A stretch of DNA of 64,000 bases from NCBI GenBank assembly GCA_963767125.1, contig CAVYDB010000001.1, forward strand, positions 10,855 through 74,854, read 5' to 3'. The translations under genes and the position numbers were made by a program. The first letter of the stretch is position 1, and every line of letters starts with the position of its first letter. This document shows, piece after piece, positions 1-64,000 of this stretch. Origin of the DNA: an uncultured Bacteroidota bacterium. Its GTDB lineage: Bacteria; Bacteroidota; Bacteroidia; JABEUT01. The notes beneath the pieces were generated by a model, which saw only the letters and a list, made by a program, of their open reading frames with translations, was not told the origin of the DNA and searched no databases.

Positions 1-1
1 G

Positions 2-334
2 GCTCATGCTTTTTTGGGTGGTAGTTCTAAGGTCAGGAAAAATGTACCTCCGTATGTAAAAGCAGCGAGAGAACCCCTTTCTTACATTGGTGTAAATACG
101 GTAGGACTTACCCGACGCGGTTTTAAACCGGAAACTATTAAGCAGATAGAGGATACTTACCGACTGCTTTATGTGAAAGGCACCAGCATCCCAACAGCTT
201 TAAAGAATATTGAAGAAGAAATTTCTGAATCGGAAGAAAAACGGCACATTATAGATTTTATCAATAATTCCCCCGATGGAATTATGAAAGGACCTATCAG
301 TAGTTTGAAAGAGCCGGGGGCTGTAGAAAGATAA
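2..334 (+). CDS. lpxA: UDP-N-acetylglucosamine acyltransferase LpxA, C-terminal part (5' truncated by window edge)
   Basis: VPPYVKAAREPLSYIGVNTVGLTRRGF followed by the helical C-terminal domain typical of Bacteroidota LpxA. Confidence 0.9.
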   Translation, partial: AHAFLGGSSKVRKNVPPYVKAAREPLSYIGVNTVGLTRRGFKPETIKQIEDTYRLLYVKGTSIPTALKNIEEEISESEEKRHIIDFINNSPDGIMKGPISSLKEPGAVER

Positions 335-369
335 TAGCTAAGAACTAAGAGTTCATCTAGCATTTACCA

Positions 370-978
370 TTGAAAATTAACCTTACAAGCGCCGGAAAAA
401 AATATGCAGGAAACTGGGTTTTCCGCAATTTTTCCTGTCAGTTTAATGAAGGAACAAAACAGGTAATATTGGGACCTAATGGCTCCGGTAAATCTACTTT
501 ATTAAAAATTATTTCCGGGGGAGCGACCCTCTCTGAAGGAAGTATAGAATATTCTTTAAAGGATACTATAATAAAACCGGAAGAAGTATTCCGGCATATT
601 TCTATAGCAGCCCCCTGGCTTGATATTCCGGAAGAGTTTACGCTTGAAGAAATTATCGCATTTCATATTCAATTTAAACCATTTATCAAAGGGCTATCAC
701 TAAAAGATACAATAAAAATTATTGACCTAATGCATACCGGTGAGAAACATTACAAAAACTTTTCATCGGGAATGAAACAGCGGGTAAAGCTCGGGCTTGC
801 CATTTTAACCGATGCTCCTCTCTTACTTCTCGATGAGCCCGTTACAGCCCTTGATGCCAAATCAATTCAATGGTATAAGGATATGATTAACGCATATTCA
901 ATGGACCGAACCATTTTAGTTTTCTCCAACCTGCGGGAAGAGGAATATGGATTTTGCGAAAAAAAATTTCAATTATAA
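370..978 (+). CDS. ABC transporter ATP-binding protein
   Basis: Walker A GPNGSGKST, signature FSSGMKQR, Walker B LLLLDEP. Confidence 0.9.
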   Translation: MKINLTSAGKKYAGNWVFRNFSCQFNEGTKQVILGPNGSGKSTLLKIISGGATLSEGSIEYSLKDTIIKPEEVFRHISIAAPWLDIPEEFTLEEIIAFHIQFKPFIKGLSLKDTIKIIDLMHTGEKHYKNFSSGMKQRVKLGLAILTDAPLLLLDEPVTALDAKSIQWYKDMINAYSMDRTILVFSNLREEEYGFCEKKFQL

Positions 979-1024
979 ATTGAATCTATAGGAATTTAAT
1001 CATAATAGAACTCTTGCGTCTCTT

Positions 1025-3100
1025 TTATTTCTCATCATCCAACATTTTCAAAAATTTCTGATATTGTTCATTTTTTGGGTCTTTCACCAGTGCTTTCCCA
1101 AAGTATTCTTTCGCCACCTTATTCTTTCCTTTCTTCAGGTAAATGATACCAATATTGCCAATAGCATCTACCCAGTTCGAATCATAAACCAGCGCCGTTT
1201 CAAATTCATCGAAGGCTTTATCCAGTTGATTATTATTAAAATACGCTACACCCATATTATTATACATCGCTGCCGAATTCATAAGGACAGTTTTATTTTT
1301 CGGATCTATTTTAAGCGCAAGGCTGTCAAAATGAAAAGCAAGTGCATATTTTTTTTCCCCAACATAAGCTGCGCTGCTATTTATTAAAGCAGCCAGGTTA
1401 TTTGAATCAACTTTATATGCTAAAAGCAGGTAAGCCAAGGCAGTATCGTATTGCTTCTTATCATTATAAATTGCACCCAGGTTGCTTAATGCCCTGGGGT
1501 CATTAGGGCTTAGTAGCAAAGTCTTTTTATATGCCGGTATGGCGCTGTCAGCAATTCCTCGTTCGTTGTAGCACTCTGCCAAATTATAATCATAGTAGGG
1601 ATCCATATAAAAGATTTCTGCCGCCCTTTTAAATTCGTTTGTAGCAAGTGAATAGTATTGTTGCTTTTTGGCCGGTTCTACAGATTTTTCTGCGGAATCT
1701 CTATAGGTTTCCCCAAGTGCATTATGGGTCCTTCCACTATTTGGCGATGTAATGGCACCAGCATATTCTATGGTGAAATTATTTTTCCACTCTTCATTTC
1801 TGGGTATCACAATAGCAGCATAAATAATCAGCAGGCATATTAAGAGAAAATAAAAATTCATCTTTGTTTTCCAAATAAGTTGAGTAGGTTTTAATTTCAT
1901 TGCTCCGGCCACAAGTACCGGTAATAAGATACAAAAACCAAGAGAAGGGACATAGAGGAACCGCTCGGCAAAGGTGGCAGCAATTTTCAATACCAGGTTC
2001 GAAGACAGGAAAAGGGTTATAAAGAAGAATAAAATGCAAAAAGAATATATGTTTTTTTTTCGTAGCCCAGCTAAAGCAAAGCCAAACAATATAAAACAAG
2101 CTACCAGGGATAAAAGGGGTTTGATATTCCCCCAGGATACAATGGGAATTTGATTATACGAATAATCCCAACAGAGAGGGTAAGGAACTATTGTCATATA
2201 TATATACTTGCCCAGTAAAACAAAACTGGTGGCAATTCTATCCATGCTATTTGTAGCAGCCATAAGGGCATTATTTCTTATAGCGATTTGATACGTAAAG
2301 GTTACTTTTTCCAATATAAGGGTACGGATGAGCAATGAAAAAACAACCACCCCTATAAAAGGAAGTGTTCTGAAAATTATTTTATTAACCTCCAGGGAAC
2401 TAAAGAAATAAAGCAACAGGGGAATAATAAATATGAATGTGAGGCAATTTTCCTTACAAAAAATAGCCGTGAAAAATGCAGCAAGAGAAAGAAAATAATA
2501 TTTCCGCTTGTTTTCTTCCTGGTATAAAATTATGAAATAAAAAGAGCCCAATCCAAATAATAAGCCAAGTATCTCATCGCGGCTTTTAATGTTAGCAACT
2601 GCTTCGGTATGGATAGGGTGAAAGGCAAATAGTAAAGTGGCTGCTACATAAATAGCGGAATTATAATTCTTTAAAACCCTTTGCAGGAAAAAATATAGCA
2701 GCACAACAGTAATTGCATAAAAAAGTATATTGAAAAAATGGCTGACATGGGGATTCAAGCCAAATATTGAAACCTCTGCCATAAAGCTAAGCAACGTAAG
2801 CGGACGGTAATCAATTTTGTTATTTCCATTATATCCATATAAAGAGCCTTTATCGAAAATATCTTTAAAATCAGAAAACCCTTTTTTAATAAAAGTATTT
2901 TCTGTTGTATAAAGGTTATCATCCAGGGCATATCCATTTTGCAGGGTATTGCCATAAAGTAACATACATAATAGAAAAACAAGAAGAGGAAAAAAATATT
3001 TTTTAGATAACACGTTAAAAAACAATGCTCTTAAAGTATTCTTCTTGCCGGAATCAGCACTTATTTGCTTTTGTCCCGTATTTTTTTTTACAGAAGGCAA
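1025..3100 (-). CDS. TMTC-like GT-C membrane glycosyltransferase (DUF1736-like) with C-terminal TPRs, paralogue 1
   Basis: Acidic LDD motif after TM1, YRPL, HPIHTEAVANIKSRDE, KE, DYS, AERFLYVPS; many TM segments; TPR repeats; TTG start. Confidence 0.8.
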   Translation of the reverse strand: MPSVKKNTGQKQISADSGKKNTLRALFFNVLSKKYFFPLLVFLLCMLLYGNTLQNGYALDDNLYTTENTFIKKGFSDFKDIFDKGSLYGYNGNNKIDYRPLTLLSFMAEVSIFGLNPHVSHFFNILFYAITVVLLYFFLQRVLKNYNSAIYVAATLLFAFHPIHTEAVANIKSRDEILGLLFGLGSFYFIILYQEENKRKYYFLSLAAFFTAIFCKENCLTFIFIIPLLLYFFSSLEVNKIIFRTLPFIGVVVFSLLIRTLILEKVTFTYQIAIRNNALMAATNSMDRIATSFVLLGKYIYMTIVPYPLCWDYSYNQIPIVSWGNIKPLLSLVACFILFGFALAGLRKKNIYSFCILFFFITLFLSSNLVLKIAATFAERFLYVPSLGFCILLPVLVAGAMKLKPTQLIWKTKMNFYFLLICLLIIYAAIVIPRNEEWKNNFTIEYAGAITSPNSGRTHNALGETYRDSAEKSVEPAKKQQYYSLATNEFKRAAEIFYMDPYYDYNLAECYNERGIADSAIPAYKKTLLLSPNDPRALSNLGAIYNDKKQYDTALAYLLLAYKVDSNNLAALINSSAAYVGEKKYALAFHFDSLALKIDPKNKTVLMNSAAMYNNMGVAYFNNNQLDKAFDEFETALVYDSNWVDAIGNIGIIYLKKGKNKVAKEYFGKALVKDPKNEQYQKFLKMLDDEK

Positions 3101-3376
3101 TTGAAAAAATGTGTTGTAGTTGCAATCCGGTATCCGGATTTGTTATTTTGAAATATGCCCGGGATGGCTATCAATATTGATTTTATATATTTTATTATTG
3201 GCAATAAGTTCATACCTTGCTGCTTACCATTTTCCGGATAATGATGTTCCTGCTAAAAATAATGTAAAACAAATTTTATTCACTCCGGAAGGCAAGGGAA
3301 GGTTCTCCCGATAAATTTTGACAAAATTACGGCAACAATGTATTGGATTATCGTTACGAATGCCTTTACAAGCAAG

Positions 3377-3459
3377 TTTAATCGCTCTTTAACTGCGCTT
3401 TAATAACATTTTAATAGCAATTATCATTATGCACAAGTTTAATAGCAATTTAATAATAA
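3377..3459. repeat. 11-bp-period imperfect direct repeats (TTTAATnnCnn)
   Basis: TTTAA at 3377, 3388, 3399 and 3410, then 3438 and 3449. Confidence 0.5.
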
Positions 3460-3540
3460 TTGTGCAGGTTTAAGATGCCAACATCGTCAATTTGCAGACG
3501 ACGGAACCCCGATCCGTCCTATAAATTAATAAGATAGCTA

Positions 3541-4599
3541 ATGGAACCATTTACACTGGAAGAGATTAAACAAATCGGGCATATCCCAATGAACTTTTTA
3601 ATTGGTAAGGAACGTTCAGGCACTACACTGTTACAAATTATTTTAAATGCCCATCCTAACATAGCCGCCCCCCCGGAGTCCCGGTTTATTATGTTACTAT
3701 ACTCCCGTTACGGAAAAGTGACGAAATGGACAGAAAGAACAATTCACAATTTTTATAATGACTTGTTAAAGGAGAAGGCATATAAAAATTTTTGGGGTAA
3801 CCATAATAAGACCCTTCTGGCTTCTCTTTTGGAAGCTAAAGAAATTGCTACGTTCTCGTTGCTATGCAAAATTATTTTTTATCACGAGTGCCTCAATGAC
3901 CCTTTGGGGCATAGTTCGCCACGTATTGAAATAAGGATGTTTTTCGATAAAAACCCTGTATATTCTTATTTTTTACCCGAATTAAAAAAGATATTCCCCG
4001 AAGCTAAATATATACATTTAGTCCGCGACTACAGGGCAAATATAGCCAGTCACCGGCGGGTATTTGTTATAAAACAAAGCGCAGATATTTCTTATCGCTG
4101 GCTGAAAATGAATATGGAAATAGAAAAAGCTAAGGCGGAGAATAAAGAACACTATTTTACCTTGAAATATGAAGACCTTGTTACAGACCCTTCGAAAAGT
4201 ATGCAACAGCTATGTGGTTTCCTGGGTATCCCTTTTTACGAAAAAATGGCATTGGAACACTCCCAGGGAATATATTCAAGCTATAGTAAAAACATCAAAC
4301 CCCGTTTCAGGAGTATCCATGATAAAATTTTTAGGCCCATTTCTCCCTCCTTTATTGATGAATGGAAAAGGAAACTAACAGATGCCGATATATTGCAGGC
4401 AGAAAAAATAGCAGGTGAGCATGGAGAAAAGATGTATGGATATACCCGGTTTTCTATAGATGATAGTTTGAAGAAAAAAGCAAAAGACAACTTTCTAATG
4501 AAAACAAAGTACAGTATAATTAAAAAAATATATACTACTGCTATGCGCAACCCCCGGTTATATTTTATAATTACAAAGTATGTATGGAAAAGTTTTTGA
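3541..4599 (+). CDS. Sulfotransferase family protein (PAPS-dependent)
   Basis: 5'-PSB loop GKERSGTTLL, HPNI..PPE, DKNP, 3'-PB motif HLVRDYRA..AS, LKYEDLV.DP. Confidence 0.85.
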   Translation: MEPFTLEEIKQIGHIPMNFLIGKERSGTTLLQIILNAHPNIAAPPESRFIMLLYSRYGKVTKWTERTIHNFYNDLLKEKAYKNFWGNHNKTLLASLLEAKEIATFSLLCKIIFYHECLNDPLGHSSPRIEIRMFFDKNPVYSYFLPELKKIFPEAKYIHLVRDYRANIASHRRVFVIKQSADISYRWLKMNMEIEKAKAENKEHYFTLKYEDLVTDPSKSMQQLCGFLGIPFYEKMALEHSQGIYSSYSKNIKPRFRSIHDKIFRPISPSFIDEWKRKLTDADILQAEKIAGEHGEKMYGYTRFSIDDSLKKKAKDNFLMKTKYSIIKKIYTTAMRNPRLYFIITKYVWKSF

Positions 4600-4663
4600 A
4601 GCTTCTACTTCTATATTCTTTAAGCCTACACTTTAAAGTTTTGCCTTATTCTAAGCCATCCTA

Positions 4664-6742
4664 TTAATTACCAGTGCTTATTGACTGTAGGTACTTTGCA
4701 AAAAGCTGGTTGCCGGGGTCTTTTGCAAGAGCTTTTTGATAGTAGCCCCTTGCCTTTGCTACATCTCCTTGTTTCTGATAAATGATGCCCATATTCCCAA
4801 TGACATTGGCTGAGTTGGAATCACAACTCAAAGCAATCTGGAACTCCTTCAAAGCCCTTTCTAATTCATTATTGTTTAAATATTGAACAGCAATTTCATT
4901 GTGCATGTGCGATAAAATTGTGAGTGTTTGTTTATCGCCTGGCACCTTTTTTAGCAACAAACTATCGTAATGAAATGCAAGGGCATAGTTCTTTTCACCG
5001 AGATAAGTGATTCCAATATTTTGCAATGCCATCATGTAATTACTGTCGGCATTGTAGGAAATGAAAAAGCAGGTGAGAGCGCTGTCGTACTGGGCTCTGT
5101 TGAAATATATTACACCGAGGCTATTGGCAGCCATAGGATATTTCGGGTTTAGCTTTAAAGCCTGCTTATAGGCATTTTTTGCACTGTCAGGGTACCCGGC
5201 ATATTTATAATATTCTCCCAAATCATATACCCAGTCGGGTGCATTCGGATTAATTTGCAACGCCCTTTTAGTTTCCCTGATAGCCAGGGCAAAATATTGC
5301 CGTTTCCTTGCCGAATCTTTGGCATTGGTGGCAGAATCGGCATACTGAAATTCTAAGAAGCGATGCGCCCTTGAACTGTTTGGGGCGGAAATAACACCCG
5401 ATGAAAACAAGGTATAATTATTCTTCCATACAGCATTGCGGGGTATTACAATAACAGCGTAAACAAACAGAATGCAAGCTATAGGAATGTAAAAACTCTT
5501 AGGCTTTTTCCAGGTAAGCTGGGTAGGGTTTAATTTAATTGCCCCTGCTACAAGAATAGGCACTGCAATGCAAAAACTGAGCGATGGCACATAGAGAAAC
5601 CGCTCGGCAAAAGACGAAGCTATTTTTACGATAATATTAGAGGATATAATTATGGTTATAAAAAAGAAGGCAATTAAAAATGAAAAAATGGATTTCTTCA
5701 GGGCGCTCCAAAACATATATCCAATCATCAGGATACAAACCAATACAGACAAAATGGGCATTACATTAGCCCAGGAAACGATCGGAATCTGGTTAAAGGA
5801 ATAATCATAACTGAGCGGGTAAGGTACTATATTCATAAAGATATACTTGCCCATCATAACAAAAGCCGTCGCCATTCTGTCGGCGCCATTGTTTGTTGCC
5901 ATAAGCGAATTGTCCATTACACCAATCTGGTTTTCAAAAGTCATGCTTTGTAAAACACGGCTCCGTATAAACAGGTAAACGGCGGCTAATGCGAAATAGG
6001 GAATAGACTTAATGACTATTTTTTTTATTTCGAGGGGAGTGAAAAAATAGAACAACAATGGGATAACAGCCACGAAGGTGAGGGCGCTCTCTTTACAAAA
6101 CAAGGCGGCAAAAAATGCCAGCAGCGAAAAATAAAAATGACTTTTCTTTTTTCCTTCCTCGTATAACAAGAGAAAATAAAAGGAGGTTAATCCGAGTAAT
6201 AAGCTGAGAATTTCATCACGGCTTTTTATGCTCGCCACCACTTCAGTATGAATGGGATGAAAAGCAAACAATAATGTAGCTGCAAGGATAATGGCAGTGT
6301 TATAGTTTTTTAGGATTTTCTGTAAGAAAAAATAAAGTATAACAACAGTGAAGGCAAAAAGCAAAAGATTGAAAAAATGACTGATGTGTGGATTCAGCCC
6401 GAAAACAGAAACCTCGGTCATAAAGCAAAGCAATGTAAGAGGGCGATATTGCTGCACGTAGGTTGTTTTATCCCAGCCGTAAAGAGAACCTTTATCGAAA
6501 ATATCTTTTATGGCAGAAAATCCTTTAACGATATACTCATTCTTCAATGTCACTATTTCATCATCCAGCGTATATTGATTCAGAACAGTATTTCCGTACA
6601 GAACCAAACACAAAAGAAAGAGAACAAGAGGAATAAAATACTCGCTCGCCGAATTATAAAATGGTACGTTAAGTGCAGCTGTTTTTACACTCTTCTTTAC
6701 CGGAACTTGTTTCTGTATTATATTTTTTTTACCCTGAGCCAA
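4664..6742 (-). CDS. TMTC-like GT-C glycosyltransferase with TPRs, paralogue 2
   Basis: TLDD, YRPL, HPIHTEVVASIKSRDE, AERFLYVPS, TPRs; TTG start. Confidence 0.8.
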   Translation of the reverse strand: MAQGKKNIIQKQVPVKKSVKTAALNVPFYNSASEYFIPLVLFLLCLVLYGNTVLNQYTLDDEIVTLKNEYIVKGFSAIKDIFDKGSLYGWDKTTYVQQYRPLTLLCFMTEVSVFGLNPHISHFFNLLLFAFTVVILYFFLQKILKNYNTAIILAATLLFAFHPIHTEVVASIKSRDEILSLLLGLTSFYFLLLYEEGKKKSHFYFSLLAFFAALFCKESALTFVAVIPLLFYFFTPLEIKKIVIKSIPYFALAAVYLFIRSRVLQSMTFENQIGVMDNSLMATNNGADRMATAFVMMGKYIFMNIVPYPLSYDYSFNQIPIVSWANVMPILSVLVCILMIGYMFWSALKKSIFSFLIAFFFITIIISSNIIVKIASSFAERFLYVPSLSFCIAVPILVAGAIKLNPTQLTWKKPKSFYIPIACILFVYAVIVIPRNAVWKNNYTLFSSGVISAPNSSRAHRFLEFQYADSATNAKDSARKRQYFALAIRETKRALQINPNAPDWVYDLGEYYKYAGYPDSAKNAYKQALKLNPKYPMAANSLGVIYFNRAQYDSALTCFFISYNADSNYMMALQNIGITYLGEKNYALAFHYDSLLLKKVPGDKQTLTILSHMHNEIAVQYLNNNELERALKEFQIALSCDSNSANVIGNMGIIYQKQGDVAKARGYYQKALAKDPGNQLFAKYLQSISTGN

Positions 6743-6862
6743 GTAATTAATTATAAAATGATTTTCACAAAAATAAAATAAAATGCGGCATCCCCTGAAC
6801 CAGTAAGATATAAAGGCTTCCAGGGGGATGTTTCATATACATATTCATTATTTCAATTTGTT

Positions 6863-8953
6863 CTATTTCCTCACTCCCTGCGCTCCATTCAGCCCTTGTA
6901 GGTCCCTTGCCACCGATTCATCTTTGGGGTCTATTGCCAATGCCTGCCGGTAACAGTCTTTTGCCTTTTCTATATTTCCCATTTTTTGATACACTACCCC
7001 TATATTACCTATGGCATTAGCCGAATTAGGGTTATTTTGAAACGCAACAGAAAACTCTGCTAAGGCTTTTTCCAGTTCATTATTATCAACGTACTTCATC
7101 CCTAATTCATTATGCATGATGGACAAATTGTTTAAAGTTGACTGGTTCTTAGGATCCCTTTTAAGCACAAGGCTGTCGTAATAAAATGCCAGGGGATAGT
7201 TTTTTTCATTCTGATAGGCAGCTCCGATATTCATAAGGGCTCCGGGATTGCTGGAATCGCCTTTATAGGCAATATCAAAGTAAGAGATGGCTTGCCCGTA
7301 ATCCGTTTTATTAAAATAAATTACCCCGAGGTTATTTGCAGCAAGGGCATAGCGGGGGTTTAGCTCCAGTGTTTTTTTATATGCTAGTATGGCGCTATCT
7401 ATGGCGTTTTCATTGTAGTAGCATACCCCTAAGTTATAGTACCCGTCAGGGTCCATGGTAAAGAGTTGGGTAACCCGTTTAAACTCCTGTGCCGAAAGAG
7501 AATAAAATTTTATTCTTTTAGCAGGGTCTTTCGCATTCTGTGCCGTATCCATATACATGCTTGCAAGCGCTCCGTGTGTTCTGCCACTATTAGGCGAGGT
7601 AGTAACTCCTGATAAAAATAAGGTATAATCGTTTTTCCAGTCCAGGTTGCGGGGAATAAGTATCAGGGTGTAAATCACCAATATCGCTCCAATAATTCCA
7701 TAATATGTATTTACTTTTTGCCCTGTTTTCTCGCCGGGCTTCAACTTAATTCCGCTTGCAAGCAACACAGGCATTGCGATACAAAAACCTACCGAGGGAG
7801 AGAATAAAAACCGCTCACCGAAGCTACAAGCTATTTTAAGCACTAAATTGGAAGCAAGAAAAAGAGTAACGAGATAAAAAATCATGGAGAAGGAATAGAT
7901 GGATTTTTTCTTAAGCCCCATAATTATTAAAACACCCATTCCGATATATAGCAATAGCGAAAGTATTGCCTCCGGGTTAGCCCACGTCACTATGGGGAAT
8001 TGGGGATATGAATAATCCCAGCTTAGCGGATAAGGAATAAACAACAGGCAAAAGTATTTTCCCAACATTACAAAATTAGTGGCATACATATCCATGTGGC
8101 TTTTTGCTGCCATGAGCGAGTTATTTACAATCGTCATTGTTTCATTGGAAGTGATACTACCAAAAATCACCTGGTGAATAACCAGGTAAATTGCCACTAC
8201 GGCGGCAAAAGGAACCGTTAATTTTACTATTTGTTTCATATCGGCAGAAGTGAAAAAATAGAGCAATAAGGGAATGATAACTAAAAAACTGGTGGAAGTC
8301 TCCTTGCTTAGCATGGCGCATATATAACTCAGTATGGAAAAGAGAAAATCTTTTCGCTTTTTCGTCTCCACATATTGCAACAGCAGGTAAAAAGTAAGTA
8401 GCCCGAATATCAGGGGTAGTATTTCATCCCTGCTTTTAAAGTTTGCTACCGCATCGGTATGTATGGGGTGAAAGACAAATAACAACGTGGCAGCCTGGGA
8501 GACAATTAGGTTATAGTTTTTCAGGATTTTTTTCAGGAAATAGAATAACATTATCGCGCACAAGGCAAAATACAGCACATTAAATACCTGGAATACCTGC
8601 GGATGTAATCCAAAAATAGTTGCTTCGGTACAAAAAGCCAATAAAGGCAAAGGACGGTATTGGTAACCGTTGGTACCATTACAGCCATACATGGTTCCCC
8701 GGGTGAAAAAATACTTTACACCGGAAAAATTAGTGTTTCTAATCAAACTATTATCCTTGGTATATATCCCATCATCTTCGGTATAATCGCAGTTAAACGT
8801 ATTTCCATAAAGCGCCAAACATAAAAAGACAATGATAGCCGGGAAAAAATACCTGCGTGCAGAAAATGCAGATTTCATTTCCACCGATGGCTTTTTCAGC
8901 GGCTTTTTTACCGGAGTATGTTTTTGGGGTATGTTTTTTTTAGCGGTTGCCAA
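6863..8953 (-). CDS. TMTC-like GT-C glycosyltransferase with TPRs, paralogue 3
   Basis: TEDD, YRPL, HPIHTDAVANFKSRDE, GERFLFSPS, TPRs; TTG start. Confidence 0.8.
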   Translation of the reverse strand: MATAKKNIPQKHTPVKKPLKKPSVEMKSAFSARRYFFPAIIVFLCLALYGNTFNCDYTEDDGIYTKDNSLIRNTNFSGVKYFFTRGTMYGCNGTNGYQYRPLPLLAFCTEATIFGLHPQVFQVFNVLYFALCAIMLFYFLKKILKNYNLIVSQAATLLFVFHPIHTDAVANFKSRDEILPLIFGLLTFYLLLQYVETKKRKDFLFSILSYICAMLSKETSTSFLVIIPLLLYFFTSADMKQIVKLTVPFAAVVAIYLVIHQVIFGSITSNETMTIVNNSLMAAKSHMDMYATNFVMLGKYFCLLFIPYPLSWDYSYPQFPIVTWANPEAILSLLLYIGMGVLIIMGLKKKSIYSFSMIFYLVTLFLASNLVLKIACSFGERFLFSPSVGFCIAMPVLLASGIKLKPGEKTGQKVNTYYGIIGAILVIYTLILIPRNLDWKNDYTLFLSGVTTSPNSGRTHGALASMYMDTAQNAKDPAKRIKFYSLSAQEFKRVTQLFTMDPDGYYNLGVCYYNENAIDSAILAYKKTLELNPRYALAANNLGVIYFNKTDYGQAISYFDIAYKGDSSNPGALMNIGAAYQNEKNYPLAFYYDSLVLKRDPKNQSTLNNLSIMHNELGMKYVDNNELEKALAEFSVAFQNNPNSANAIGNIGVVYQKMGNIEKAKDCYRQALAIDPKDESVARDLQGLNGAQGVRK

Positions 8954-9078
8954 AATATAAATCGAGAATAGTTTTCACAAAAATAAATTAAAATGCCATT
9001 CCCATGTTCCTGTTGAAACTTATTAAGCTATATGTTAACGCTTACTATAAAAGAGAATCTATTCCCTTACTAAATTTC

Positions 9079-11163
9079 TCATTCCTTTTTACCGCTATTG
9101 AGTATTTGTAAATTCTTTGCAAAACCTGGAATTGCAGGATTCAGTGCGAGGGCTTTGAGGTAACAGATCCTTGCCTTTTCTACCTCTCCTTTTTCCTGGT
9201 GAACCACACCCATATCGCCTATAGCGTTAGCCGAATTTGAATCGTATTTCAACGCCAGTGAAAATTGCTCCATCGCTTTATCGAATTCTTTATGGTCAAC
9301 AAATTGTATCCCTATGTCATTATATATGGCAGATAAATTGGAACGGGCGGACAGGCTATTAGTATCTTTTTTAAGAACAAGGGTAGCATAATAAAGTGCA
9401 GGAGTAAAGTCTTTTTTACTCTGGTAGGCTACCGCCAAATTCATTAAAGGGTCTAAATCAGTAGAGTCATCTCTATATGATATTTTAAAGAATGAAATGG
9501 CAGTGTCATATCGGGCTTTGGTAAAATAAATAACGCCCAGGTTATAAGCAGCCAATGCAAAGCCCGAATCAATCTGTAGTGCCTTCCGGTATGCCAGTAC
9601 CGCACTATCAATATCACCCTGATTGTAGTAACATACCCCCAAATTATAGTCCCAATCTGAAAATGCGGAATAAATTTCTATAGCCCTTTTAAACTCATGG
9701 GTTGAAAGCGAATAAAGGGTTGCTTTATCTGCATGGGCATCTATATGTCCGGCACTATCCATTAGGAGTTTAGCGAAATAATAGTGCCCTTCAGCGCAAT
9801 TCGGCGCCGCATTAACCCTCGCCAGGGATAAGGTATAATTATTTTTCCACTCTCTGTTCCGGGGAATAACAATAACCGCATATATGATAAGCAGGTTTAT
9901 TATGGGTGCAAAAAAATAAATTCTTTTTGTCCCTGACAAGGGTGGTAACCCTATTTTAAGCACCATTGCCAGTAGAATTGGCACTGCAACACAGAAACTG
10001 AGAGAAGGAACAAAGAGGAAACGCTCTCCAAAAGTACAGGCGATTTTAATGATGAGATTCGACGACAATAAAAGTGTAATAAAAAACAGGGCAATTAAAA
10101 ATGAAAAGATAGATTTCTTCTTCAGCCCCCAAAAAATAATTCCCAGCAATGCCATAGTAGCCAGTAATGACAAAATAGGATTAATACTTGCCCAGGAATA
10201 AACAGGTATCTGGTTGTATGAATAGTCATCACTAAGCGGATAGGGGATAATATTCATGCTGATATACTTGCCCAATAAAACAAAACTCGTCGCTGTTCTT
10301 TCGGCGGTATTATGTGCGGCTGAAAGTATATTAACAATTACCGGTATTTCACTCGTGAAAGTTATATTGTGTATTACCAGGCTGCGAATAAACAGGTAAA
10401 AACCTACCAACCCGATATACGGAATAGTTTTAAGGGCTATTTCCTTTATAGTAGTGGTGGTAAAGAAATAGAGAAGCAAAGGAATGATAGCTATGAATGT
10501 AAGGCAGTTCTCCTTACAGAAAATAGCGGCACAAAATGCTGCAAGCGAAAAGAAATAATACTTGTTCTTACCTTGCTCCCTGTACAATAGCAAACAATAA
10601 AATGAGAGCAGCCCAAAAAATAAACCCATCATTTCGTCGCGGCTTTTTATATTGGCTACCACTTCCGTATGAATGGGATGAAAGGCAAACAATAAAGCAG
10701 CAGCAAAAGCAATAGCCGGATTATAGTTTTTTAATATTTTTTGTAAGAAAAAGTAGAGAAGAACAACCGTAAAAGCAAACAATAAAATATTGAAAAAATG
10801 GCTGATATGGGGGTTAAACCCGAAAACAGCAATTTCTGCCATGAAACTAAGCAGGGGCAAAGGGCGATATTGGGGGTTCCCGCCATCCTTTAAAACCCCG
10901 TAAAGAGAACCCTTATCGAAAATATCTTTAAACGCTGAAAAGCCCTTTCTTATAAATTCATTTTGGTAAGTATATATGCCATCGTCCCCGGCATACTGGT
11001 TGAACAATGTATTCCCGTAGAGTAAAAGGCATAAAACAAAAAGAACAAGGGGAATAAAATATTTCCCTTCTGAAAAGCTCAATTCCTTTTTTGTTAAAGG
11101 GCTTTTCAGGTTCTTTCCTAATGTAGGCTGGTTCCGTTTATGTATATTCCTTTCTGCTAACAT
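9079..11163 (-). CDS. TMTC-like GT-C glycosyltransferase with TPRs, paralogue 4
   Basis: AGDD, YRPL, HPIHTEVVANIKSRDE, GERFLFVPS, TPRs. Confidence 0.8.
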   Translation of the reverse strand: MLAERNIHKRNQPTLGKNLKSPLTKKELSFSEGKYFIPLVLFVLCLLLYGNTLFNQYAGDDGIYTYQNEFIRKGFSAFKDIFDKGSLYGVLKDGGNPQYRPLPLLSFMAEIAVFGFNPHISHFFNILLFAFTVVLLYFFLQKILKNYNPAIAFAAALLFAFHPIHTEVVANIKSRDEMMGLFFGLLSFYCLLLYREQGKNKYYFFSLAAFCAAIFCKENCLTFIAIIPLLLYFFTTTTIKEIALKTIPYIGLVGFYLFIRSLVIHNITFTSEIPVIVNILSAAHNTAERTATSFVLLGKYISMNIIPYPLSDDYSYNQIPVYSWASINPILSLLATMALLGIIFWGLKKKSIFSFLIALFFITLLLSSNLIIKIACTFGERFLFVPSLSFCVAVPILLAMVLKIGLPPLSGTKRIYFFAPIINLLIIYAVIVIPRNREWKNNYTLSLARVNAAPNCAEGHYYFAKLLMDSAGHIDAHADKATLYSLSTHEFKRAIEIYSAFSDWDYNLGVCYYNQGDIDSAVLAYRKALQIDSGFALAAYNLGVIYFTKARYDTAISFFKISYRDDSTDLDPLMNLAVAYQSKKDFTPALYYATLVLKKDTNSLSARSNLSAIYNDIGIQFVDHKEFDKAMEQFSLALKYDSNSANAIGDMGVVHQEKGEVEKARICYLKALALNPAIPGFAKNLQILNSGKKE

Positions 11164-11596
11164 TAATCGGGTTATTCAGTTAGAAAATTATTTTTAGGCT
11201 TGTTATCATACAATTCTCCTACAGTAAGTCACCCTGAATACTCTTTGATTTAATAGATACCTGCTTGCATTTTAGGTTTACAAAGATGATGAATTATTAT
11301 TTAAACCATCTTTAATCTGTTGCCTGTCATTCTATAAGGTAATTTAGTAAAATGTCTCGAAGAGCCAAAAAATCAGTTTAGAGTAATTTTTAAGCTACTG
11401 AGGGAGTATTTTGCTATGGAAACACCAATAAATATTTATTTTATTTAATAAGCCTTTTATTATGACAAAAATCACCCTGCAGATTGAAATATAATAAGGA
11501 TATTGCCTTCTTTAACCCTAATTATCTATTTAGCACTACATTTGCAGATTATTATAGCAGCTAATGCCGGAGAAATATATTATTTACTGACGCTGA

Positions 11597-13366
11597 ATGG
11601 GGACTAAGAATATTTATGACAGGTTTATTTTATTAGGGTATGTGGCTGCTATTGCCATATTGGCATATATAGGTATTGAATCGTTCAGGAGCACAACTAA
11701 CTACATAGCATCTGACAAAGATGTTACCAATACCCACCACATTTTAGAAATGCTGGTAACTACCCAGTTTACCCTGAAAGATGCCGAAAACTCTCAAAAG
11801 GGGTTTATTATCACCACTAAAAATATGTATCTCGATCCTTATATAAGCGATCGGGATAAGTTAAAAAAAATGACAGCGGAATTATTGGTACTTACCAATA
11901 ACATACCGGTGCAACGAAAAAATATTGTCATTATTGATTCCCTGATATCGTTACGGGTTGAATTACTGAATACAGGCATAATACTAAGGAGTGGTAAAAG
12001 CGGATTTGAGGCAGCCCAGCATATTATTGCATCCGATTCGGGGAAGGCTATATCAGATTCCATTTATGTAATCATAGACCGGGTGCAGGCAGCTACTAAT
12101 AATTCCCTTGTTGAAAAGGAAAATGACCTCATACATTACGCCGGGAATACAGGTAAGTTTTATTCGGCAGGTATTGTGGTCAGTATCTTACTGTTAATCC
12201 TTACTTATGTTCTGCACTTAAATGACCGGAAAAAGCGAAACCTTGTCGAACAAAAATTGCATGACAGCCAAAAACGATACGAATTGATTGCCCAGAACTT
12301 CCCCGACGGGACAATTAATGTGCTTAATAAAGATTTAAAATATGTTTTTGCTAATGGAAAAGAGCTCTCAAAATTTGAAATAGCCCCGGAAGATTTGATA
12401 GGTACCGAATATTTGGTGCGTTTCCCGGTTGAGAAAAGAGATTTCATAAAAAGTATGCTCATGGATGTGTTTGACCGGAAAAGCATCAGTGTTTCTTTTG
12501 AGTTTACCTATCGCGGCTTACTATATACTGCGAGTGCTGTAGCATTGTGGAACAGCAACCGGAATGACATAGACGAAATTCTACTGGTGGAACAAAATAT
12601 TACCTCTCAAAAACGGGCTGAACAGGACGTAAGAAGTTCACTGGCAAAAGAAAAACACCTGAATGAACTTACTTCGCTTATAGTTTCTATTGCATCACAT
12701 GAATTCCGTACACCACTTGGAACCATTATTTCATCTACCGAACTGATTGAAAAATATATACGTAACACCAGCGAAGTGGAACTGGTAAGGGAAAAAAGCA
12801 AAAAACACCTCTTGCGTATTAAATCCTCCGTGGACCACCTGGTAGAAATTCTAAACAGTTTCATTTCTCTTGAAAAACTTGAGCAAGGGAAGATAGAGGT
12901 GAAACCGACCCTCTTTAATATTGCTTTATTTTCTGAAGATTTGGTTGATGAACTTAGTACATCTCTGAAAAAAGAACAGTATATAACTTATTCGCATGTG
13001 GGCAGCAATACGGGGGTATTCCTTGACCAGCAAATGATGAAAAACGTAATAGTGAACCTGCTTTCCAATGCCAGCAAATACTCTCCAGAAGGTTCTCAAA
13101 TAGAGTATATAACTATCCTGAATGAAAAAGGGCTTGAAATAAATGTTATTGACCATGGCATGGGGATACCCGACAGCGACCAGGCCCACCTTTTTGAGAA
13201 CTTCTTCCGGGCAAAAAATGCGGTGAATGTGAGAGGAACCGGACTAGGGCTTAATATTGTTAAAAGATATACCGAATTAATGAAAGGCAATATCAGTTTT
13301 AAGAGCGTTGAAGGAGAAGGAACTACCTTTACAATTAATATAGCAGTGGCCAATTCAATGAATTAA
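11597..13366 (+). CDS. Sensor histidine kinase (TM-CHASE3-TM-PAS-HisKA-HATPase)
   Basis: CHASE3 DAENSQKGFIIT...YLDPY; H-box ASHEFRTPL; N-box NLLSNASKYS; G1 DHGMGI; G2 GTGLGL. Confidence 0.9.
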   Translation: MGTKNIYDRFILLGYVAAIAILAYIGIESFRSTTNYIASDKDVTNTHHILEMLVTTQFTLKDAENSQKGFIITTKNMYLDPYISDRDKLKKMTAELLVLTNNIPVQRKNIVIIDSLISLRVELLNTGIILRSGKSGFEAAQHIIASDSGKAISDSIYVIIDRVQAATNNSLVEKENDLIHYAGNTGKFYSAGIVVSILLLILTYVLHLNDRKKRNLVEQKLHDSQKRYELIAQNFPDGTINVLNKDLKYVFANGKELSKFEIAPEDLIGTEYLVRFPVEKRDFIKSMLMDVFDRKSISVSFEFTYRGLLYTASAVALWNSNRNDIDEILLVEQNITSQKRAEQDVRSSLAKEKHLNELTSLIVSIASHEFRTPLGTIISSTELIEKYIRNTSEVELVREKSKKHLLRIKSSVDHLVEILNSFISLEKLEQGKIEVKPTLFNIALFSEDLVDELSTSLKKEQYITYSHVGSNTGVFLDQQMMKNVIVNLLSNASKYSPEGSQIEYITILNEKGLEINVIDHGMGIPDSDQAHLFENFFRAKNAVNVRGTGLGLNIVKRYTELMKGNISFKSVEGEGTTFTINIAVANSMN

Positions 13367-13394
13367 CTAATCTCAATTTTTTATATTTGTACCC

Positions 13395-14447
13395 ATGAAA
13401 AAGATACTTTTAGTAGAAGATGATGCAGAAATGCGTGAAAACATTTCTGAAATTATTGACCTCGCCAATTATTCCATAGTAACTGCCGATAATGGAAACG
13501 CCGGAGTTGAGATGGCTATAAGCGAAAAACCCGATTTGATAATTTGCGATATAATGATGCCGGGAATGGATGGGTATGGTGTTTTGCAACATGTTTCCCA
13601 AAACCCTGTAACTGCGGGTATCCCGTTTATTTTTCTTTCTGCTAAAGCGGAAAAAATAGATTTGCGGAAAGGCATGAACCTGGGAGCTGATGATTATTTA
13701 ACCAAACCTGTCAGAGAGGCTGATTTACTGAATGCCATTCGCACCCGGCTGCGTCGTGCTGAGTTTTTTAGGAAGAATTATTCCCGTGATATGAGCGGGC
13801 TTGCAGAGTTTATTGATGAAGCTAAGAAATTCAGCCTCCCCCTTTCTATTGCTGCCGACTATCGCATTGAATCTTTCAGGGGGAAGGAAAGCCTGTATAA
13901 GACAGGTGATAAGCCGGTTTCGGCTTACTTTGTAATTAAAGGAAAAGTAAAAACATGGAAGGTAAACCAGGAAGGTAAAGAGTTTATCACTGAAATTTAT
14001 GCCTCCGGTGACTTCTTCGGGTACGTTGCACTGCTCGAAGGAACAGTATATAACGAATCTGCCAATGCATTTGATGAAACTGAGGTTGCCCTTGTGCCTA
14101 AGGATGACTTTCTTTCCTTAATTTATTCCAACCATGAAGTATCTGCAAGATTTGTAAAAATGCTTGCTAATAACATATCGGAAAGAGAAGAACGGCTACT
14201 AAGCCTTGCTTATAATTCAGTTCGCTCCAGGGTTGCCGATGTACTTTTGCAATTATACCGGAAGCAAGCTCAAAATGAAAATATACATATTTCCCGGGAA
14301 GAACTGGCAAGTATAGCAGGTTCTTCTACAGAATCCCTTATCCGTACTTTATCAGACTTTAAGCGTGAATGGCTTATTGAAACAGATGGACGGGAAATAA
14401 AAGTGCTCAATCCATTCGGATTGGAGCGTATCAGAAAATTTTCCTGA
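13395..14447 (+). CDS. Response regulator with REC + cNMP-binding + Crp-type HTH domains
   Basis: LLVEDD, ICDIMMP, LTKP; GDFFGY..LLE; SREELASIAGSSTESLIRTLSDF. Confidence 0.9.
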   Translation: MKKILLVEDDAEMRENISEIIDLANYSIVTADNGNAGVEMAISEKPDLIICDIMMPGMDGYGVLQHVSQNPVTAGIPFIFLSAKAEKIDLRKGMNLGADDYLTKPVREADLLNAIRTRLRRAEFFRKNYSRDMSGLAEFIDEAKKFSLPLSIAADYRIESFRGKESLYKTGDKPVSAYFVIKGKVKTWKVNQEGKEFITEIYASGDFFGYVALLEGTVYNESANAFDETEVALVPKDDFLSLIYSNHEVSARFVKMLANNISEREERLLSLAYNSVRSRVADVLLQLYRKQAQNENIHISREELASIAGSSTESLIRTLSDFKREWLIETDGREIKVLNPFGLERIRKFS

Positions 14448-14692
14448 GCCTGATTTGAAACAATTCTTAGCTCGATTTTATTTTTACATCAAAAAGAAGA
14501 GGGTAAAATGTTCGCCCTTTTCGCAAAAAACCAGTAAATAAATAAACGCGGATAACCCTATTCTAAAAATTTATTAGAAACCTTTTCATCAAAGGATTTG
14601 ATGAAAAGCAGAAACAATAAAAATATAGTAGCGACTGGAAGCAATCTTTCTTTATACCCAAACTATTCTAACCCAAATACTCCCCTAAGCCC

Positions 14693-15656
14693 TCACACCT
14701 CCACCATCTTCCGCTCAATAACTTTCTCGACGGCTCTTACAATATCGGGAGTATCCAAGCCATATTTTTTCATCAGTTCATCAGGTGTGCCGCTTTCGCC
14801 AAAGGTATCTTTTACGGCGACAAATTCCATAGGTGCAGGATATTCTTTTGCCAGCAAATGGGCGATGCTTTCGCCCATTCCTCCAAACATATTATGCTCT
14901 TCAGCAGAAACTACACATTTTGTTTTCTTTACCGATTTTAAAATAGCAGCATTATCCATAGGCTTAATGGTATGAATATTTATTATCTCTACTGAAATGC
15001 CTTTTTCTCTCATAATAGATTCAGCTTCTAATGCTTTCCAGACTAAATGCCCCGTAGCAAAAATACTTACATCGGTTCCTTCGGTGAAAGTGACGGCTTT
15101 TCCAATTTCAAAAATCTGGTCAGCAGGAGTAAATACAGGAACCGAAGGTCTTCCAAAACGTAAATAAACAGGACCACTAATTTTGCAATCGCAATGGTAG
15201 CAGCTTTCGTTTGGTTATAATCGCAGGGATTAATAACGGTCATTCCAGGCAACATTTTCATCAACCCAATATCCTCCAATATCTGGTGCGTAGCTCCATC
15301 CTCGCCAAGCGTAAGCCCTGCGTGAGATGCACATATTTTCACATTTTTCTGGAGTAGGCAATAGATTGTCTTATTTGGTCATATACCCTACCGGTAGAAA
15401 AATTAGCAAATGTTCCTGTAAAGGGAATATATCCGCCAATGGTAAGCCCTGCCGCGATACCCATCATATTAGCTTCTGCAATACCTACCTGGAAAAAGCG
15501 TTCAGGAAATTTTTTGGCAAAAGCATCCATCTTCAAAGAGCCCGTTAGGTCGGCACAAAGCGCTACTATATTCGGGTTTGTTTCTCCCAGTTCCAGCAGC
15601 CCGACTCCAAATCCCGAACGGGTATCTTTCTTTTCTGTATAGGTATATTTATTCAT
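14693..15656 (-). CDS. Transketolase C-terminal (pyrimidine-binding) subunit, split by two apparent frameshifts
   Basis: Three consecutive frames give [36 protein letters not shown] and HTIKP...AEEH; single-base losses near 15349 and 15182. Confidence 0.85.
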
Positions 15657-15668
15657 AATGCTATTTTT

Positions 15669-17060
15669 TTATTCAAGGTTTACAATGGTGGAGAGTCCGG
15701 GTTTTACTTCAAATCTGTTATCAATGGTAAATATGGTTTGTTTCACATCTTCTGGGCGGAAGACCACACGGTAATCGCCAGGTTGCAGGGTAATCATCTG
15801 TTGCAACGGACCATTATCGAGGTTGCAAACCCACACTACTTTTCCTCCTTCATCCAGGTAAATACTGCATGGCCCCTGGCTGGGTTTATTAATAGTTACC
15901 ACTCCCGCTTCGGGTATGGATACTGTAGTAGTAGAGCTTTCGGAAACCTTTACCCCGATTTCATACATCCTTGGCAGGGTAAGGATTTCAAGGTCATATT
16001 TTCCGGTGATATATTTCTCTGTTGACTCTACATATTGCACATTCAGGGTTTTAGTATCGTCATGTTTCTTCACCAAAACTCCCAGGCTCCTATAGTCATT
16101 CTCACCATCCATTACAAAGTGAAGATACCCTTGGGGTGCGTCCAGCGCAATAATATTATGTTTTCCGGCGGTAAGCGTAATATTGCTTTTTTCCACTTCA
16201 GGAATTGTATGTACCACAAGACGATAAGTAATATTCGGGTCGAGATAAATAGTATCCGGATTGCCATAATCATTAATCGTATGCATAAAATTATAAATCC
16301 TGGTTACCGGTAGTCTGGTCATAAAAAGTCATCGCCACATCTGTTTCAGTTGGCTTACCGCCGGCATCTATCAAGTTTACCTGGGCAGTGGTATTATTTA
16401 AGGCCTGTGAGATAACTATCTTCAACACATTTTTAAAATTCTCTTCCTGCCTTACATCAAAAAACTTTCCAACACAATTATATGCCCCGCTAAAATCTTC
16501 ATTGCCAATTCCAATAATAAACGGACGTAGATTTATACCTTTGGCATGCAATTTTTGGAAACTTCACATGGGTCACCACCGCATTCTTCAATGCCATCGG
16601 TAATTAAAATAACCACATCGTGGCAATGGTCGCAGGGAGTAAAATCATCAGCACATTTTCCTAATGAATACGCAATGGGTGTGGTGCCTTTAGGATCAAT
16701 GGCTTTGATGGCATATTCAATTTTCAGGGCATTATCGGGAGCAAAGGGCACAAGTAAACGGGTATCCTGGCAGTTGCGTTCGGGGTAAAGGGAGTAGTCT
16801 GCTCCAAAAGTACGTAAAGCCATTTGCAGGTCAGGCACATTACGGATGCTATCTATTATTTCGGTAAGGATTTGTTTAGCTAAATTTATTTTAATATTTT
16901 TCTGCCAACGGTCAGACATGCTGAAAGACGCATCAAACATAAATAATACCCTCGTGGTTAAATGCTGCTTTTGTTGCGCTTCCGCTTTAATACTGATAGC
17001 CAATAGCTGATAGCCGATAGCCGATAAAAATAGAACGAATTTAATATAGCGATTTCTCAC
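15669..17060 (-). CDS. Secreted VWA-domain protein, split by two apparent frameshifts
   Basis: Signal peptide, MIDAS FDASFSM, GTTPIA, ILITDGIEECGGDPC; ORFs 16533-17060, 16291-16551 and 15669-16322 overlap collinearly. Confidence 0.8.
16993..17027. repeat. Heptamer tandem repeat (CYRATAG x5) inside the VWA signal peptide
   Basis: CTGATAG CCAATAG CTGATAG CCGATAG CCGATAA. Confidence 0.75.
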
Positions 17061-17101
17061 CTATCTATATTTTCTGAATTGCCTTTTTATTTCTCACTCT
17101 C

Positions 17102-17947
17102 TTAGTAATCTCCCAGTGTTTCTTCCAATTGTGCAAGGGCTTTATTCAACTCTTCGGCATTAGGCGCAACACCATGCCACTTAAAATGGTCTTCCATATA
17201 GTCCACTCCTTTGCCGAGTATAGTTTTCATCAGTATCATTACAGGTTTTCCCTTGCCCGTATGTCTTTGAGCTTCTTTCAAGGTCGCTATTACATTTTCA
17301 ATATCATTACCATCGCATTCCAATACATCCCAACCAAAAGCGAGCCATTTGGGTTTGAGGTCTCCAATAGGTAACACATCTTCGGTTTTTCCATCTATCT
17401 GAATTCCGTTGAGGTCGAGTGAGCAAATAAGATTATCTACCTTATGGGCAGCAGCAAACATGGCTCCTTCCCATATTTGACCTTCTTCCATTTCTCCGTC
17501 ACTTTGCAGGGTATAAACAAAACTATTGTCGTTATTCAACTTCTTAGCAAGAGCAGTTCCAATAGCTACCGAAAGCCCCTGACCCAATGAGCCTGATGCC
17601 ATACGTATTCCAGGAAGCCCTTCAGCCGTAGTGGGATGCCCTTGCAAACGGGAATTCAGTTTCCGGAAAGAAGATAATTCACTCACCGGAAAAAAGCCCC
17701 TGTGCGCTAGCACACTATACCATACGGGTGAAATATGCCCGTTGGAAAGAAAGAATACATCTTCGCCTTTTCCATCCATGGTGAAATTATTAGGGTCAAT
17801 CTTCATGATTTCATAATACATGGCGACGAAAAATTCGGTGCAGCCAAGGGAGCCGCCCGGATGACCTGCATTGACGGCTGAGACCATGCGTACTATATCC
17901 CTACGCACCTGGGAGCAAATGTTTTTTAGTTCAGGGATTGTAGGCAC
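17102..17947 (-). CDS. Transketolase N-terminal (TPP-binding) subunit
   Basis: GHPGGSLG, LSNGH, LQGHP, SGSLGQG, SDGEMEEGQIWE, WHG. Confidence 0.95.
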   Translation of the reverse strand: MPTIPELKNICSQVRRDIVRMVSAVNAGHPGGSLGCTEFFVAMYYEIMKIDPNNFTMDGKGEDVFFLSNGHISPVWYSVLAHRGFFPVSELSSFRKLNSRLQGHPTTAEGLPGIRMASGSLGQGLSVAIGTALAKKLNNDNSFVYTLQSDGEMEEGQIWEGAMFAAAHKVDNLICSLDLNGIQIDGKTEDVLPIGDLKPKWLAFGWDVLECDGNDIENVIATLKEAQRHTGKGKPVMILMKTILGKGVDYMEDHFKWHGVAPNAEELNKALAQLEETLGDY

Positions 17948-18020
17948 GGTATTGTGTTTTGTGGATGTTCAAAAGTACATACATTTCTACCCTTGTCGGG
18001 GTGGTTTGTTAATAAGAAAC

Positions 18021-18222
18021 GGGGAATGTTGAAAACATTTCATTTATCCTTTAGGGAACGGTTTCAAACCGTTCCAATATATCCCACAAATGTTGTTGTA
18101 AGGAACGGTTTGAAACCGTTCCTCATTATCGGATACATTGGTTTTTTGGGGAATGGTTTGAAACCATTCCCTACCAAAATAATATATTATGTTATGGGGA
18201 ATGGTTTGAAACCGTTCTCTAC
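18021..18222. repeat. REP palindrome array upstream of the RAYT (consensus GTAGGGAAYGGTTTSAAACCRTTCCCTAC)
   Basis: Copies at about 18052, 18098, 18146 and 18194, plus a degenerate copy at 18021; 46-48 bp period. Confidence 0.9.
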
Positions 18223-18250
18223 CAAAATAAAATTCCATTAATTTTGTAAT

Positions 18251-18784
18251 ATGGTAAATATGTCATTGAAAGAACGAAAATCAAACCGGTGGAAGGGATT
18301 TAATTACGCCTCCGAAAATGCCTATTTCATAACGATATGTGTAAATGACCGGTTATGTTTGTTGGGCGCTGTTTCAGGTGGGGAAATGCAACTGAATGAA
18401 TACGGAAAAATCATAAAACAATGTTGGAACAATTTACCTAATCATTATCCGAATTGCATATTAGATGAATTTATAATTATGCCTAATCATATTCACGGAG
18501 TAATTATGATTGATAATTCAGTTTTTAAACCTACCAATATCACACCCATAGGGAATGGTTTGAAGCCATACCCTACCAGAACACATGGGTTATCTGAAAT
18601 GGTACGTGCATTAAAAACTTTTTCGTCCAGGCGAGTTAATGAATTATCGCCTCAAAGAAAATTCCATTGGCAAAAATCATTTCACGACCATGTAATTAGG
18701 GATTTTCCTTCTCTGCTCAAAATACAACAATATATTATTGCAAATCCTTTAAATTGGGAAAAAGACACGTTTTTTAACGGATGA
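18251..18784 (+). mobile_element. REP-associated tyrosine transposase (RAYT, Y1 HUH)
   Basis: YFITIC, HUH motif IMPNHIHGVI, WQKSFHDHVIR, catalytic YIIANP; flanked by REPs. Confidence 0.9.
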
Positions 18785-18815
18785 CCCATTGCATCATTAT
18801 TTAATATTTGTCATT

Positions 18816-18937
18816 GTAGGGAACGTTTTCAAACTTTTTCCATATATTTTACCAATGTCGTTACAGGGAACGGTTTGAAATCGTTCCCTATCCGTACAAT
18901 GTGTTGTGTATGGGGAATGGTCTCAACCCATCCCTAC
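18816..18937. repeat. REP array downstream of the RAYT (3 copies)
   Basis: Copies at 18816, 18863 and 18910 of the same palindrome family. Confidence 0.85.
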
Positions 18938-19002
18938 AAAAAAACGTACGTTTTACAGGGTTTTGAAATAAATATTACTTTTGAACTGTAGAATTACGGT
19001 TT

Positions 19003-20391
19003 ATGAAAAAACTAGTATTCTTATTTGTAGTTTTTAGCTGTTCAATCATTCCCCTTATTTCCCAATCGTATGAAATTAGTACGATTGCAGGGAATGGAAC
19101 CAGCGGATATTCAGGGGATGATGGTGTTGCAACCTTAGCAGAACTATCTTCTCCCGCCGGAGTTACAGTGGATGCCTTGGGTAATGTCTATATTGCAGAC
19201 CAATCTAATCAACGTATTTGTATTGTAAATACCAGTGGCATTATTTCAACCATTGCAGGAAATAGAGTTTTGGGATATTACGGTGATGGTGGACAAGCCA
19301 CGGCTGCAGAATTTGCATTTCCTACTGGTGTTGCTGTCGATGATTCCGGCAATTTATATATAGCTGACGCAAACAATAATGTCATTCGTAAGGTATTTAA
19401 AAACGGCATTATTACTACCATCGCAGGAAATGGTTTTGGCGAGGGAAGTGGTCTTGGGGGCTATTTTGGAGATGGAGGAGCAGCCACTCTTGCAGAGCTA
19501 TCGTTTGCTTGTGGCGTTGCTTTGGATGGAGTAGGCAATATCTACATTGCTGACTACCAAAACAATCGTATTAGAATGGTAAATACAATTGGTATCATTT
19601 CAACCATCGTTGGAAATGGATCAGGAGGTTATTTTGGTGATGATGGATTTGCCACTTCAGCATCATTATCTTCACCTTATGGAGTCGCAGTTGATAGACA
19701 AGGCAATGTTTATATTGCTGACTATTTGAATGATCGGATTCGCAAAGTAAATACAAGCGGTATTATATCAACAATAGCTGGAGATTCTTCTTATGGCTTT
19801 TCAGGGGACGGAGGAATGGCTACTTCCGCTGAGTTATATGAACCTCATGCAGTTGTAGTCGATAATTTTCTTAATGTGTACATTCCTGACTTTAGCAATA
19901 GTAGAATTCGTAAGGTAAATAGTAGCGGTATTATTTCGACTATTGCAGGCAATGGATTTATGGGATTTTCTGGGGATGGAGGTTCAGCTATTTTGTCCGA
20001 ATTGTCTACTCCTTTTGGGATTTCATTGGACAGTTCTGGTAATGTTTATATTGGTGACTGGTTTAATCATCGTGTCCGCAAACTAACCCGCATTACAACA
20101 GGAATAGATGAAATTACTCTTCAGGGCGCTCAGTATGAAGGAGTAAATATTTACCCCAATCCTTCCAATGGTAAATTCACAATTGATATGTTAGAGACGC
20201 CATGCATGGCGTCTCTACAGGTATATGATATAATGGGACAAGAAATATTTACCGAAGTTTTACCCCAAACTGCTAAAGGGGCTTTGATTAACATCGACTT
20301 GAGTAATAATCCTGATGGTGTTTATCTCTATCGGGTGATTGATGCAAAGGGAAATTTAACAGGAGAAGGAAAATTGGTTATAGCCAAATAA
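19003..20391 (+). CDS. NHL-repeat beta-propeller protein with T9SS C-terminal sorting domain
   Basis: Signal peptide; repeats of ISTIAGNG..GYSGDGG.AT.AEL..P.GVAVD..GN.YIAD..N.RIR; YPNPS...GVYLY...KLVIAK. Confidence 0.9.
   Translation: MKKLVFLFVVFSCSIIPLISQSYEISTIAGNGTSGYSGDDGVATLAELSSPAGVTVDALGNVYIADQSNQRICIVNTSGIISTIAGNRVLGYYGDGGQATAAEFAFPTGVAVDDSGNLYIADANNNVIRKVFKNGIITTIAGNGFGEGSGLGGYFGDGGAATLAELSFACGVALDGVGNIYIADYQNNRIRMVNTIGIISTIVGNGSGGYFGDDGFATSASLSSPYGVAVDRQGNVYIADYLNDRIRKVNTSGIISTIAGDSSYGFSGDGGMATSAELYEPHAVVVDNFLNVYIPDFSNSRIRKVNSSGIISTIAGNGFMGFSGDGGSAILSELSTPFGISLDSSGNVYIGDWFNHRVRKLTRITTGIDEITLQGAQYEGVNIYPNPSNGKFTIDMLETPCMASLQVYDIMGQEIFTEVLPQTAKGALINIDLSNNPDGVYLYRVIDAKGNLTGEGKLVIAK
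20192..20217. repeat. Perfect 26-bp REP-like palindrome inside the T9SS CTD coding sequence
   Basis: TAGAGACGCCATG|CATGGCGTCTCTA. Confidence 0.85.
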
Positions 20392-20437
20392 GTTGGATAA
20401 GATTGCTTCGCTGAGCCTCGCAATGAGGCGCCCTCCG

Positions 20438-20467
20438 CTTATAACTTATAACCCTTAACTTATAACT
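20438..20467. repeat. Heptamer tandem repeat (CTTATAA x4)
   Basis: CTTATAA CTTATAA CCCTTAA CTTATAA. Confidence 0.7.
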
Positions 20468-20503
20468 GCCAAAATAGCCTATTTTTGCCAAAATTTTTAA
20501 AAA

Positions 20504-21601
20504 GTGGGGTTACAGTGTGGTATAGTAGGGTTGCCAAATGTGGGCAAATCTACCTTGTTTAATTGCCTTTCGAATGCAAAGGCTCAGGCGGCAAATTTTC
20601 CGTTTTGTACAATAGAACCGAATATCGGGGTTATCAGTGTTCCCGATGAAAGGCTTGCGAAACTGGCTGCCCTCGTCAATCCTGAAAAAATAGTTCCCGC
20701 CACCATAGAGATTGTGGACATCGCCGGCTTGGTGAAAGGTGCAAGTAAAGGGGAGGGATTGGGTAACCAGTTCCTGGGAAATATAAGAGATACAAATGCT
20801 ATTATTCACGTGTTGCGTTGTTTTGATAATGGCAACGTAATTCACGTAGAAGGATCTGTGAACCCTATACGAGACAAGGAAATTATTGATACCGAACTGC
20901 AATTAAAAGATTTTGAAACAGTAGAAAAAAGATTGTCGAGGGTTTCAAAAGCTGCCAAAGTGGGTAATGATAAAGACGCTAAAAAGGAATTGGAGATATT
21001 GAATGTTTACTTCAAGTGCCTCTCAGAAGGGAAATCAGCACGAACTGTAGTTTTGTCGGAAGAAGATAAAATGTATGTAGCTGATTTGCATTTACTCACC
21101 GTAAAGCCTGTGTTATATGTTTGTAATGTAGATGAGTCTTCCCTGAAAGGAAATAAATATACCGATGCGGTAAAGGAAGCCGTAAAAAATGAAAATGCTG
21201 AAGTACTGATAATTGATGCAGGTATTGAAGCAGAAATCACCCAACTGGAAAGCGCCGAAGACCGTAAAACCTTTTTAGATGATATGGGACTGGATGAACC
21301 TGGCGTAAGTAAATTGATAAAAGCTGCCTATCACCTATTGAATTTATCCACTTATTTTACGGCAGGCGTGAAAGAAGTTCGGGCATGGACCATCCATAAG
21401 GGAGACCTTGCCCCGCAAGCTGCCGGAGTAATACATACCGATTTTGAAAAGGGTTTTATTAAAGCAGAGGTAATCGGATTTGATGACTATATTAATTATC
21501 GCTCGGAATCTGCTTGCCGTGAAGCAGGTAAACTGATGATACAAGGTAAAGAGTATGTTGTAAAAGACGGAGACGTGATGCACTTCAGGTTCAATGTATA
21601 G
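20504..21601 (+). CDS. ychF: Redox-regulated ATPase YchF
   Basis: GIVGLPNVGKSTLFN, ANFPFCTIEPN, DIAGLVKGAS.GEGLGNQFL, C-terminal TGS domain ending FRFNV. Confidence 0.97.
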   Translation: MGLQCGIVGLPNVGKSTLFNCLSNAKAQAANFPFCTIEPNIGVISVPDERLAKLAALVNPEKIVPATIEIVDIAGLVKGASKGEGLGNQFLGNIRDTNAIIHVLRCFDNGNVIHVEGSVNPIRDKEIIDTELQLKDFETVEKRLSRVSKAAKVGNDKDAKKELEILNVYFKCLSEGKSARTVVLSEEDKMYVADLHLLTVKPVLYVCNVDESSLKGNKYTDAVKEAVKNENAEVLIIDAGIEAEITQLESAEDRKTFLDDMGLDEPGVSKLIKAAYHLLNLSTYFTAGVKEVRAWTIHKGDLAPQAAGVIHTDFEKGFIKAEVIGFDDYINYRSESACREAGKLMIQGKEYVVKDGDVMHFRFNV

Positions 21602-21620
21602 CTAAATATAAAAACCCTAT

Positions 21621-21779
21621 ACTTGCTTTAACCCTGCGCTTTAGCGCGGGGATGTAATACTACTATAACAGGGCTTTAGCCTTGAACACACTATATATAC
21701 AACCAACCGTACTATCAAGGCTAAAGCCATTGGGCGTTTTGTACTATTCCCCGTCATAAATGACGGGGTTATAGCAAGT
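21621..21779. mobile_element. Non-autonomous REPIN/MITE-like element made of the two inverted ends of the adjacent tnpA element
   Basis: Left end ACTTGCTTTAACCCTGCGCTTTAGCGCGGGG..GGCTTTAGCCTTGA; right end TCAAGGCTAAAGCC..CCCCGTCATAAATGACGGGGTTATAGCAAGT. Confidence 0.8.
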
Positions 21780-21836
21780 TTTGCTTTTTCCATTGCATAG
21801 CATAATTAATATGAGCTATAATCTTTGTTTGTATAT

Positions 21837-22397
21837 TTGCTTTAACCCTGCGCTTTAGCGTGGGGATATAATACTACTATAACAGGGCTTTAGCCTTGAA
21901 CAAAACAATATCATGTCCTACGTAAAATCATGGATACACGCCGTTTGGGGAACAAAAGACCGGGTTCCATGCCTGTCCAAAGATATACGGTTAAAGCTTT
22001 TCCCTCATATGAAGGAAAATGCCAAGAAAAAGGGCATGTATATTGATTTTATTAATGGATACAATGAACATGTTCATTATCTTATGCTCATCAATGCAGA
22101 TATGACCATTGCCAAATCCATTCAACTGATTAAGGGAGAATCCTCACATTGGCTTAATCAGCAGAAAATTTTGCCTGCGAAATTTGAGTGGGCAGATGAT
22201 TACTTTGCTGCTTCAGTTAGTTAGTCTATGCCCGACAAGGTTCGGGAGTACATAAAAAACCAGGAAGAGCATCACCAAAAAGTTACTTTTACACAAGAAT
22301 ATGAAAACTTTCTCAAGAAGTATAATTTCTCCATTCAAGTCTAAAGCCCTTATGTATTGCCAAATGTACCCCGCCATAAATGGCGGGGTTATAGCAA
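21837..22397 (+). mobile_element. IS200/IS605-like (REP-ended) element carrying tnpA
   Basis: Near-identical left end (21837-21902) and related right end (22336-22397) bracket tnpA. Confidence 0.8.
21913..22344 (+). pseudogene. tnpA: IS200-family Y1 transposase TnpA with an in-frame TAG at 22222-22224
   Basis: HAVWGTKDR, EHVH, IKGESS.W, FEWADDYFAASVS*SMPDKVREYIKNQEEHH continues in the same frame. Confidence 0.85.
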
Positions 22398-22455
22398 GCA
22401 ACTTTTCACTTTCTTCTCTGTTTTAGATTATAAATCTATACCTTAGCATCCCTTT

Positions 22456-23460
22456 ATGAAAAAGAACCGCCTACCAATAATTGTTTTAATCCTGCTTGTT
22501 TTAGTTTCACTTTATTTTCTGTTTTTCAAAAGCGGATTCTCTACTATCATTGCAAAGGACAATGATTTTGCACTGAAAGATACCGGCAGCATCACCAAAA
22601 TATTTATTGCCAATAAAAATAATTCTTCTGTTACTTTAACCCGTGAGGGAAAAGGGGCGTGGTTAGTAAACAACCACTTTACCGCCAGGGAAGATTGTAT
22701 TAAAACACTTCTTGCTACAATTAACATGCTTACGGTAAAAACCGTGATTGACTCCCGTTCCTGGAACCAGGCAATTAAAAACCTGGCTGCACAAGCCATA
22801 AAAGTAGAAATTTATGAAGGCGACAAGCGGGTGAAGGTGTATTATGTGGGTGGAGAAACCGCTGATGAATTAGGTACCTACATGTTACTTTCAAACCCCG
22901 AGACAGAAGAAAACTATAAACAGCCCTACATTATTTACATCCCTGGGTTTGACGGCTATCTCACTCCCCGTTACTTTGTTAGTGAAGCTGACTGGCGCGA
23001 CAGGACTATTCTTCAATGTTACCCTTACGACCTGAAATCTGTATCTATGGTTTATCCCGGTGCCGATTCCTCTTTCCGTATCACTATTGAGGGAAAAAAC
23101 CGCTTTGTACTTGATAATCCTGTTACCAATCAAAAGGCTACCGCTTTTGATACAGTCGCCGTAAAGCAATATCTCACTTATTACCAAAGCGTTTCCTGGG
23201 AAGCAACAGCCCCCCGGATAGATTCCATCAGGAATTCAAGTCCTTTTGCCATTATGCGTGTAGAAGATGTGAAAGGCAAAGTAACCACAGTAAAAATATT
23301 TCACAGTTTCGCTTCAGCCCAGCAACGGGAAAAGTATGGAATTGATTATAAATATGACCCAGACAGGCTATTTGCACTGGTCAATGATAAAGACTTTGTT
23401 ATAATTCAATACTTTGTATTTGGCAAAATGTTGCAACCAGCCTCCTACTTTTTCAGGTAG
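22456..23460 (+). CDS. Membrane-anchored DUF4340-like protein
   Basis: N-terminal TM helix; DFA..DT..I.KIFI and IPGFDGYL.PRY...DWRDR motifs; position upstream of dnaN as often seen in Bacteroidota. Confidence 0.6.
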   Translation: MKKNRLPIIVLILLVLVSLYFLFFKSGFSTIIAKDNDFALKDTGSITKIFIANKNNSSVTLTREGKGAWLVNNHFTAREDCIKTLLATINMLTVKTVIDSRSWNQAIKNLAAQAIKVEIYEGDKRVKVYYVGGETADELGTYMLLSNPETEENYKQPYIIYIPGFDGYLTPRYFVSEADWRDRTILQCYPYDLKSVSMVYPGADSSFRITIEGKNRFVLDNPVTNQKATAFDTVAVKQYLTYYQSVSWEATAPRIDSIRNSSPFAIMRVEDVKGKVTTVKIFHSFASAQQREKYGIDYKYDPDRLFALVNDKDFVIIQYFVFGKMLQPASYFFR

Positions 23461-23563
23461 AGCACTTTTGTTGACAAAAAGTGAATAACTAATATTGAGC
23501 TTACCCCTGTTTTGATTCACGAGTTTCTACTTTTGTAGCTTTACGTAAATAACCCAACCCAAG

Positions 23564-24685
23564 ATGATAAAATTTGTAGTTTCCAGTAATACCCTGCTTA
23601 AAGAATTGCAACTTATTAACGGTGTTTTGAATTCAAGCAATGCATTGCCAATTCTTGATGATTTTCTGTTTCATTTAAAAAAGGGGGAATTGAGCATCTA
23701 TGCTTCAGACATCGAAACTACTGTGAATACAACAGTACAGGTTGAATCTAACGATACCGGAGAGATAACCATTCCGGCAAAGTTGCTTATGGAGATGCTC
23801 AAAAATTTTGCCGACCAGCCTCTAACTTTTAAAATAGATACTGATAAATACAGTATTGAAATTAATTCAGAGTCAGGCAAGTTTAAAATCATTGGCCATG
23901 ACCCTGAAGAATTTCCCAAAATGCTTTCAGTTGATAACCCAACCAGCATTAATATAGATGCCGACACATTGGTTTCTGCCATTAACAAAACGATTTTTGC
24001 TGTTGCCAACGACGACCTTCGCCCTGTAATGTCTGGTGTTTATTGTAATTTCTCCAGTACGGGGATGATATTTGTAGCCACTGATGCACATAGATTGGTT
24101 AAGTTTAAAAAGCCATTGGATGGCGTAAAAGGTGAAAGTTCAATCATTATTGCTAAGAAACCTTTTAACCTCTTAAAGAATATCCTTCTTACTAAAGTGG
24201 GTACCGTAGAAGTGGAGTTTAACAAAACAAATGCCTCTTTTTCTATTGATAATATCCGGCTTTCCTGCCGCCTTATTGATGGTAAATACCCAAATTACGA
24301 CGCTGTTATTCCTAAAGAAAACCCTAACAAGTTAACCCTATCGAGGGAGGCTTTCCTCGGTTCTTTGAGAAGGGTGTCTATTCTTTCAAATAAAACAACG
24401 CACCAGGTGAAATTGAAAATTACCGGTAACGCACTCAGTTTATCAAGTGAGGATGTTGATTTTTCCAATGAAGCAAATGAAAGGCTTCCATGCCAATATA
24501 ATGGCGAGGATATGGAAATAGGATTCAACTCAAGGTTTCTGTTAGATATGCTTAATAATCTCGATTCAGATGAAATAGATTTGGGTATGTCAACCCCTAA
24601 CCGCGCCGGAGTGCTTACCCCTATCCCTCAACCGGATGGGGAAGAGCTATTGATGCTTGTTATGCCCGTGATGCTGAATAATTAA
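23564..24685 (+). CDS. dnaN: DNA polymerase III beta clamp
   Basis: LPILD.F, DDLRPVMSGV, VATDAHRL, RLIDGKYPNY, IGFNSRFL, LVMPVML. Confidence 0.97.
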   Translation: MIKFVVSSNTLLKELQLINGVLNSSNALPILDDFLFHLKKGELSIYASDIETTVNTTVQVESNDTGEITIPAKLLMEMLKNFADQPLTFKIDTDKYSIEINSESGKFKIIGHDPEEFPKMLSVDNPTSINIDADTLVSAINKTIFAVANDDLRPVMSGVYCNFSSTGMIFVATDAHRLVKFKKPLDGVKGESSIIIAKKPFNLLKNILLTKVGTVEVEFNKTNASFSIDNIRLSCRLIDGKYPNYDAVIPKENPNKLTLSREAFLGSLRRVSILSNKTTHQVKLKITGNALSLSSEDVDFSNEANERLPCQYNGEDMEIGFNSRFLLDMLNNLDSDEIDLGMSTPNRAGVLTPIPQPDGEELLMLVMPVMLNN

Positions 24686-24693
24686 GGAGCTTT

Positions 24694-26673
24694 TCATTTC
24701 TTATCTTCTTCTATCCCTTCGGCTATTTTATTATATTTCTCATTCCGTTTAGCCTCTTCTAAGCCTTTATGGCATTTAGAAATTAACCGGTACGCAATTG
24801 TATCATCCGGTGCAATTTTTATCGATCCTTTCAAATACGAAATGGCGCTATCGTAGTTATTCTGTTTAATGTAGCAAGTTGCTGTACATATATATCCATT
24901 CTCTTCTTCGGGAGCCAGTTTCACTGCCTTTATAAAGTATCCCAAAGCTTGTTGGGCATCTCCCTGGTTGAATAAAACAGCACCCATTTCCATATATCCC
25001 CGGCTATATAAGGAGTCAAGTTCTATAACTTTTCTGAATGTTTTTATGGCTTGTCCTATCTGCCCCCGGTTTTCTAATACCTCCCCATCGGAACAAAATA
25101 CACCCAGGTCTTGCTGAATATATTTTACCTGGTAAAGGTAATAATCCTCCCCTATGGCTGAATTTTTAAATGTCTCCAGGCTCTTCCAGCCGACAAGCCT
25201 CGGATCGTAGAAGGGATAAGAAAGTATAACCACCCCATCCGATTTTTTCAGGAGTAGTATGCTGTCGGTTTTATATAGCAAGTCATCTTCGCTGAAATCT
25301 ATAAATGTTCCCCAGTTGCGGTTCAGTAAAATCCACCGTGCCCAATAGTTAGGCCGGTAAAAATAAATATCCCTATCTAATATGCCTGCAATTCCGGATA
25401 CTGCATAATCTGCATCCCCCATCAGGGGAAGGGTATCTAATAAATTGGCTTTTATATATTCCGCTGCCGGCATATCATTGGAAAAGGTATATTTTATATC
25501 TGCGATGTTTGCCCAGGCTGCTCCAGCCACTTGCACCAGTAGAATGACAAGTATAAAATATTTCGTGTACCCTTGTGAGGGTTTTCCGTCAATATTGTGT
25601 TTTGAATAGTATAACCAATAGCATAAAATAAATAATATATACAGATGCCCGTGATGTCTTACCCACCCAAAATTTTTAGTGAGGGTGAAAAACATTACTC
25701 CGAATGTACCGGTATAAAAAAGCAGCAATACCATCCTTTCTTTCCAGAATAAAATGCTTATAAATACAAGGATAATAACACCCAGGCTTGCTTGTATAAA
25801 AATATGTCCGGGTATCAAGCTCAGCAGGTTTCCTTCCCAGTAGTTGAAATTAAACTCCATAATAGGGCAATAACTGGTGAAAACGGTTGACAAAACATGA
25901 CAGCAATCAAATACTGTGATATGGGTAATCCAGGGCTCAACACCACTATCCCATGGGGGTTTCACAGTAATAGCGAATACAATAATTCCCGCCAGAACTA
26001 TTGCCGCTGAAATAAAAAGCGGTTTCCATTTTAAATCATTCGTTTTATACAGGCTCCATATTATATAGCAATAAAAGGGGGTACCTATAATTACTTCATA
26101 CACATTAGTTTCAAACAAAAGGAAAAGCAAGATTGAAACCAGCCATAAATACTTTTCCTTATACGTTGTATAAAGCCCTGCACAAAGAAACAAAAGGAAC
26201 AACCCAATTCCATAATTACGGCTGATGATAGAATATTCATACGTGAAGAAGTACCCCGAACAGATTAGTATATTTTGGAGAAGACTAAAAGGAGAGAAAA
26301 AAGCGAATACAAAAACAGTGCAGGATGCAATAGCCACACTCAGTATTTGCATATAGAAAATATGGCGTGTAAATTTTTGCAGCATATACAATAGTATGTA
26401 CCACAATTTGGGGTGCCCTTCATAACGGGTATTGTACATCAATTCTCCCAGCGAGTGGCTTGTTCGGGCTATTGCCCATGAATGTATTTCATCGCCCCAT
26501 ATTTCATGGTAATGCACCAGGATAAATTCTACTATAAAAAAGATGAGCGAAAGAGCCATCGCCTCTATCAACTTCTTTCTCCCGGAAAGGTTTATCCCTG
26601 CTATTTTTGATACTGAAAATTCTATCATCAGGCTGTATTTTGCCGACCTGCCAACAAAAATAGAAATTCCCAT
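24694..26673 (-). CDS. Polytopic membrane protein, probable GT-C glycosyltransferase, with C-terminal TPRs
   Basis: HE.W.DE..SW.IA, YEGHP.LWY, YEYSIISRNY, RHHGH; many TM segments; TPR tail. Confidence 0.6.
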   Translation of the reverse strand: MGISIFVGRSAKYSLMIEFSVSKIAGINLSGRKKLIEAMALSLIFFIVEFILVHYHEIWGDEIHSWAIARTSHSLGELMYNTRYEGHPKLWYILLYMLQKFTRHIFYMQILSVAIASCTVFVFAFFSPFSLLQNILICSGYFFTYEYSIISRNYGIGLFLLFLCAGLYTTYKEKYLWLVSILLFLLFETNVYEVIIGTPFYCYIIWSLYKTNDLKWKPLFISAAIVLAGIIVFAITVKPPWDSGVEPWITHITVFDCCHVLSTVFTSYCPIMEFNFNYWEGNLLSLIPGHIFIQASLGVIILVFISILFWKERMVLLLFYTGTFGVMFFTLTKNFGWVRHHGHLYILFILCYWLYYSKHNIDGKPSQGYTKYFILVILLVQVAGAAWANIADIKYTFSNDMPAAEYIKANLLDTLPLMGDADYAVSGIAGILDRDIYFYRPNYWARWILLNRNWGTFIDFSEDDLLYKTDSILLLKKSDGVVILSYPFYDPRLVGWKSLETFKNSAIGEDYYLYQVKYIQQDLGVFCSDGEVLENRGQIGQAIKTFRKVIELDSLYSRGYMEMGAVLFNQGDAQQALGYFIKAVKLAPEEENGYICTATCYIKQNNYDSAISYLKGSIKIAPDDTIAYRLISKCHKGLEEAKRNEKYNKIAEGIEEDKK

Positions 26674-26809
26674 TATTAAATTCCTTAAACTGATATGTAT
26701 ACTTTTATTTATGATTCTATATTTTAAATCCGCATCCCATCTCTCTTAGCTCTTATCTATTAACTTATCTTTAACATTGTATCTTTGTATTCAAACAAAG
26801 GAAGATTAA

Positions 26810-27520
26810 ATGTCAGAAACTACTGAGGAGATACCCAAAGAAATAAATGGCATACGAAGCTGGGCGGAAGAAGACCGACCGAGGGAAAAGCTAATACTAA
26901 AAGGCTCCGTTGCCTTGTCTGATGCTGAATTATTAGCCATACTTATAGGTTCGGGTACACGCGGTGAATCGGCGGTGGATGTTTGTAAGTCGATTTTGAA
27001 AAATGTACACAATAACCTGAATGAGTTGGGAAAACTTTCAGTCTCGGACCTAAAAAAATATAAAGGTATTGGAGAAGCTAAAGCCATTACGATAGTGGCT
27101 GCCCTCGAACTTGCCAAAAGACGAAGAACAGCGGAAGTGATAGAGAAGGGAAAAATAACGAGCAGTAAAGACGTATATGAATATTTCCATCACTTGTCGG
27201 ACTTGCACAATGAAGAGTTTTGGGTAATGTTCCTCAATAGGGCGAATAAAATAATTTCTACCCAAAAGGTTAGCCAGGGCGGTATTACAGGCACTGTGGC
27301 TGACATCCGGCTAATTCTAAAAAACGCATTGGATAATTTCTCCACCGGCATAGTGCTTTGCCATAACCATCCATCGGGAAACCTGATGCCCAGTAATGAA
27401 GACAAGGACCTTACCCAAAAAGTAAAACAGACTGCCAAACTGCTTGATATAAACGTTATGGACCATATCATTGTTTCTGACGCAGGTTACTTTAGCTTTG
27501 CCGATGAAGGTCTTTTATAA
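26810..27520 (+). CDS. radC: RadC/JAB-domain protein
   Basis: DRPREKL, LSDAELLAILIGSG, HhH GIGEAKA, HNHPSG...S..D, DHII. Confidence 0.95.
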   Translation: MSETTEEIPKEINGIRSWAEEDRPREKLILKGSVALSDAELLAILIGSGTRGESAVDVCKSILKNVHNNLNELGKLSVSDLKKYKGIGEAKAITIVAALELAKRRRTAEVIEKGKITSSKDVYEYFHHLSDLHNEEFWVMFLNRANKIISTQKVSQGGITGTVADIRLILKNALDNFSTGIVLCHNHPSGNLMPSNEDKDLTQKVKQTAKLLDINVMDHIIVSDAGYFSFADEGLL

Positions 27521-27526
27521 AACAAC

Positions 27527-28669
27527 ATGAAAATTTTAACCGTCATAGGTGCCCGCCCGCAAATTATTAAAGCGTCTGCTTTAAATAGGGCTATTAAAAA
27601 TAGCCACAGTAATGAGATTCAAGAGGTCATACTCCACACAGGTCAGCATTATGATGAGCTAATGTCAGATGTGTTTTTCCGGGAAATGGATATAGCCGCA
27701 CCCGATTATAACCTGAATACCCGCTCTGGATTACATGGCAAGCAAACCGCTTTAATGATAGATGGTATTGAAGAAATTGCCATGATTGAAAAGCCCGCTG
27801 CTATGGTTGTTTATGGAGATACTAATTCAACACTCGCGGCTGCCATAGCGGCATCAAAGCTAAAAATCCCCTTAGTCCATATTGAAGCAGGGCTGCGTTC
27901 ATTCAACAAAATTATGCCGGAGGAAATCAACCGTATTGTTTGTGACCATTGCTCAACATTGCTTTTCACCCCTACTCTTGCAGGATATAATAATTTAATA
28001 AGGGAAGGATTTAATCCCAATAACGAATCTCCTTTTTCCATAAATAAACCGGGTATTTTTCATTGCGGGGATGTGATGTTCGACAATACACTGTATTTTT
28101 CTGATATTGCTGAAACAGCTTCGGGTGTGATTGACAGGCTGAATCTGCCTAAAAAAGAATTTTTACTGGTAACAATTCATCGTGACAGCAACACCGATGT
28201 TCCCGAAAGGTTAAATTCCATGCTATCTGCCATAAATGATATTAGTGTGGAGGAACAAATACCCATAGTATTTCCCATGCATCCGCGCACTACAGCTTCA
28301 CTGGACAAAATAAACCCAGCCACGCTAAATCATCTAAAAGAGAATACATTATTTCATATAATTCCTCCGGCATCGTTTCTTGAAATGATTTTGCTGGAAA
28401 AAAGATGCACTATGATATATACCGATTCGGGTGGGGTACAAAAAGAGGCATTTTTCCTGCACAAACCATGCATAGTTTTACGCCCTGAAACAGAATGGGT
28501 AGAGTTAGTAGATTGCGGAAATTCCATATTAGCCGACGCTGATGGCAAGCGGATTAAAGGCGCTTACTACCATTTTACAGGAAAATCTGAAATCAGCCAT
28601 CCTTCATTATATGGAGATGGAAATGCAGCGGGCTTTATATGCAATGAACTTGTGCGTAATTTTAAATAG
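27527..28669 (+). CDS. wecB: UDP-GlcNAc 2-epimerase (non-hydrolysing)
   Basis: GARPQ, HTGQHYD, VYGDTNST, HIEAGLRS, PEE.NR, TDSGGVQKEA. Confidence 0.92.
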   Translation: MKILTVIGARPQIIKASALNRAIKNSHSNEIQEVILHTGQHYDELMSDVFFREMDIAAPDYNLNTRSGLHGKQTALMIDGIEEIAMIEKPAAMVVYGDTNSTLAAAIAASKLKIPLVHIEAGLRSFNKIMPEEINRIVCDHCSTLLFTPTLAGYNNLIREGFNPNNESPFSINKPGIFHCGDVMFDNTLYFSDIAETASGVIDRLNLPKKEFLLVTIHRDSNTDVPERLNSMLSAINDISVEEQIPIVFPMHPRTTASLDKINPATLNHLKENTLFHIIPPASFLEMILLEKRCTMIYTDSGGVQKEAFFLHKPCIVLRPETEWVELVDCGNSILADADGKRIKGAYYHFTGKSEISHPSLYGDGNAAGFICNELVRNFK

Positions 28670-28671
28670 AC

Positions 28672-29982
28672 ATGAGCGAATTATTGATTTATACACCGGA
28701 AATTACTCCACGGATTACTTATATTTTCCAACTGTTTTTTGACTCCCTGATAAAAACTCCATTTAGAATTACCAAGGATAGAGAGGTTTTTAAGGCTTAT
28801 AACGGACCCAAACTAAATTATTCTGCTACTGTATTTTCTTCCGGTGAAATACAAATTATTCCGCATGGACTACTTACGGAAACGGGTATAAAAGGGCAAG
28901 AAGTAATTGTTTCAGAATGGAAAAATTTAAAAATCTTCTTTAGCTCTAATCAAGGTAGTATTCCTTTCGATGTTTTTTCAGCATCCTTTTATCTCATAAC
29001 TCGTTATGAAGAATATCTTTCGGATAAACCCGACGAACATAATCGCTACCACCATAGCTATTGCCTGGCTTTTAAACATCATTTTCTAAATGAGCCGCTC
29101 ATTAACCTTTGGGCAGAAGAATTGAAAAAGATAATCTGTTCAAAGTATCCTGATATTACATTTTCAGAAAATAAATTCTCTTTTCTTCCCACCATAGATA
29201 TAGATGTTGCTTATGCTCATTTAGGTAGAACTATTGCTGTTACCATTGGCTCCTATCTCAAGGCTCTTTCTAAATTTCAAATTAAAACAGCCATTGAAAA
29301 GAAACTGGTCTGGCTTCATCTTGAAAAAGATCCTTATGATACATATGACTACCAGGAAAAGCTTTTTGAAAAATATGACATACAACCCATTTATTTTTTC
29401 CTTGCAGGAAAGCGCGGATACAACGACAATAATATTTCTCCTGAGGGTAACAGGTTTAAAAACCTTGTAAAAAGAATAAGTTCCTTTGCTAAAATTGGCA
29501 TTCATCCTTCCTACCAATCGGAAAATAATCGCAAAACAGTAGCGGGTGAAATCAAAAAAGTGGAACAAAACATTTCTAAAAAAATAACCTGTTCACGCCA
29601 GCACTTTTTAAGAATAACTCTTCCCGACACCTATCGCTGCCTTACTGAACTTGGTATTACTGATGATTATAGCATGGCTTATGCTGGTGTCGCCGGTTTT
29701 AGGGCGAGTATTTGTACTCCATTTTTCTTTTATGACTTGAAGGCGGAAAAGACATTACCTCTTATCGTTCACCCCTGTGTTGTTATGGACGGCACGTTGA
29801 ATGAATATCTTCACTTATCTACAACAGATGCACAGGTAATTACAAAAGAATTTTTAACTAAAGTGAAAAAATGCGGGGGCGAATTTATTTTTATCTGGCA
29901 TAACCATAGCCTCAGTGAACAGGGCTATTGGAAGGGATGGAGAACAGTTTTTGAAAATATTCTTGAAGAAGGCGCCCGGTGA
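28672..29982 (+). CDS. Polysaccharide deacetylase-like protein
   Basis: RYEEY, TIDID, IGIHPSY, RQHFLR, GFRASIC.PF, VMDGTL, IWHN. Confidence 0.75.
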   Translation: MSELLIYTPEITPRITYIFQLFFDSLIKTPFRITKDREVFKAYNGPKLNYSATVFSSGEIQIIPHGLLTETGIKGQEVIVSEWKNLKIFFSSNQGSIPFDVFSASFYLITRYEEYLSDKPDEHNRYHHSYCLAFKHHFLNEPLINLWAEELKKIICSKYPDITFSENKFSFLPTIDIDVAYAHLGRTIAVTIGSYLKALSKFQIKTAIEKKLVWLHLEKDPYDTYDYQEKLFEKYDIQPIYFFLAGKRGYNDNNISPEGNRFKNLVKRISSFAKIGIHPSYQSENNRKTVAGEIKKVEQNISKKITCSRQHFLRITLPDTYRCLTELGITDDYSMAYAGVAGFRASICTPFFFYDLKAEKTLPLIVHPCVVMDGTLNEYLHLSTTDAQVITKEFLTKVKKCGGEFIFIWHNHSLSEQGYWKGWRTVFENILEEGAR

Positions 29983-30914
29983 TACAATATTTAAAACATA
30001 TTGAAATTGACAAAAAAAAATGGGACCGGTGCATTGACAATTCTCCCAATGGCTTGATATATGCCTACTCCTGGTACCTTACCATAGTTTGCCAGGAATG
30101 GGATGCCCTGGTGGATGGTGACTATGAAAGTGTAATGCCTTTGCCAAAGGCTGAAAAATATACTTTTTCTTACTTGTATCCCCCACCTTTAACCCAACAA
30201 TTGGGCGTTTTTTCATTACATGAAATTACTACAGAAAAAACGATGGAGTTTATTTCTGCTATTCCACTTCATTTTCGGTATATAGAAATGAACCTGAATG
30301 AAAAGAATCCAATTATTCCAGATATATTGGTATCAAAAAAACTGGTTACATACTTGCTTGATTTCACAAGGTCTTACTCCGAAATACTTTCCAACTATTC
30401 GACTCAAACAAAAAGAAATCTGAAAAAAGCATTCTCTTCATCCTTATCAATCGTCCAGTCTGCCCGTCCGGAAAAGATAATTACCCTATTCCAGGAAAAC
30501 AGGGGAATGCAACACGAATTGCCCACTGCGTATTATAGTATCCTCCAAAAACTTATCGAAACCCTTTTAGAAAAAGGCTTAGCTAATTCAATCGGGATGA
30601 ACAATAAATTTAATGAATTATGTGCAGGCGCATTTTTTATTAAAAGCAAGGACAGGGATATTTTTCTTTTTTCGGGGGCCAATGACAATGCTTATGAAAC
30701 CCAGGCAATGACTTTGCTCATTAATTCTTATTTGGAAGAAAATGCCGGAAAAACAAAATGGTTTGACTTTGAAGGCTCTATGGACAAAGATTTAGCAAGG
30801 TTTTACAGTGGGTTTGGTTCTGAAATGGTGGAATACCGCCAAATCAGAAGAAATACGCTGCCTGCGCCTGTTAAGTGGTTGAAAGAAATGCAGTTCAGGG
30901 AAAAATCAGCCTGA
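29979..30914 (+). CDS. GNAT/FemAB-like acyltransferase
   Basis: IDKKKWD.CI, YAYSWYL, PPLTQQLG, KRNLKKA, FDFEGS...LARFY.GFG. Confidence 0.7.
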   Translation: MIQYLKHIEIDKKKWDRCIDNSPNGLIYAYSWYLTIVCQEWDALVDGDYESVMPLPKAEKYTFSYLYPPPLTQQLGVFSLHEITTEKTMEFISAIPLHFRYIEMNLNEKNPIIPDILVSKKLVTYLLDFTRSYSEILSNYSTQTKRNLKKAFSSSLSIVQSARPEKIITLFQENRGMQHELPTAYYSILQKLIETLLEKGLANSIGMNNKFNELCAGAFFIKSKDRDIFLFSGANDNAYETQAMTLLINSYLEENAGKTKWFDFEGSMDKDLARFYSGFGSEMVEYRQIRRNTLPAPVKWLKEMQFREKSA

Positions 30915-31022
30915 AAAACTACCCGAGAAATCCGCTGAAATTATTATATTTTCATTAAAGATTAGTAAAATCATTATGCATTAACATGGAATTGATTATT
31001 TTTATATCCAAATTCTACGCCT

Positions 31023-31667
31023 ATGAATTTTCTACCTGAAGTTATTGAACAGTATGTGGACTCTCATACCCGTGAGGAACCGGAAGCCCTGAAAAAGCTT
31101 AACCGGGAAACGTACGCTAAAGTATTAATGCCACAGATGCTTTCGGGCCATGTGCAGGGCCGCTTCCTGAAAATGATTAGTTGCATGGTGAACCCCGCAA
31201 ATGTACTCGAAGTGGGCACCTTCACCGGCTATTCCTCCATTTGCCTTGCAGAAGGCTTACAGGAAGGTGGCATGGTACACACCATAGATATTAATGAAGA
31301 ACTATTCCCTATGGTAATGCGCCATATTAAGGAGGCAGGGATGGAAAAGAAGATTAAAGCATATACCGGCAATGCTTTGACCATCATCCCTAACCTGAAT
31401 ATTATGTTCGACCTTGTATTTATTGATGCTGATAAAATTAATTATAGCAACTACTACGAACTCGCTATCCATAAACTAAGAAAGGGAGGCTTTATTCTTG
31501 CTGATAATGTATTATGGAGCGGAAAAGTAACAGACACCACCCGTAAACCCGATGAGGACACAAGAGCCATAATGTCCTATAATGATATGGTGAACGCAGA
31601 CCCAAGAGTTGAAAATGTGCTGGTTCCAATACGCGATGGGGTAATGATTGCACGCAAGATTGTTTAA
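31023..31667 (+). CDS. SAM-dependent O-methyltransferase (CCoAOMT-like)
   Basis: LEVGTFTGYS, FIDADK.NY, ADNVLWSG, RDG. Confidence 0.92.
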   Translation: MNFLPEVIEQYVDSHTREEPEALKKLNRETYAKVLMPQMLSGHVQGRFLKMISCMVNPANVLEVGTFTGYSSICLAEGLQEGGMVHTIDINEELFPMVMRHIKEAGMEKKIKAYTGNALTIIPNLNIMFDLVFIDADKINYSNYYELAIHKLRKGGFILADNVLWSGKVTDTTRKPDEDTRAIMSYNDMVNADPRVENVLVPIRDGVMIARKIV

Positions 31668-31677
31668 TTTCTTCGCC

Positions 31678-32370
31678 ATGAAACAATGGCTTTTATTTTT
31701 TATATTAATAGCTTTTTCTTCGATAGGAAAAACGCAAGGGGTGCAGCCGGATGATACCAACGCCCTGCTGAATGTTTCCGTAATAGACTACTTAAAAAGA
31801 CCTATGCCAGGGGAAAAAATATCTTTTCTGTCAAAAAAAAATCATAAATCGTTTTCCGGAACTACCGATAGCTTAGGCAAATTTCATTTGCTTATTCCAA
31901 AGGATGCCGATTATGATGTGAAATATACCCAGTTTACTTCTGAAGCCGCTTACGACAATACCCTTTCGGTACCCAAAGGAGAAAACCAGTTACTTACATT
32001 CAATTATACGGTTCGGGTCCAGCTGCCTGAAAAATATACTCTCAACAATGTATTTTTCGATTTCAATAAAGCGACCCTTACCAGCGAATCTTTTAAGGAG
32101 TTAAATAAACTCACTTCCTTTATGAAAGCTCAAAAAACTATGGTTATCGAAGTAGCAGGCTATACCGATAATATAGGAACTGAAGATGCCAATCTAAAAT
32201 TATCTCAGGAGCGGGCAGATGCTATTCGAGATTATTTATTGAAACACGGGGTGCATGAGCATAAAATTGTTTCCAAAGGGTACGGCTCTTCCGACCCGGT
32301 GGCTAACAACGATACCCCCGAAGGCAGAAAGCTGAACAGAAGAACAGAAATACACATTATAAAGCAGTAA
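31678..32370 (+). CDS. OmpA-family protein
   Basis: Signal peptide from MKQWLL (probable start 31678); VFFDFNKA, GYTD..G....N..LS..RA, NRRTE. Confidence 0.88.
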   Translation: MKQWLLFFILIAFSSIGKTQGVQPDDTNALLNVSVIDYLKRPMPGEKISFLSKKNHKSFSGTTDSLGKFHLLIPKDADYDVKYTQFTSEAAYDNTLSVPKGENQLLTFNYTVRVQLPEKYTLNNVFFDFNKATLTSESFKELNKLTSFMKAQKTMVIEVAGYTDNIGTEDANLKLSQERADAIRDYLLKHGVHEHKIVSKGYGSSDPVANNDTPEGRKLNRRTEIHIIKQ

Positions 32371-32790
32371 TTATACTGCCTTATTAAAACTACTTTATCC
32401 AAAAAATAGTAGTGTCCTTAGTGCCTTGTGGTAAAGAAAACTAACCATGCAGACCCTGGCTACACAAAGAAACATGGGGAAATAAAAAAGCGGTATGTTA
32501 TTACACATACCCGGCAGTACATTTTCGGCTTTTAGCCAGCTTATATGGAGTAAAAAAGGACGGGAACGAGGGTCTGTATAGCAATATAAATGAGTAACTA
32601 CAGGTATGTGTTTGAGAATGGCAGAAGGCAAAGAAGTAGCTTGTTGGAAGATACCGGCCAAATTCCACAACAATTACAATGAGCCTTAATTAATTGACGT
32701 TGCAAAACTAAAGGGGTACGGGGTAATTATAAGTAGCGACTTGTCAAATCTGAACTGTTAAAAGGGTTTTCTGTTTACCCGTTCATTTAT

Positions 32791-32821
32791 AGCCCACGAT
32801 TTAAATCCTTAATTACGCAGG
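32791..32821 (+). repeat. Left junction: half REP + direct repeat + terminal inverted repeat
   Basis: AGCCCACG ATTTAAAT CCTTAATTACGCAGG. Confidence 0.85.
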
Positions 32822-32889
32822 ACTATTTAAAATTATCAAATATGAGGCCCCAATAGAAAATGGGTTGCATTTAATGTCTTTTTGTATCT

Positions 32890-33324
32890 TTGTCACAAAT
32901 TAGAAATATGCCTTCACCGCAGTTCAACAAGAAGATTACAACAAATCGTTGGTATACACTGACATACCAATCTACTCGGGCACTAAATGACGCAGAACAT
33001 CATCAAGTAAAGCGTAAAATTGCGGAGATATTAGTTAATAATTTTACGATACAAGAAATCCACAGCTACGTTCACAGTAATATTGTGTTTGCAATAAATA
33101 CCAATGTAGAGTCACAAGTATTTGACGAAATAGTTCAAAATTTGAACGCCCCTTTAATCAATTACGTACCAAGATTACATTTCAATATTGCGCTTGTGGC
33201 GAAAAATGATTCGAATGTTAATTTCATGTATATTGATGGGATTGATTCAATGAATTCTAATTTTTTAGCCTCTATTTCAGACATATTTCCGTATAATAGG
33301 CATTCTAATTTAGTCCGTCATTAG
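32890..33324 (+). CDS. Hypothetical protein (probable start ATG 32908)
   Basis: Open ORF preceded by a TATCTTTG box at 32885; no recognisable motif. Confidence 0.5.
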   Translation: MSQIRNMPSPQFNKKITTNRWYTLTYQSTRALNDAEHHQVKRKIAEILVNNFTIQEIHSYVHSNIVFAINTNVESQVFDEIVQNLNAPLINYVPRLHFNIALVAKNDSNVNFMYIDGIDSMNSNFLASISDIFPYNRHSNLVRH

Positions 33325-33569
33325 GATTGAAAAAAGCGCCATGCTTTAATTTATGTCTAACAGTTCTCTTTATAATAGAAACCTCAGTTCGAAACCAATT
33401 CCAGCGCAATTGAATTTTTTTTAGTGGAGACGAATGTCTATAATACCATTTATAGAATGGTTCTTGATTATTAAAAGCGTCAGAATGGTTCATATTACAA
33501 GTAGTCAATTTTTTTATAAATAGATGGGAAAAAGCAAACTTTCATATCAAGTTATACCAACGCCTCCAA

Positions 33570-33592
33570 GTCGGTTTCTTGTGAAAACCGAC
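33570..33592. terminator. Hairpin downstream of the transposase
   Basis: GTCGGTTT-CTTGTGA-AAACCGAC between convergent genes. Confidence 0.4.
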
Positions 33593-33615
33593 AAATAGTT
33601 ATGCCAAAAATCATA

Positions 33616-35004
33616 CTACATCATTTTTTCATAATTGAAATGAGTATTATAGAAAATATATTTATCCTTTATTAATTCGCATACAACTATAATGAATGAA
33701 CTAATAAAATCGGGTATTCTAGCATTTACACGTATTTGTGCCCCTTTCTTATTAAATAAAGTAACCATTGCCCGAAAAATATTGTTTGCCAGGGCAGAAG
33801 CAATAAGGAAAACAGTATTTTCATTCATTTGCATAAATGGTGGCAACCGCCAGCCAAAATCATTTTTCATGAAATCAAATTTTCTTTCTGAATCACCTCT
33901 CTTATTGTACTCCAAGAGCAATTCTGTTGGTGTTTTGCTGAAATCGTTTGAAATTATAAGTTTATACTTATAATTTTTATGCCTCTTCCATTTACCCAAT
34001 TTGTATGTACGATTCTCTGCTTTTAAGAGTTTTTTAGTTGCCAGTTCTTTCATTTTTTCTCTTGCCGCCAAACTACCTCTTGTTTGATGAATTGGCATTC
34101 TTGCTACAATTAGCCTATGTTTGGTACTTGAGCCATGCATTGCATAAGGTATATCAGCCAGTTCACAATCCATAAAATGATTAGCGGTTTCCAGTTCAGC
34201 CTTGTTCCATAATTTCCAGGTTTCGATTTCACTAGTCATTATTTTAAAGTTTTTGTTCAACTTGGCATGGATATTAAATTTTATGCCTCTGGAGTGTAGC
34301 ATTTCCATTAAGGGTCGATTATATCCTGCTGCGTCGCATATAACTTTACCAACTCGTATCTTATACTTTGCCAATAAATCAAGGCACTGTTCCAGGCATT
34401 CCTTTATCTTAAACTCAGCGGAGGAATTACCATTCCGCATACTTATAAATACTGGCATACTACCTATAAGGCAAACCATTGGGTTGAAACCGTAGCGAGT
34501 TTTCTCGTAGGATAAATAGGCACCAGCGCAATCAGTCTCTATAAATGTAGCGTCTAAATCAATGGTATAGGATCGACCTTCAATCAAAGCACCCATTTGC
34601 TTGGTTGCTTTAATAAGCATTTCATTGAGTTTAATGTTCTCATTGTAATGAGTAATTGTTTCTTTTGGATTCTTCCAATGGGTTGTTACACCTCGTTCCT
34701 CAATTATCTCTGTCGCCAATTTCTTCATTACTCTTCCAAGTGTGTCATGGCTTGGCAGTTTCAAGTCTTTTATAAAAGACAATCGCTTCCGATATTTGGT
34801 TATATGGTCTAACCTATATCCACCGCATAGTGAAGTTAATATCCATGAAATGAATATATCCTCATACCCATAAGTAGCCTGGGTTACTCTTTTTCCAAGG
34901 CATGAGCGGATTGCCTGCGGAATTCTAAATTTGTTTATGGCTTTTAGAACGGGGACGATTCCACCATAGGGAGAAATATTTCTATTTACTTGAATCGCTT
35001 TCAC
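33616..35004 (-). CDS. IS1380-family DDE transposase
   Basis: ISPYGG, LCGG, PSHDTLGR, TIDLDATFIET (D1), MRNGN, VICDAAGY (D2), YNKRGDSERKFD.MKNDFGW..PP....EN (E); resembles Bacteroidota IS612/IS613-type proteins. Confidence 0.88.
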   Translation of the reverse strand: MKAIQVNRNISPYGGIVPVLKAINKFRIPQAIRSCLGKRVTQATYGYEDIFISWILTSLCGGYRLDHITKYRKRLSFIKDLKLPSHDTLGRVMKKLATEIIEERGVTTHWKNPKETITHYNENIKLNEMLIKATKQMGALIEGRSYTIDLDATFIETDCAGAYLSYEKTRYGFNPMVCLIGSMPVFISMRNGNSSAEFKIKECLEQCLDLLAKYKIRVGKVICDAAGYNRPLMEMLHSRGIKFNIHAKLNKNFKIMTSEIETWKLWNKAELETANHFMDCELADIPYAMHGSSTKHRLIVARMPIHQTRGSLAAREKMKELATKKLLKAENRTYKLGKWKRHKNYKYKLIISNDFSKTPTELLLEYNKRGDSERKFDFMKNDFGWRLPPFMQMNENTVFLIASALANNIFRAMVTLFNKKGAQIRVNARIPDFISSFIIVVCELIKDKYIFYNTHFNYEKMM

Positions 35005-35273
35005 CAGGTTCAGTTCTTAACTTTTATTTTTTTATAGTAAAATATGTCATGCCAATTCAGGACACAAACACTTACATATGTCTAAGGGAAGAAATTGAAA
35101 AATATTAAAATATTGGGCCATTGAGAGCCCATTTTTAACAATTTTCCTGGTTTTTTAACAAATAATTTCTTGAAAAAGAAAACAAGGAAAGAAAGAGGAA
35201 AATATTAAAAATATATTATTCCTTTCCGGATTCAAATTTGGAAGATCTATATTTTGAGGTTGAAATTGCCCCT

Positions 35274-36260
35274 CTAAATACCTTTAAGCAGATGAGCCAA
35301 CTTATCCATCTGAAGCGAATAAAATGTCTCTGCAATATTAGTTCCAATCCCCAACGGATTTAGACCCTCATAATCGTCATAGCAGAAATTACTCTTTATT
35401 ACATATAAAGGATCAACCTCTGCGTCTAATGCTTGTTTTCCATCGTCACGCGTGATGACATATTCCACAATATGGTTATTTGCATAGAGCCAAGTTAAAA
35501 ACATAAGCTTAGCAAAAGGCGAAGTGGGGTCATCTATCAGAGCTGAATAACACAGGGTTTCCGAGCAGGCTTCGCCTTGCAAAAGTTCGAAAAATTGGTT
35601 TCGTATTTCTAAAGGTATAGACAAGAAATCGAATTTATCAGGAACGGCTGTTCTGAGGAATGCCCGATATTCTCGCAGTGCCTTACTTCGCTCATAAGTT
35701 CGTTTTGCGAGATCATTAAAAGCCTCTCTTCCGATGCTCTTTATAGCTTCCTTAGCAAATAGTTTCGCAAGCTGTAGTGTTTCCCAATCTGGAATAACCG
35801 GCTTTCCGAAACCACCAATTTCATATTCATTCTCTCCTGTTTTTACTTTGGAGAGAATGGGAAACCGGGAAAATGCAGAGTCTAAACTTGCATTATGCCA
35901 AAGAATGTCCATTCTTTTCATCCATTTGCGTCTGCTGCAATAAGGTAATAGATGGTCATTTATTTCCAATCCAACGTTGTCTATTATATCGCTTAGATAT
36001 ATTTTTATATTTTCTTCACCATCATCAAAATTTAAAAGCATGTCATTTAGAAAGAAATTATTCATAATTCCATATTCTCGGAGTAGAATAGCTGTTCGAA
36101 AAAGAAACTCGAAAACTGACTTTTGGTCGAATAGGCGATTAATTCCCACCGCGTTCATCAGATTAAAAATCATTTTTGTTTTAGAGGTGGGTTCATTATC
36201 TCCATCCTTCAATTGCATTGGATCTTTTGTATAGTCTAAGTTTATGTAATAATGTATCAT
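35274..36260 (-). CDS. Hypothetical protein
   Basis: 328-aa ORF, co-oriented with the transposase; no recognised motif. Confidence 0.65.
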   Translation of the reverse strand: MIHYYINLDYTKDPMQLKDGDNEPTSKTKMIFNLMNAVGINRLFDQKSVFEFLFRTAILLREYGIMNNFFLNDMLLNFDDGEENIKIYLSDIIDNVGLEINDHLLPYCSRRKWMKRMDILWHNASLDSAFSRFPILSKVKTGENEYEIGGFGKPVIPDWETLQLAKLFAKEAIKSIGREAFNDLAKRTYERSKALREYRAFLRTAVPDKFDFLSIPLEIRNQFFELLQGEACSETLCYSALIDDPTSPFAKLMFLTWLYANNHIVEYVITRDDGKQALDAEVDPLYVIKSNFCYDDYEGLNPLGIGTNIAETFYSLQMDKLAHLLKGI

Positions 36261-36303
36261 TGTTTAGGGGCATTTATCGGTTAATAAATTCTTTTGTAAA
36301 GTG

Positions 36304-36720
36304 TTAGAAGGGTAATCTCCTATCAAGTAGCTGTCTAAGATTAAAGCTCAAGTCCTTTGGTTTCGTACCCTCATGCATGATTATTTGACCGCCATATTTT
36401 TCCAGATTTTGGTAATAGGAAACAAAAACATGGAAGTACTGCTCAGGCGAAAGGTCAAAAAATTCGAGGATGCAGATAAAATTTGGAGAAGTGGGCTTCC
36501 TTTTAAGAACCCATGTACTGGCAGTTTCCATCCAATCTGCTGAAAATGCTTCAGACATTCTAAGTTGTGCTCCGTAATCAACTAAGTGTACCTCGGTACG
36601 CTTACCGTCAATCATTCCTTCGGAACAAAAAGTTAACACCGACGGCAAAATTTCATCATCTGGTAATCCATCAAGGTAGTCACATAACCGCTTTATTCTT
36701 TTTATATAAATATTTGCCAT
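36304..36720 (-). CDS. Hypothetical protein
   Basis: 138-aa ORF with operon-like spacing. Confidence 0.6.
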   Translation of the reverse strand: MANIYIKRIKRLCDYLDGLPDDEILPSVLTFCSEGMIDGKRTEVHLVDYGAQLRMSEAFSADWMETASTWVLKRKPTSPNFICILEFFDLSPEQYFHVFVSYYQNLEKYGGQIIMHEGTKPKDLSFNLRQLLDRRLPF

Positions 36721-36741
36721 TCCGTAATCTGGTTTTTACTA

Positions 36742-36930
36742 TTAATATTCTTGATATATTTCTGACTGCCATAGTTCATATTCCTCGCTTTCTATCATTT
36801 CCCGGTAATCTCTGAAAGCTTCTTTTAGAATTTCGTTCAAAGCAATCTTATCATTGCCGCAGTTTTTCTGGAATAGGTCTACTAATTCGTTTCCAAGTAC
36901 AGCTTGGGCTTGTGGAATTGTAATCATCAT
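36742..36930 (-). CDS. Small acidic hypothetical protein
   Basis: 62 aa, A-rich Bacteroidota-type leader, first gene of the apparent operon. Confidence 0.5.
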   Translation of the reverse strand: MMITIPQAQAVLGNELVDLFQKNCGNDKIALNEILKEAFRDYREMIESEEYELWQSEIYQEY

Positions 36931-37138
36931 TTTTTTATTAATTTATTTTTGGTTCTTTTTTTTGAAAGTGATGGGAAGGGACCGGGAACCGACCCCTTCT
37001 TCATCTTTTGGAAAGACTACATCTTTCTTATCAAATCGCATGGTGCATGGACAACACGCGATGGCACTATGACTCAAACGAAAATAGTTTTCCAAAGGAC
37101 CTTTCAATCCTTCTAACAAAATTTAATAGAATAGGGGC

Positions 37139-38071
37139 TTAATCCTTCGATGCTGGAGTTTCGAGCATTGGAACTTCCCGAATTGCGGTTCCAGCAATTT
37201 CGCGGACGTTACCATAAAATTCAAGAGAATTGAACAAGATTTGTTCCATGATTTTCTCTCTTTTAGTCCACATTCTTTTCAGCGTAACTTGCTCTGATTG
37301 ATGAGACTCTTTTATCGTTTGGAATCCATCAAGAATGGATTCAAATACATTTTTAAACGTTTCGCTTGTAAGGTAGGAATAGAGTTGTTCCATTTTGCTT
37401 TCACGCCCATCCTGTAATCTGACAACGGAGTGTAGTTTTAAAAGTGAATATCTCAGTGCCATCGACAATTCTCTGAAATAATTGAAGCTGCATATCCACA
37501 CGCCGTCTTGCAGTGCACAGCGTTCTACATTTTTTGGTAAGGCGTTTGTAATAATTACTAATACATCTGCCTTTGCTTGCAAATTATCACTCTTGAATTT
37601 TGGAATCCAATCATTGCTCCATGATTTGGTATTCTTGCTTTCATAATATATTTTGCCGCAAACCTGACCTTCCGGGCTTTTCACAATTTGCATTACATCT
37701 GCACCATTGCTACCTTTTTTGGATTGGGTTATCTCATCAGTTGGGAAGGATTCTTGCAGAATTTTAATAATTTCCTGTTCTTGTAGTTCGCCCTGACGTT
37801 GGACAGAACCCTGATTTGCCCTGCGTAAAGCCTCATCAAGCTGCGATTTCAGGTCATCAATAATTTTCTCCTTTTCTCGCATTTGAAATAGAGAGCCTTG
37901 TTCTACTTCCTTTCGGATGGACTGCCGCGTCTGTTCAATCTCGTGACGAAAGTTGTCATTGACTTCGCTCATCACCGTCTCGTCGACGACGATTTCTTTT
38001 CCACAATGTGGGCATGTAATTTTTGGAATCTTTTTCATGGCACTTTTTTTTAAGGTTAATAATAGTTTCAC
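37139..38071 (-). CDS. DUF2130-like protein (Zn ribbon + coiled coil + putative PD-(D/E)xK domain); probable start ATG 38038
   Basis: ITCPHCG, QGSVQRQGELQE, FPTDEI...KG..GAD, IYYESKNTK.W...WI.K.K.D. Confidence 0.8.
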   Translation of the reverse strand: MKLLLTLKKSAMKKIPKITCPHCGKEIVVDETVMSEVNDNFRHEIEQTRQSIRKEVEQGSLFQMREKEKIIDDLKSQLDEALRRANQGSVQRQGELQEQEIIKILQESFPTDEITQSKKGSNGADVMQIVKSPEGQVCGKIYYESKNTKSWSNDWIPKFKSDNLQAKADVLVIITNALPKNVERCALQDGVWICSFNYFRELSMALRYSLLKLHSVVRLQDGRESKMEQLYSYLTSETFKNVFESILDGFQTIKESHQSEQVTLKRMWTKREKIMEQILFNSLEFYGNVREIAGTAIREVPMLETPASKD

Positions 38072-38158
38072 AACCCCTCTTCCAGTGCCAGGAATTGAGT
38101 TTTAAAAACACCTTTCGGTGGTGTTTTCGAGAATGTTATACGTAATTTATAAACAAAG

Positions 38159-38174
38159 GTTACATATATGTAAC
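38159..38174. promoter_or_regulatory. Perfect 16-bp palindrome, candidate XRE operator
   Basis: GTTACATATATGTAAC between the divergent DUF2130-like and XRE genes. Confidence 0.55.
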
Positions 38175-38190
38175 TTTTTTAGATTTATAT

Positions 38191-38463
38191 TTGGATAATT
38201 ATATTGATTATCAGCACAATAAAATTATGACTAAAGAGGAGCATCTCTATTTGCAACAGTTGGGTAAACGAATAGCTTTACGGAGAAAAGAATTAAAAAT
38301 TAAACAAACATCTTTGGGAGAGAAGGTTAAGTTGAGCCGCATTCACATATATAGAATTGAAAGAGGTCTGCACCCCACAACTATAATAGTTCTTAAAAGA
38401 ATTGCCAAGGAATTGGGAATGTCAATTAGCGAATTGGTGGATGTTATTAAAGTAAAAAATTAA
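38191..38463 (+). CDS. XRE-family HTH regulator (probable start ATG 38227)
   Basis: LGKRIALRRKELKIKQTSLGEKVKLSRIHIYRIERG...LKRIAKELG. Confidence 0.85.
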   Translation: MDNYIDYQHNKIMTKEEHLYLQQLGKRIALRRKELKIKQTSLGEKVKLSRIHIYRIERGLHPTTIIVLKRIAKELGMSISELVDVIKVKN

Positions 38464-38480
38464 GCATACTTTTATCTCCT

Positions 38481-38873
38481 ATGGCAAATAATAACATCAT
38501 TCCAAGTGATAGACAATGTACTCTTATGGCAGCAATAATAGCTGATACTATTAAAAAACATACAAGAATTGGAGAACCTTTGGATATTTGCACTGAGAAT
38601 TGGAAATTAGTACAATCAATAAATCCTTCTTTTACTAAAGAACCATTTATTCCCTCAATATTACTGATTTATGATTTTAAAACGGATATTCAATGCCATA
38701 AGGTTGCCATGATGGTTGCCAAAGCCATCGCAGCCAAACCCGTTCAAACAACAGAATTGAAGATGTTGGAAATTTCCAATCCCGACTTATTTAACGAACC
38801 TTCAGTAAGTGGTAGTGGACAGTACTTAATTTGCTATTACGGGATCGATTTAGATTGGCTAATTTATCAATGA
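38481..38873 (+). CDS. Hypothetical protein
   Basis: 130-aa ORF directly after the XRE gene. Confidence 0.55.
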   Translation: MANNNIIPSDRQCTLMAAIIADTIKKHTRIGEPLDICTENWKLVQSINPSFTKEPFIPSILLIYDFKTDIQCHKVAMMVAKAIAAKPVQTTELKMLEISNPDLFNEPSVSGSGQYLICYYGIDLDWLIYQ

Positions 38874-38893
38874 CGCACTCAATTATCTATTGG

Positions 38894-39148
38894 TTAGTTT
38901 TTGCAAACCTGACCAAAACTTCTCCTAAAGTTCTTTATTATTTTATTAATCAATTGAAGTTTGCCTTCTTTTGTTAAAAAATCTGATTCTTTAGTAGTAA
39001 TAATGGATATAACCTTATGTAAGGTAATCATGTAAATATTCATGAACTTTATCCGTAGTTCGATAAACTGTTCTAATTCTTCAGAAGACATTATTGCTTT
39101 ATTAGATGAATGTATAGGTTTCATGACTTTACTTTTTAGAATAAACAA
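38894..39148 (-). CDS. Small hypothetical protein
   Basis: 84-aa AT-rich ORF, weak support. Confidence 0.3.
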   Translation of the reverse strand: MFILKSKVMKPIHSSNKAIMSSEELEQFIELRIKFMNIYMITLHKVISIITTKESDFLTKEGKLQLINKIIKNFRRSFGQVCKN

Positions 39149-39247
39149 TACTTATTGATATTTTAAAATCAATAGTTATATTTTTGGTACTTATATACGT
39201 TGTAAGGCAAATTATTTGCAAATAATTGGAAACAAGGCTCTTATATC

Positions 39248-39604
39248 CTATCTTTTCTTAGAATTATTTTTCAAGCGTTCATTTTCAGCTTCAAGCATTT
39301 GGATATATTTTTCTTTATAGTCGTCGCCGTGGAAATGGATATTTTCGCCTTTTGTGCTTACGCTTTGAATAATCTTGTTATTAGAGACATTAAAAACTTG
39401 GGAGGCATCAAAATTCATAATTTGCGATAAATCCACTTCCAATATTTCAGCTATTTGCTGAACACGGGAAACAGTCAAATCCGTTTCACCCCGTTCAATT
39501 TTGCTATACCCACTCATGCTTAATTCCAGCTTCTCACACATGGTTTCGCGAGTGATGCTTTTTAACTCACGTAGTTTTTTGATATTTTCTCCAATGCTTA
39601 ACAT
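39248..39604 (-). CDS. XRE-family HTH regulator with C-terminal coiled coil
   Basis: IGENIKKLRELKSITRETMCEKLELSMSGYSKIERGETD; LEAENERLK. Confidence 0.9.
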   Translation of the reverse strand: MLSIGENIKKLRELKSITRETMCEKLELSMSGYSKIERGETDLTVSRVQQIAEILEVDLSQIMNFDASQVFNVSNNKIIQSVSTKGENIHFHGDDYKEKYIQMLEAENERLKNNSKKR

Positions 39605-39710
39605 GAAGACAAAAGTAGAAAAATTATTCTATAAGTAGCAAAGAAGCCTTTTAAGTTGTAATAACATTATAAATCAGGTGCTTATTTTGTGACCATAAAA
39701 TTTCATAAAA

Positions 39711-39962
39711 ATGGCAATGACAGAGGTAACAATTAAAAAAATAGAAAAGGACGACAAATTTCACTCGTTGTTTATTGTGGAGGGAGATAAGACAGCTAAA
39801 ATTGACACATTTGAAATGATACCATTTGCAGTAGAGATGCATAATAATACGTTTTTATTTAAGATTGGAAGCGGTAATTTAAAATACGACAATACGGAAG
39901 CTGGAGTTATTTGCGAATTATTTATTGATTTATTAGATAAGAAGTTATTTATAACAAAATGA
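39711..39962 (+). CDS. Hypothetical protein
   Basis: 83-aa ORF with operon-like spacing to the ankyrin gene. Confidence 0.45.
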   Translation: MAMTEVTIKKIEKDDKFHSLFIVEGDKTAKIDTFEMIPFAVEMHNNTFLFKIGSGNLKYDNTEAGVICELFIDLLDKKLFITK

Positions 39963-39980
39963 AAATAATCAACTAACGAC

Positions 39981-40799
39981 ATGGCAACACAAGACCCAGT
40001 AGAACTATTAAAAGCAATGGACATTCTATTTGTCCCACAAAACTTTATTTATGTTGCTGGGCTAGGAAATAATATTACTGCAGTTGAATTGTTTTTAAAA
40101 GCAGGAATGAACGTTCATACTCAACATGATGGCAAGACTGCTTTATATGAATCATGTATTTCTGGCAATGAAGAAACTGTAAAACTTCTACTTGCAAATG
40201 GAGCTAATGCCAATTCTCCTTATATAGCCAACTCATCTGGATGGATACCATTAACAAGGGCTATTAAACAAAAAAATGAGGCAAAAGGATATCCTGCAAA
40301 TATCATTAAACTTCTTTTAGAAAACAAAGCAGATTTTGAGGCAAAAGCCAATGGGCTTAATGCTATGGAATTAGCTATGAGTTATAAAGATAATGAGACG
40401 ATAGAATTACTTAAAAAATATGGTGCAAAAGAGCCGTCAAAGGAAGAAATAGAACAATTAGAACAACACAAAATCAAAACTCAAAAGGACACGAAACAAG
40501 CAGAAAACAAACAAATAAAATCAAAACTCATTTCGTATGGAATAGCTGCCGCTATAATTATAGGGCTTATAATCTGGGCATATTCAGGAAGCGGAGGCGG
40601 GTCTTCAAGCAGTAGTTCTTCTTCCGGAAATTATAGTAGTTCGGAAAAAACCCACACATGTGTTTGGTGTGGTAAAACATATACCGGGGCGGGTTATTAT
40701 CATATAGAGGATGAATGTGCGTCGACAGTGGCAGATTACGACCAATGTTGTTCTCAAAAGTGTTGCATGGATCAGTGGAATTCCACACACACACATTGA
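39981..40799 (+). CDS. Ankyrin-repeat protein with TM helix, Ser/Gly linker and C-terminal Cys-rich motif
   Basis: GKTALYESCISGNEETVKLLLANGANAN; TM ISYGIAAAIIIGLIIWAY; CVWCGK...C...CCSQKCC. Confidence 0.8.
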   Translation: MATQDPVELLKAMDILFVPQNFIYVAGLGNNITAVELFLKAGMNVHTQHDGKTALYESCISGNEETVKLLLANGANANSPYIANSSGWIPLTRAIKQKNEAKGYPANIIKLLLENKADFEAKANGLNAMELAMSYKDNETIELLKKYGAKEPSKEEIEQLEQHKIKTQKDTKQAENKQIKSKLISYGIAAAIIIGLIIWAYSGSGGGSSSSSSSSGNYSSSEKTHTCVWCGKTYTGAGYYHIEDECASTVADYDQCCSQKCCMDQWNSTHTH

Positions 40800-41160
40800 C
40801 CATTTCTTCTCATGTTTATTGTCAAATAGATAAAGTCTTACTAAAAGCTCCACATTAAAACTCTTGTTGGTAATTCAAAAAAACCTTTATTTTCTTAGGG
40901 TTCTATGAAATTAAAGCGCATTCATTACCAGATAATTATGACATATATCTACAATTCATATTTATATCATACTCTCATCTCAAAAAATATTCTATATTTG
41001 ATTTGTAAATTATAACTCTGGCGATTATATTTAGGTTCTTGCTTAAACACTCTATTTAAGATTCGACCTGTGCCTGCTAATATAAAGCCGATAAAATGTT
41101 AGTGGAAGCAATTGTTTAACTACTTTCTATTATCATATAGAAGGTAAAATTTCAGGTCGA

Positions 41161-41916
41161 ATGAAGCACACACATAATAGTTTATCTGTTGTTATTTTAG
41201 ATGATGACCCTGTATCGGTGTTATACCTTAAACATCTAATAAAAGTAACCAAATCGGCAAGGATAGCTGCAACATTTAATAGTCCTCAGAAGTTCTTGGA
41301 GGTTTACGAGGAGCTCAATTTTGATGTTTTACTACTTGATTGGGTAATGCCAGTATTTAGTGGGAAAGAAATTATAAAAACAGTAGGTGGTGAGCATTGT
41401 ATCGTGAATACTGAGTCGAATCAGTTTTATGAACAAGCCATAAAATGCCACCCTATTGACATTCTGATTAAGCCGGTCGCAGAGAGACATCTGTTAGGTG
41501 CTTTGAACAAGGCGCGAAAGCTGAAAATAAATAATTCAAAATATAATGAACCAATAGAATCTTATACCTCTGCTAAGGAATTTGCTCTATTCCATACAAA
41601 TGAAGGTGAGGCTAATGTCTTATTAAAAGACATCTTATTTGTTAGAACAATTAAGAGTTCACATGGAAATCTGGAGATGTTTCTTAAACCTGAAAGAAAA
41701 TTATTATTAAAAGGATATGCGATAGAATATATTCTCGAAATTGCAGATTTTTTATTGCAACCCAACCAATCAGAATTGGTGTCTAATGAGGCTGTAGATA
41801 TAATTGAACATAATTTAATACATTTAAAAGAAGTTTGTGATAAAAGCAAACAAATTACGATAAAATTAAGCAGGCATTATAGAGAAAATTTTCTATCACA
41901 TATTCCATCAGCATAA
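41161..41916 (+). CDS. Orphan LytR/AlgR-type response regulator (REC + divergent LytTR)
   Basis: ILDDD, LLLDWVMP, LIKP; C-terminal DILFV...FLLQPNQSELV...LSRHYRENF. Confidence 0.75.
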   Translation: MKHTHNSLSVVILDDDPVSVLYLKHLIKVTKSARIAATFNSPQKFLEVYEELNFDVLLLDWVMPVFSGKEIIKTVGGEHCIVNTESNQFYEQAIKCHPIDILIKPVAERHLLGALNKARKLKINNSKYNEPIESYTSAKEFALFHTNEGEANVLLKDILFVRTIKSSHGNLEMFLKPERKLLLKGYAIEYILEIADFLLQPNQSELVSNEAVDIIEHNLIHLKEVCDKSKQITIKLSRHYRENFLSHIPSA

Positions 41917-41958
41917 ATAAATCCTAAAGTATAATTATTAAAACTATAGTTTTTGAAT

Positions 41959-42011
41959 TGCATTATAGTATCGTTTTTATGCATAATAGTCTCAAAAATA
42001 TGCATGTTAGG
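41959..42011 (+). promoter_or_regulatory. Three imperfect direct repeats with 21-bp period, candidate LytTR boxes
   Basis: TGCATTATAGT (41959), TGCATAATAGT (41980), TGCATGTTAGG (42001). Confidence 0.6.
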
Positions 42012-42088
42012 ATAGTCCTAATTTTCTATTAAGTTTATTCTAAACTTTGTGGTGTGAATTTGATTTCTAATTCTAAAAATACTTAGCC

Positions 42089-45000
42089 ATGAAAAACAAA
42101 TATTTATTAGCAGTAATCTTACTCATTTGTCGAACAGTTACAGTTAGTGCGCAGTTTACTGATTTACTTAACTTTATGGGGACCAGTGGAGCTGCCCCTT
42201 ATGGCAGTTTAACAGTCTCTACTACCGGCGATACTATATTTGGTATGACTACATATGGTGGGGCATATAATCAAGGAAATATCTTTTCTTTTTCAGGCAG
42301 CGGGTATTCAGACTTATATGATTTCAGTGGCTTAGATGGAGCTTATCCTTTTGGCTCAATAACACTTTCCGTTACCGGAGATACCTTATTTGGAATGTCA
42401 TCTTCTGGGGGAATTTATAATGACGGGAATATTTTCTCAATCATAGAGGATGGAAGTGGATTTACCGACCTTTATGACTTTAGCGGTACAGATGGTGCTT
42501 ATCCTTATGGTTCGCTAACGCGTTCAATTACAGGAGATTCTTTGTTTGGTATGACTTCGGACGGTGGCACTTCAAGTTATGGCAATGTCTTTTGTATTAC
42601 AACTAGTGGCGGAAGCTATGCTGACTTGCTTGACTTCAACGGGGTAGATGGTGAATATCCTTATGGATCGCTAGTGCTTTCAAAAGGATATTTATTCGGC
42701 ATGACATCACAAGGCGGAACTTCAAGCTATGGTAATCTTTTTGTTATTAGTACAAATACATTTGGACATGCTGACCTTTTTGATTTTAATGGTTTAAACG
42801 GTTCATTTCCATATGGTTCTCTGACCAAATCGGTTAGCGGTGACTCATTATTTGGATTTACCTCGGAAGGTGGATGGGATGGAGACGGTGATATCTTTGC
42901 CTATATACCAGGTACCGGATTCAGAGGTCTGTATAGCTTCAATGGCACTGATGGCAATTATCCAAACGGCGATTTAATTGTTTCCGGCAGAAAACTATAT
43001 GGAATGTCAACATTAGGAGGAGGAAGCGGTGATGGGAATATATTTTCTATGTTCACTGATGGCAGCAGTTATGTAGATATATTTGAATTTTCCGGAAGTA
43101 CGGGTGAATTTCCTTATGGCTCATTAACATTTCTTAATAATAATAGTACTAAGTTCGTGGGAATGACTTCACAGGGCGGGGCTTATACTTATGGAATAAT
43201 TTTCAAGTATGATATTTTGTCGGCCAGCGGACTAACCCTTAATAATGTAACATGTTTGAGCGGTAGTGTTGGTGTTGCAAAAGCTTTAGTAATGGGAGGT
43301 GTTAGTCCTTATAACTACAATTGGAGTCCGGGTTATTGCACTACACAAATATATAATGGACTATCAGCTGGTTCATATACTGTAGTAGTAACGGATAGGG
43401 TGGGGAGCCGTGCTACTTCTGTAGCAGTAATTAGCGGAGTATCTGTTTCAATCTCTAATGTTACCAATGTTATTTGTAACGGGGGAACCGATGGCGCTAT
43501 TACAGCAACTCTTTCAGGCGGTATAGCTCCTTATGCATTTACCTGGTCAGGTGGAATAGGTGGAGCGACCATAGACACAAGATTATCTGCTGGAACTTAT
43601 ACCGTAACCGTAACAGATAGTTGCGGAGCTACTGCAACCGCCTCTGCAATTGTAACCCAGCCTTCATTGTTGCGCGATAGTATTGTTACTTCCGCCACGG
43701 TAAATGTATTGACCTATGGAGGACACAACGGGAGCGCAACTGTTGGAGTGACGGGTGGAACATCGCCATATAATTACCTGTGGATTCCAGGTGGAGAAAC
43801 AACAGCAGCTGCGACCACTTTAATAGCCGGAGTCTATACCGTGACTGTTACTGATGATAATGGCTGTAATAGCACAGCTTCTATAACCATTACCCAGCCT
43901 TCCGGTCCCATAACTGCCATTCCAATTTCTTCAGATACCTGTATATATAGTGATACTATGTCAACCAGGGAAAGATGGTATGTTGTAACACCTGATTCCT
44001 CTTCCATGAGTATTACCATAACCAATTTGACCCCAACAGGGGGGCATATACATGATGTTATGGTAATTGAAGGTATGTTTCCTCACACATTTCCCCTTGC
44101 CCCAGTCGCTTCACTTCACAATGATACGTCAAGCGTACCTATTAGCATAACCCTCAATGATTTATTTGTCGGGATACCTATTTATATTTCTATTAGCCGT
44201 GGACACAATTTGGCAGGCTGTGCAGGTTGTTCGCCATTAAGTACCGCAGAGTATAATTTATGTACTCAAAACTTAACTGCCCCAATCCGGACAGTGGATG
44301 CCAATGGAAATGTTTTTTACAATGGGGGACCCCAATATAAGGCGAACCAGGTGATAATAAAGTTTATGGATTCTACACTGATATTGAGTATAATTAATAA
44401 TCCCAGTATAGTATCGGGGACATTATCTACTTTTCTTAGGTCTGCGCAATACACGAGTATTGTTGGTTACCTCACTGCTTTTGGAGTTTCTTCGACTACT
44501 ATTTCAGGAATAACACTACAAAAGATATTTCCAACTTTTACTCTTGCAGACTCCGTTACTACAAGCTTACAAGGTAAACTAGTGCATAATATTGACCTTT
44601 GGGCTACTTTTTTAATGACCTTCCCATCAGGTCCTACGTCAACCCCTCTTCCCTATAGCGAAGTGCAAATAAGTCGTCTACTCAGCCTTATTAATGGTGT
44701 AGGATATGCTGAACCCAATCCAATCGGAAAATTATCTTCTGCACCGAATGATTCATATTTCAGTGGTCAATATAATTTAAGTGCGGGCGGCGGGTATACT
44801 GATTGTGATATTAATGTAATTCCTGCTTGGACTTTTTCAACTGGGGATCCAAGCTATGGTATAGGAGTTTTTGATGCCGGAATTGACGAAACCCATTATG
44901 ATTTTAATGACGGTACATACAGTAATATTAACTCAAGCAATGGATATGATTATTTTTATACTGGTGGCAGAGTTTTAACCCCGCCTTATACTACTTCTTA

Positions 45001-46483
45001 TCATGGAACCTGCGTAGCCGGAATTGTTGCTGGAATAAGAGATAATAGCTATGGAATAGCCGGGGTGGCAGGAGGTGATGAAGTAAATGGAGACCCTGGA
45101 TGTTCACTTTATGATATGAAAATAACTGATGGGACAAACTATGCTTCTGGAGCCCTGATAGATCAAGCCATACAAGAAGGATGGTCAACTTATAGTGAAA
45201 ATATTATGAACCATTCATGGGGAACAATAAACTACAGCAACGCATTTCGTGATGCAGTCTCAACGGTTGACCATAATGGAGTTGTATTTGTGGCTGCAAG
45301 GGGAAACTATCCAGACTTCACACCAATTAATGAACCAATATATCCTGCATGTCTTGGGGGCGATCAAGATTACCTATCAATTTCTGTGGGCTCAGGTGGA
45401 TTAGATGGTCAATGGTTAACGACGACAAATAGCTACCCCACTGACGGAACATTGCAATCCATGACACAATTTGTAAATATAATAGCCCCAGGGTCAAATG
45501 GCTTAGTATTAGGCTCTCAAGCATTTTCTACATCTGATGCCATCCCTTTCAATGGTGCTTCTGCTGCAGCGCCCCAGGTTTCAGGAGTCGTCGGGCTTAT
45601 GGATTCTTATTTAAACACCTCTTTATGTATTGAAGATGCAACAAATTTAATTGAAATGTTTGCAACCCCTACTACAGTATCCGGTCAAACTACTTTTCCC
45701 AATGATTATTCAGGTTATGGAAGATTAAATGCTGGATGGGTTTTAGCTAATTTGCAATCTCCAAATACCCTTAACCATTTTGCATCTAATGACGGTTCAT
45801 GCACTGTAGCACTTACATCTATAACAGTTGAAAACAGTATTTCTATAAATTTACCTGAACCTCTGAATGGATTAGCAGCGGGGACTTATAATAATGTAAA
45901 TGTTTCCGATTATCAATTTACTTTAAGCTATTCCTTGCCAGGTCCTATTCTATCGAATTCAAATAATCCTGGCTATTGGCCAAGGTTTAGCTCTACCTAT
46001 GGATTAAGCAACGTATACCCGGCTATGGATGTAGATAATTGGTGCAATATTGTTTCATGTAATACAACACAAGCGGTAGTAAGTACCTATGTATACGATA
46101 TTCCAATAACAGGTTCCCCTGATGTATTTTTGCCGGTTGACCTTTCACAGATTGCAGTTGCTATAACTATATTTACTGGGAATGAACAAATTGATCCTGT
46201 ATCAGTGCCTAAAATTTTGAACTCAAAACTCAATGCTGATATTTACCCTAATCCGGCTAACGAATTCACTAACATTGACTACTCTCTAACTCATGCTTCA
46301 TACGTTAAAATAACAATTTATAGTAGTTCAGGAGCACTTATTGAAGAATTTGTTAATAATAATGATGTCGCAGGATTTCATCAAAAAAATATATCACTTT
46401 CCGGCTTTTCATCCGGATTGTATTTGGTAGAGATAGTAGCGGATAACTTAATAGCCCAGAAAAAGTTGTTAGTTATAAAATGA
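42089..46483 (+). CDS. T9SS-secreted multidomain subtilase: beta-propeller (GloVer-like) repeats + SprB-like repeats + S8 peptidase + CTD
   Basis: Repeats PYGSLT....LFGMTS.GG....GNIF; GG.APY.Y.W...LSAGTYTVTVTD; triad VFDAGID / HGTCVAG / NGASAAAPQVSG; AARGN; IYPNPA...KKLLVIK. Confidence 0.88.
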   Translation: MKNKYLLAVILLICRTVTVSAQFTDLLNFMGTSGAAPYGSLTVSTTGDTIFGMTTYGGAYNQGNIFSFSGSGYSDLYDFSGLDGAYPFGSITLSVTGDTLFGMSSSGGIYNDGNIFSIIEDGSGFTDLYDFSGTDGAYPYGSLTRSITGDSLFGMTSDGGTSSYGNVFCITTSGGSYADLLDFNGVDGEYPYGSLVLSKGYLFGMTSQGGTSSYGNLFVISTNTFGHADLFDFNGLNGSFPYGSLTKSVSGDSLFGFTSEGGWDGDGDIFAYIPGTGFRGLYSFNGTDGNYPNGDLIVSGRKLYGMSTLGGGSGDGNIFSMFTDGSSYVDIFEFSGSTGEFPYGSLTFLNNNSTKFVGMTSQGGAYTYGIIFKYDILSASGLTLNNVTCLSGSVGVAKALVMGGVSPYNYNWSPGYCTTQIYNGLSAGSYTVVVTDRVGSRATSVAVISGVSVSISNVTNVICNGGTDGAITATLSGGIAPYAFTWSGGIGGATIDTRLSAGTYTVTVTDSCGATATASAIVTQPSLLRDSIVTSATVNVLTYGGHNGSATVGVTGGTSPYNYLWIPGGETTAAATTLIAGVYTVTVTDDNGCNSTASITITQPSGPITAIPISSDTCIYSDTMSTRERWYVVTPDSSSMSITITNLTPTGGHIHDVMVIEGMFPHTFPLAPVASLHNDTSSVPISITLNDLFVGIPIYISISRGHNLAGCAGCSPLSTAEYNLCTQNLTAPIRTVDANGNVFYNGGPQYKANQVIIKFMDSTLILSIINNPSIVSGTLSTFLRSAQYTSIVGYLTAFGVSSTTISGITLQKIFPTFTLADSVTTSLQGKLVHNIDLWATFLMTFPSGPTSTPLPYSEVQISRLLSLINGVGYAEPNPIGKLSSAPNDSYFSGQYNLSAGGGYTDCDINVIPAWTFSTGDPSYGIGVFDAGIDETHYDFNDGTYSNINSSNGYDYFYTGGRVLTPPYTTSYHGTCVAGIVAGIRDNSYGIAGVAGGDEVNGDPGCSLYDMKITDGTNYASGALIDQAIQEGWSTYSENIMNHSWGTINYSNAFRDAVSTVDHNGVVFVAARGNYPDFTPINEPIYPACLGGDQDYLSISVGSGGLDGQWLTTTNSYPTDGTLQSMTQFVNIIAPGSNGLVLGSQAFSTSDAIPFNGASAAAPQVSGVVGLMDSYLNTSLCIEDATNLIEMFATPTTVSGQTTFPNDYSGYGRLNAGWVLANLQSPNTLNHFASNDGSCTVALTSITVENSISINLPEPLNGLAAGTYNNVNVSDYQFTLSYSLPGPILSNSNNPGYWPRFSSTYGLSNVYPAMDVDNWCNIVSCNTTQAVVSTYVYDIPITGSPDVFLPVDLSQIAVAITIFTGNEQIDPVSVPKILNSKLNADIYPNPANEFTNIDYSLTHASYVKITIYSSSGALIEEFVNNNDVAGFHQKNISLSGFSSGLYLVEIVADNLIAQKKLLVIK

Positions 46484-46510
46484 TATATTTGCTTATCTAG
46501 CAGACATATA

Positions 46511-47689
46511 ATGCGTAGGATTAAATCTGTATTTCTGACCATATTGCCCTCTATAATTTTAGGAGGGCTAAATGCCCAGGACTTGCGAACTATAGTTGAT
46601 GGGAATAATAGGTTTGCTTTTCAATTATATGCCAGTATAAAAGATACAAATAATCTGTTTTGTTCTCCATTTAGTATTTCAACTGCTTTGGCGATGACTT
46701 ATGCGGGTGCAAGGGGGAAAACAGAAGAACAAATAAGCAAAACGCTGAATTTTAGCCCTGACCAAAATACATTTCACATAAGCTACAAAAGCTTACTCGA
46801 AAGTATAGACGGCGATAGTACATCAGTAATACTTGACCTATCTAATTCTTTGTGGGCGGAACAGTCTTGTGATTTTTTTAACCCGTTTCTCAATATAGTA
46901 AAAACCGATTATTTATCTGAATTAAATAAGGTTGATTTTAAATCCTTAGATGGTGGGGCAAGAGCAGTAGAGAAAATAAACGAATGGGTGAAGCAAAAAA
47001 CACGGAATAAAATTAAAAATACAATAGGTGAGTTAGATGCAGGTACACGATTAATTTTGATTAATGCCATTTATTTTAAAGGAAAATGGCAAGATGAGTT
47101 TCCTATAAATGACTCCAGAGAACAACTTTTTAAGATTGAAAACGGTAGAAAAGTTTCTGCAATGTTCATGCACTTGAAAGATAGTTTTAGTTATTACGAA
47201 ACACCTTTCATAAAAGCAATACGAATACCATACAAGGGCAAAAATATATCCATGCTTATTTTTTTGCCTAATGGTGCGTTCACTATTAGGCAATTAGAAG
47301 ATTCTCTTTCTTATTCATTTTATTTGAACAACATCCGTTTTCTCAAATATGAGAAGGTTTTTCTTACACTACCCAAATTCAATATGACAAAAACTTTTGA
47401 CTTGAGCACTATGCTTTCAAAAATGGGTATGACGGATGCCTTTACTGACAATGCTGATTTTTCAGGAATGTCCGATATGAAATTAAAGATAAACAAAATT
47501 TTGCATAAAGCATACATAGATGTTTCAGAGGAGGGTACAGAAGCAACTACGGTTACTACTGTTGAGATTGCAGTCACCTCGCCCGAACAGTTTCCATTTT
47601 TTTCCGCTGACCATCCATTTATTTTTTTTATTATTGATAATGCCACAGGGTGTATACTATTTATGGGTAAAATAATGAATCCAAATTAA
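46511..47689 (+). CDS. Serpin (serine protease inhibitor family) with signal peptide
   Basis: FCSPFSISTALAMTYAGARG.T, INEWV, LILINAIYFKGKW, LPKF, HKAYIDVSEEGTEA, ADHPFIFFI...LFMGKIMNP. Confidence 0.95.
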   Translation: MRRIKSVFLTILPSIILGGLNAQDLRTIVDGNNRFAFQLYASIKDTNNLFCSPFSISTALAMTYAGARGKTEEQISKTLNFSPDQNTFHISYKSLLESIDGDSTSVILDLSNSLWAEQSCDFFNPFLNIVKTDYLSELNKVDFKSLDGGARAVEKINEWVKQKTRNKIKNTIGELDAGTRLILINAIYFKGKWQDEFPINDSREQLFKIENGRKVSAMFMHLKDSFSYYETPFIKAIRIPYKGKNISMLIFLPNGAFTIRQLEDSLSYSFYLNNIRFLKYEKVFLTLPKFNMTKTFDLSTMLSKMGMTDAFTDNADFSGMSDMKLKINKILHKAYIDVSEEGTEATTVTTVEIAVTSPEQFPFFSADHPFIFFIIDNATGCILFMGKIMNPN

Positions 47690-47724
47690 TACTCGATAAG
47701 TATTTTATTTAAAATAGCATAGTT

Positions 47725-49104
47725 ATGAAAAAAATACTATTTCCTCTGTTTTTAGTTCTTAGCTCATCGCTTTTCATTTTCTGTAATGCCCAATCTGGTA
47801 ATATTAACACAGTTGTTGGAAATGGCAGCGCGATTGACAGTGGGGACAATGGATTGGCCATAAATGCCTCGCTAAATTGGCCAGAAGGAGCTACCGTTGA
47901 TGATTCGGGTAATGTTTATATCATAGAATTCAATGAAAGTCCCAGAGTCCGCAAAATAAATACTTCAGGTATTATCTCTACGGTTGTAGGAAATGGAATA
48001 CAAGGCTCCAGTGGAGATGGGGGACCTGCTACGGCTGCTGAACTAAATTATCCAACAGATGGTTGCACAGATGCTAAAGGAAATTTATATATTGCAGATT
48101 GTGAGAACCAGGTAATTCGCAAAGTTGATATTAAAACGGGAATTATAAATAAAATAGCGGGAATTTACGGCTGCGGTTGCAGTGGCGGAGACGGAGGACC
48201 TGCCACAGCTGGTGGGCTAAATTTTCCGATGGGAGTATTTGTAGATAAAACAGGTAATCTTTATATTGCAGATCATACCAATAACCGGATTCGTAAGATA
48301 GATACTTCACAAATAATTACTACTATAGCTGGCACGGGAAGACAGGGACTTAGCGGAGATGGAGGACCCGCTATAGCTGCCGACTTATATTACCCTACGG
48401 GTGTTTGTACGGATACCTTAGGAAATGTTTTCTTTGCTGACACATATAATCAGCGAGTACGAAAAGTAAGTACTTCAACAGGTATTATTTCAACTGTAGC
48501 CGGTAGTGGAAATGGATATTCGGGTGCCGGATATGGCGGAGATGGTGGTCTAGCTACTTTAGCAGAATTACATTACCCAAAAAGTGTATTCATTGATAAA
48601 ACAAGCAATATTTATATTGCGGATGAGTTTAATAACAGGATACGTGAAGTTGATGTTTCGGGGATAATAACTACAATCGCAGGTGATGGAGTCCAAGGGT
48701 TTAGTGGAGACGGTGGTCAGGCAGTATTTGCTGAACTGAATTTGCCCTGTGCAATTGCACTTGATACATTAAATAATATTTTTATTGTTGATGGTCCAAA
48801 TATGAGGCTTCGGAAAGTAAATGCTTTAGCAACGGGAATAAATTCAATTAATAATAAAAATTCTTTTTCTCTTTATCCAAATCCAAGTAATGGTAAATTT
48901 ACTTTATCATTGTCAAATATAACAGATGAATGTTATATCGAAATGTATAATATCCTTGGTGAGAAAATGTATTCTCAATGCAACATTCAACATCCGACAT
49001 TCAACATTGATATTTCTTCACAGCCAAGTGGGGTTTATCTTTACAAGGTTTTAAAAGAAAATGGCAGTTTGGTTGGAGAGGGGAAAATACTTGTTAGTAA
49101 ATAG
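47725..49104 (+). CDS. NHL-repeat protein with T9SS CTD, paralogue of 19003-20391
   Basis: GDGGPATAAELNYP....D..GNLYIAD repeats; YPNPS...GVYLY...GEGKILVSK. Confidence 0.9.
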   Translation: MKKILFPLFLVLSSSLFIFCNAQSGNINTVVGNGSAIDSGDNGLAINASLNWPEGATVDDSGNVYIIEFNESPRVRKINTSGIISTVVGNGIQGSSGDGGPATAAELNYPTDGCTDAKGNLYIADCENQVIRKVDIKTGIINKIAGIYGCGCSGGDGGPATAGGLNFPMGVFVDKTGNLYIADHTNNRIRKIDTSQIITTIAGTGRQGLSGDGGPAIAADLYYPTGVCTDTLGNVFFADTYNQRVRKVSTSTGIISTVAGSGNGYSGAGYGGDGGLATLAELHYPKSVFIDKTSNIYIADEFNNRIREVDVSGIITTIAGDGVQGFSGDGGQAVFAELNLPCAIALDTLNNIFIVDGPNMRLRKVNALATGINSINNKNSFSLYPNPSNGKFTLSLSNITDECYIEMYNILGEKMYSQCNIQHPTFNIDISSQPSGVYLYKVLKENGSLVGEGKILVSK

Positions 49105-49279
49105 ATTATGGAAAACAACAAATAATAATGTCCTAAAATATTGTCATTTTTTCATGCGACAAAAGGATACCAACTCAGATTCTTCACTGGAAATATGTCA
49201 GTTTGTTATTAAAAGGGCACCTTTTTCAAAAATATACTTTATTTTAACTTCATCACCTTATAATGCCGTACATCTTACT

Positions 49280-49834
49280 TCAATTTTTTGGTTCTAAAAT
49301 TGTTTTGGAATCGTATAGTGCAATATAAATATCCTTTATCCCTTGGATTATCATTAAACTAAAAGGTTGAGATAATCTACTCTTATTGAATTGCTCAATA
49401 GTCATATGTCTATCCTGACCTGAAGGTGTGGGGTAATCTTCAGGATGCGTATGCCACTCACCAACATAGAACATTTTACCTGCACTATTCTCAAACTCGT
49501 AGTCCACAATAATTTGTGCAGCATTTTTGTCACGAATAAAACTCGTGCGAGTTGCCTTATCAAACTTATTAGGCACAGATGCTTTCACCACATAAATTGT
49601 CTTACCTTCTACTGAGCCAAGTAAAATTCCACCGGCTTCATTTTTGTGAAGTTCATCCTGTACATAATTCTTAAATACGGCCAATGCACTTTCACTAAGA
49701 ACTACTCTATAATCACCAATTAAAAAACTCAGTCGCACAGTTTTTATTTCCTGATATTCTTTTGTTCTTAGATATCCCATAATCTTTTTTACAATAGTAT
49801 AAGCCTTCATGTCAAAAAATAAATAGTAAATCAA
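49280..49834 (-). CDS. cap3: CBASS Cap3, JAB/MPN isopeptidase (true start probably at or after ATG 49810)
   Basis: EAGGILLG and YVGEWHTHPE..PTPSGQD; last gene of the CBASS operon. Confidence 0.9.
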   Translation of the reverse strand: MIYYLFFDMKAYTIVKKIMGYLRTKEYQEIKTVRLSFLIGDYRVVLSESALAVFKNYVQDELHKNEAGGILLGSVEGKTIYVVKASVPNKFDKATRTSFIRDKNAAQIIVDYEFENSAGKMFYVGEWHTHPEDYPTPSGQDRHMTIEQFNKSRLSQPFSLMIIQGIKDIYIALYDSKTILEPKN

Positions 49835-51582
49835 TAAACTAGTAAACTCCCTGGGCTGTTTTTTTGCCCAATATCAGACAATTCTATGCCCAATTTGGAT
49901 ACCATCTCCGTATCACCAACCCATGATAAACACCAGCTTTTTTCATCTGTTTTATCCATTGTTTGGCATATTTTAGGGAAAATGGCTGCTAAGAAACTCA
50001 CAACGCTTTCAGAAGAGTAAGGAGTATAAGATGTATTACAACCTGCTTCCTGTATTTTAAATAGTGCATTAATAGTATAAGCCCTCTCGCTAATTATATT
50101 ATACTTAAACACAGTTTCATCATTAAAAAATTCACCAAACCTATTATCTTTCGGGTTAATATACAGTACGTGCCCTCCTGCTAAATATGGTTCAATCCAG
50201 ATATAAAATACAGGCTTTATTATTTTGCCTGCCATTTGTTGTTCATTTATCCATCTTTCGTGGTTGAATTTACCTATTGCGATAAATATGAAATCTGAAA
50301 TATTAATGAGATCAGCCTCTTCGTTTATACACTTTACAACAGAATTGGGTCTAACATGTATTTTCTTTAACGGCATCTTCTGCTGTATAAATTCAGACAT
50401 TGCTTTTGCCTTATTCTGTCCTGTGGAGAAAAAGCCTAACAAATGTCTGCCAATGTTATCAATAGATAACACATCAAAATCAATGAAAGTATACTCTTCT
50501 ACCCTTAATGAATTTAGAAAATGGGTCAAGTTAGAACCAATACTACCCAACCCTGCAACGGTAATGTTTAATTTCCTTTTTTCTTCCATTTTTCCTTCTG
50601 TTCTAATTAAGAGCCTCTGTTTTGTGAAAATATTGGGTAATATTCTTTGCGCATATTTTGAAACTTCTGGTTGAGAAGACATCACATCGTAAGATTTCAT
50701 TATACCTGGCCTAAAACCTGGTTTGTTCGTATTGAGCTCATAAATTACAAATCCTAAGTAATAATCGACATCTTTTACCTTTCTTCGAGAAAAAATGAAT
50801 TTTGGAAAGGTTGGAGTATTAATAAATTTTCTAAAATTTGAAAAGATTGTATTACCTTGTGTCTTGACTTGTTCTATAATTTGTTTATACTGGATGCCAA
50901 ATGGCGGAGTGCGTAAATTCCAGTCACCTACAAAAAAAGCAGCTCTTTCCTGATAGTTAATCGACAGATTGTTAAAAGCCGATAGAATTTGAAGGTGCGA
51001 GTTACCATAGGCATGCAAAAATAAGCAGTAACCTCCTGAAATATTAGGGTAAAACACTACACCTATATGCTCTTCTATTATTGGCTCATCTATAATTGAA
51101 TAAAACCCTGGAAGTAGGGACTCTTCATGCTCATACTTATGTTCCCAATACGAAATGAACTCCGCCTCAAAATCCGCAATGTTTTCTTTTCGTACTCCTT
51201 TTTCTATTACTTTTTTCGCTTCTTTTATACATTTTTCAACCACTGTTTCAGGTGAATCAGGGTTAGGCAAAGTTAAGTCTGGATCTACAATGCATACGTT
51301 GCAATCGGTTACATGAGGCAAATACTTAGTCTTTTGATAGTATTCTTTTGAAATAAAAACCTTTGGAAAAGTTAGAGGGAAATCAGGTTCAAATAATAAA
51401 TACAACTTTATTACGTCCGGTGAATTGACGGGCAACGGAATTTCGGTTTCAACTTCCCATAACTCTCCAATGTATGGCTGGGGTAGGACTTCATTTTTTT
51501 CAGCCTCACTTAATACCCTAATCGTGTTATCCCTACTATTATATCGTAAAGCCCTTGTCCTAGCTTCGTCAAAATCTATCAT
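49831..51582 (-). CDS. cap2: CBASS Cap2, E2 + ThiF/E1 fusion
   Basis: FP.TFPKV...LPHV...VC...EF.SYW (E2); VAGLGSIGS, DFDVLSIDNIGRH, EAGC.TSYTPY (E1); TAATG overlap with the cyclase. Confidence 0.9.
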   Translation of the reverse strand: MIDFDEARTRALRYNSRDNTIRVLSEAEKNEVLPQPYIGELWEVETEIPLPVNSPDVIKLYLLFEPDFPLTFPKVFISKEYYQKTKYLPHVTDCNVCIVDPDLTLPNPDSPETVVEKCIKEAKKVIEKGVRKENIADFEAEFISYWEHKYEHEESLLPGFYSIIDEPIIEEHIGVVFYPNISGGYCLFLHAYGNSHLQILSAFNNLSINYQERAAFFVGDWNLRTPPFGIQYKQIIEQVKTQGNTIFSNFRKFINTPTFPKFIFSRRKVKDVDYYLGFVIYELNTNKPGFRPGIMKSYDVMSSQPEVSKYAQRILPNIFTKQRLLIRTEGKMEEKRKLNITVAGLGSIGSNLTHFLNSLRVEEYTFIDFDVLSIDNIGRHLLGFFSTGQNKAKAMSEFIQQKMPLKKIHVRPNSVVKCINEEADLINISDFIFIAIGKFNHERWINEQQMAGKIIKPVFYIWIEPYLAGGHVLYINPKDNRFGEFFNDETVFKYNIISERAYTINALFKIQEAGCNTSYTPYSSESVVSFLAAIFPKICQTMDKTDEKSWCLSWVGDTEMVSKLGIELSDIGQKNSPGSLLVY

Positions 51583-52637
51583 TACGCTGTCCGATGAGGT
51601 GCTCCAATAAAAGGTTTTTTACTTTGTACCTCAGCGCCTTCAGGCATATCTATTGCTAAAGCGCATGAAAATCTATCTCCAAAATATCTCTGCCACTTAT
51701 AACAAGCCTCCTTTTGATTTGGGTTATTTATTGCTTGTTCTGCCGATTGAATAAAACCCTCCAGGTCCTTCTTAAATATTGCTTTATCCTCGGACTTATC
51801 ATCCTGCATTATATTTTCAACTTTTGTGGTAGGTCGTATGCACTGAATCCCATATTTGTTGAAGTAGGTATTAACGCCCTTCAAAACCTGCAAAAACGCC
51901 TTGTCGTCTCTTGGATCTAGCTCAAAATTTTCGGCCGTCAATATTGATAGCACAATACCCGGTGGCATATACCTGCCATTCTTTTTATAATCGCCCCATC
52001 CCTTTAGATACCTGACTATTCGTCTTAATTGGTGATCATCCTTCCGAATAGTCTTCGCCCAAGAAAAATACCTGTCTTCCAAAGCTTCGTAGATGAATGC
52101 TTTTTCAAACTTGGATTGAAGTATCTTGTTTTCAAACCATTCAATAAAATCTATTGGATTACTTTCAACCCAGCCTTCTTTTTTATGCGCTAGATATGGC
52201 TTTTCAATGCTCGTACCATAATATATGGGTAAATCAACGTGAAAACCGCTAGTGAAACTTCTCCAAGCATTGTACTTAACCCGTACACAAGTATCTTTTT
52301 GCTCAATTGTTCCATCCTCACCAAAGTCCTTCAGAGATTTAACAACAAATTGATGAAATGCATCCGGCTTAGCAACCTTATCTACAGAATTTTCACCAAT
52401 GAAATAAATGCCCTCATCTAAATCATAATCCTTGTTCTGTGGATCAATAATGGTGTCCATTACAAAAGAGCCTTGAGTACGGAAATCGATTTTTAAACCC
52501 GGTTCGTTTAGGGCATTAAAGCCTTGGGTTATTTTTCTAATTAGATTAATTCTTTTTTCTTCCAATTCAGCCCGATCTTTTTCTTGGAGCCTGATTGTAG
52601 AATTGTAATCCTCAAAGAGCTTGTGACAATTTGCCAT
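51582..52637 (-). CDS. CBASS cGAS/DncV-like nucleotidyltransferase (CD-NTase)
   Basis: QGSF.M.T.I.P...DYDLD, CVRV.Y, FHVDLPIY, QLRRIVRYLKGW, PPG..L..L, W..YFGDRF. Confidence 0.93.
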   Translation of the reverse strand: MANCHKLFEDYNSTIRLQEKDRAELEEKRINLIRKITQGFNALNEPGLKIDFRTQGSFVMDTIIDPQNKDYDLDEGIYFIGENSVDKVAKPDAFHQFVVKSLKDFGEDGTIEQKDTCVRVKYNAWRSFTSGFHVDLPIYYGTSIEKPYLAHKKEGWVESNPIDFIEWFENKILQSKFEKAFIYEALEDRYFSWAKTIRKDDHQLRRIVRYLKGWGDYKKNGRYMPPGIVLSILTAENFELDPRDDKAFLQVLKGVNTYFNKYGIQCIRPTTKVENIMQDDKSEDKAIFKKDLEGFIQSAEQAINNPNQKEACYKWQRYFGDRFSCALAIDMPEGAEVQSKKPFIGAPHRTA

Positions 52638-52648
52638 GATATTATATA

Positions 52649-53281
52649 TTAAAATTTGCCATTGAGGGTTTTCGAAATAAATTTTACTTCTATTTCCCCT
52701 CTGGTTTGTGGCTGGCGATTAGTAAAGTAATGCCCGATCAGTTTATTTTGCCTTCTGTCTTTACCCGGAAGGAACCGTAGTTTGTTTGTGCCCTCGTGAA
52801 TAGGTAAACTACCAGTAAGTTTTGTTCCGCCATTTTGGTAGAACATATAAATTTCATAAAAACCATCTTCTCCTCTCTTGATATCTTCTACCAAACTGGA
52901 AGAAGACGTGCTTTCATTTGCACCATCACTAAAATATGATAGAACTTTTACTTTAGAAGCCGTTTGAGTTACTTCTATAAAGCAGGATTTCTCCTTGTTT
53001 TTATCTTCCCGGATATATCTAATACAACCTTTGTATCTTCCGGAAATATTTGGAACGTCAACCAGAAAGCCGAAAAAAGGTATTTTCCATAAGAAGTTAT
53101 CGTAAAGAGCAAAGAGTCCCGTCAGAGCTGCTATAGTGGTTGGCGCTTCGAAATGTTCGGCTATTACAGGATAAGATATGAAAAACGGTTTTACCCATAA
53201 ATCCAAAACCCAGCTTATGAGACCTGACAGAAATATGATTACTATTACTAGTAGAGTAGGTTTGTAATATTTAAAGGTCAT
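52649..53281 (-). CDS. cap15: CBASS 2TM beta-barrel membrane effector (Cap15 / S-2TMbeta-like)
   Basis: Two TM helices, YD..LWK, PNISG.Y.G, I.QT, S.S, Y.N, HEG, L.G.YFTNR..TRG. Confidence 0.85.
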   Translation of the reverse strand: MTFKYYKPTLLVIVIIFLSGLISWVLDLWVKPFFISYPVIAEHFEAPTTIAALTGLFALYDNFLWKIPFFGFLVDVPNISGRYKGCIRYIREDKNKEKSCFIEVTQTASKVKVLSYFSDGANESTSSSSLVEDIKRGEDGFYEIYMFYQNGGTKLTGSLPIHEGTNKLRFLPGKDRRQNKLIGHYFTNRQPQTRGEIEVKFISKTLNGKF

Positions 53282-53336
53282 ACTTTTAATTTATTGATTC
53301 TTTCCTTTTGTGTCCATATGTGTTCTATATCAAGAT

Positions 53337-53366
53337 ATTAACAATTTGTCTTTACAAAATGTTAAT
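53337..53366. promoter_or_regulatory. 30-bp imperfect palindrome in the CBASS leader, candidate repressor operator
   Basis: ATTAACA-A-TTTGT-CTTT-ACAAA-A-TGTTAAT. Confidence 0.5.
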
Positions 53367-53408
53367 TTATTTTTTTTCGGGCTTAACAGCTATTAGGTAT
53401 TTTCGTTC

Positions 53409-53456
53409 TATCTTTGCAATATGAAGGATGCTGAATATTTTGGTTCGACAAAGATA
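53409..53456. promoter_or_regulatory. Face-to-face Bacteroidota -7 promoter boxes
   Basis: TATCTTTG on + (53409-53416) and on - (53449-53456). Confidence 0.55.
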
Positions 53457-53513
53457 CATAATATTATTTTGTCACACACATGATACAATTCTTTTCTTAT
53501 AAACTTATTAACA

Positions 53514-53849
53514 ATGGAAACAACCCTTAACACCAGTTTATTGGCAGGAATGCTGAAAAATAAAAGAGCAGACAAAGGATTAAGAGCTGTAGCTGAAGAA
53601 ATTGGCAATGTAAGCCACGCTACATTAGCAAGGATAGAGCAGGGTAAAGTGCCGGATGTTGATACCTTCATTAAAATTTGCAAATGGCTGAATGTATCGA
53701 CTGAGACTTTTATAATAAACAATTCCATGAAGCAGAGTACATCTGCCAAGGATTTGGCTATTGCACAGCTTCGTGCTGATAGGGAGCTAACTAAGGATAC
53801 CTTACAAATGCTTGTAAAGATGATAGACATGGCGTATTCAGCAAAATGA
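53514..53849 (+). CDS. XRE HTH repressor, CapH-like
   Basis: GLRAVAEEIGNVSHATLARIEQGKVPDVDTFIKICKWL; LRADREL tail; divergent from CBASS. Confidence 0.8.
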   Translation: METTLNTSLLAGMLKNKRADKGLRAVAEEIGNVSHATLARIEQGKVPDVDTFIKICKWLNVSTETFIINNSMKQSTSAKDLAIAQLRADRELTKDTLQMLVKMIDMAYSAK

Positions 53850-53856
53850 ATTACTC

Positions 53857-54447
53857 TTGGCAACCAAAGGCAATCTTAAACGGGGCTTTAAAGCCAATGC
53901 TGAACGCTTAGCTGTTGAATATCGCGAGAAACTTGGATTGAATCCTTGTGCCCCGTTACCAGCCTCTAAGCTTGCTGAATTTTTAAAAATACATATCTAT
54001 CCTGCCACTGAATTTCTAACATCGAACTCAGAGATAGCTTCTATATCGGGCAATAATGGATTTGACTGCCGATGGAGTGCATTAAAAATGCAAACTGAAG
54101 CGGGCAATATTATTATTATACATAATCCATTTCATTCTAGTGGTAGACAACAAAGCGATATAATGCATGAATTAGCTCATATTATTTGCAAACATGAAAA
54201 TGACCTTAAAAAATATAATTTCACAATTCCTTCTGGAATGCGCATTTTTAATGATGAGCAAGAAGAAGAAGCTAAATGCTTAGGTTCAACTTTACAGTTG
54301 TCTTCCCCCTGTTTGCTTTGGGCTGCAAAAAATGAAATGCAAACTGAAACAATTGCAACCTATTTCGATGCTACAGTTGAAATGGTTAATTACAGAATGA
54401 ACATAACTGGAATTGCTAAACGAGCTGGTTTTAGAAAACGTGCATAG
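53857..54447 (+). CDS. ImmA/IrrE-family Zn metallopeptidase, CapP-like
   Basis: RGFKA.AE, WSA, N..HS..RQ.SD.MHELAHIIC.H, QEEEA. Confidence 0.85.
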   Translation: MATKGNLKRGFKANAERLAVEYREKLGLNPCAPLPASKLAEFLKIHIYPATEFLTSNSEIASISGNNGFDCRWSALKMQTEAGNIIIIHNPFHSSGRQQSDIMHELAHIICKHENDLKKYNFTIPSGMRIFNDEQEEEAKCLGSTLQLSSPCLLWAAKNEMQTETIATYFDATVEMVNYRMNITGIAKRAGFRKRA

Positions 54448-54660
54448 TGTCATAATTATAAGGCAAACAATGGAATTAAATATGCCGAATACTATTTGAA
54501 AGTGGTACGCCATTCAAAGGTAAAGTATTATTTTTTAAAGTACCTAAAGAGTTCAAAGGAAATTTAATTTATTTGGAAAATTGGAAATGGAGCTAATCGT
54601 TCCATGTTGATTCCCTGTGTATTAGGTTCATTCTGTTTCAATTATACCCAAACCCTACGA

Positions 54661-54691
54661 CCTGCGTAGTTAAGGATTTAAATCGTGGGCT
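54661..54691 (-). repeat. Right junction: terminal inverted repeat + direct repeat + half REP
   Basis: CCTGCGTAGTTAAGG ATTTAAAT CGTGGGCT. Confidence 0.85.
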
Positions 54692-54764
54692 GTAATAAAA
54701 CCCTGTTGGCAGGAATGGTTTTAACCATTTGAGGAATGATAATAGCAGGAAATAACAGGTATAT

Positions 54765-55727
54765 TTGCATATATTTTTACTTTCTATGACTATAAAAACT
54801 CATATTAAAAGAATTGTTTTACTCACTGCCTTAGCTTTTACAACAATGGGTGCATATGCGCAGGATATGACAATTCAGCAAACAGTAGATTATATAAATA
54901 ATAATATTGATTCAAAACATAAAATTCGATTGGATTCTAATGGCAAGTTGAGCATTATAAATCATGAAAATTCTAATGATTTTGAAAACTATACTATTAC
55001 TTCATTTTATTTACTAAAGGTAAAAATATCAACTAACGATGGTTCGCCGTCAACTTCTTATAGTATCAATTTTGAATGTCAAGAGTATCCTGATAATTGC
55101 ATTCAAGCAGATTATTATGGGGGAGAACCCAGAACCTATATAGACAAAAGCACAACTCTATTTGTTGAGGGGGTAAAACAACAAAGAATATTTAACGCTT
55201 TTGACCATTTGAAGGATTTAGTTGGAACTGAAGAAAGGTTCCAACATCCATATGACCCTGACCCTTTTTCCAATGTCAATTATAAAAAGCCCAACGTAGT
55301 TAATAAAACCAATCAGCATGATTCTAAATCACCTATTGATGCTATTCCCATGATCAGAAGCCAGAATGGATTATACGAGATACCTGTAACTATCAATGGG
55401 GTACTTAAAATTGATTTTATTCTTGATTCAGGTGCCTCGGATGTTAGTATTTCTTCTGATGTTGCCCTAACCTTAATAAAAACAGGAACAGTTAAAGAAA
55501 GTGATTTTATTGGTTCTGAAATCTATACTTTTGCTGATGGAAGTAAAGCCACGAGTAGGGTTTTTATTATTAGGAAACTGACAATAGGTAATCACGTAAT
55601 TTATAATGTTAGGGCATCAATTACTGAATCTATTGATGCCCCTATGTTATTGGGGCAAAGTGTACTATCGAGATTTGGGAAAATGGTAGTTGACAATGAT
55701 TCTCATACCTTAAAATTTGAAAAGTAA
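54765..55727 (+). CDS. Secreted protein with C-terminal retropepsin-like aspartyl protease domain (probable start ATG 54786)
   Basis: Signal peptide; YEIPVTING..IDFILDSGASDVSIS, FADGS, LLGQSVL. Confidence 0.85.
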   Translation: MHIFLLSMTIKTHIKRIVLLTALAFTTMGAYAQDMTIQQTVDYINNNIDSKHKIRLDSNGKLSIINHENSNDFENYTITSFYLLKVKISTNDGSPSTSYSINFECQEYPDNCIQADYYGGEPRTYIDKSTTLFVEGVKQQRIFNAFDHLKDLVGTEERFQHPYDPDPFSNVNYKKPNVVNKTNQHDSKSPIDAIPMIRSQNGLYEIPVTINGVLKIDFILDSGASDVSISSDVALTLIKTGTVKESDFIGSEIYTFADGSKATSRVFIIRKLTIGNHVIYNVRASITESIDAPMLLGQSVLSRFGKMVVDNDSHTLKFEK

Positions 55728-55771
55728 AGTAGGCTCCTCGTATGGAACTGAAAGCCAATTCCAAAGCCTAT

Positions 55772-55800
55772 TTCTACAAACAGTAGGCTCCTACGGAGCC
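55772..55800. repeat. REP-like palindrome between convergent genes
   Basis: TTCTACAAACAGTA GGCTCC-TAC-GGAGCC; partial GTAGGCTCCT copy at 55729. Confidence 0.5.
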
Positions 55801-55807
55801 ATTATTG

Positions 55808-58458
55808 TTATTCCCCCGTCGGTTCCCCTTCGCTTGGCGCTATATCTGTATTCGCTGCACCATTCTCACCAGTGCCTTCCCCACCTTCCAAAGCCTCTTC
55901 CACTTCAGCGACTTCCGGGTCAGCTTCAATTTGGGTAACGGCGGCAATGGTGTCATTGCCTTTAAGGTTAATAAGTTTTACACCCTGGGTTACCCTGCCT
56001 ACCACGCGGAGGGCAGAGACAGGGAGTCGTATGGCAATACCGGAGCGGTTAATTATCATCAGTTGGTCTTTGTCAGTCACATTCTTTATAGCTATCAGGC
56101 TGCCTGTTTTTTCAGTTACGTTAAGTGCTTTCACGCCTTTGCCGCCCCGGTTGGTTATACGGTAATCTTCCACATCAGAGCGTTTGCCGTAGCCATTTTC
56201 CGATACTACTAATACGTGAGAAGTAACATCAGGAATACAAATCATACCTATTACTTCGTCTTTTTCTCCTGTAATCCGTATGCCACGCACCCCGGAAGCA
56301 TTTCTACCCATAGGGCGTACTTTCGATTCATTAAAGCGTATAGCCCTGCCCGATTTGAGTGCCATAATCATCTCATCTTTCCCCGAGGTGAGGCGAGCCT
56401 CTAAAAGTTCGTCACCTTCGCGAATGGTAACGGCATTAATACCGTTTTGTCTCGGTCTGGAATAAGCCTCCAATGAGGTTTTCTTAATAATACCCTTCTT
56501 GGTGCAAAGGATGATGAAGTTGTTATTTATATAATCAACATCCGAAAGGTTCTTAACATTGATATATGCCATAATCTTATCACCGGGAGCTAAGCTAAGC
56601 AGGTTTTGAACGGCTCTGCCCTTCGTATTCTTTGCTCCTTCAGGAACTTCAAAAGCCCGCATCCAGTAACATTTGCCTTGCAAGGTAAAGAACAGCAGGT
56701 AATTATGGTTAGTAGCGGTGAACATGTGCTCCAAAAAGTCCTCTTCCCTTGCTTCCGCAGCTTTGGAGCCTCTTCCGCCGCGGCTTTGCAGCCTGTATTC
56801 GGAAAGAGCGGTACGCTTGATGTATCCAAGGTGAGAAATGGTTATTACCACATCTTCATCGGCAATAACATCTTCCATACGGAAATCGGCTCCGGCATGA
56901 ACCCAATCGGTTTTCCGTTCATCGCCATATTTTTCCTTAATTTCCTCTAATTCCTTTTTGATAATTTCCTTACGCCGCTCTTTATTTTCAGGTTTCAGAA
57001 TATCTTTCAAGTCGTTAATCAAGTTCATCAGTTCATCGTATTCAGCCTGTAATTTATCTCTTTCCAATCCTGTCAATGTACGCAGACGCATATCCAAAAT
57101 AGCCTTAGACTGAATTTCATCTAACTGGAAGTTGCTCATCAATTGGGTTTGAGCTATTTCAGGGGTCTGTGATTCACGAATAATGCGGATAACCTCATCC
57201 ATGTGGTCGAGGGCTATCAATAACCCTCTTAATATATGGGCGCGAGCTTCCGCTTTTCTAAGTTCAAATTGGGTACGTCGGACAATAACTTCGTGACGAT
57301 GAATAACAAAGTGCCCCAACATCTCTTTGAGATTAAGGGTAAGGGGTCTCAGGTTCTGAAGTTTACCTTCCTTAATTTCAGTATCTATGGTGAAAATATC
57401 ATTGGAATTGATTTTCTCATGTCTTTCGAGATTTATCAATGCCACATTATTCACATTGAAAGCGCTTTGTAATTCCGTTTGCCTGTAAAGGGTATTGATT
57501 ACGATGCTTGGAATAGCATCTTTCTTCAATTCAATAACAATGCGCATTCCATCCCTGTCCGATTCATCACGAACATCATGAATATCATTAATTTTATCTT
57601 CGTTTACCAGTTCCGCTATCTTTTTAATCAACTCAGCCTTATTTAGCATATAAGGTATTTCATTGATTACAAGTTGTTCCCTTCCGGCTACAATTTCTTC
57701 TTTATGCTTGCATCTCACCACAATTCGTCCTCGGCCGGTTCTGAATGCATCTCTTGCCCCATCAAGCCCGTAAATGGTTCCTCCAGTCGGGAAATCAGGG
57801 GCTATAACAATACTTTTCCCGTTTGCATCGGGCAGTATTAATTCATCTATGGTTATTTCCGGGTTAGCGATATAGGCAAGCGTAGCATTAATGATCTCTG
57901 TGAGATTATGAGGGGCAATATTGGTAGCCATACCCACTGCTATACCCGATGCTCCGTTCAGCAATAAATTAGGGATGCGGGAAGGCAACACAGCCGGTTC
58001 TACTTCAGAATCATCATAGTTGGGGATAAAGTCAACCGTTTCCTTATCAATATCGGCAATCATTTCTTCTGCCAGTTTGCGGAGGCGGGCTTCGGTATAA
58101 CGCATAGCTGCGGGGCTGTCTCCGTCAATAGAGCCAAAGTTACCCTGACCATCTACCAAAGGGTAGCGCAATGACCAATCTTGAGCCATACGCACCATGG
58201 TATCGTAAATGGAAGCATCACCATGCGGGTGATACTTACCCATTACTTCCCCACAATTTTAGCGCTCTTTTTATATGCCCGGTTCGACAATACTCCCAAC
58301 TCATACATACCGAATAACACCCTGCGATGCACGGGTTTAAGCCCGTCGCGCACATCGGGCAGCGCCCGTGATACAATTACCGACATTGAATAATCAATGT
58401 AGGCAGTCTTCATCTGTTCTTCTATATTGATTGGTATTATTGTCTCTCCTGTTGCCAT
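55808..58458 (-). CDS. gyrA: DNA gyrase subunit A (apparent one-base deletion at about 58250)
   Basis: [27 protein letters not shown], catalytic AAMRYTE, GyrA-box QSRGGRG, beta-pinwheel CTD. Confidence 0.95.
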
Positions 58459-58576
58459 ATTATAGGTTTGTTAAATTAAAATTAAGGTGTCTGCTACTAT
58501 TTTAGCACTAAGCCCCGAAATTATACAAATTGGTTGGGAAATGGGCTAAAAACTTGTTGCGGATTTATTAACAAAG

Positions 58577-58618
58577 ATAGTGGTTAGTAGTTAGTGGTCG
58601 GTGGATAGTGGTTAGTTG
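58577..58618. repeat. Heptamer tandem repeat (WTAGTGG x6)
   Basis: ATAGTGG TTAGTAG TTAGTGG TCGGTGG ATAGTGG TTAGTTG. Confidence 0.75.
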
Positions 58619-58969
58619 CTAAGGCTTTGTCGGGCGAAAGAAAAAACGGCATAAAACGGCATGGAGTCCTATACTTAAGTGCATGACAATGAGACAATTC
58701 CCCGATTGCTGTGTCCCTATTGGGTTTCAGGGGTGGTTTTTTATTAATCGAAAAGGGAGAAAGTGAAATTTATAATATCATTATTAATGATAATAATGGA
58801 ACGCAGATGACGCAGATTGTTTATGGTTTTTAAGATTTAATAAACGTAAATTATAATCTGCCGGAGGTGGATAATGTAAATAGATAGAATAGAACACGCA
58901 TTTTAACTTTAAACTATATCTTTGCGGTAAATAACGACGGTATTAAACAAAATTTAGTTAAATTAAAAG

Positions 58970-59244
58970 ATGGGACTTTTTTTTGAATGGGATAATAGCA
59001 AAGCGGAGTCAAACATCATTAAACACAAAGTATCATTTGAAGAAGCATCTACCATTTTCGCGGATTTTCGTTCCCTCACTATAAATGACCCCGGACATTC
59101 AATAAGAGAAAAAGATATATTACCATCGGACAATCGGCTACTCAGCGTTTATTAGTTGTAATTTATACTGAGCGTGCGGAAAAAATAAGAATTATTAGCG
59201 CCCGAAGGGCATCAACCAAAGAAAAACAACAATATGAAAAATAA
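58970..59244 (+). CDS. brnT: BrnT-family toxin (DUF497), frameshifted in an A-run at about 59110
   Basis: FEWD..KA..N..KH.VSFEEA..IF.D; adding one A gives EKRYITIGQS...LLVVIYTER...IRIISARRAS.KE...YEK. Confidence 0.8.
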
Positions 59245-59446
59245 ATCACAAGCGGAAATGTTGCCGGAATATGATTTCAGTAAAGGGAAGCGGGGAAAAT
59301 ATGCCAAACAATATGCCAAAGGAACAAACATTATTGTTCTTGCTCCTGATGTAGCAAAAGATTTTCCAAACTCCAGCATTGTAAACGAAACCTTACGGGC
59401 AGTAGCTAAAATTATACACCGTTCGGAAAAGCATAGCGTTGCATAG
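59234..59446 (+). CDS. BrnA-like antitoxin
   Basis: EMLPEYDFSKGKRGKY, LAPDVA..FP....VNE.LR; overlaps the brnT end. Confidence 0.8.
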   Translation: MKNKSQAEMLPEYDFSKGKRGKYAKQYAKGTNIIVLAPDVAKDFPNSSIVNETLRAVAKIIHRSEKHSVA

Positions 59447-59810
59447 GTGCTGTTTCACTTGTGAAACTTCCTCTAAATGGAGAATCCACCCGTAATTCAG
59501 GATATTTTGAACGAATTGAAAATAACTGATCAAAAAATTGACATGGGAGGTATTGGCTATAATGTACATATGCAAGTAGCAGATTTTGAATAAAGTTTAA
59601 TAACCCGAATAAGGGGCAAGTATATTAAAATCAAGCCCCATCTGAGAATATCAGTACGTTCGAAAAGCTCCGCCGATTAACAAGCGCCGATATCCTAACT
59701 GTTCCTTCGGTGGAAAATACATGTTGCCAAATTATAAATGGGGTTACCACCCCGTCCTTCCAATATTTAGCCCCATGGTGAATAATTTCCTACTTTTGTA
59801 AAGAATTACC

Positions 59811-60035
59811 ATGAAACCTTATCTTAACATTATAACAATTGACCCGCAAAAGCGTTTCGGTCAGCCTTGTGTAAGGGGTATGCGTATTACAGTATATGAT
59901 GTGCTGAACTGGCTTGCAAACGGTATGACTAAAGAGAACATTATTTCGGATTACCCTGAACTTACCATGGAGGAGATTAATGCCTGCCTGTCTTTTGCTG
60001 CCGACCGCGAACACAACATAAGGGTTGTTTCGTGA
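59811..60035 (+). CDS. DUF433 antitoxin (VapB45-like)
   Basis: ITIDP..RFGQPCVRGMRITVYDVL.WLA.GM....I..DYPELT.E.I.ACL.FAA. Confidence 0.9.
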   Translation: MKPYLNIITIDPQKRFGQPCVRGMRITVYDVLNWLANGMTKENIISDYPELTMEEINACLSFAADREHNIRVVS

Positions 60036-60295
60036 AACTTCTTTTCGACCAAAATATTTCCTATAAGATTGTCGCTAAACTTAACCAGTATTTTCCCGGC
60101 TCAAAGCATGTAAAAGAAGCCAATTTGCATGAAGCATCAGACAAGGAGATTTGGGAATATGCCAAAACGAATTCTTTCACCAATATAAGCCACGATGCCG
60201 ATTTCAGTAATCTTTCATCCTTCTTAATCATTCCGAGGCTATTAAAGACTTTATTTCCGGTAAAGAGTTTGAAAGTGTGGGATGCATGGAACTAA
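60032..60295 (+). pseudogene. DUF5615/VapC45-like PIN toxin, C-terminally damaged
   Basis: MKLLFDQNIS, HV, ASD.EIWEYAK, HDADF; the usual PPK..WL..GN segment is absent. Confidence 0.65.
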
Positions 60296-60584
60296 TAAAC
60301 ATGAGAATAGTGTAGCGTTTTTCTTGTTTAACCCCAATTGAGCCTCTCCTAACCCCACCCTCATTCCGTTTTCTTCATCTTCTCTTCATCCAGATATACA
60401 AAATTGTCTCCTGTTGCATTTTGTTATCTAATTATGAAGTTAAAATAAAATCTCCGGTTGTACGTTTTATGATTAGCCGCCGAAATTAAACAAAATCAGC
60501 CTGCCACCTACGAAATAATTATTCTTGATTTATTAACATTTTTTAGTTCAAAAATCCAACCATCTTGACCTATCAAACGTATAT

Positions 60585-63218
60585 ATGAATGAACTACCTT
60601 TGAACCGTTATTTAAAATATGAACCAACCATAAACTATATGGAAGCCAAATTTTCACCAAGAGTTAAAGATGTAATATCCTACAGCCGCGAGGAAGCACT
60701 GAGGCTGGGACACGACTATATAGGCACCGAACATTTACTGCTCGGAATTATCCGGGAAGGAGAGGGAGTGGCTGTTCAACTCCTTAAAAAATTGGGAGTT
60801 GATACCGGCGACCTCCGTAAAACCGTAGAGAACTATGCTCCGGCTACCAACAAAAAAATTAATCACCTTGCTAATATCCCCTTGGTAAAACAAGCTGAAA
60901 AAGCCCTGAAGATTACCTATCTAGAAGCAAAATATTTCAAAAGCCTGGTAATTGGAACTGAGCATTTGCTGCTTGCTATCCTGAAAGATGAAGACAGCGT
61001 GGCAGCCAAAGCCCTGAATGTTTTTAATGTGAGTTATGAATCATTCCGCCAGGAATTGGAGATGTATAAAATAAGCCCGAAAGCTGAATCACCCAATACT
61101 CCTGCCGACGATGATGATGACGATGAAGAAGGTTCAGCTATGGGTGGCGCAGGTGGAGGCGGCACCGGTGCGCCAGGCAAACGTGCCACATCGGAATCAA
61201 AATCGAAGACCCCTGTCCTTGATAACTTCGGCAGAGATTTAACCCGCATGGCGGAAGATGGCAAGTTAGACCCTATCGTAGGAAGGGAAAAAGAAATTGA
61301 ACGGGTATCGCAAATATTAAGCCGCCGGAAAAAGAACAATCCTATATTAATCGGTGAACCGGGTGTGGGTAAATCAGCTATTGCAGAAGGGTTGGCAATC
61401 CGCATTGTACAGAAGAAAGTATCGCAGGTTGCTTATTCAACAAAAGAGTTGTAACACTTGATCTTGCTGCTCTTGTAGCCGGTACAAAATACCGCGGGCA
61501 GTTTGAAGAACGTATGAAAGCCGTGTTGAATGAACTGGAAAAAACTCCTGACATTATTTTATTTATAGATGAAATTCATACCTTGATTGGTGCAGGTGGA
61601 GCATCCGGTTCGTTGGATGCTTCCAATATGTTTAAACCTGCTCTTGCAAGAGGAGAAATTCAATGTATTGGCGCTACCACATTAGATGAATACCGCCAGT
61701 ATATTGAAAAAGATGGCGCTTTGGAAAGAAGGTTCCAAAAGGTATTGGTTGAACCGACCATCTCCGGATGAAACCATACAGATATTAAACAATATTAAGT
61801 CGAAGTATGAGGAACACCATAATGTTACTTATACCGATGAAGCTATTAAAGCCTGCGTTTATCTTACTAACCGCTACATTAATGACCGTCACTTGCCCGA
61901 TAAGGCTATTGATGCGTTGGATGAAGCAGGTGCACGGGTGCACATTACCAATATTAATGTACCCCAGCATGTAATTGAACTTAGAAAAGAAAATGGAACT
62001 GCTGAAAGAAGAAAAGAATAAAGCAGTGCATAATCAGAAATATGAAGAAGCTGCCCGATTGCGAGATAATGAAAGGCTATTGAATGAACAATTGGAAACT
62101 GCTAAGAAAACCTGGGAAGAAGAAACCAAATCGCACCGTGAAGTGGTGAGTGAAGCCAATGTAGCCGAAGTAGTGGCTATGATGACAGGTGTTCCTGTTC
62201 AGCGTATTGCAGAGCATGAAAGCGCACGTCTATCCAAGATGGATGAGGAACTGAGTGGCAGGGTTGTTGGACAAGATGATGCCGTAAAGAAAGTTAGTCC
62301 GTGCCATTCAACGTAACCGTGCAGGATTAAAAGACCCAAACAAACCGATTGGTTCCTTTATATTCTTAGGGCCTACAGGAGTTGGTAAAACCCAATTGGC
62401 AAAAGTTATCTCCAGCTATTTGTTTGATAAAGACGATGCCCTTATCCGTATAGATATGAGTGAATATATGGAGAAATTTGCTGTATCGCGGCTTGTGGGC
62501 GCTCCTCCGGGATATGTAGGATATGAAGAAGGCGGACAACTGACCGAAAAGGTCCGAAATCACCCTTACTCTGTGGTATTGTTGGATGAAATTGAAAAAG
62601 CTCACCCGGATGTATTCAATCTGTTATTGCAAGTATTGGATGACGGTCAATTAACCGATAGTCTTGGCAGAAAGATAGATTTTAAGAATACCATTATTAT
62701 AATGACTTCCAATATTGGCTCACGCCAGTTGAAAGATTTTGGACAGAGGTGTTGGATTCAATACTACAGCTAAACAAGAAACCGCTGAAGAAATTGACAA
62801 AGGGGTAATTGAAAGCGCATTGCGTAAAACGTTTGCTCCGGAATTTCTAAACCGGGTTGATGATGTAGTGATATTTAATTCACTTACTAAAGAAAGCATG
62901 CACCAGATTATTGAACTGGAATTGGAAGGCTTATATCAGCGTGTGGAAAGGATTGGCTACATCGTTAAAATATCGAAAGAAGCTAAGGACTTTATTGTCA
63001 CCAAAGGCTTTGATTCACAATTCGGCGCACGTCCGTTGAAGAGAGCTATTCAGAAATATCTCGAAGACCCGCTCGCAGAAGAAATTATTAAAGCCGGAGT
63101 GTCGGAAGGTGATATAGTAAATGTAGATTATGATAAAGCCAAAGACGACATTAAGATAAAAGTGACCAAATCGAAATCGAGCAAAAAGAACAAGAACGAA
63201 GAAGAGGCGAAAAGCTAA
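60585..63218 (+). CDS. clpC: ATP-dependent Clp protease ATP-binding subunit ClpC (several apparent frameshifts; probable start ATG 60639)
   Basis: Clp-N GTEHLLL x2, [18 protein letters not shown]-like middle domain, [33 protein letters not shown]. Confidence 0.93.
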
Positions 63219-63253
63219 CAGAATTAAGAATTCAGATTTAGAATTTGAGATTT
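63219..63253. repeat. Degenerate heptamer repeat after clpC
   Basis: CAGAATT AAGAATT CAGATTT AGAATTT GAGATTT. Confidence 0.5.
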
Positions 63254-63256
63254 ATA

Positions 63257-63292
63257 AAAGGCAGGTTGGTGAAAATTGACCTGCTTTTTTTA
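63257..63292 (+). terminator. Rho-independent terminator after clpC
   Basis: GCAGGTTGG-TGAAAA-TTGACCTGC followed by a T-run. Confidence 0.7.
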
Positions 63293-63302
63293 TTTTATAA
63301 AA

Positions 63303-64000
63303 TCATTCCGTTTTCGTAACCCTGTAAATATTCCAAAATTGGTAGTTTCTTTGGAAGTGCCGGGTAATGAAATCTGAGACCCAAACCGGGTAATAGCTAT
63401 AAACCTTTATAGTCTTATACCCTTGAATAGTATCTTTAATAATTACTCCGCTTTCATCAAAGTAATAAGCAGTATCAAGGTGATTTGTTTGCAAGGATTC
63501 TCCTATTTGGTTAGGATTGGTTAAAACTACCGGTTTAATGTTAGGGTTTTTATAGAAACTTTTATTGGTCATTAGCCAGAGATAGTCATTATGAAAGGGT
63601 AAAACAAAGAGAGTCGTGTTTTTTTCGGGGACATTGTTGTACAAAAACCGGCAGTAATTTACCGCCATCTTTGCCGGGGTGAAAGTGCAGTATGCAAAAA
63701 GAGGTATTATGATAAGCAATGAAATGGCATAAATGTATTTATGGAACTTTAGGTAGGTTTTATTCGTCAAAAGATAATCAAGCCCCAACGCGCAAGCGTA
63801 AATGAAAATAAATGTAACCGGAAACATAAACCGCAGTTCTTTATGCCTGATGATAGAATGGATAATAATAAATGGAACAATTGCCCATACAAAAGGGTCT
63901 CTGAGGTTTTTATGAACTCCAACAGCAAAAAAGAAGAGGAGAAAAAGACTGATAGGAGGAATCAATTGGATGATAGATTGGGAAATAAAGAACCAGGGGT
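63303..64000 (-). CDS. Alg9/PIG-B-like GT-C mannosyltransferase, C-terminal part (5' truncated by window edge)
   Basis: TM helices and HS.I.HKELRFMFP motif. Confidence 0.7.
   Translation of the reverse strand, partial: PWFFISQSIIQLIPPISLFLLFFFAVGVHKNLRDPFVWAIVPFIIIHSIIRHKELRFMFPVTFIFIYACALGLDYLLTNKTYLKFHKYIYAISLLIIIPLFAYCTFTPAKMAVNYCRFLYNNVPEKNTTLFVLPFHNDYLWLMTNKSFYKNPNIKPVVLTNPNQIGESLQTNHLDTAYYFDESGVIIKDTIQGYKTIKVYSYYPVWVSDFITRHFQRNYQFWNIYRVTKTE

What the first reader, a model, noticed from the sequence alone, without database searches (positions are those of the whole stretch)
32791..54691. Giant (21.9 kb) IS1380-type cargo transposon inserted at the exact centre of a REP palindrome
Seen: the left junction is AGCCCACG-ATTTAAAT-[CCTTAATTACGCAGG and the right junction is CCTGCGTAGTTAAGG]-ATTTAAAT-CGTGGGCT. 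The 15-bp ends are 14/15 inverted and begin with CC. Removing 32807-54675 plus one ATTTAAAT rebuilds a perfect palindrome, AGCCCACGATTTAAATCGTGGGCT. The only mobility gene I can recognise inside is one intact IS1380-family DDE transposase, about 0.8 kb from one end and 19.7 kb from the other. I found no copy of this inverted repeat next to it, and no integrase, relaxase or conjugation gene. Established: IS1380 elements are usually about 1.6-2 kb, have CC-starting ends and 4-5 bp duplications, and ISEcp1-like members can mobilise neighbouring DNA. Inference: this is a unit transposon driven by a single IS1380-like enzyme that carries about 20 genes (defence, secretion, regulators), makes an atypical 8-bp duplication and may target REP hairpins. 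This is the best candidate for an undescribed system in the window.
Basis: partly seen in the sequence, partly recalled or inferred. Interest (0 to 1): 0.88.

Follow-up and report, generated by a model that had tools for sequence, protein, structure and literature searches.

The report
Hairpin-homing IS1380-type cargo transposon
A 21.9-kb jumping-gene element driven by a single IS1380-type transposase carries a CBASS anti-phage system and secreted-protease genes and sits exactly in the middle of a DNA hairpin, as most of its relatives in other Bacteroidota do.

Summary
CCTTAATTACGCAGG (32807-32821) and its 14/15 inverted copy (54661-54675) are each abutted by ATTTAAAT and one half of the palindrome AGCCCACG/CGTGGGCT. 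The uninterrupted 24-bp palindrome occurs elsewhere in the same genome. A 151-nt contig from a sister soil metagenome joins the left flank directly to the right flank, which is the predicted empty site.

The only gene shared by all relatives is an IS1380-family DDE transposase (28.7% identical to IS942). The 15-bp ends match those of Bacteroides IS1380 members at 13/15.

Nine further elements share these ends: eight inverted pairs on one contig (3.1-14.3 kb) and one split over two contigs. In the eight relatives where I placed the gene (not G766), the transposase 3' end faces the nearer end, as in the window; none of the six checked has an end-like sequence beside the gene's 5' side.
- Duplications are 7-8 bp in 8 of 10 elements.
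- In 8 of 10, the rebuilt target is a perfect hairpin centred within half a base of the duplication, often a terminator.
- Five classical 1.55-1.62-kb IS1380 copies show 5-bp or no duplications and no hairpins.

This is a new, hairpin-centre-targeting, cargo-carrying variant of a known family. How it recognises the target is inferred, not shown.

The parts
32791..32798 (.). Left half of the target palindrome (AGCCCACG)
   Evidence: The intact palindrome occurs elsewhere in G000.
32799..32806 (.). Left copy of the 8-bp target-site duplication, ATTTAAAT
   Evidence: Intact palindromes and the empty-site contig carry a single copy.
32807..32821 (+). Terminal inverted repeat on the transposase-proximal side (3' of the gene): CCTTAATTACGCAGG
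   Evidence: The same end lies downstream of homologous transposases in L029 and L030. It matches CCTTAATTCCGCAAC of ISBf12/IS613-type copies at 13/15.
32890..33324 (+). 144-aa ORF of unknown function between the transposase and the near end
   Evidence: No Pfam, NCBIfam or PADLOC family. A 34%-identical homologue sits at the same place in the G041 element.
33616..35004 (-). IS1380-family DDE transposase, 462 aa, intact
   Evidence: PF13701 scores 66.5 bits (cutoff 34.7). NF033539 IS1380 scores 176.2 bits (cutoff 180) over profile positions 6-406 of 419. It is 28.7% identical to IS942 over 97% of its length. D151, D224, E373, Y366 and R369 are invariant and K380 is nearly invariant across 11 sequences.
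35274..36260 (-). 328-aa ORF of unknown function (cargo)
   Evidence: No family found. No homologue in the other five elements compared.
36304..36720 (-). 'cl2': a 138-aa accessory protein recurrent upstream of the transposase in this clade; function unknown
   Evidence: Homologues in 4 of 6 elements, and also in L120, L136, G788 and G779. Alignment A1. AF2 model pLDDT 80. No fold match: no Foldseek match at E <= 0.001 (best row E 1.2); best VIA Z 4.4.
37139..38071 (-). DUF2130 protein, recurrent in the clade
   Evidence: PF09903, E 1e-55. Found in 4 of 6 elements and in G788 and G779.
38191..38463 (+). XRE-type HTH regulator
   Evidence: PF01381. The HTH cluster is present in 5 of 6 elements.
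39248..39604 (-). XRE-type HTH regulator
   Evidence: PF01381, E 6.7e-12.
39981..40799 (+). Ankyrin-repeat protein (cargo)
   Evidence: PF12796.
41161..41916 (+). Response-regulator receiver protein (cargo)
   Evidence: PF00072.
42089..46483 (+). 1464-aa S8 subtilase with SprB repeats and a T9SS C-terminal sorting domain (cargo)
   Evidence: PF00082, PF13573 and PF18962.
46511..47689 (+). Serpin (cargo)
   Evidence: PF00079, E 9e-112.
47725..49104 (+). NHL-repeat protein with a T9SS sorting domain (cargo)
   Evidence: PF25021, PF01436 and PF18962.
49280..53281 (-). Four-gene CBASS operon. Effector with 2TM and Cap15 domains at 52649-53281, cyclase (CD-NTase) at 51582-52637, E1/E2 (Cap2-like) at 49831-51582, JAB (Cap3-like) at 49280-49834.
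   Evidence: Pfam. PADLOC: Cyclase 1e-92, E1-E2 3.9e-156, JAB 1.7e-45, 2TM effector 2.8e-32.
53514..54447 (+). HTH gene (53514-53849) followed by an M78 peptidase gene (53857-54447), divergent from CBASS and resembling a CapH/CapP regulator pair
   Evidence: PF01381 and PF06114. PADLOC capP is only weak (6.3e-4), and neither gene reached 1e-5.
54661..54675 (-). Terminal inverted repeat at the far end, CCTTAACTACGCAGG on the minus strand (14/15)
54676..54683 (.). Right copy of the 8-bp target-site duplication, ATTTAAAT
54684..54691 (.). Right half of the target palindrome (CGTGGGCT)
   Evidence: The X2 contig runs from the left flank straight into this sequence.

Best explanation
Window 32807-54675 is a 21,869-bp non-composite (unit) transposon of a previously unnamed clade of the IS1380 family.

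Shown:
- It has two genuine 15-bp CC-starting terminal inverted repeats.
- It has one intact DDE transposase, whose 3' end faces the nearer end. One search clustered six elements, and this was the only gene present in all six.
- About 18 passenger genes lie almost entirely on the 5' side of the transposase.
- It is flanked by an 8-bp target duplication.
- It splits a palindromic repeat exactly at its dyad.
- A closely related strain in a sister sample has the unoccupied site.

Shown by comparison: nine independent relatives have the same ends. Eight are inverted pairs on one contig (3.1-14.3 kb) and one is split over two contigs. Including the window element, duplications are 7-8 bp in 8 of 10. 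In 8 of 10 the insertion lies within half a base of the centre of a perfect hairpin. The stem sequences are unrelated, and about half the sites look like bidirectional intrinsic terminators (A-tract, stem, loop, stem, T-tract).

Inferred:
- The transposase binds the two 15-bp ends and pairs them.
- It makes staggered cuts 7-8 bp apart, placed symmetrically about the target's two-fold axis.
- It recognises the symmetry or the extruded hairpin/cruciform shape of the target, not a sequence.
- Landing in a terminator loop disrupts no gene, which may be why cargo of up to 20 kb is tolerated.
- Whether the recurrent 138-aa 'cl2' protein helps is unknown.
For: Junction anatomy.

Intact palindromes at C4:15197 and C18:96190, and with one mismatch at C13:53506.

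Empty site: record 10 of run X2 (151 nt, depth 2) lies on 32709-32807 and runs on for 52 nt. The 30 reported letters equal window 54685-54714, which is unique in G000. The 90-mer at 32709-32798 is also unique.

Family membership: PF13701 and NF033539; IS942, IS612B, ISBf12 and IS613 at 25-29% identity over 95-97%; ends 13/15 identical to CCTTAATTCCGCAAC of L206, L208 and L209.

Relatives with inverted end pairs:
- G041:C32, 12,559 bp; G309:C20, 8,236 bp; G038:C5, 14,278 bp; G282, 5,715 bp; G324, 12,428 bp.
- Metagenome locus L120, 3,267 bp.
- G766, 3,107 bp; G788, 11,053 bp; G779, split over two contigs.

Target duplications: 8, 8, 7, 7, 7, 7, 7 and 8 bp, plus one of 4 bp (G282) and none (G324).

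Hairpins: contiguous stems of 10, 24, 11, 12, 9, 8, 6 and 7 bp, each centred within 0.5 nt of the duplication centre. Null frequencies are 5e-6 to 6e-3 among 200,000 random G000 positions.

A-tract 8-20 nt outside the end: 18 of 37 ends, against 4.4% of random positions.

Controls: five classical IS1380 copies of 1,551-1,622 bp gave 5-bp duplications in three, none in two, and target stems of only 1-3 bp.

No internal end-like sequence beyond chance-level 5-mismatch hits.

The transposase was the only gene present in all six elements clustered. Of the three later elements, G766, G788 and G779 all have it, but G766 lacks cl2 and DUF2130.
Against: - Two of 10 insertions (G041, G766) are not at a hairpin centre (best stem 2 bp), so the preference is not absolute.
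- G324 has no duplication and G282 has only 4 bp.
- The empty site rests on one 151-nt assembled contig of depth 2 from the same study. Only 30 of its 52 overhanging letters are reported, and no raw reads were available.
- Run X1, which bridges the occupied junction, is probably the sample the window came from and is not independent.
- The hairpin null uses random positions of G000 only. It does not use intergenic positions of each host, so the P values are too generous, although exact centring is not explained by intergenic location.
- The NF033539 score is 3.8 bits below NCBI's cutoff.
- The genome is a metagenome-assembled genome (79% complete).
- No transposition has been observed experimentally, and the mode of target recognition is pure inference.
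Confidence: 0.83

Rival explanations
1. The element transposes without target preference. The hairpin association reflects survivorship: only insertions in harmless intergenic terminators persist.
For: Terminator loops are neutral sites. 2 of 10 insertions are not in hairpins. PMC9208149 reports IS1380 over-represented between co-directional genes (passages read).
Against: Selection for intergenic location does not explain centring within 0.5 nt of the dyad in 8 of 10 cases. Five classical IS1380 copies in Bacteroidota plasmids show no hairpin at the target. The window target is a repeat palindrome, and a second, solo end in the same genome abuts another copy of it.
Confidence: 0.07
2. This is an ISEcp1/IS1247-like transposition unit. 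A normal small IS used a surrogate distal end and dragged neighbouring DNA along by one-ended transposition.
For: IS1380-family members are known to do this. [quoted passage not shown]
Against: No end-like sequence lies between the transposase and the cargo (the same in L029). The distal end is 14/15 identical to the proximal one, 15/15 in G038, G041, L120 and G788, and about 55 nt near-identical in G041. The cargo lies 5' of the transposase, not 3'. The same architecture recurs with different cargo in 9 relatives.
Confidence: 0.03
3. The true ends are the whole 31-35-nt inverted sequences, with the half-palindrome travelling with the element, and there is no target duplication.
For: the repeat finder reports one 35-nt repeat, 94% complementary. 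A solo end at G000:C31:95098-95128 again shows a half-palindrome next to the 15-mer.
Against: The X2 contig shows the palindrome restored without the element. Intact palindromes exist without any element. In every relative the 15-mer abuts unrelated flanks.
Confidence: 0.02
4. The 21.9-kb segment was placed or is moved by another mechanism, such as recombination between palindromic repeats or a recombinase acting in trans. The IS1380 gene would then be just one passenger.
For: The cargo is large, and 2 of 10 relatives lack typical targets.
Against: No integrase or recombinase domain appeared among the element ORFs scanned. Exact 7-8-bp direct duplications flank perfect IS1380-type ends in 8 of 10 elements. 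The transposase was the only gene present in all six elements clustered.
Confidence: 0.03

Closest known systems
IS942, ISBf12, IS613, IS612B (IS1380 family, Bacteroides/Phocaeicola)
   Same: The DDE transposase is homologous over its full length (25-29% identity, 95-97% coverage). The 15-bp CC-starting ends are nearly the same: CCTTAATTCCGCAAC and CCTCAAATCCGCAAC against CCTTAATTACGCAGG.
   Different: The classical copies examined are 1,551-1,622 bp with one gene. They have 5-bp duplications (3 of 5) or none (2 of 5) and no hairpin at the target. The window clade is 3.1-21.9 kb, carries 7-8-bp duplications, inserts at hairpin dyads, and holds the transposase 0.5-2.7 kb from one end with cargo on its 5' side.
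ISEcp1 transposition units and IS1247a/ISPme1 'TMos' (IS1380 family)
   Same: A single IS1380-family transposase moves neighbouring genes (PMC3281130, passages read). The ISEcp1 part is recalled, not read.
   Different: Those use one true end plus a weak surrogate end and keep the complete small IS inside. Here both ends are true inverted repeats and no internal end exists.
IS1397 / ISKpn1 (IS3 family) and other REP-targeting ISs
   Same: They insert into palindromic extragenic repeats. Tobes & Pareja 2006 list REP targeting in the IS3, IS110, IS4, IS256 and IS5 families (PMC1525189, passages read).
   Different: IS1380 does not occur in that paper (0 occurrences). Those ISs are small and tied to one host's REP sequence. 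This clade hits hairpins of unrelated sequence in different hosts and carries cargo.
IS1272 (S. aureus)
   Same: Its targets are inverted-repeat (stem-loop) structures (PMC5678879, abstract read).
   Different: IS1272 leaves no target duplication ('IR-replacing' mode) and is a small IS. Its assignment to the IS1182 family is recalled, not read.
ISs with passenger genes, e.g. ISArsp9 and ISArsp14 (ISNCY; 11-12 passenger genes; 13.0 and 17.5 kb)
   Same: An IS-type element with terminal repeats, one transposase and many passenger genes (PMC6305408, Table 3 passage).
   Different: They belong to a different transposase family, and no hairpin targeting is reported there. The IS1380 member in that paper (ISArsp10) is 1,667 bp with 0 passenger genes and a 5-bp duplication.

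Membership tests
IS1380 family | DDE transposase matching the family profiles over its full length | tested here: met
   PF13701 DDE_Tnp_1_4 scores 66.5 bits (cutoff 34.7). tblastn hits to annotated IS942, IS612B, ISBf12 and IS613 transposases reach E 5e-40 over 95-97% of the query. Caveat: NCBIfam NF033539 scores 176.2 bits, just under its 180-bit cutoff.
IS1380 family | Conserved catalytic acidic residues and a Y-x2-R-x3-E-x6-K signature (motif recalled) | tested here: met
   D151, D224, E373, Y366 and R369 are invariant and K380 is nearly invariant in an 11-sequence alignment that includes IS942. Which residues are catalytic is inferred from the recalled motif.
IS1380 family | Terminal inverted repeats of about 15 bp beginning with CC | tested here: met
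   13/15 identical to the ends of L206, L208 and L209, and 11/15 to IS942. ISArsp10 has the end CCTTGATCCACCGAT (PMC6305408).
IS1380 family | Length about 1.5-2 kb with a single ORF | tested here: not met
   The window element is 21,869 bp. Relatives are 3,107-14,278 bp. Classical copies are 1,551-1,622 bp.
IS1380 family | Target duplication of 4-5 bp | tested here: not met
   8 bp here, and 7-8 bp in 8 of 10 clade members. Only G282 has 4 bp. Controls and the literature give 5 bp.
ISEcp1-like transposition unit | A complete small IS with both of its own ends, plus a weakly similar surrogate end beyond 3' cargo | tested here: not met
   No internal end beyond chance-level 5-mismatch hits. The distal end is 14/15 identical. 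The cargo lies 5' of the transposase.
Unit (non-composite) transposon / IS with passenger genes | One transposase, two terminal inverted repeats, passenger genes between them, and a direct target duplication | tested here: met
   An empty site exists. Relatives have different cargo.
REP / hairpin-targeting insertion elements (functional class) | Insertions recurrently located within palindromic hairpins, more often than chance | tested here: met
   8 of 10 elements are centred within 0.5 nt of the dyad of a perfect stem of 6 bp or more. Null frequencies are 5e-6 to 6e-3 per site.
REP (repetitive extragenic palindrome) in the strict sense | High copy number (>100 per genome; PMC2817692 abstract, search listing) | tested here: not met
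   Only about six intact or variant copies and two interrupted copies were found in the 79%-complete genome. 'REP-like' is the safer term.
CBASS with E1/E2 and JAB accessory genes (cargo) | Cyclase, effector, E1/E2 protein and JAB protein in one operon | tested here: met
   PADLOC Cyclase 1e-92, E1-E2 3.9e-156, JAB 1.7e-45, 2TM effector 2.8e-32. Pfam DncV-like, ThiF/Prok-E2_B, Prok-JAB and Cap15_CD_rec.

The most novel reading that the evidence does not exclude
This IS1380 clade recognises the shape or two-fold symmetry of a DNA hairpin/cruciform, not its sequence. It cuts symmetrically about the dyad. The duplication may be 7 or 8 bp according to whether the loop has an odd or even number of bases. 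That parity fits the win, G309, G038 and G779 sites, but L120 and G788 have an even loop with a 7-bp duplication. Terminator loops would then serve as a universal, harmless landing pad, letting a one-gene DDE transposon ferry 3-20 kb of defence and secretion genes between Bacteroidota.
Probability: 0.45. Interest if true: 0.78.

Novelty: new variant of a known kind. Interest (0 to 1): 0.62.

Why it matters
The IS1380 family is best known for ISEcp1, which spreads resistance genes through sloppy end recognition. I recall little mechanistic work on the family and did not read any.

This finding shows a sister clade that solved cargo transport differently:
- It has true ends far apart.
- It makes a longer staggered cut.
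- It prefers the exact centre of hairpins, whatever their sequence.

If the recognition is structural, this would be a simple one-protein system that integrates large DNA at terminator loops. That is a predictable, gene-sparing site present downstream of many genes.

It also gives a concrete vehicle for moving a complete CBASS system and a protease/serpin/T9SS module in soil Bacteroidota.

The claim can be tested directly with a two-end mini-transposon and designed hairpin targets.

Tried and rejected
1. Synteny search for the empty site in 40 relatives. Species of the same genus are only about 73% identical. The left- and right-flank genes lie on different contigs, often at contig ends, and the aspartyl-protease gene has no counterpart. 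No empty site could be read there.

2. Transposase search in the window's own genus: no match at E <= 1e-30 in the 12 genus genomes searched.

3. Genome-contig scan with the transposase: only 3 loci.

4. Pattern scan of metagenome contigs. Of 118 matching stretches, 80 loci were returned. I judged only 8 loci (9 ends) genuine, because they were followed by TCT or by a transposase nearby: L083, L098, L105, L112, L119, L120, L136 and L140. L160 is uncertain and was dropped. The rest look like chance 15-mers.

5. Pattern search of 401 phylum genomes. 63 had a match, at about the level of the reversed-pattern control. Only G000 and G038 had an inverted pair on one contig.

6. L213 (G762) has an exact end but no transposase within 19 kb. 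L214 and L215 carry the 15-mer inside what looks like a conserved gene. All three were dropped from the pair counts.

7. L207 (IS612B) gave no end pair with my filter and was left out of the control count, so there are 5 controls from 6 loci.

8. Element-encoded guide. The longest exact match between each target site and its own element interior was 8-13 nt, against 8-12 nt for other elements' interiors. This gives no support for an RNA/DNA guide, but it is a weak test.

9. The cl2 protein:
- No Pfam, NCBIfam or PADLOC family.
- The word-based homologue search found only the protein itself.
- Atlas hits scored 0.81 or less and are uninformative.
- The AF2 model (pLDDT 80) had no Foldseek match at E <= 0.001 (best row E 1.2) and a best VIA Z of 4.4.
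- Its function stays unknown.

10. GC content. The element windows range 0.31-0.41 and the flanking windows about 0.37-0.43, so this is not discriminating.

11. Runs X3 and X4 and most of the element in X2 have no cover, and this is not evidence of anything. The X3 'joint' 35100>40374 rests on pieces of 18 and 25 nt and I treat it as spurious.

12. Literature. Searches found no paper describing hairpin or terminator targeting, or large passenger-carrying elements, for IS1380.

Full report
**Observation**

- Left: AGCCCACG (32791-32798), ATTTAAAT (32799-32806), CCTTAATTACGCAGG (32807-32821).
- Right: CCTGCGTAGTTAAGG (54661-54675), ATTTAAAT (54676-54683), CGTGGGCT (54684-54691).

The element proper is 21,869 bp. 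The 15-mer has no third good copy in the window. Inside the element only chance-level hits at exactly 5 mismatches turned up. The repeat finder sees the junctions as one 35-nt inverted repeat, 94% complementary, because the target was itself a palindrome.

**What the target was**

In the window's own genome (G000; 49 contigs, 79% complete) the uninterrupted 24-bp palindrome occurs at three places. These are C4:15197-15220 and C18:96190-96213, and C13:53506-53529 with one mismatch. Looser variants lie at C13:54059, C29:25899 and C31:95008. This is a low-copy, REP-like palindromic repeat. Each intact copy has a single ATTTAAAT, so the element is flanked by an 8-bp duplication.

A third, solo end (CCTTAATTAAGCAGG, C31:95114-95128) abuts another half-copy of the same repeat. 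It is followed by one NHL/SprB/T9SS gene and then housekeeping genes. It has no partner in the remaining 9.3 kb of the contig. I read it as the relic of a second insertion into the same repeat family.

**Empty site**

Four runs of one soil-metagenome study hold parts of the left junction. All were available only as assembled contigs.
- In X1 (share 0.80, probably the source sample) a 412-nt contig bridges the occupied junction at 32548-32959 without a difference.
- In X2 a 151-nt contig (depth 2) lies on 32709-32807 with one changed letter and then runs on for 52 nt that do not fit the element.
- The 30 reported letters of that overhang equal window 54685-54714. That 30-mer and the 90-mer at 32709-32798 are each unique in G000.

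So a close relative in a sister sample has left flank, one ATTTAAAT and right flank with no element. The caveat is that it rests on one low-depth contig from one study.

**The enzyme**

ORF 33616-35004 (minus strand, 462 aa) matches PF13701 at 66.5 bits against a 34.7-bit cutoff. It matches NCBIfam 'IS1380 family transposase' over profile positions 6-406 of 419 at 176.2 bits, just under the 180-bit cutoff.

Its best named relatives are IS942 (28.7% identity over 97% of the query), IS612B, ISBf12 and IS613. In an 11-sequence alignment that includes IS942, residues D151, D224, E373, Y366 and R369 are invariant and K380 is nearly invariant.

The gene is single-copy in G000. The protein database holds 394 homologues at E <= 1e-20. 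Those that carry a source name come from Bacteroidota metagenome assemblies, most of the 120 listed clusters have one member, and none is more than 59% identical. That pattern suggests a diverse, low-copy element rather than a multi-copy IS.

**The ends are family ends**

Downstream of homologous transposases in L029 and L030 the same 15-mer recurs. Classical Bacteroides IS1380 copies end in CCTTAATTCCGCAAC and CCTCAAATCCGCAAC, which match the window's ends at 13/15 and 11/15.

**Relatives**

Searching the genomes behind the homologues for the 15-mer gave inverted pairs on one contig, plus one element split across two contigs.

| Element | Size (bp) | Transposase identity to the window |
|---|---|---|
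| G041:C32:7873-20431 | 12,559 | 56-57% |
| G309:C20:2678-10913 | 8,236 | 56% |
| G038:C5:265763-280040 | 14,278 | 51-52% |
| G788:C97 | 11,053 | 57% |
| G766:C4 | 3,107 | 49% |
| Metagenome locus L120 | 3,267 | 51-53% |
| G282:C16 | 5,715 | 37-38% |
| G324:C3 | 12,428 | 41-44% |
| G779 (split over two contigs) | not known | 56% |

In every element where I placed the gene the 3' end of the transposase faces the nearer terminal repeat. That covers the window, G309, G038, G041, G282, G324 and L120, where the gene lies 506-2,746 bp from that end, and also G788 and G779. I did not work this out for G766. The rest of the cargo lies on the 5' side.

In the six relatives I checked (L029 for G041; L077-L081) there is no end-like sequence next to the transposase start.

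Clustering the ORFs of six elements gave these shared genes:
- the transposase, in 6 of 6;
- a 138-163-aa protein ('cl2') directly upstream of the transposase, in 4 of 6, and also in L120 (broken), L136, G788 and G779;
- DUF2130, in 4 of 6, and also in G788 and G779;
- XRE-type HTH genes, in 5 of 6.

The rest differs between elements. In the relatives it is mostly unknown proteins, plus Abi_alpha, HNH and a T9SS lectin.

**Target choice**

I rebuilt each unoccupied site in a script by removing the element and one copy of the duplication.

| Element | Duplication (bp) | Perfect stem (bp) | Loop (nt) |
|---|---|---|---|
| Window | 8 | 10 | 4 |
| G309 | 8 | 24 | 4 |
| G038 | 7 | 11 | 9 |
| L120 | 7 | 12 | 4 |
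| G788 | 7 | 9 | 4 |
| G779 | 7 | 8 | 5 |
| G282 | 4 | 6 | 4 |
| G324 | none | 7 | 6 |
| G041 | 7 | 2 (none) | - |
| G766 | 8 | 2 (none) | - |

In the first eight, the stem's centre lies within 0.5 nt of the centre of the duplication. Among 200,000 random positions of G000, stems that long at a fixed centre occur at frequencies of 5e-6 to 6e-3. G041 and G766 show no such hairpin.

The stems share no sequence. The natural flanks read as follows:
- G309: AAAAAAAGCTGAA-CCATCTGG | element | CCATCTGG-TTCAGCTTTTTTT.
- G038: AAAAAGCCCCGA-GATAGAC | element | GATAGAC-CCGGGGCTTTTTT.

An A-tract of five or more, ending 8-20 nt outside the end, is present at 18 of 37 ends (9 of 20 paired, 9 of 17 solo). 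It occurs at 4.4% of random positions. About half the targets therefore look like bidirectional intrinsic terminators.

As a control, five classical IS1380 copies from Bacteroidota plasmids are 1,551-1,622 bp. They have 5-bp duplications in three cases and none in two, and target stems of only 1-3 bp. Published IS1380 members agree: IS1247 is 1,672 bp with a 5-bp duplication (PMC3281130), and ISArsp10 is 1,667 bp with 5 bp and no passenger genes (PMC6305408).

**Cargo of the window element**
- A complete CBASS operon: 2TM/Cap15 effector, cyclase, E1/E2 and JAB.
- A divergent HTH plus M78-peptidase pair that resembles CapH/CapP, on weak evidence.
- An S8 subtilase with SprB repeats and a T9SS tail, a serpin, and an NHL/T9SS protein.
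- A receiver-domain protein, an ankyrin protein, two XRE regulators and DUF2130.
- cl2 and four ORFs with no family.
- No integrase, relaxase or conjugation domain.

**How it most likely works**

Shown: this is a unit transposon with true IS1380-type ends and one IS1380-type DDE transposase. It inserted with an 8-bp staggered cut at the dyad of a palindrome, and its site is unoccupied in a close relative. The trait is shared by a clade.

Inferred: the transposase pairs the two 15-bp ends and attacks the target symmetrically about its two-fold axis. Because the stems are unrelated in sequence, it must read symmetry or an extruded hairpin/cruciform rather than bases.

The duplication is 7 bp where the loop is odd (G038, 9 nt; G779, whose 7-nt unpaired centre is the duplication itself). 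It is 8 bp in two of the even-loop cases (window, G309). L120 and G788 have even loops with 7 bp, so loop parity does not fully predict the length.

Landing in a terminator loop spares genes. Several relatives carry a terminator-like hairpin just inside an end, which could replace the one that was split. I did not follow this up.

cl2 is the only recurrent candidate helper, and nothing about its function could be learned. An element-encoded guide is not supported.

**Rivals**
- ISEcp1-like one-ended mobilisation fails. There is no internal end, the distal end is a true repeat, and the cargo lies on the wrong side of the gene.
- 'Long ends that include the half-palindrome' fails on the empty-site contig and on the relatives' unrelated flanks.
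- Pure survivorship in neutral sites does not explain half-base centring.
- Movement by another recombinase has no candidate gene.

**Comparison with what is known, and novelty**

By enzyme and ends this is an IS1380-family member. It fails the family's usual size and duplication length.

Functionally it resembles three known kinds:
- REP-targeting ISs. Tobes & Pareja list the IS3, IS110, IS4, IS256 and IS5 families and do not mention IS1380 (PMC1525189).
- IS1272, which targets inverted-repeat structures but leaves no duplication (PMC5678879 abstract).
- Passenger-carrying ISs of other families (PMC6305408).

My six literature searches found no description of hairpin targeting or of large passenger-carrying elements in IS1380. 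ISfinder, subscription reviews and supplementary files could not be checked.

I rate it a new variant of a known kind, with interest 0.62.

Noticed in passing
G000:C31:95098-95128 (locus L003 / L201): A solo third end (CCTTAATTAAGCAGG followed by TCGTAG, as at the window's right end) abuts another half-copy of the same palindrome, here with ATTTCAAT. It is followed by one NHL/SprB/T9SS gene and then housekeeping genes. No partner end lies in the remaining 9.3 kb of the contig. It is probably the relic of an older insertion into the same repeat family.
   Followed up: partly
window 54714-54729; G000:C31 about 95055-95070: A second small palindrome (AATGGTTTTAACCATT; AATGGTTTTAACCGTT on C31) lies about 25-40 nt from the target palindrome at both loci. 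Window 54676-54730 is 78-83% similar to sites in G000:C4 and in relative G009. The target may therefore be part of a larger composite repeat unit.
   Followed up: no
L078 1016-1060; L083 about 89-123; L136 just inside position 3315: Several relatives carry a terminator-like hairpin with a T-run immediately inside a terminal repeat. It could replace the host terminator that the insertion splits.
   Followed up: no
G230:C3:637735-639471 (L082, L053, L061): A homologous transposase is split into two pieces (637948-638868 and 638989-639471). One end (CCTCAATTACGCAAG) abuts a half terminator, and no second end was found within the 19 kb fetched. It looks like a decayed copy.
   Followed up: partly
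window 53408-53863 (minus strand): This 151-aa ORF is probably spurious. It is antisense to the HTH gene at 53514-53849 (plus strand) that precedes the M78 peptidase gene.
   Followed up: partly
window 42089-49104: A giant S8 subtilase with a T9SS tail, a serpin and an NHL/T9SS protein sit together as cargo. This may be a secreted protease with its own inhibitor.
   Followed up: no
relatives G002, G006, G009: In species of the same genus the genes that flank the element here lie on different contigs, often within 2 kb of a contig end. The aspartyl-protease gene (window 54765-55727) has no counterpart. The neighbourhood seems variable or hard to assemble.
   Followed up: no
window 31001-51000, run X1: Loose ends such as CTGTCTCTTATACACATCT in X1 contigs look like library adapter remnants (recalled identification), not biology.
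   Followed up: no
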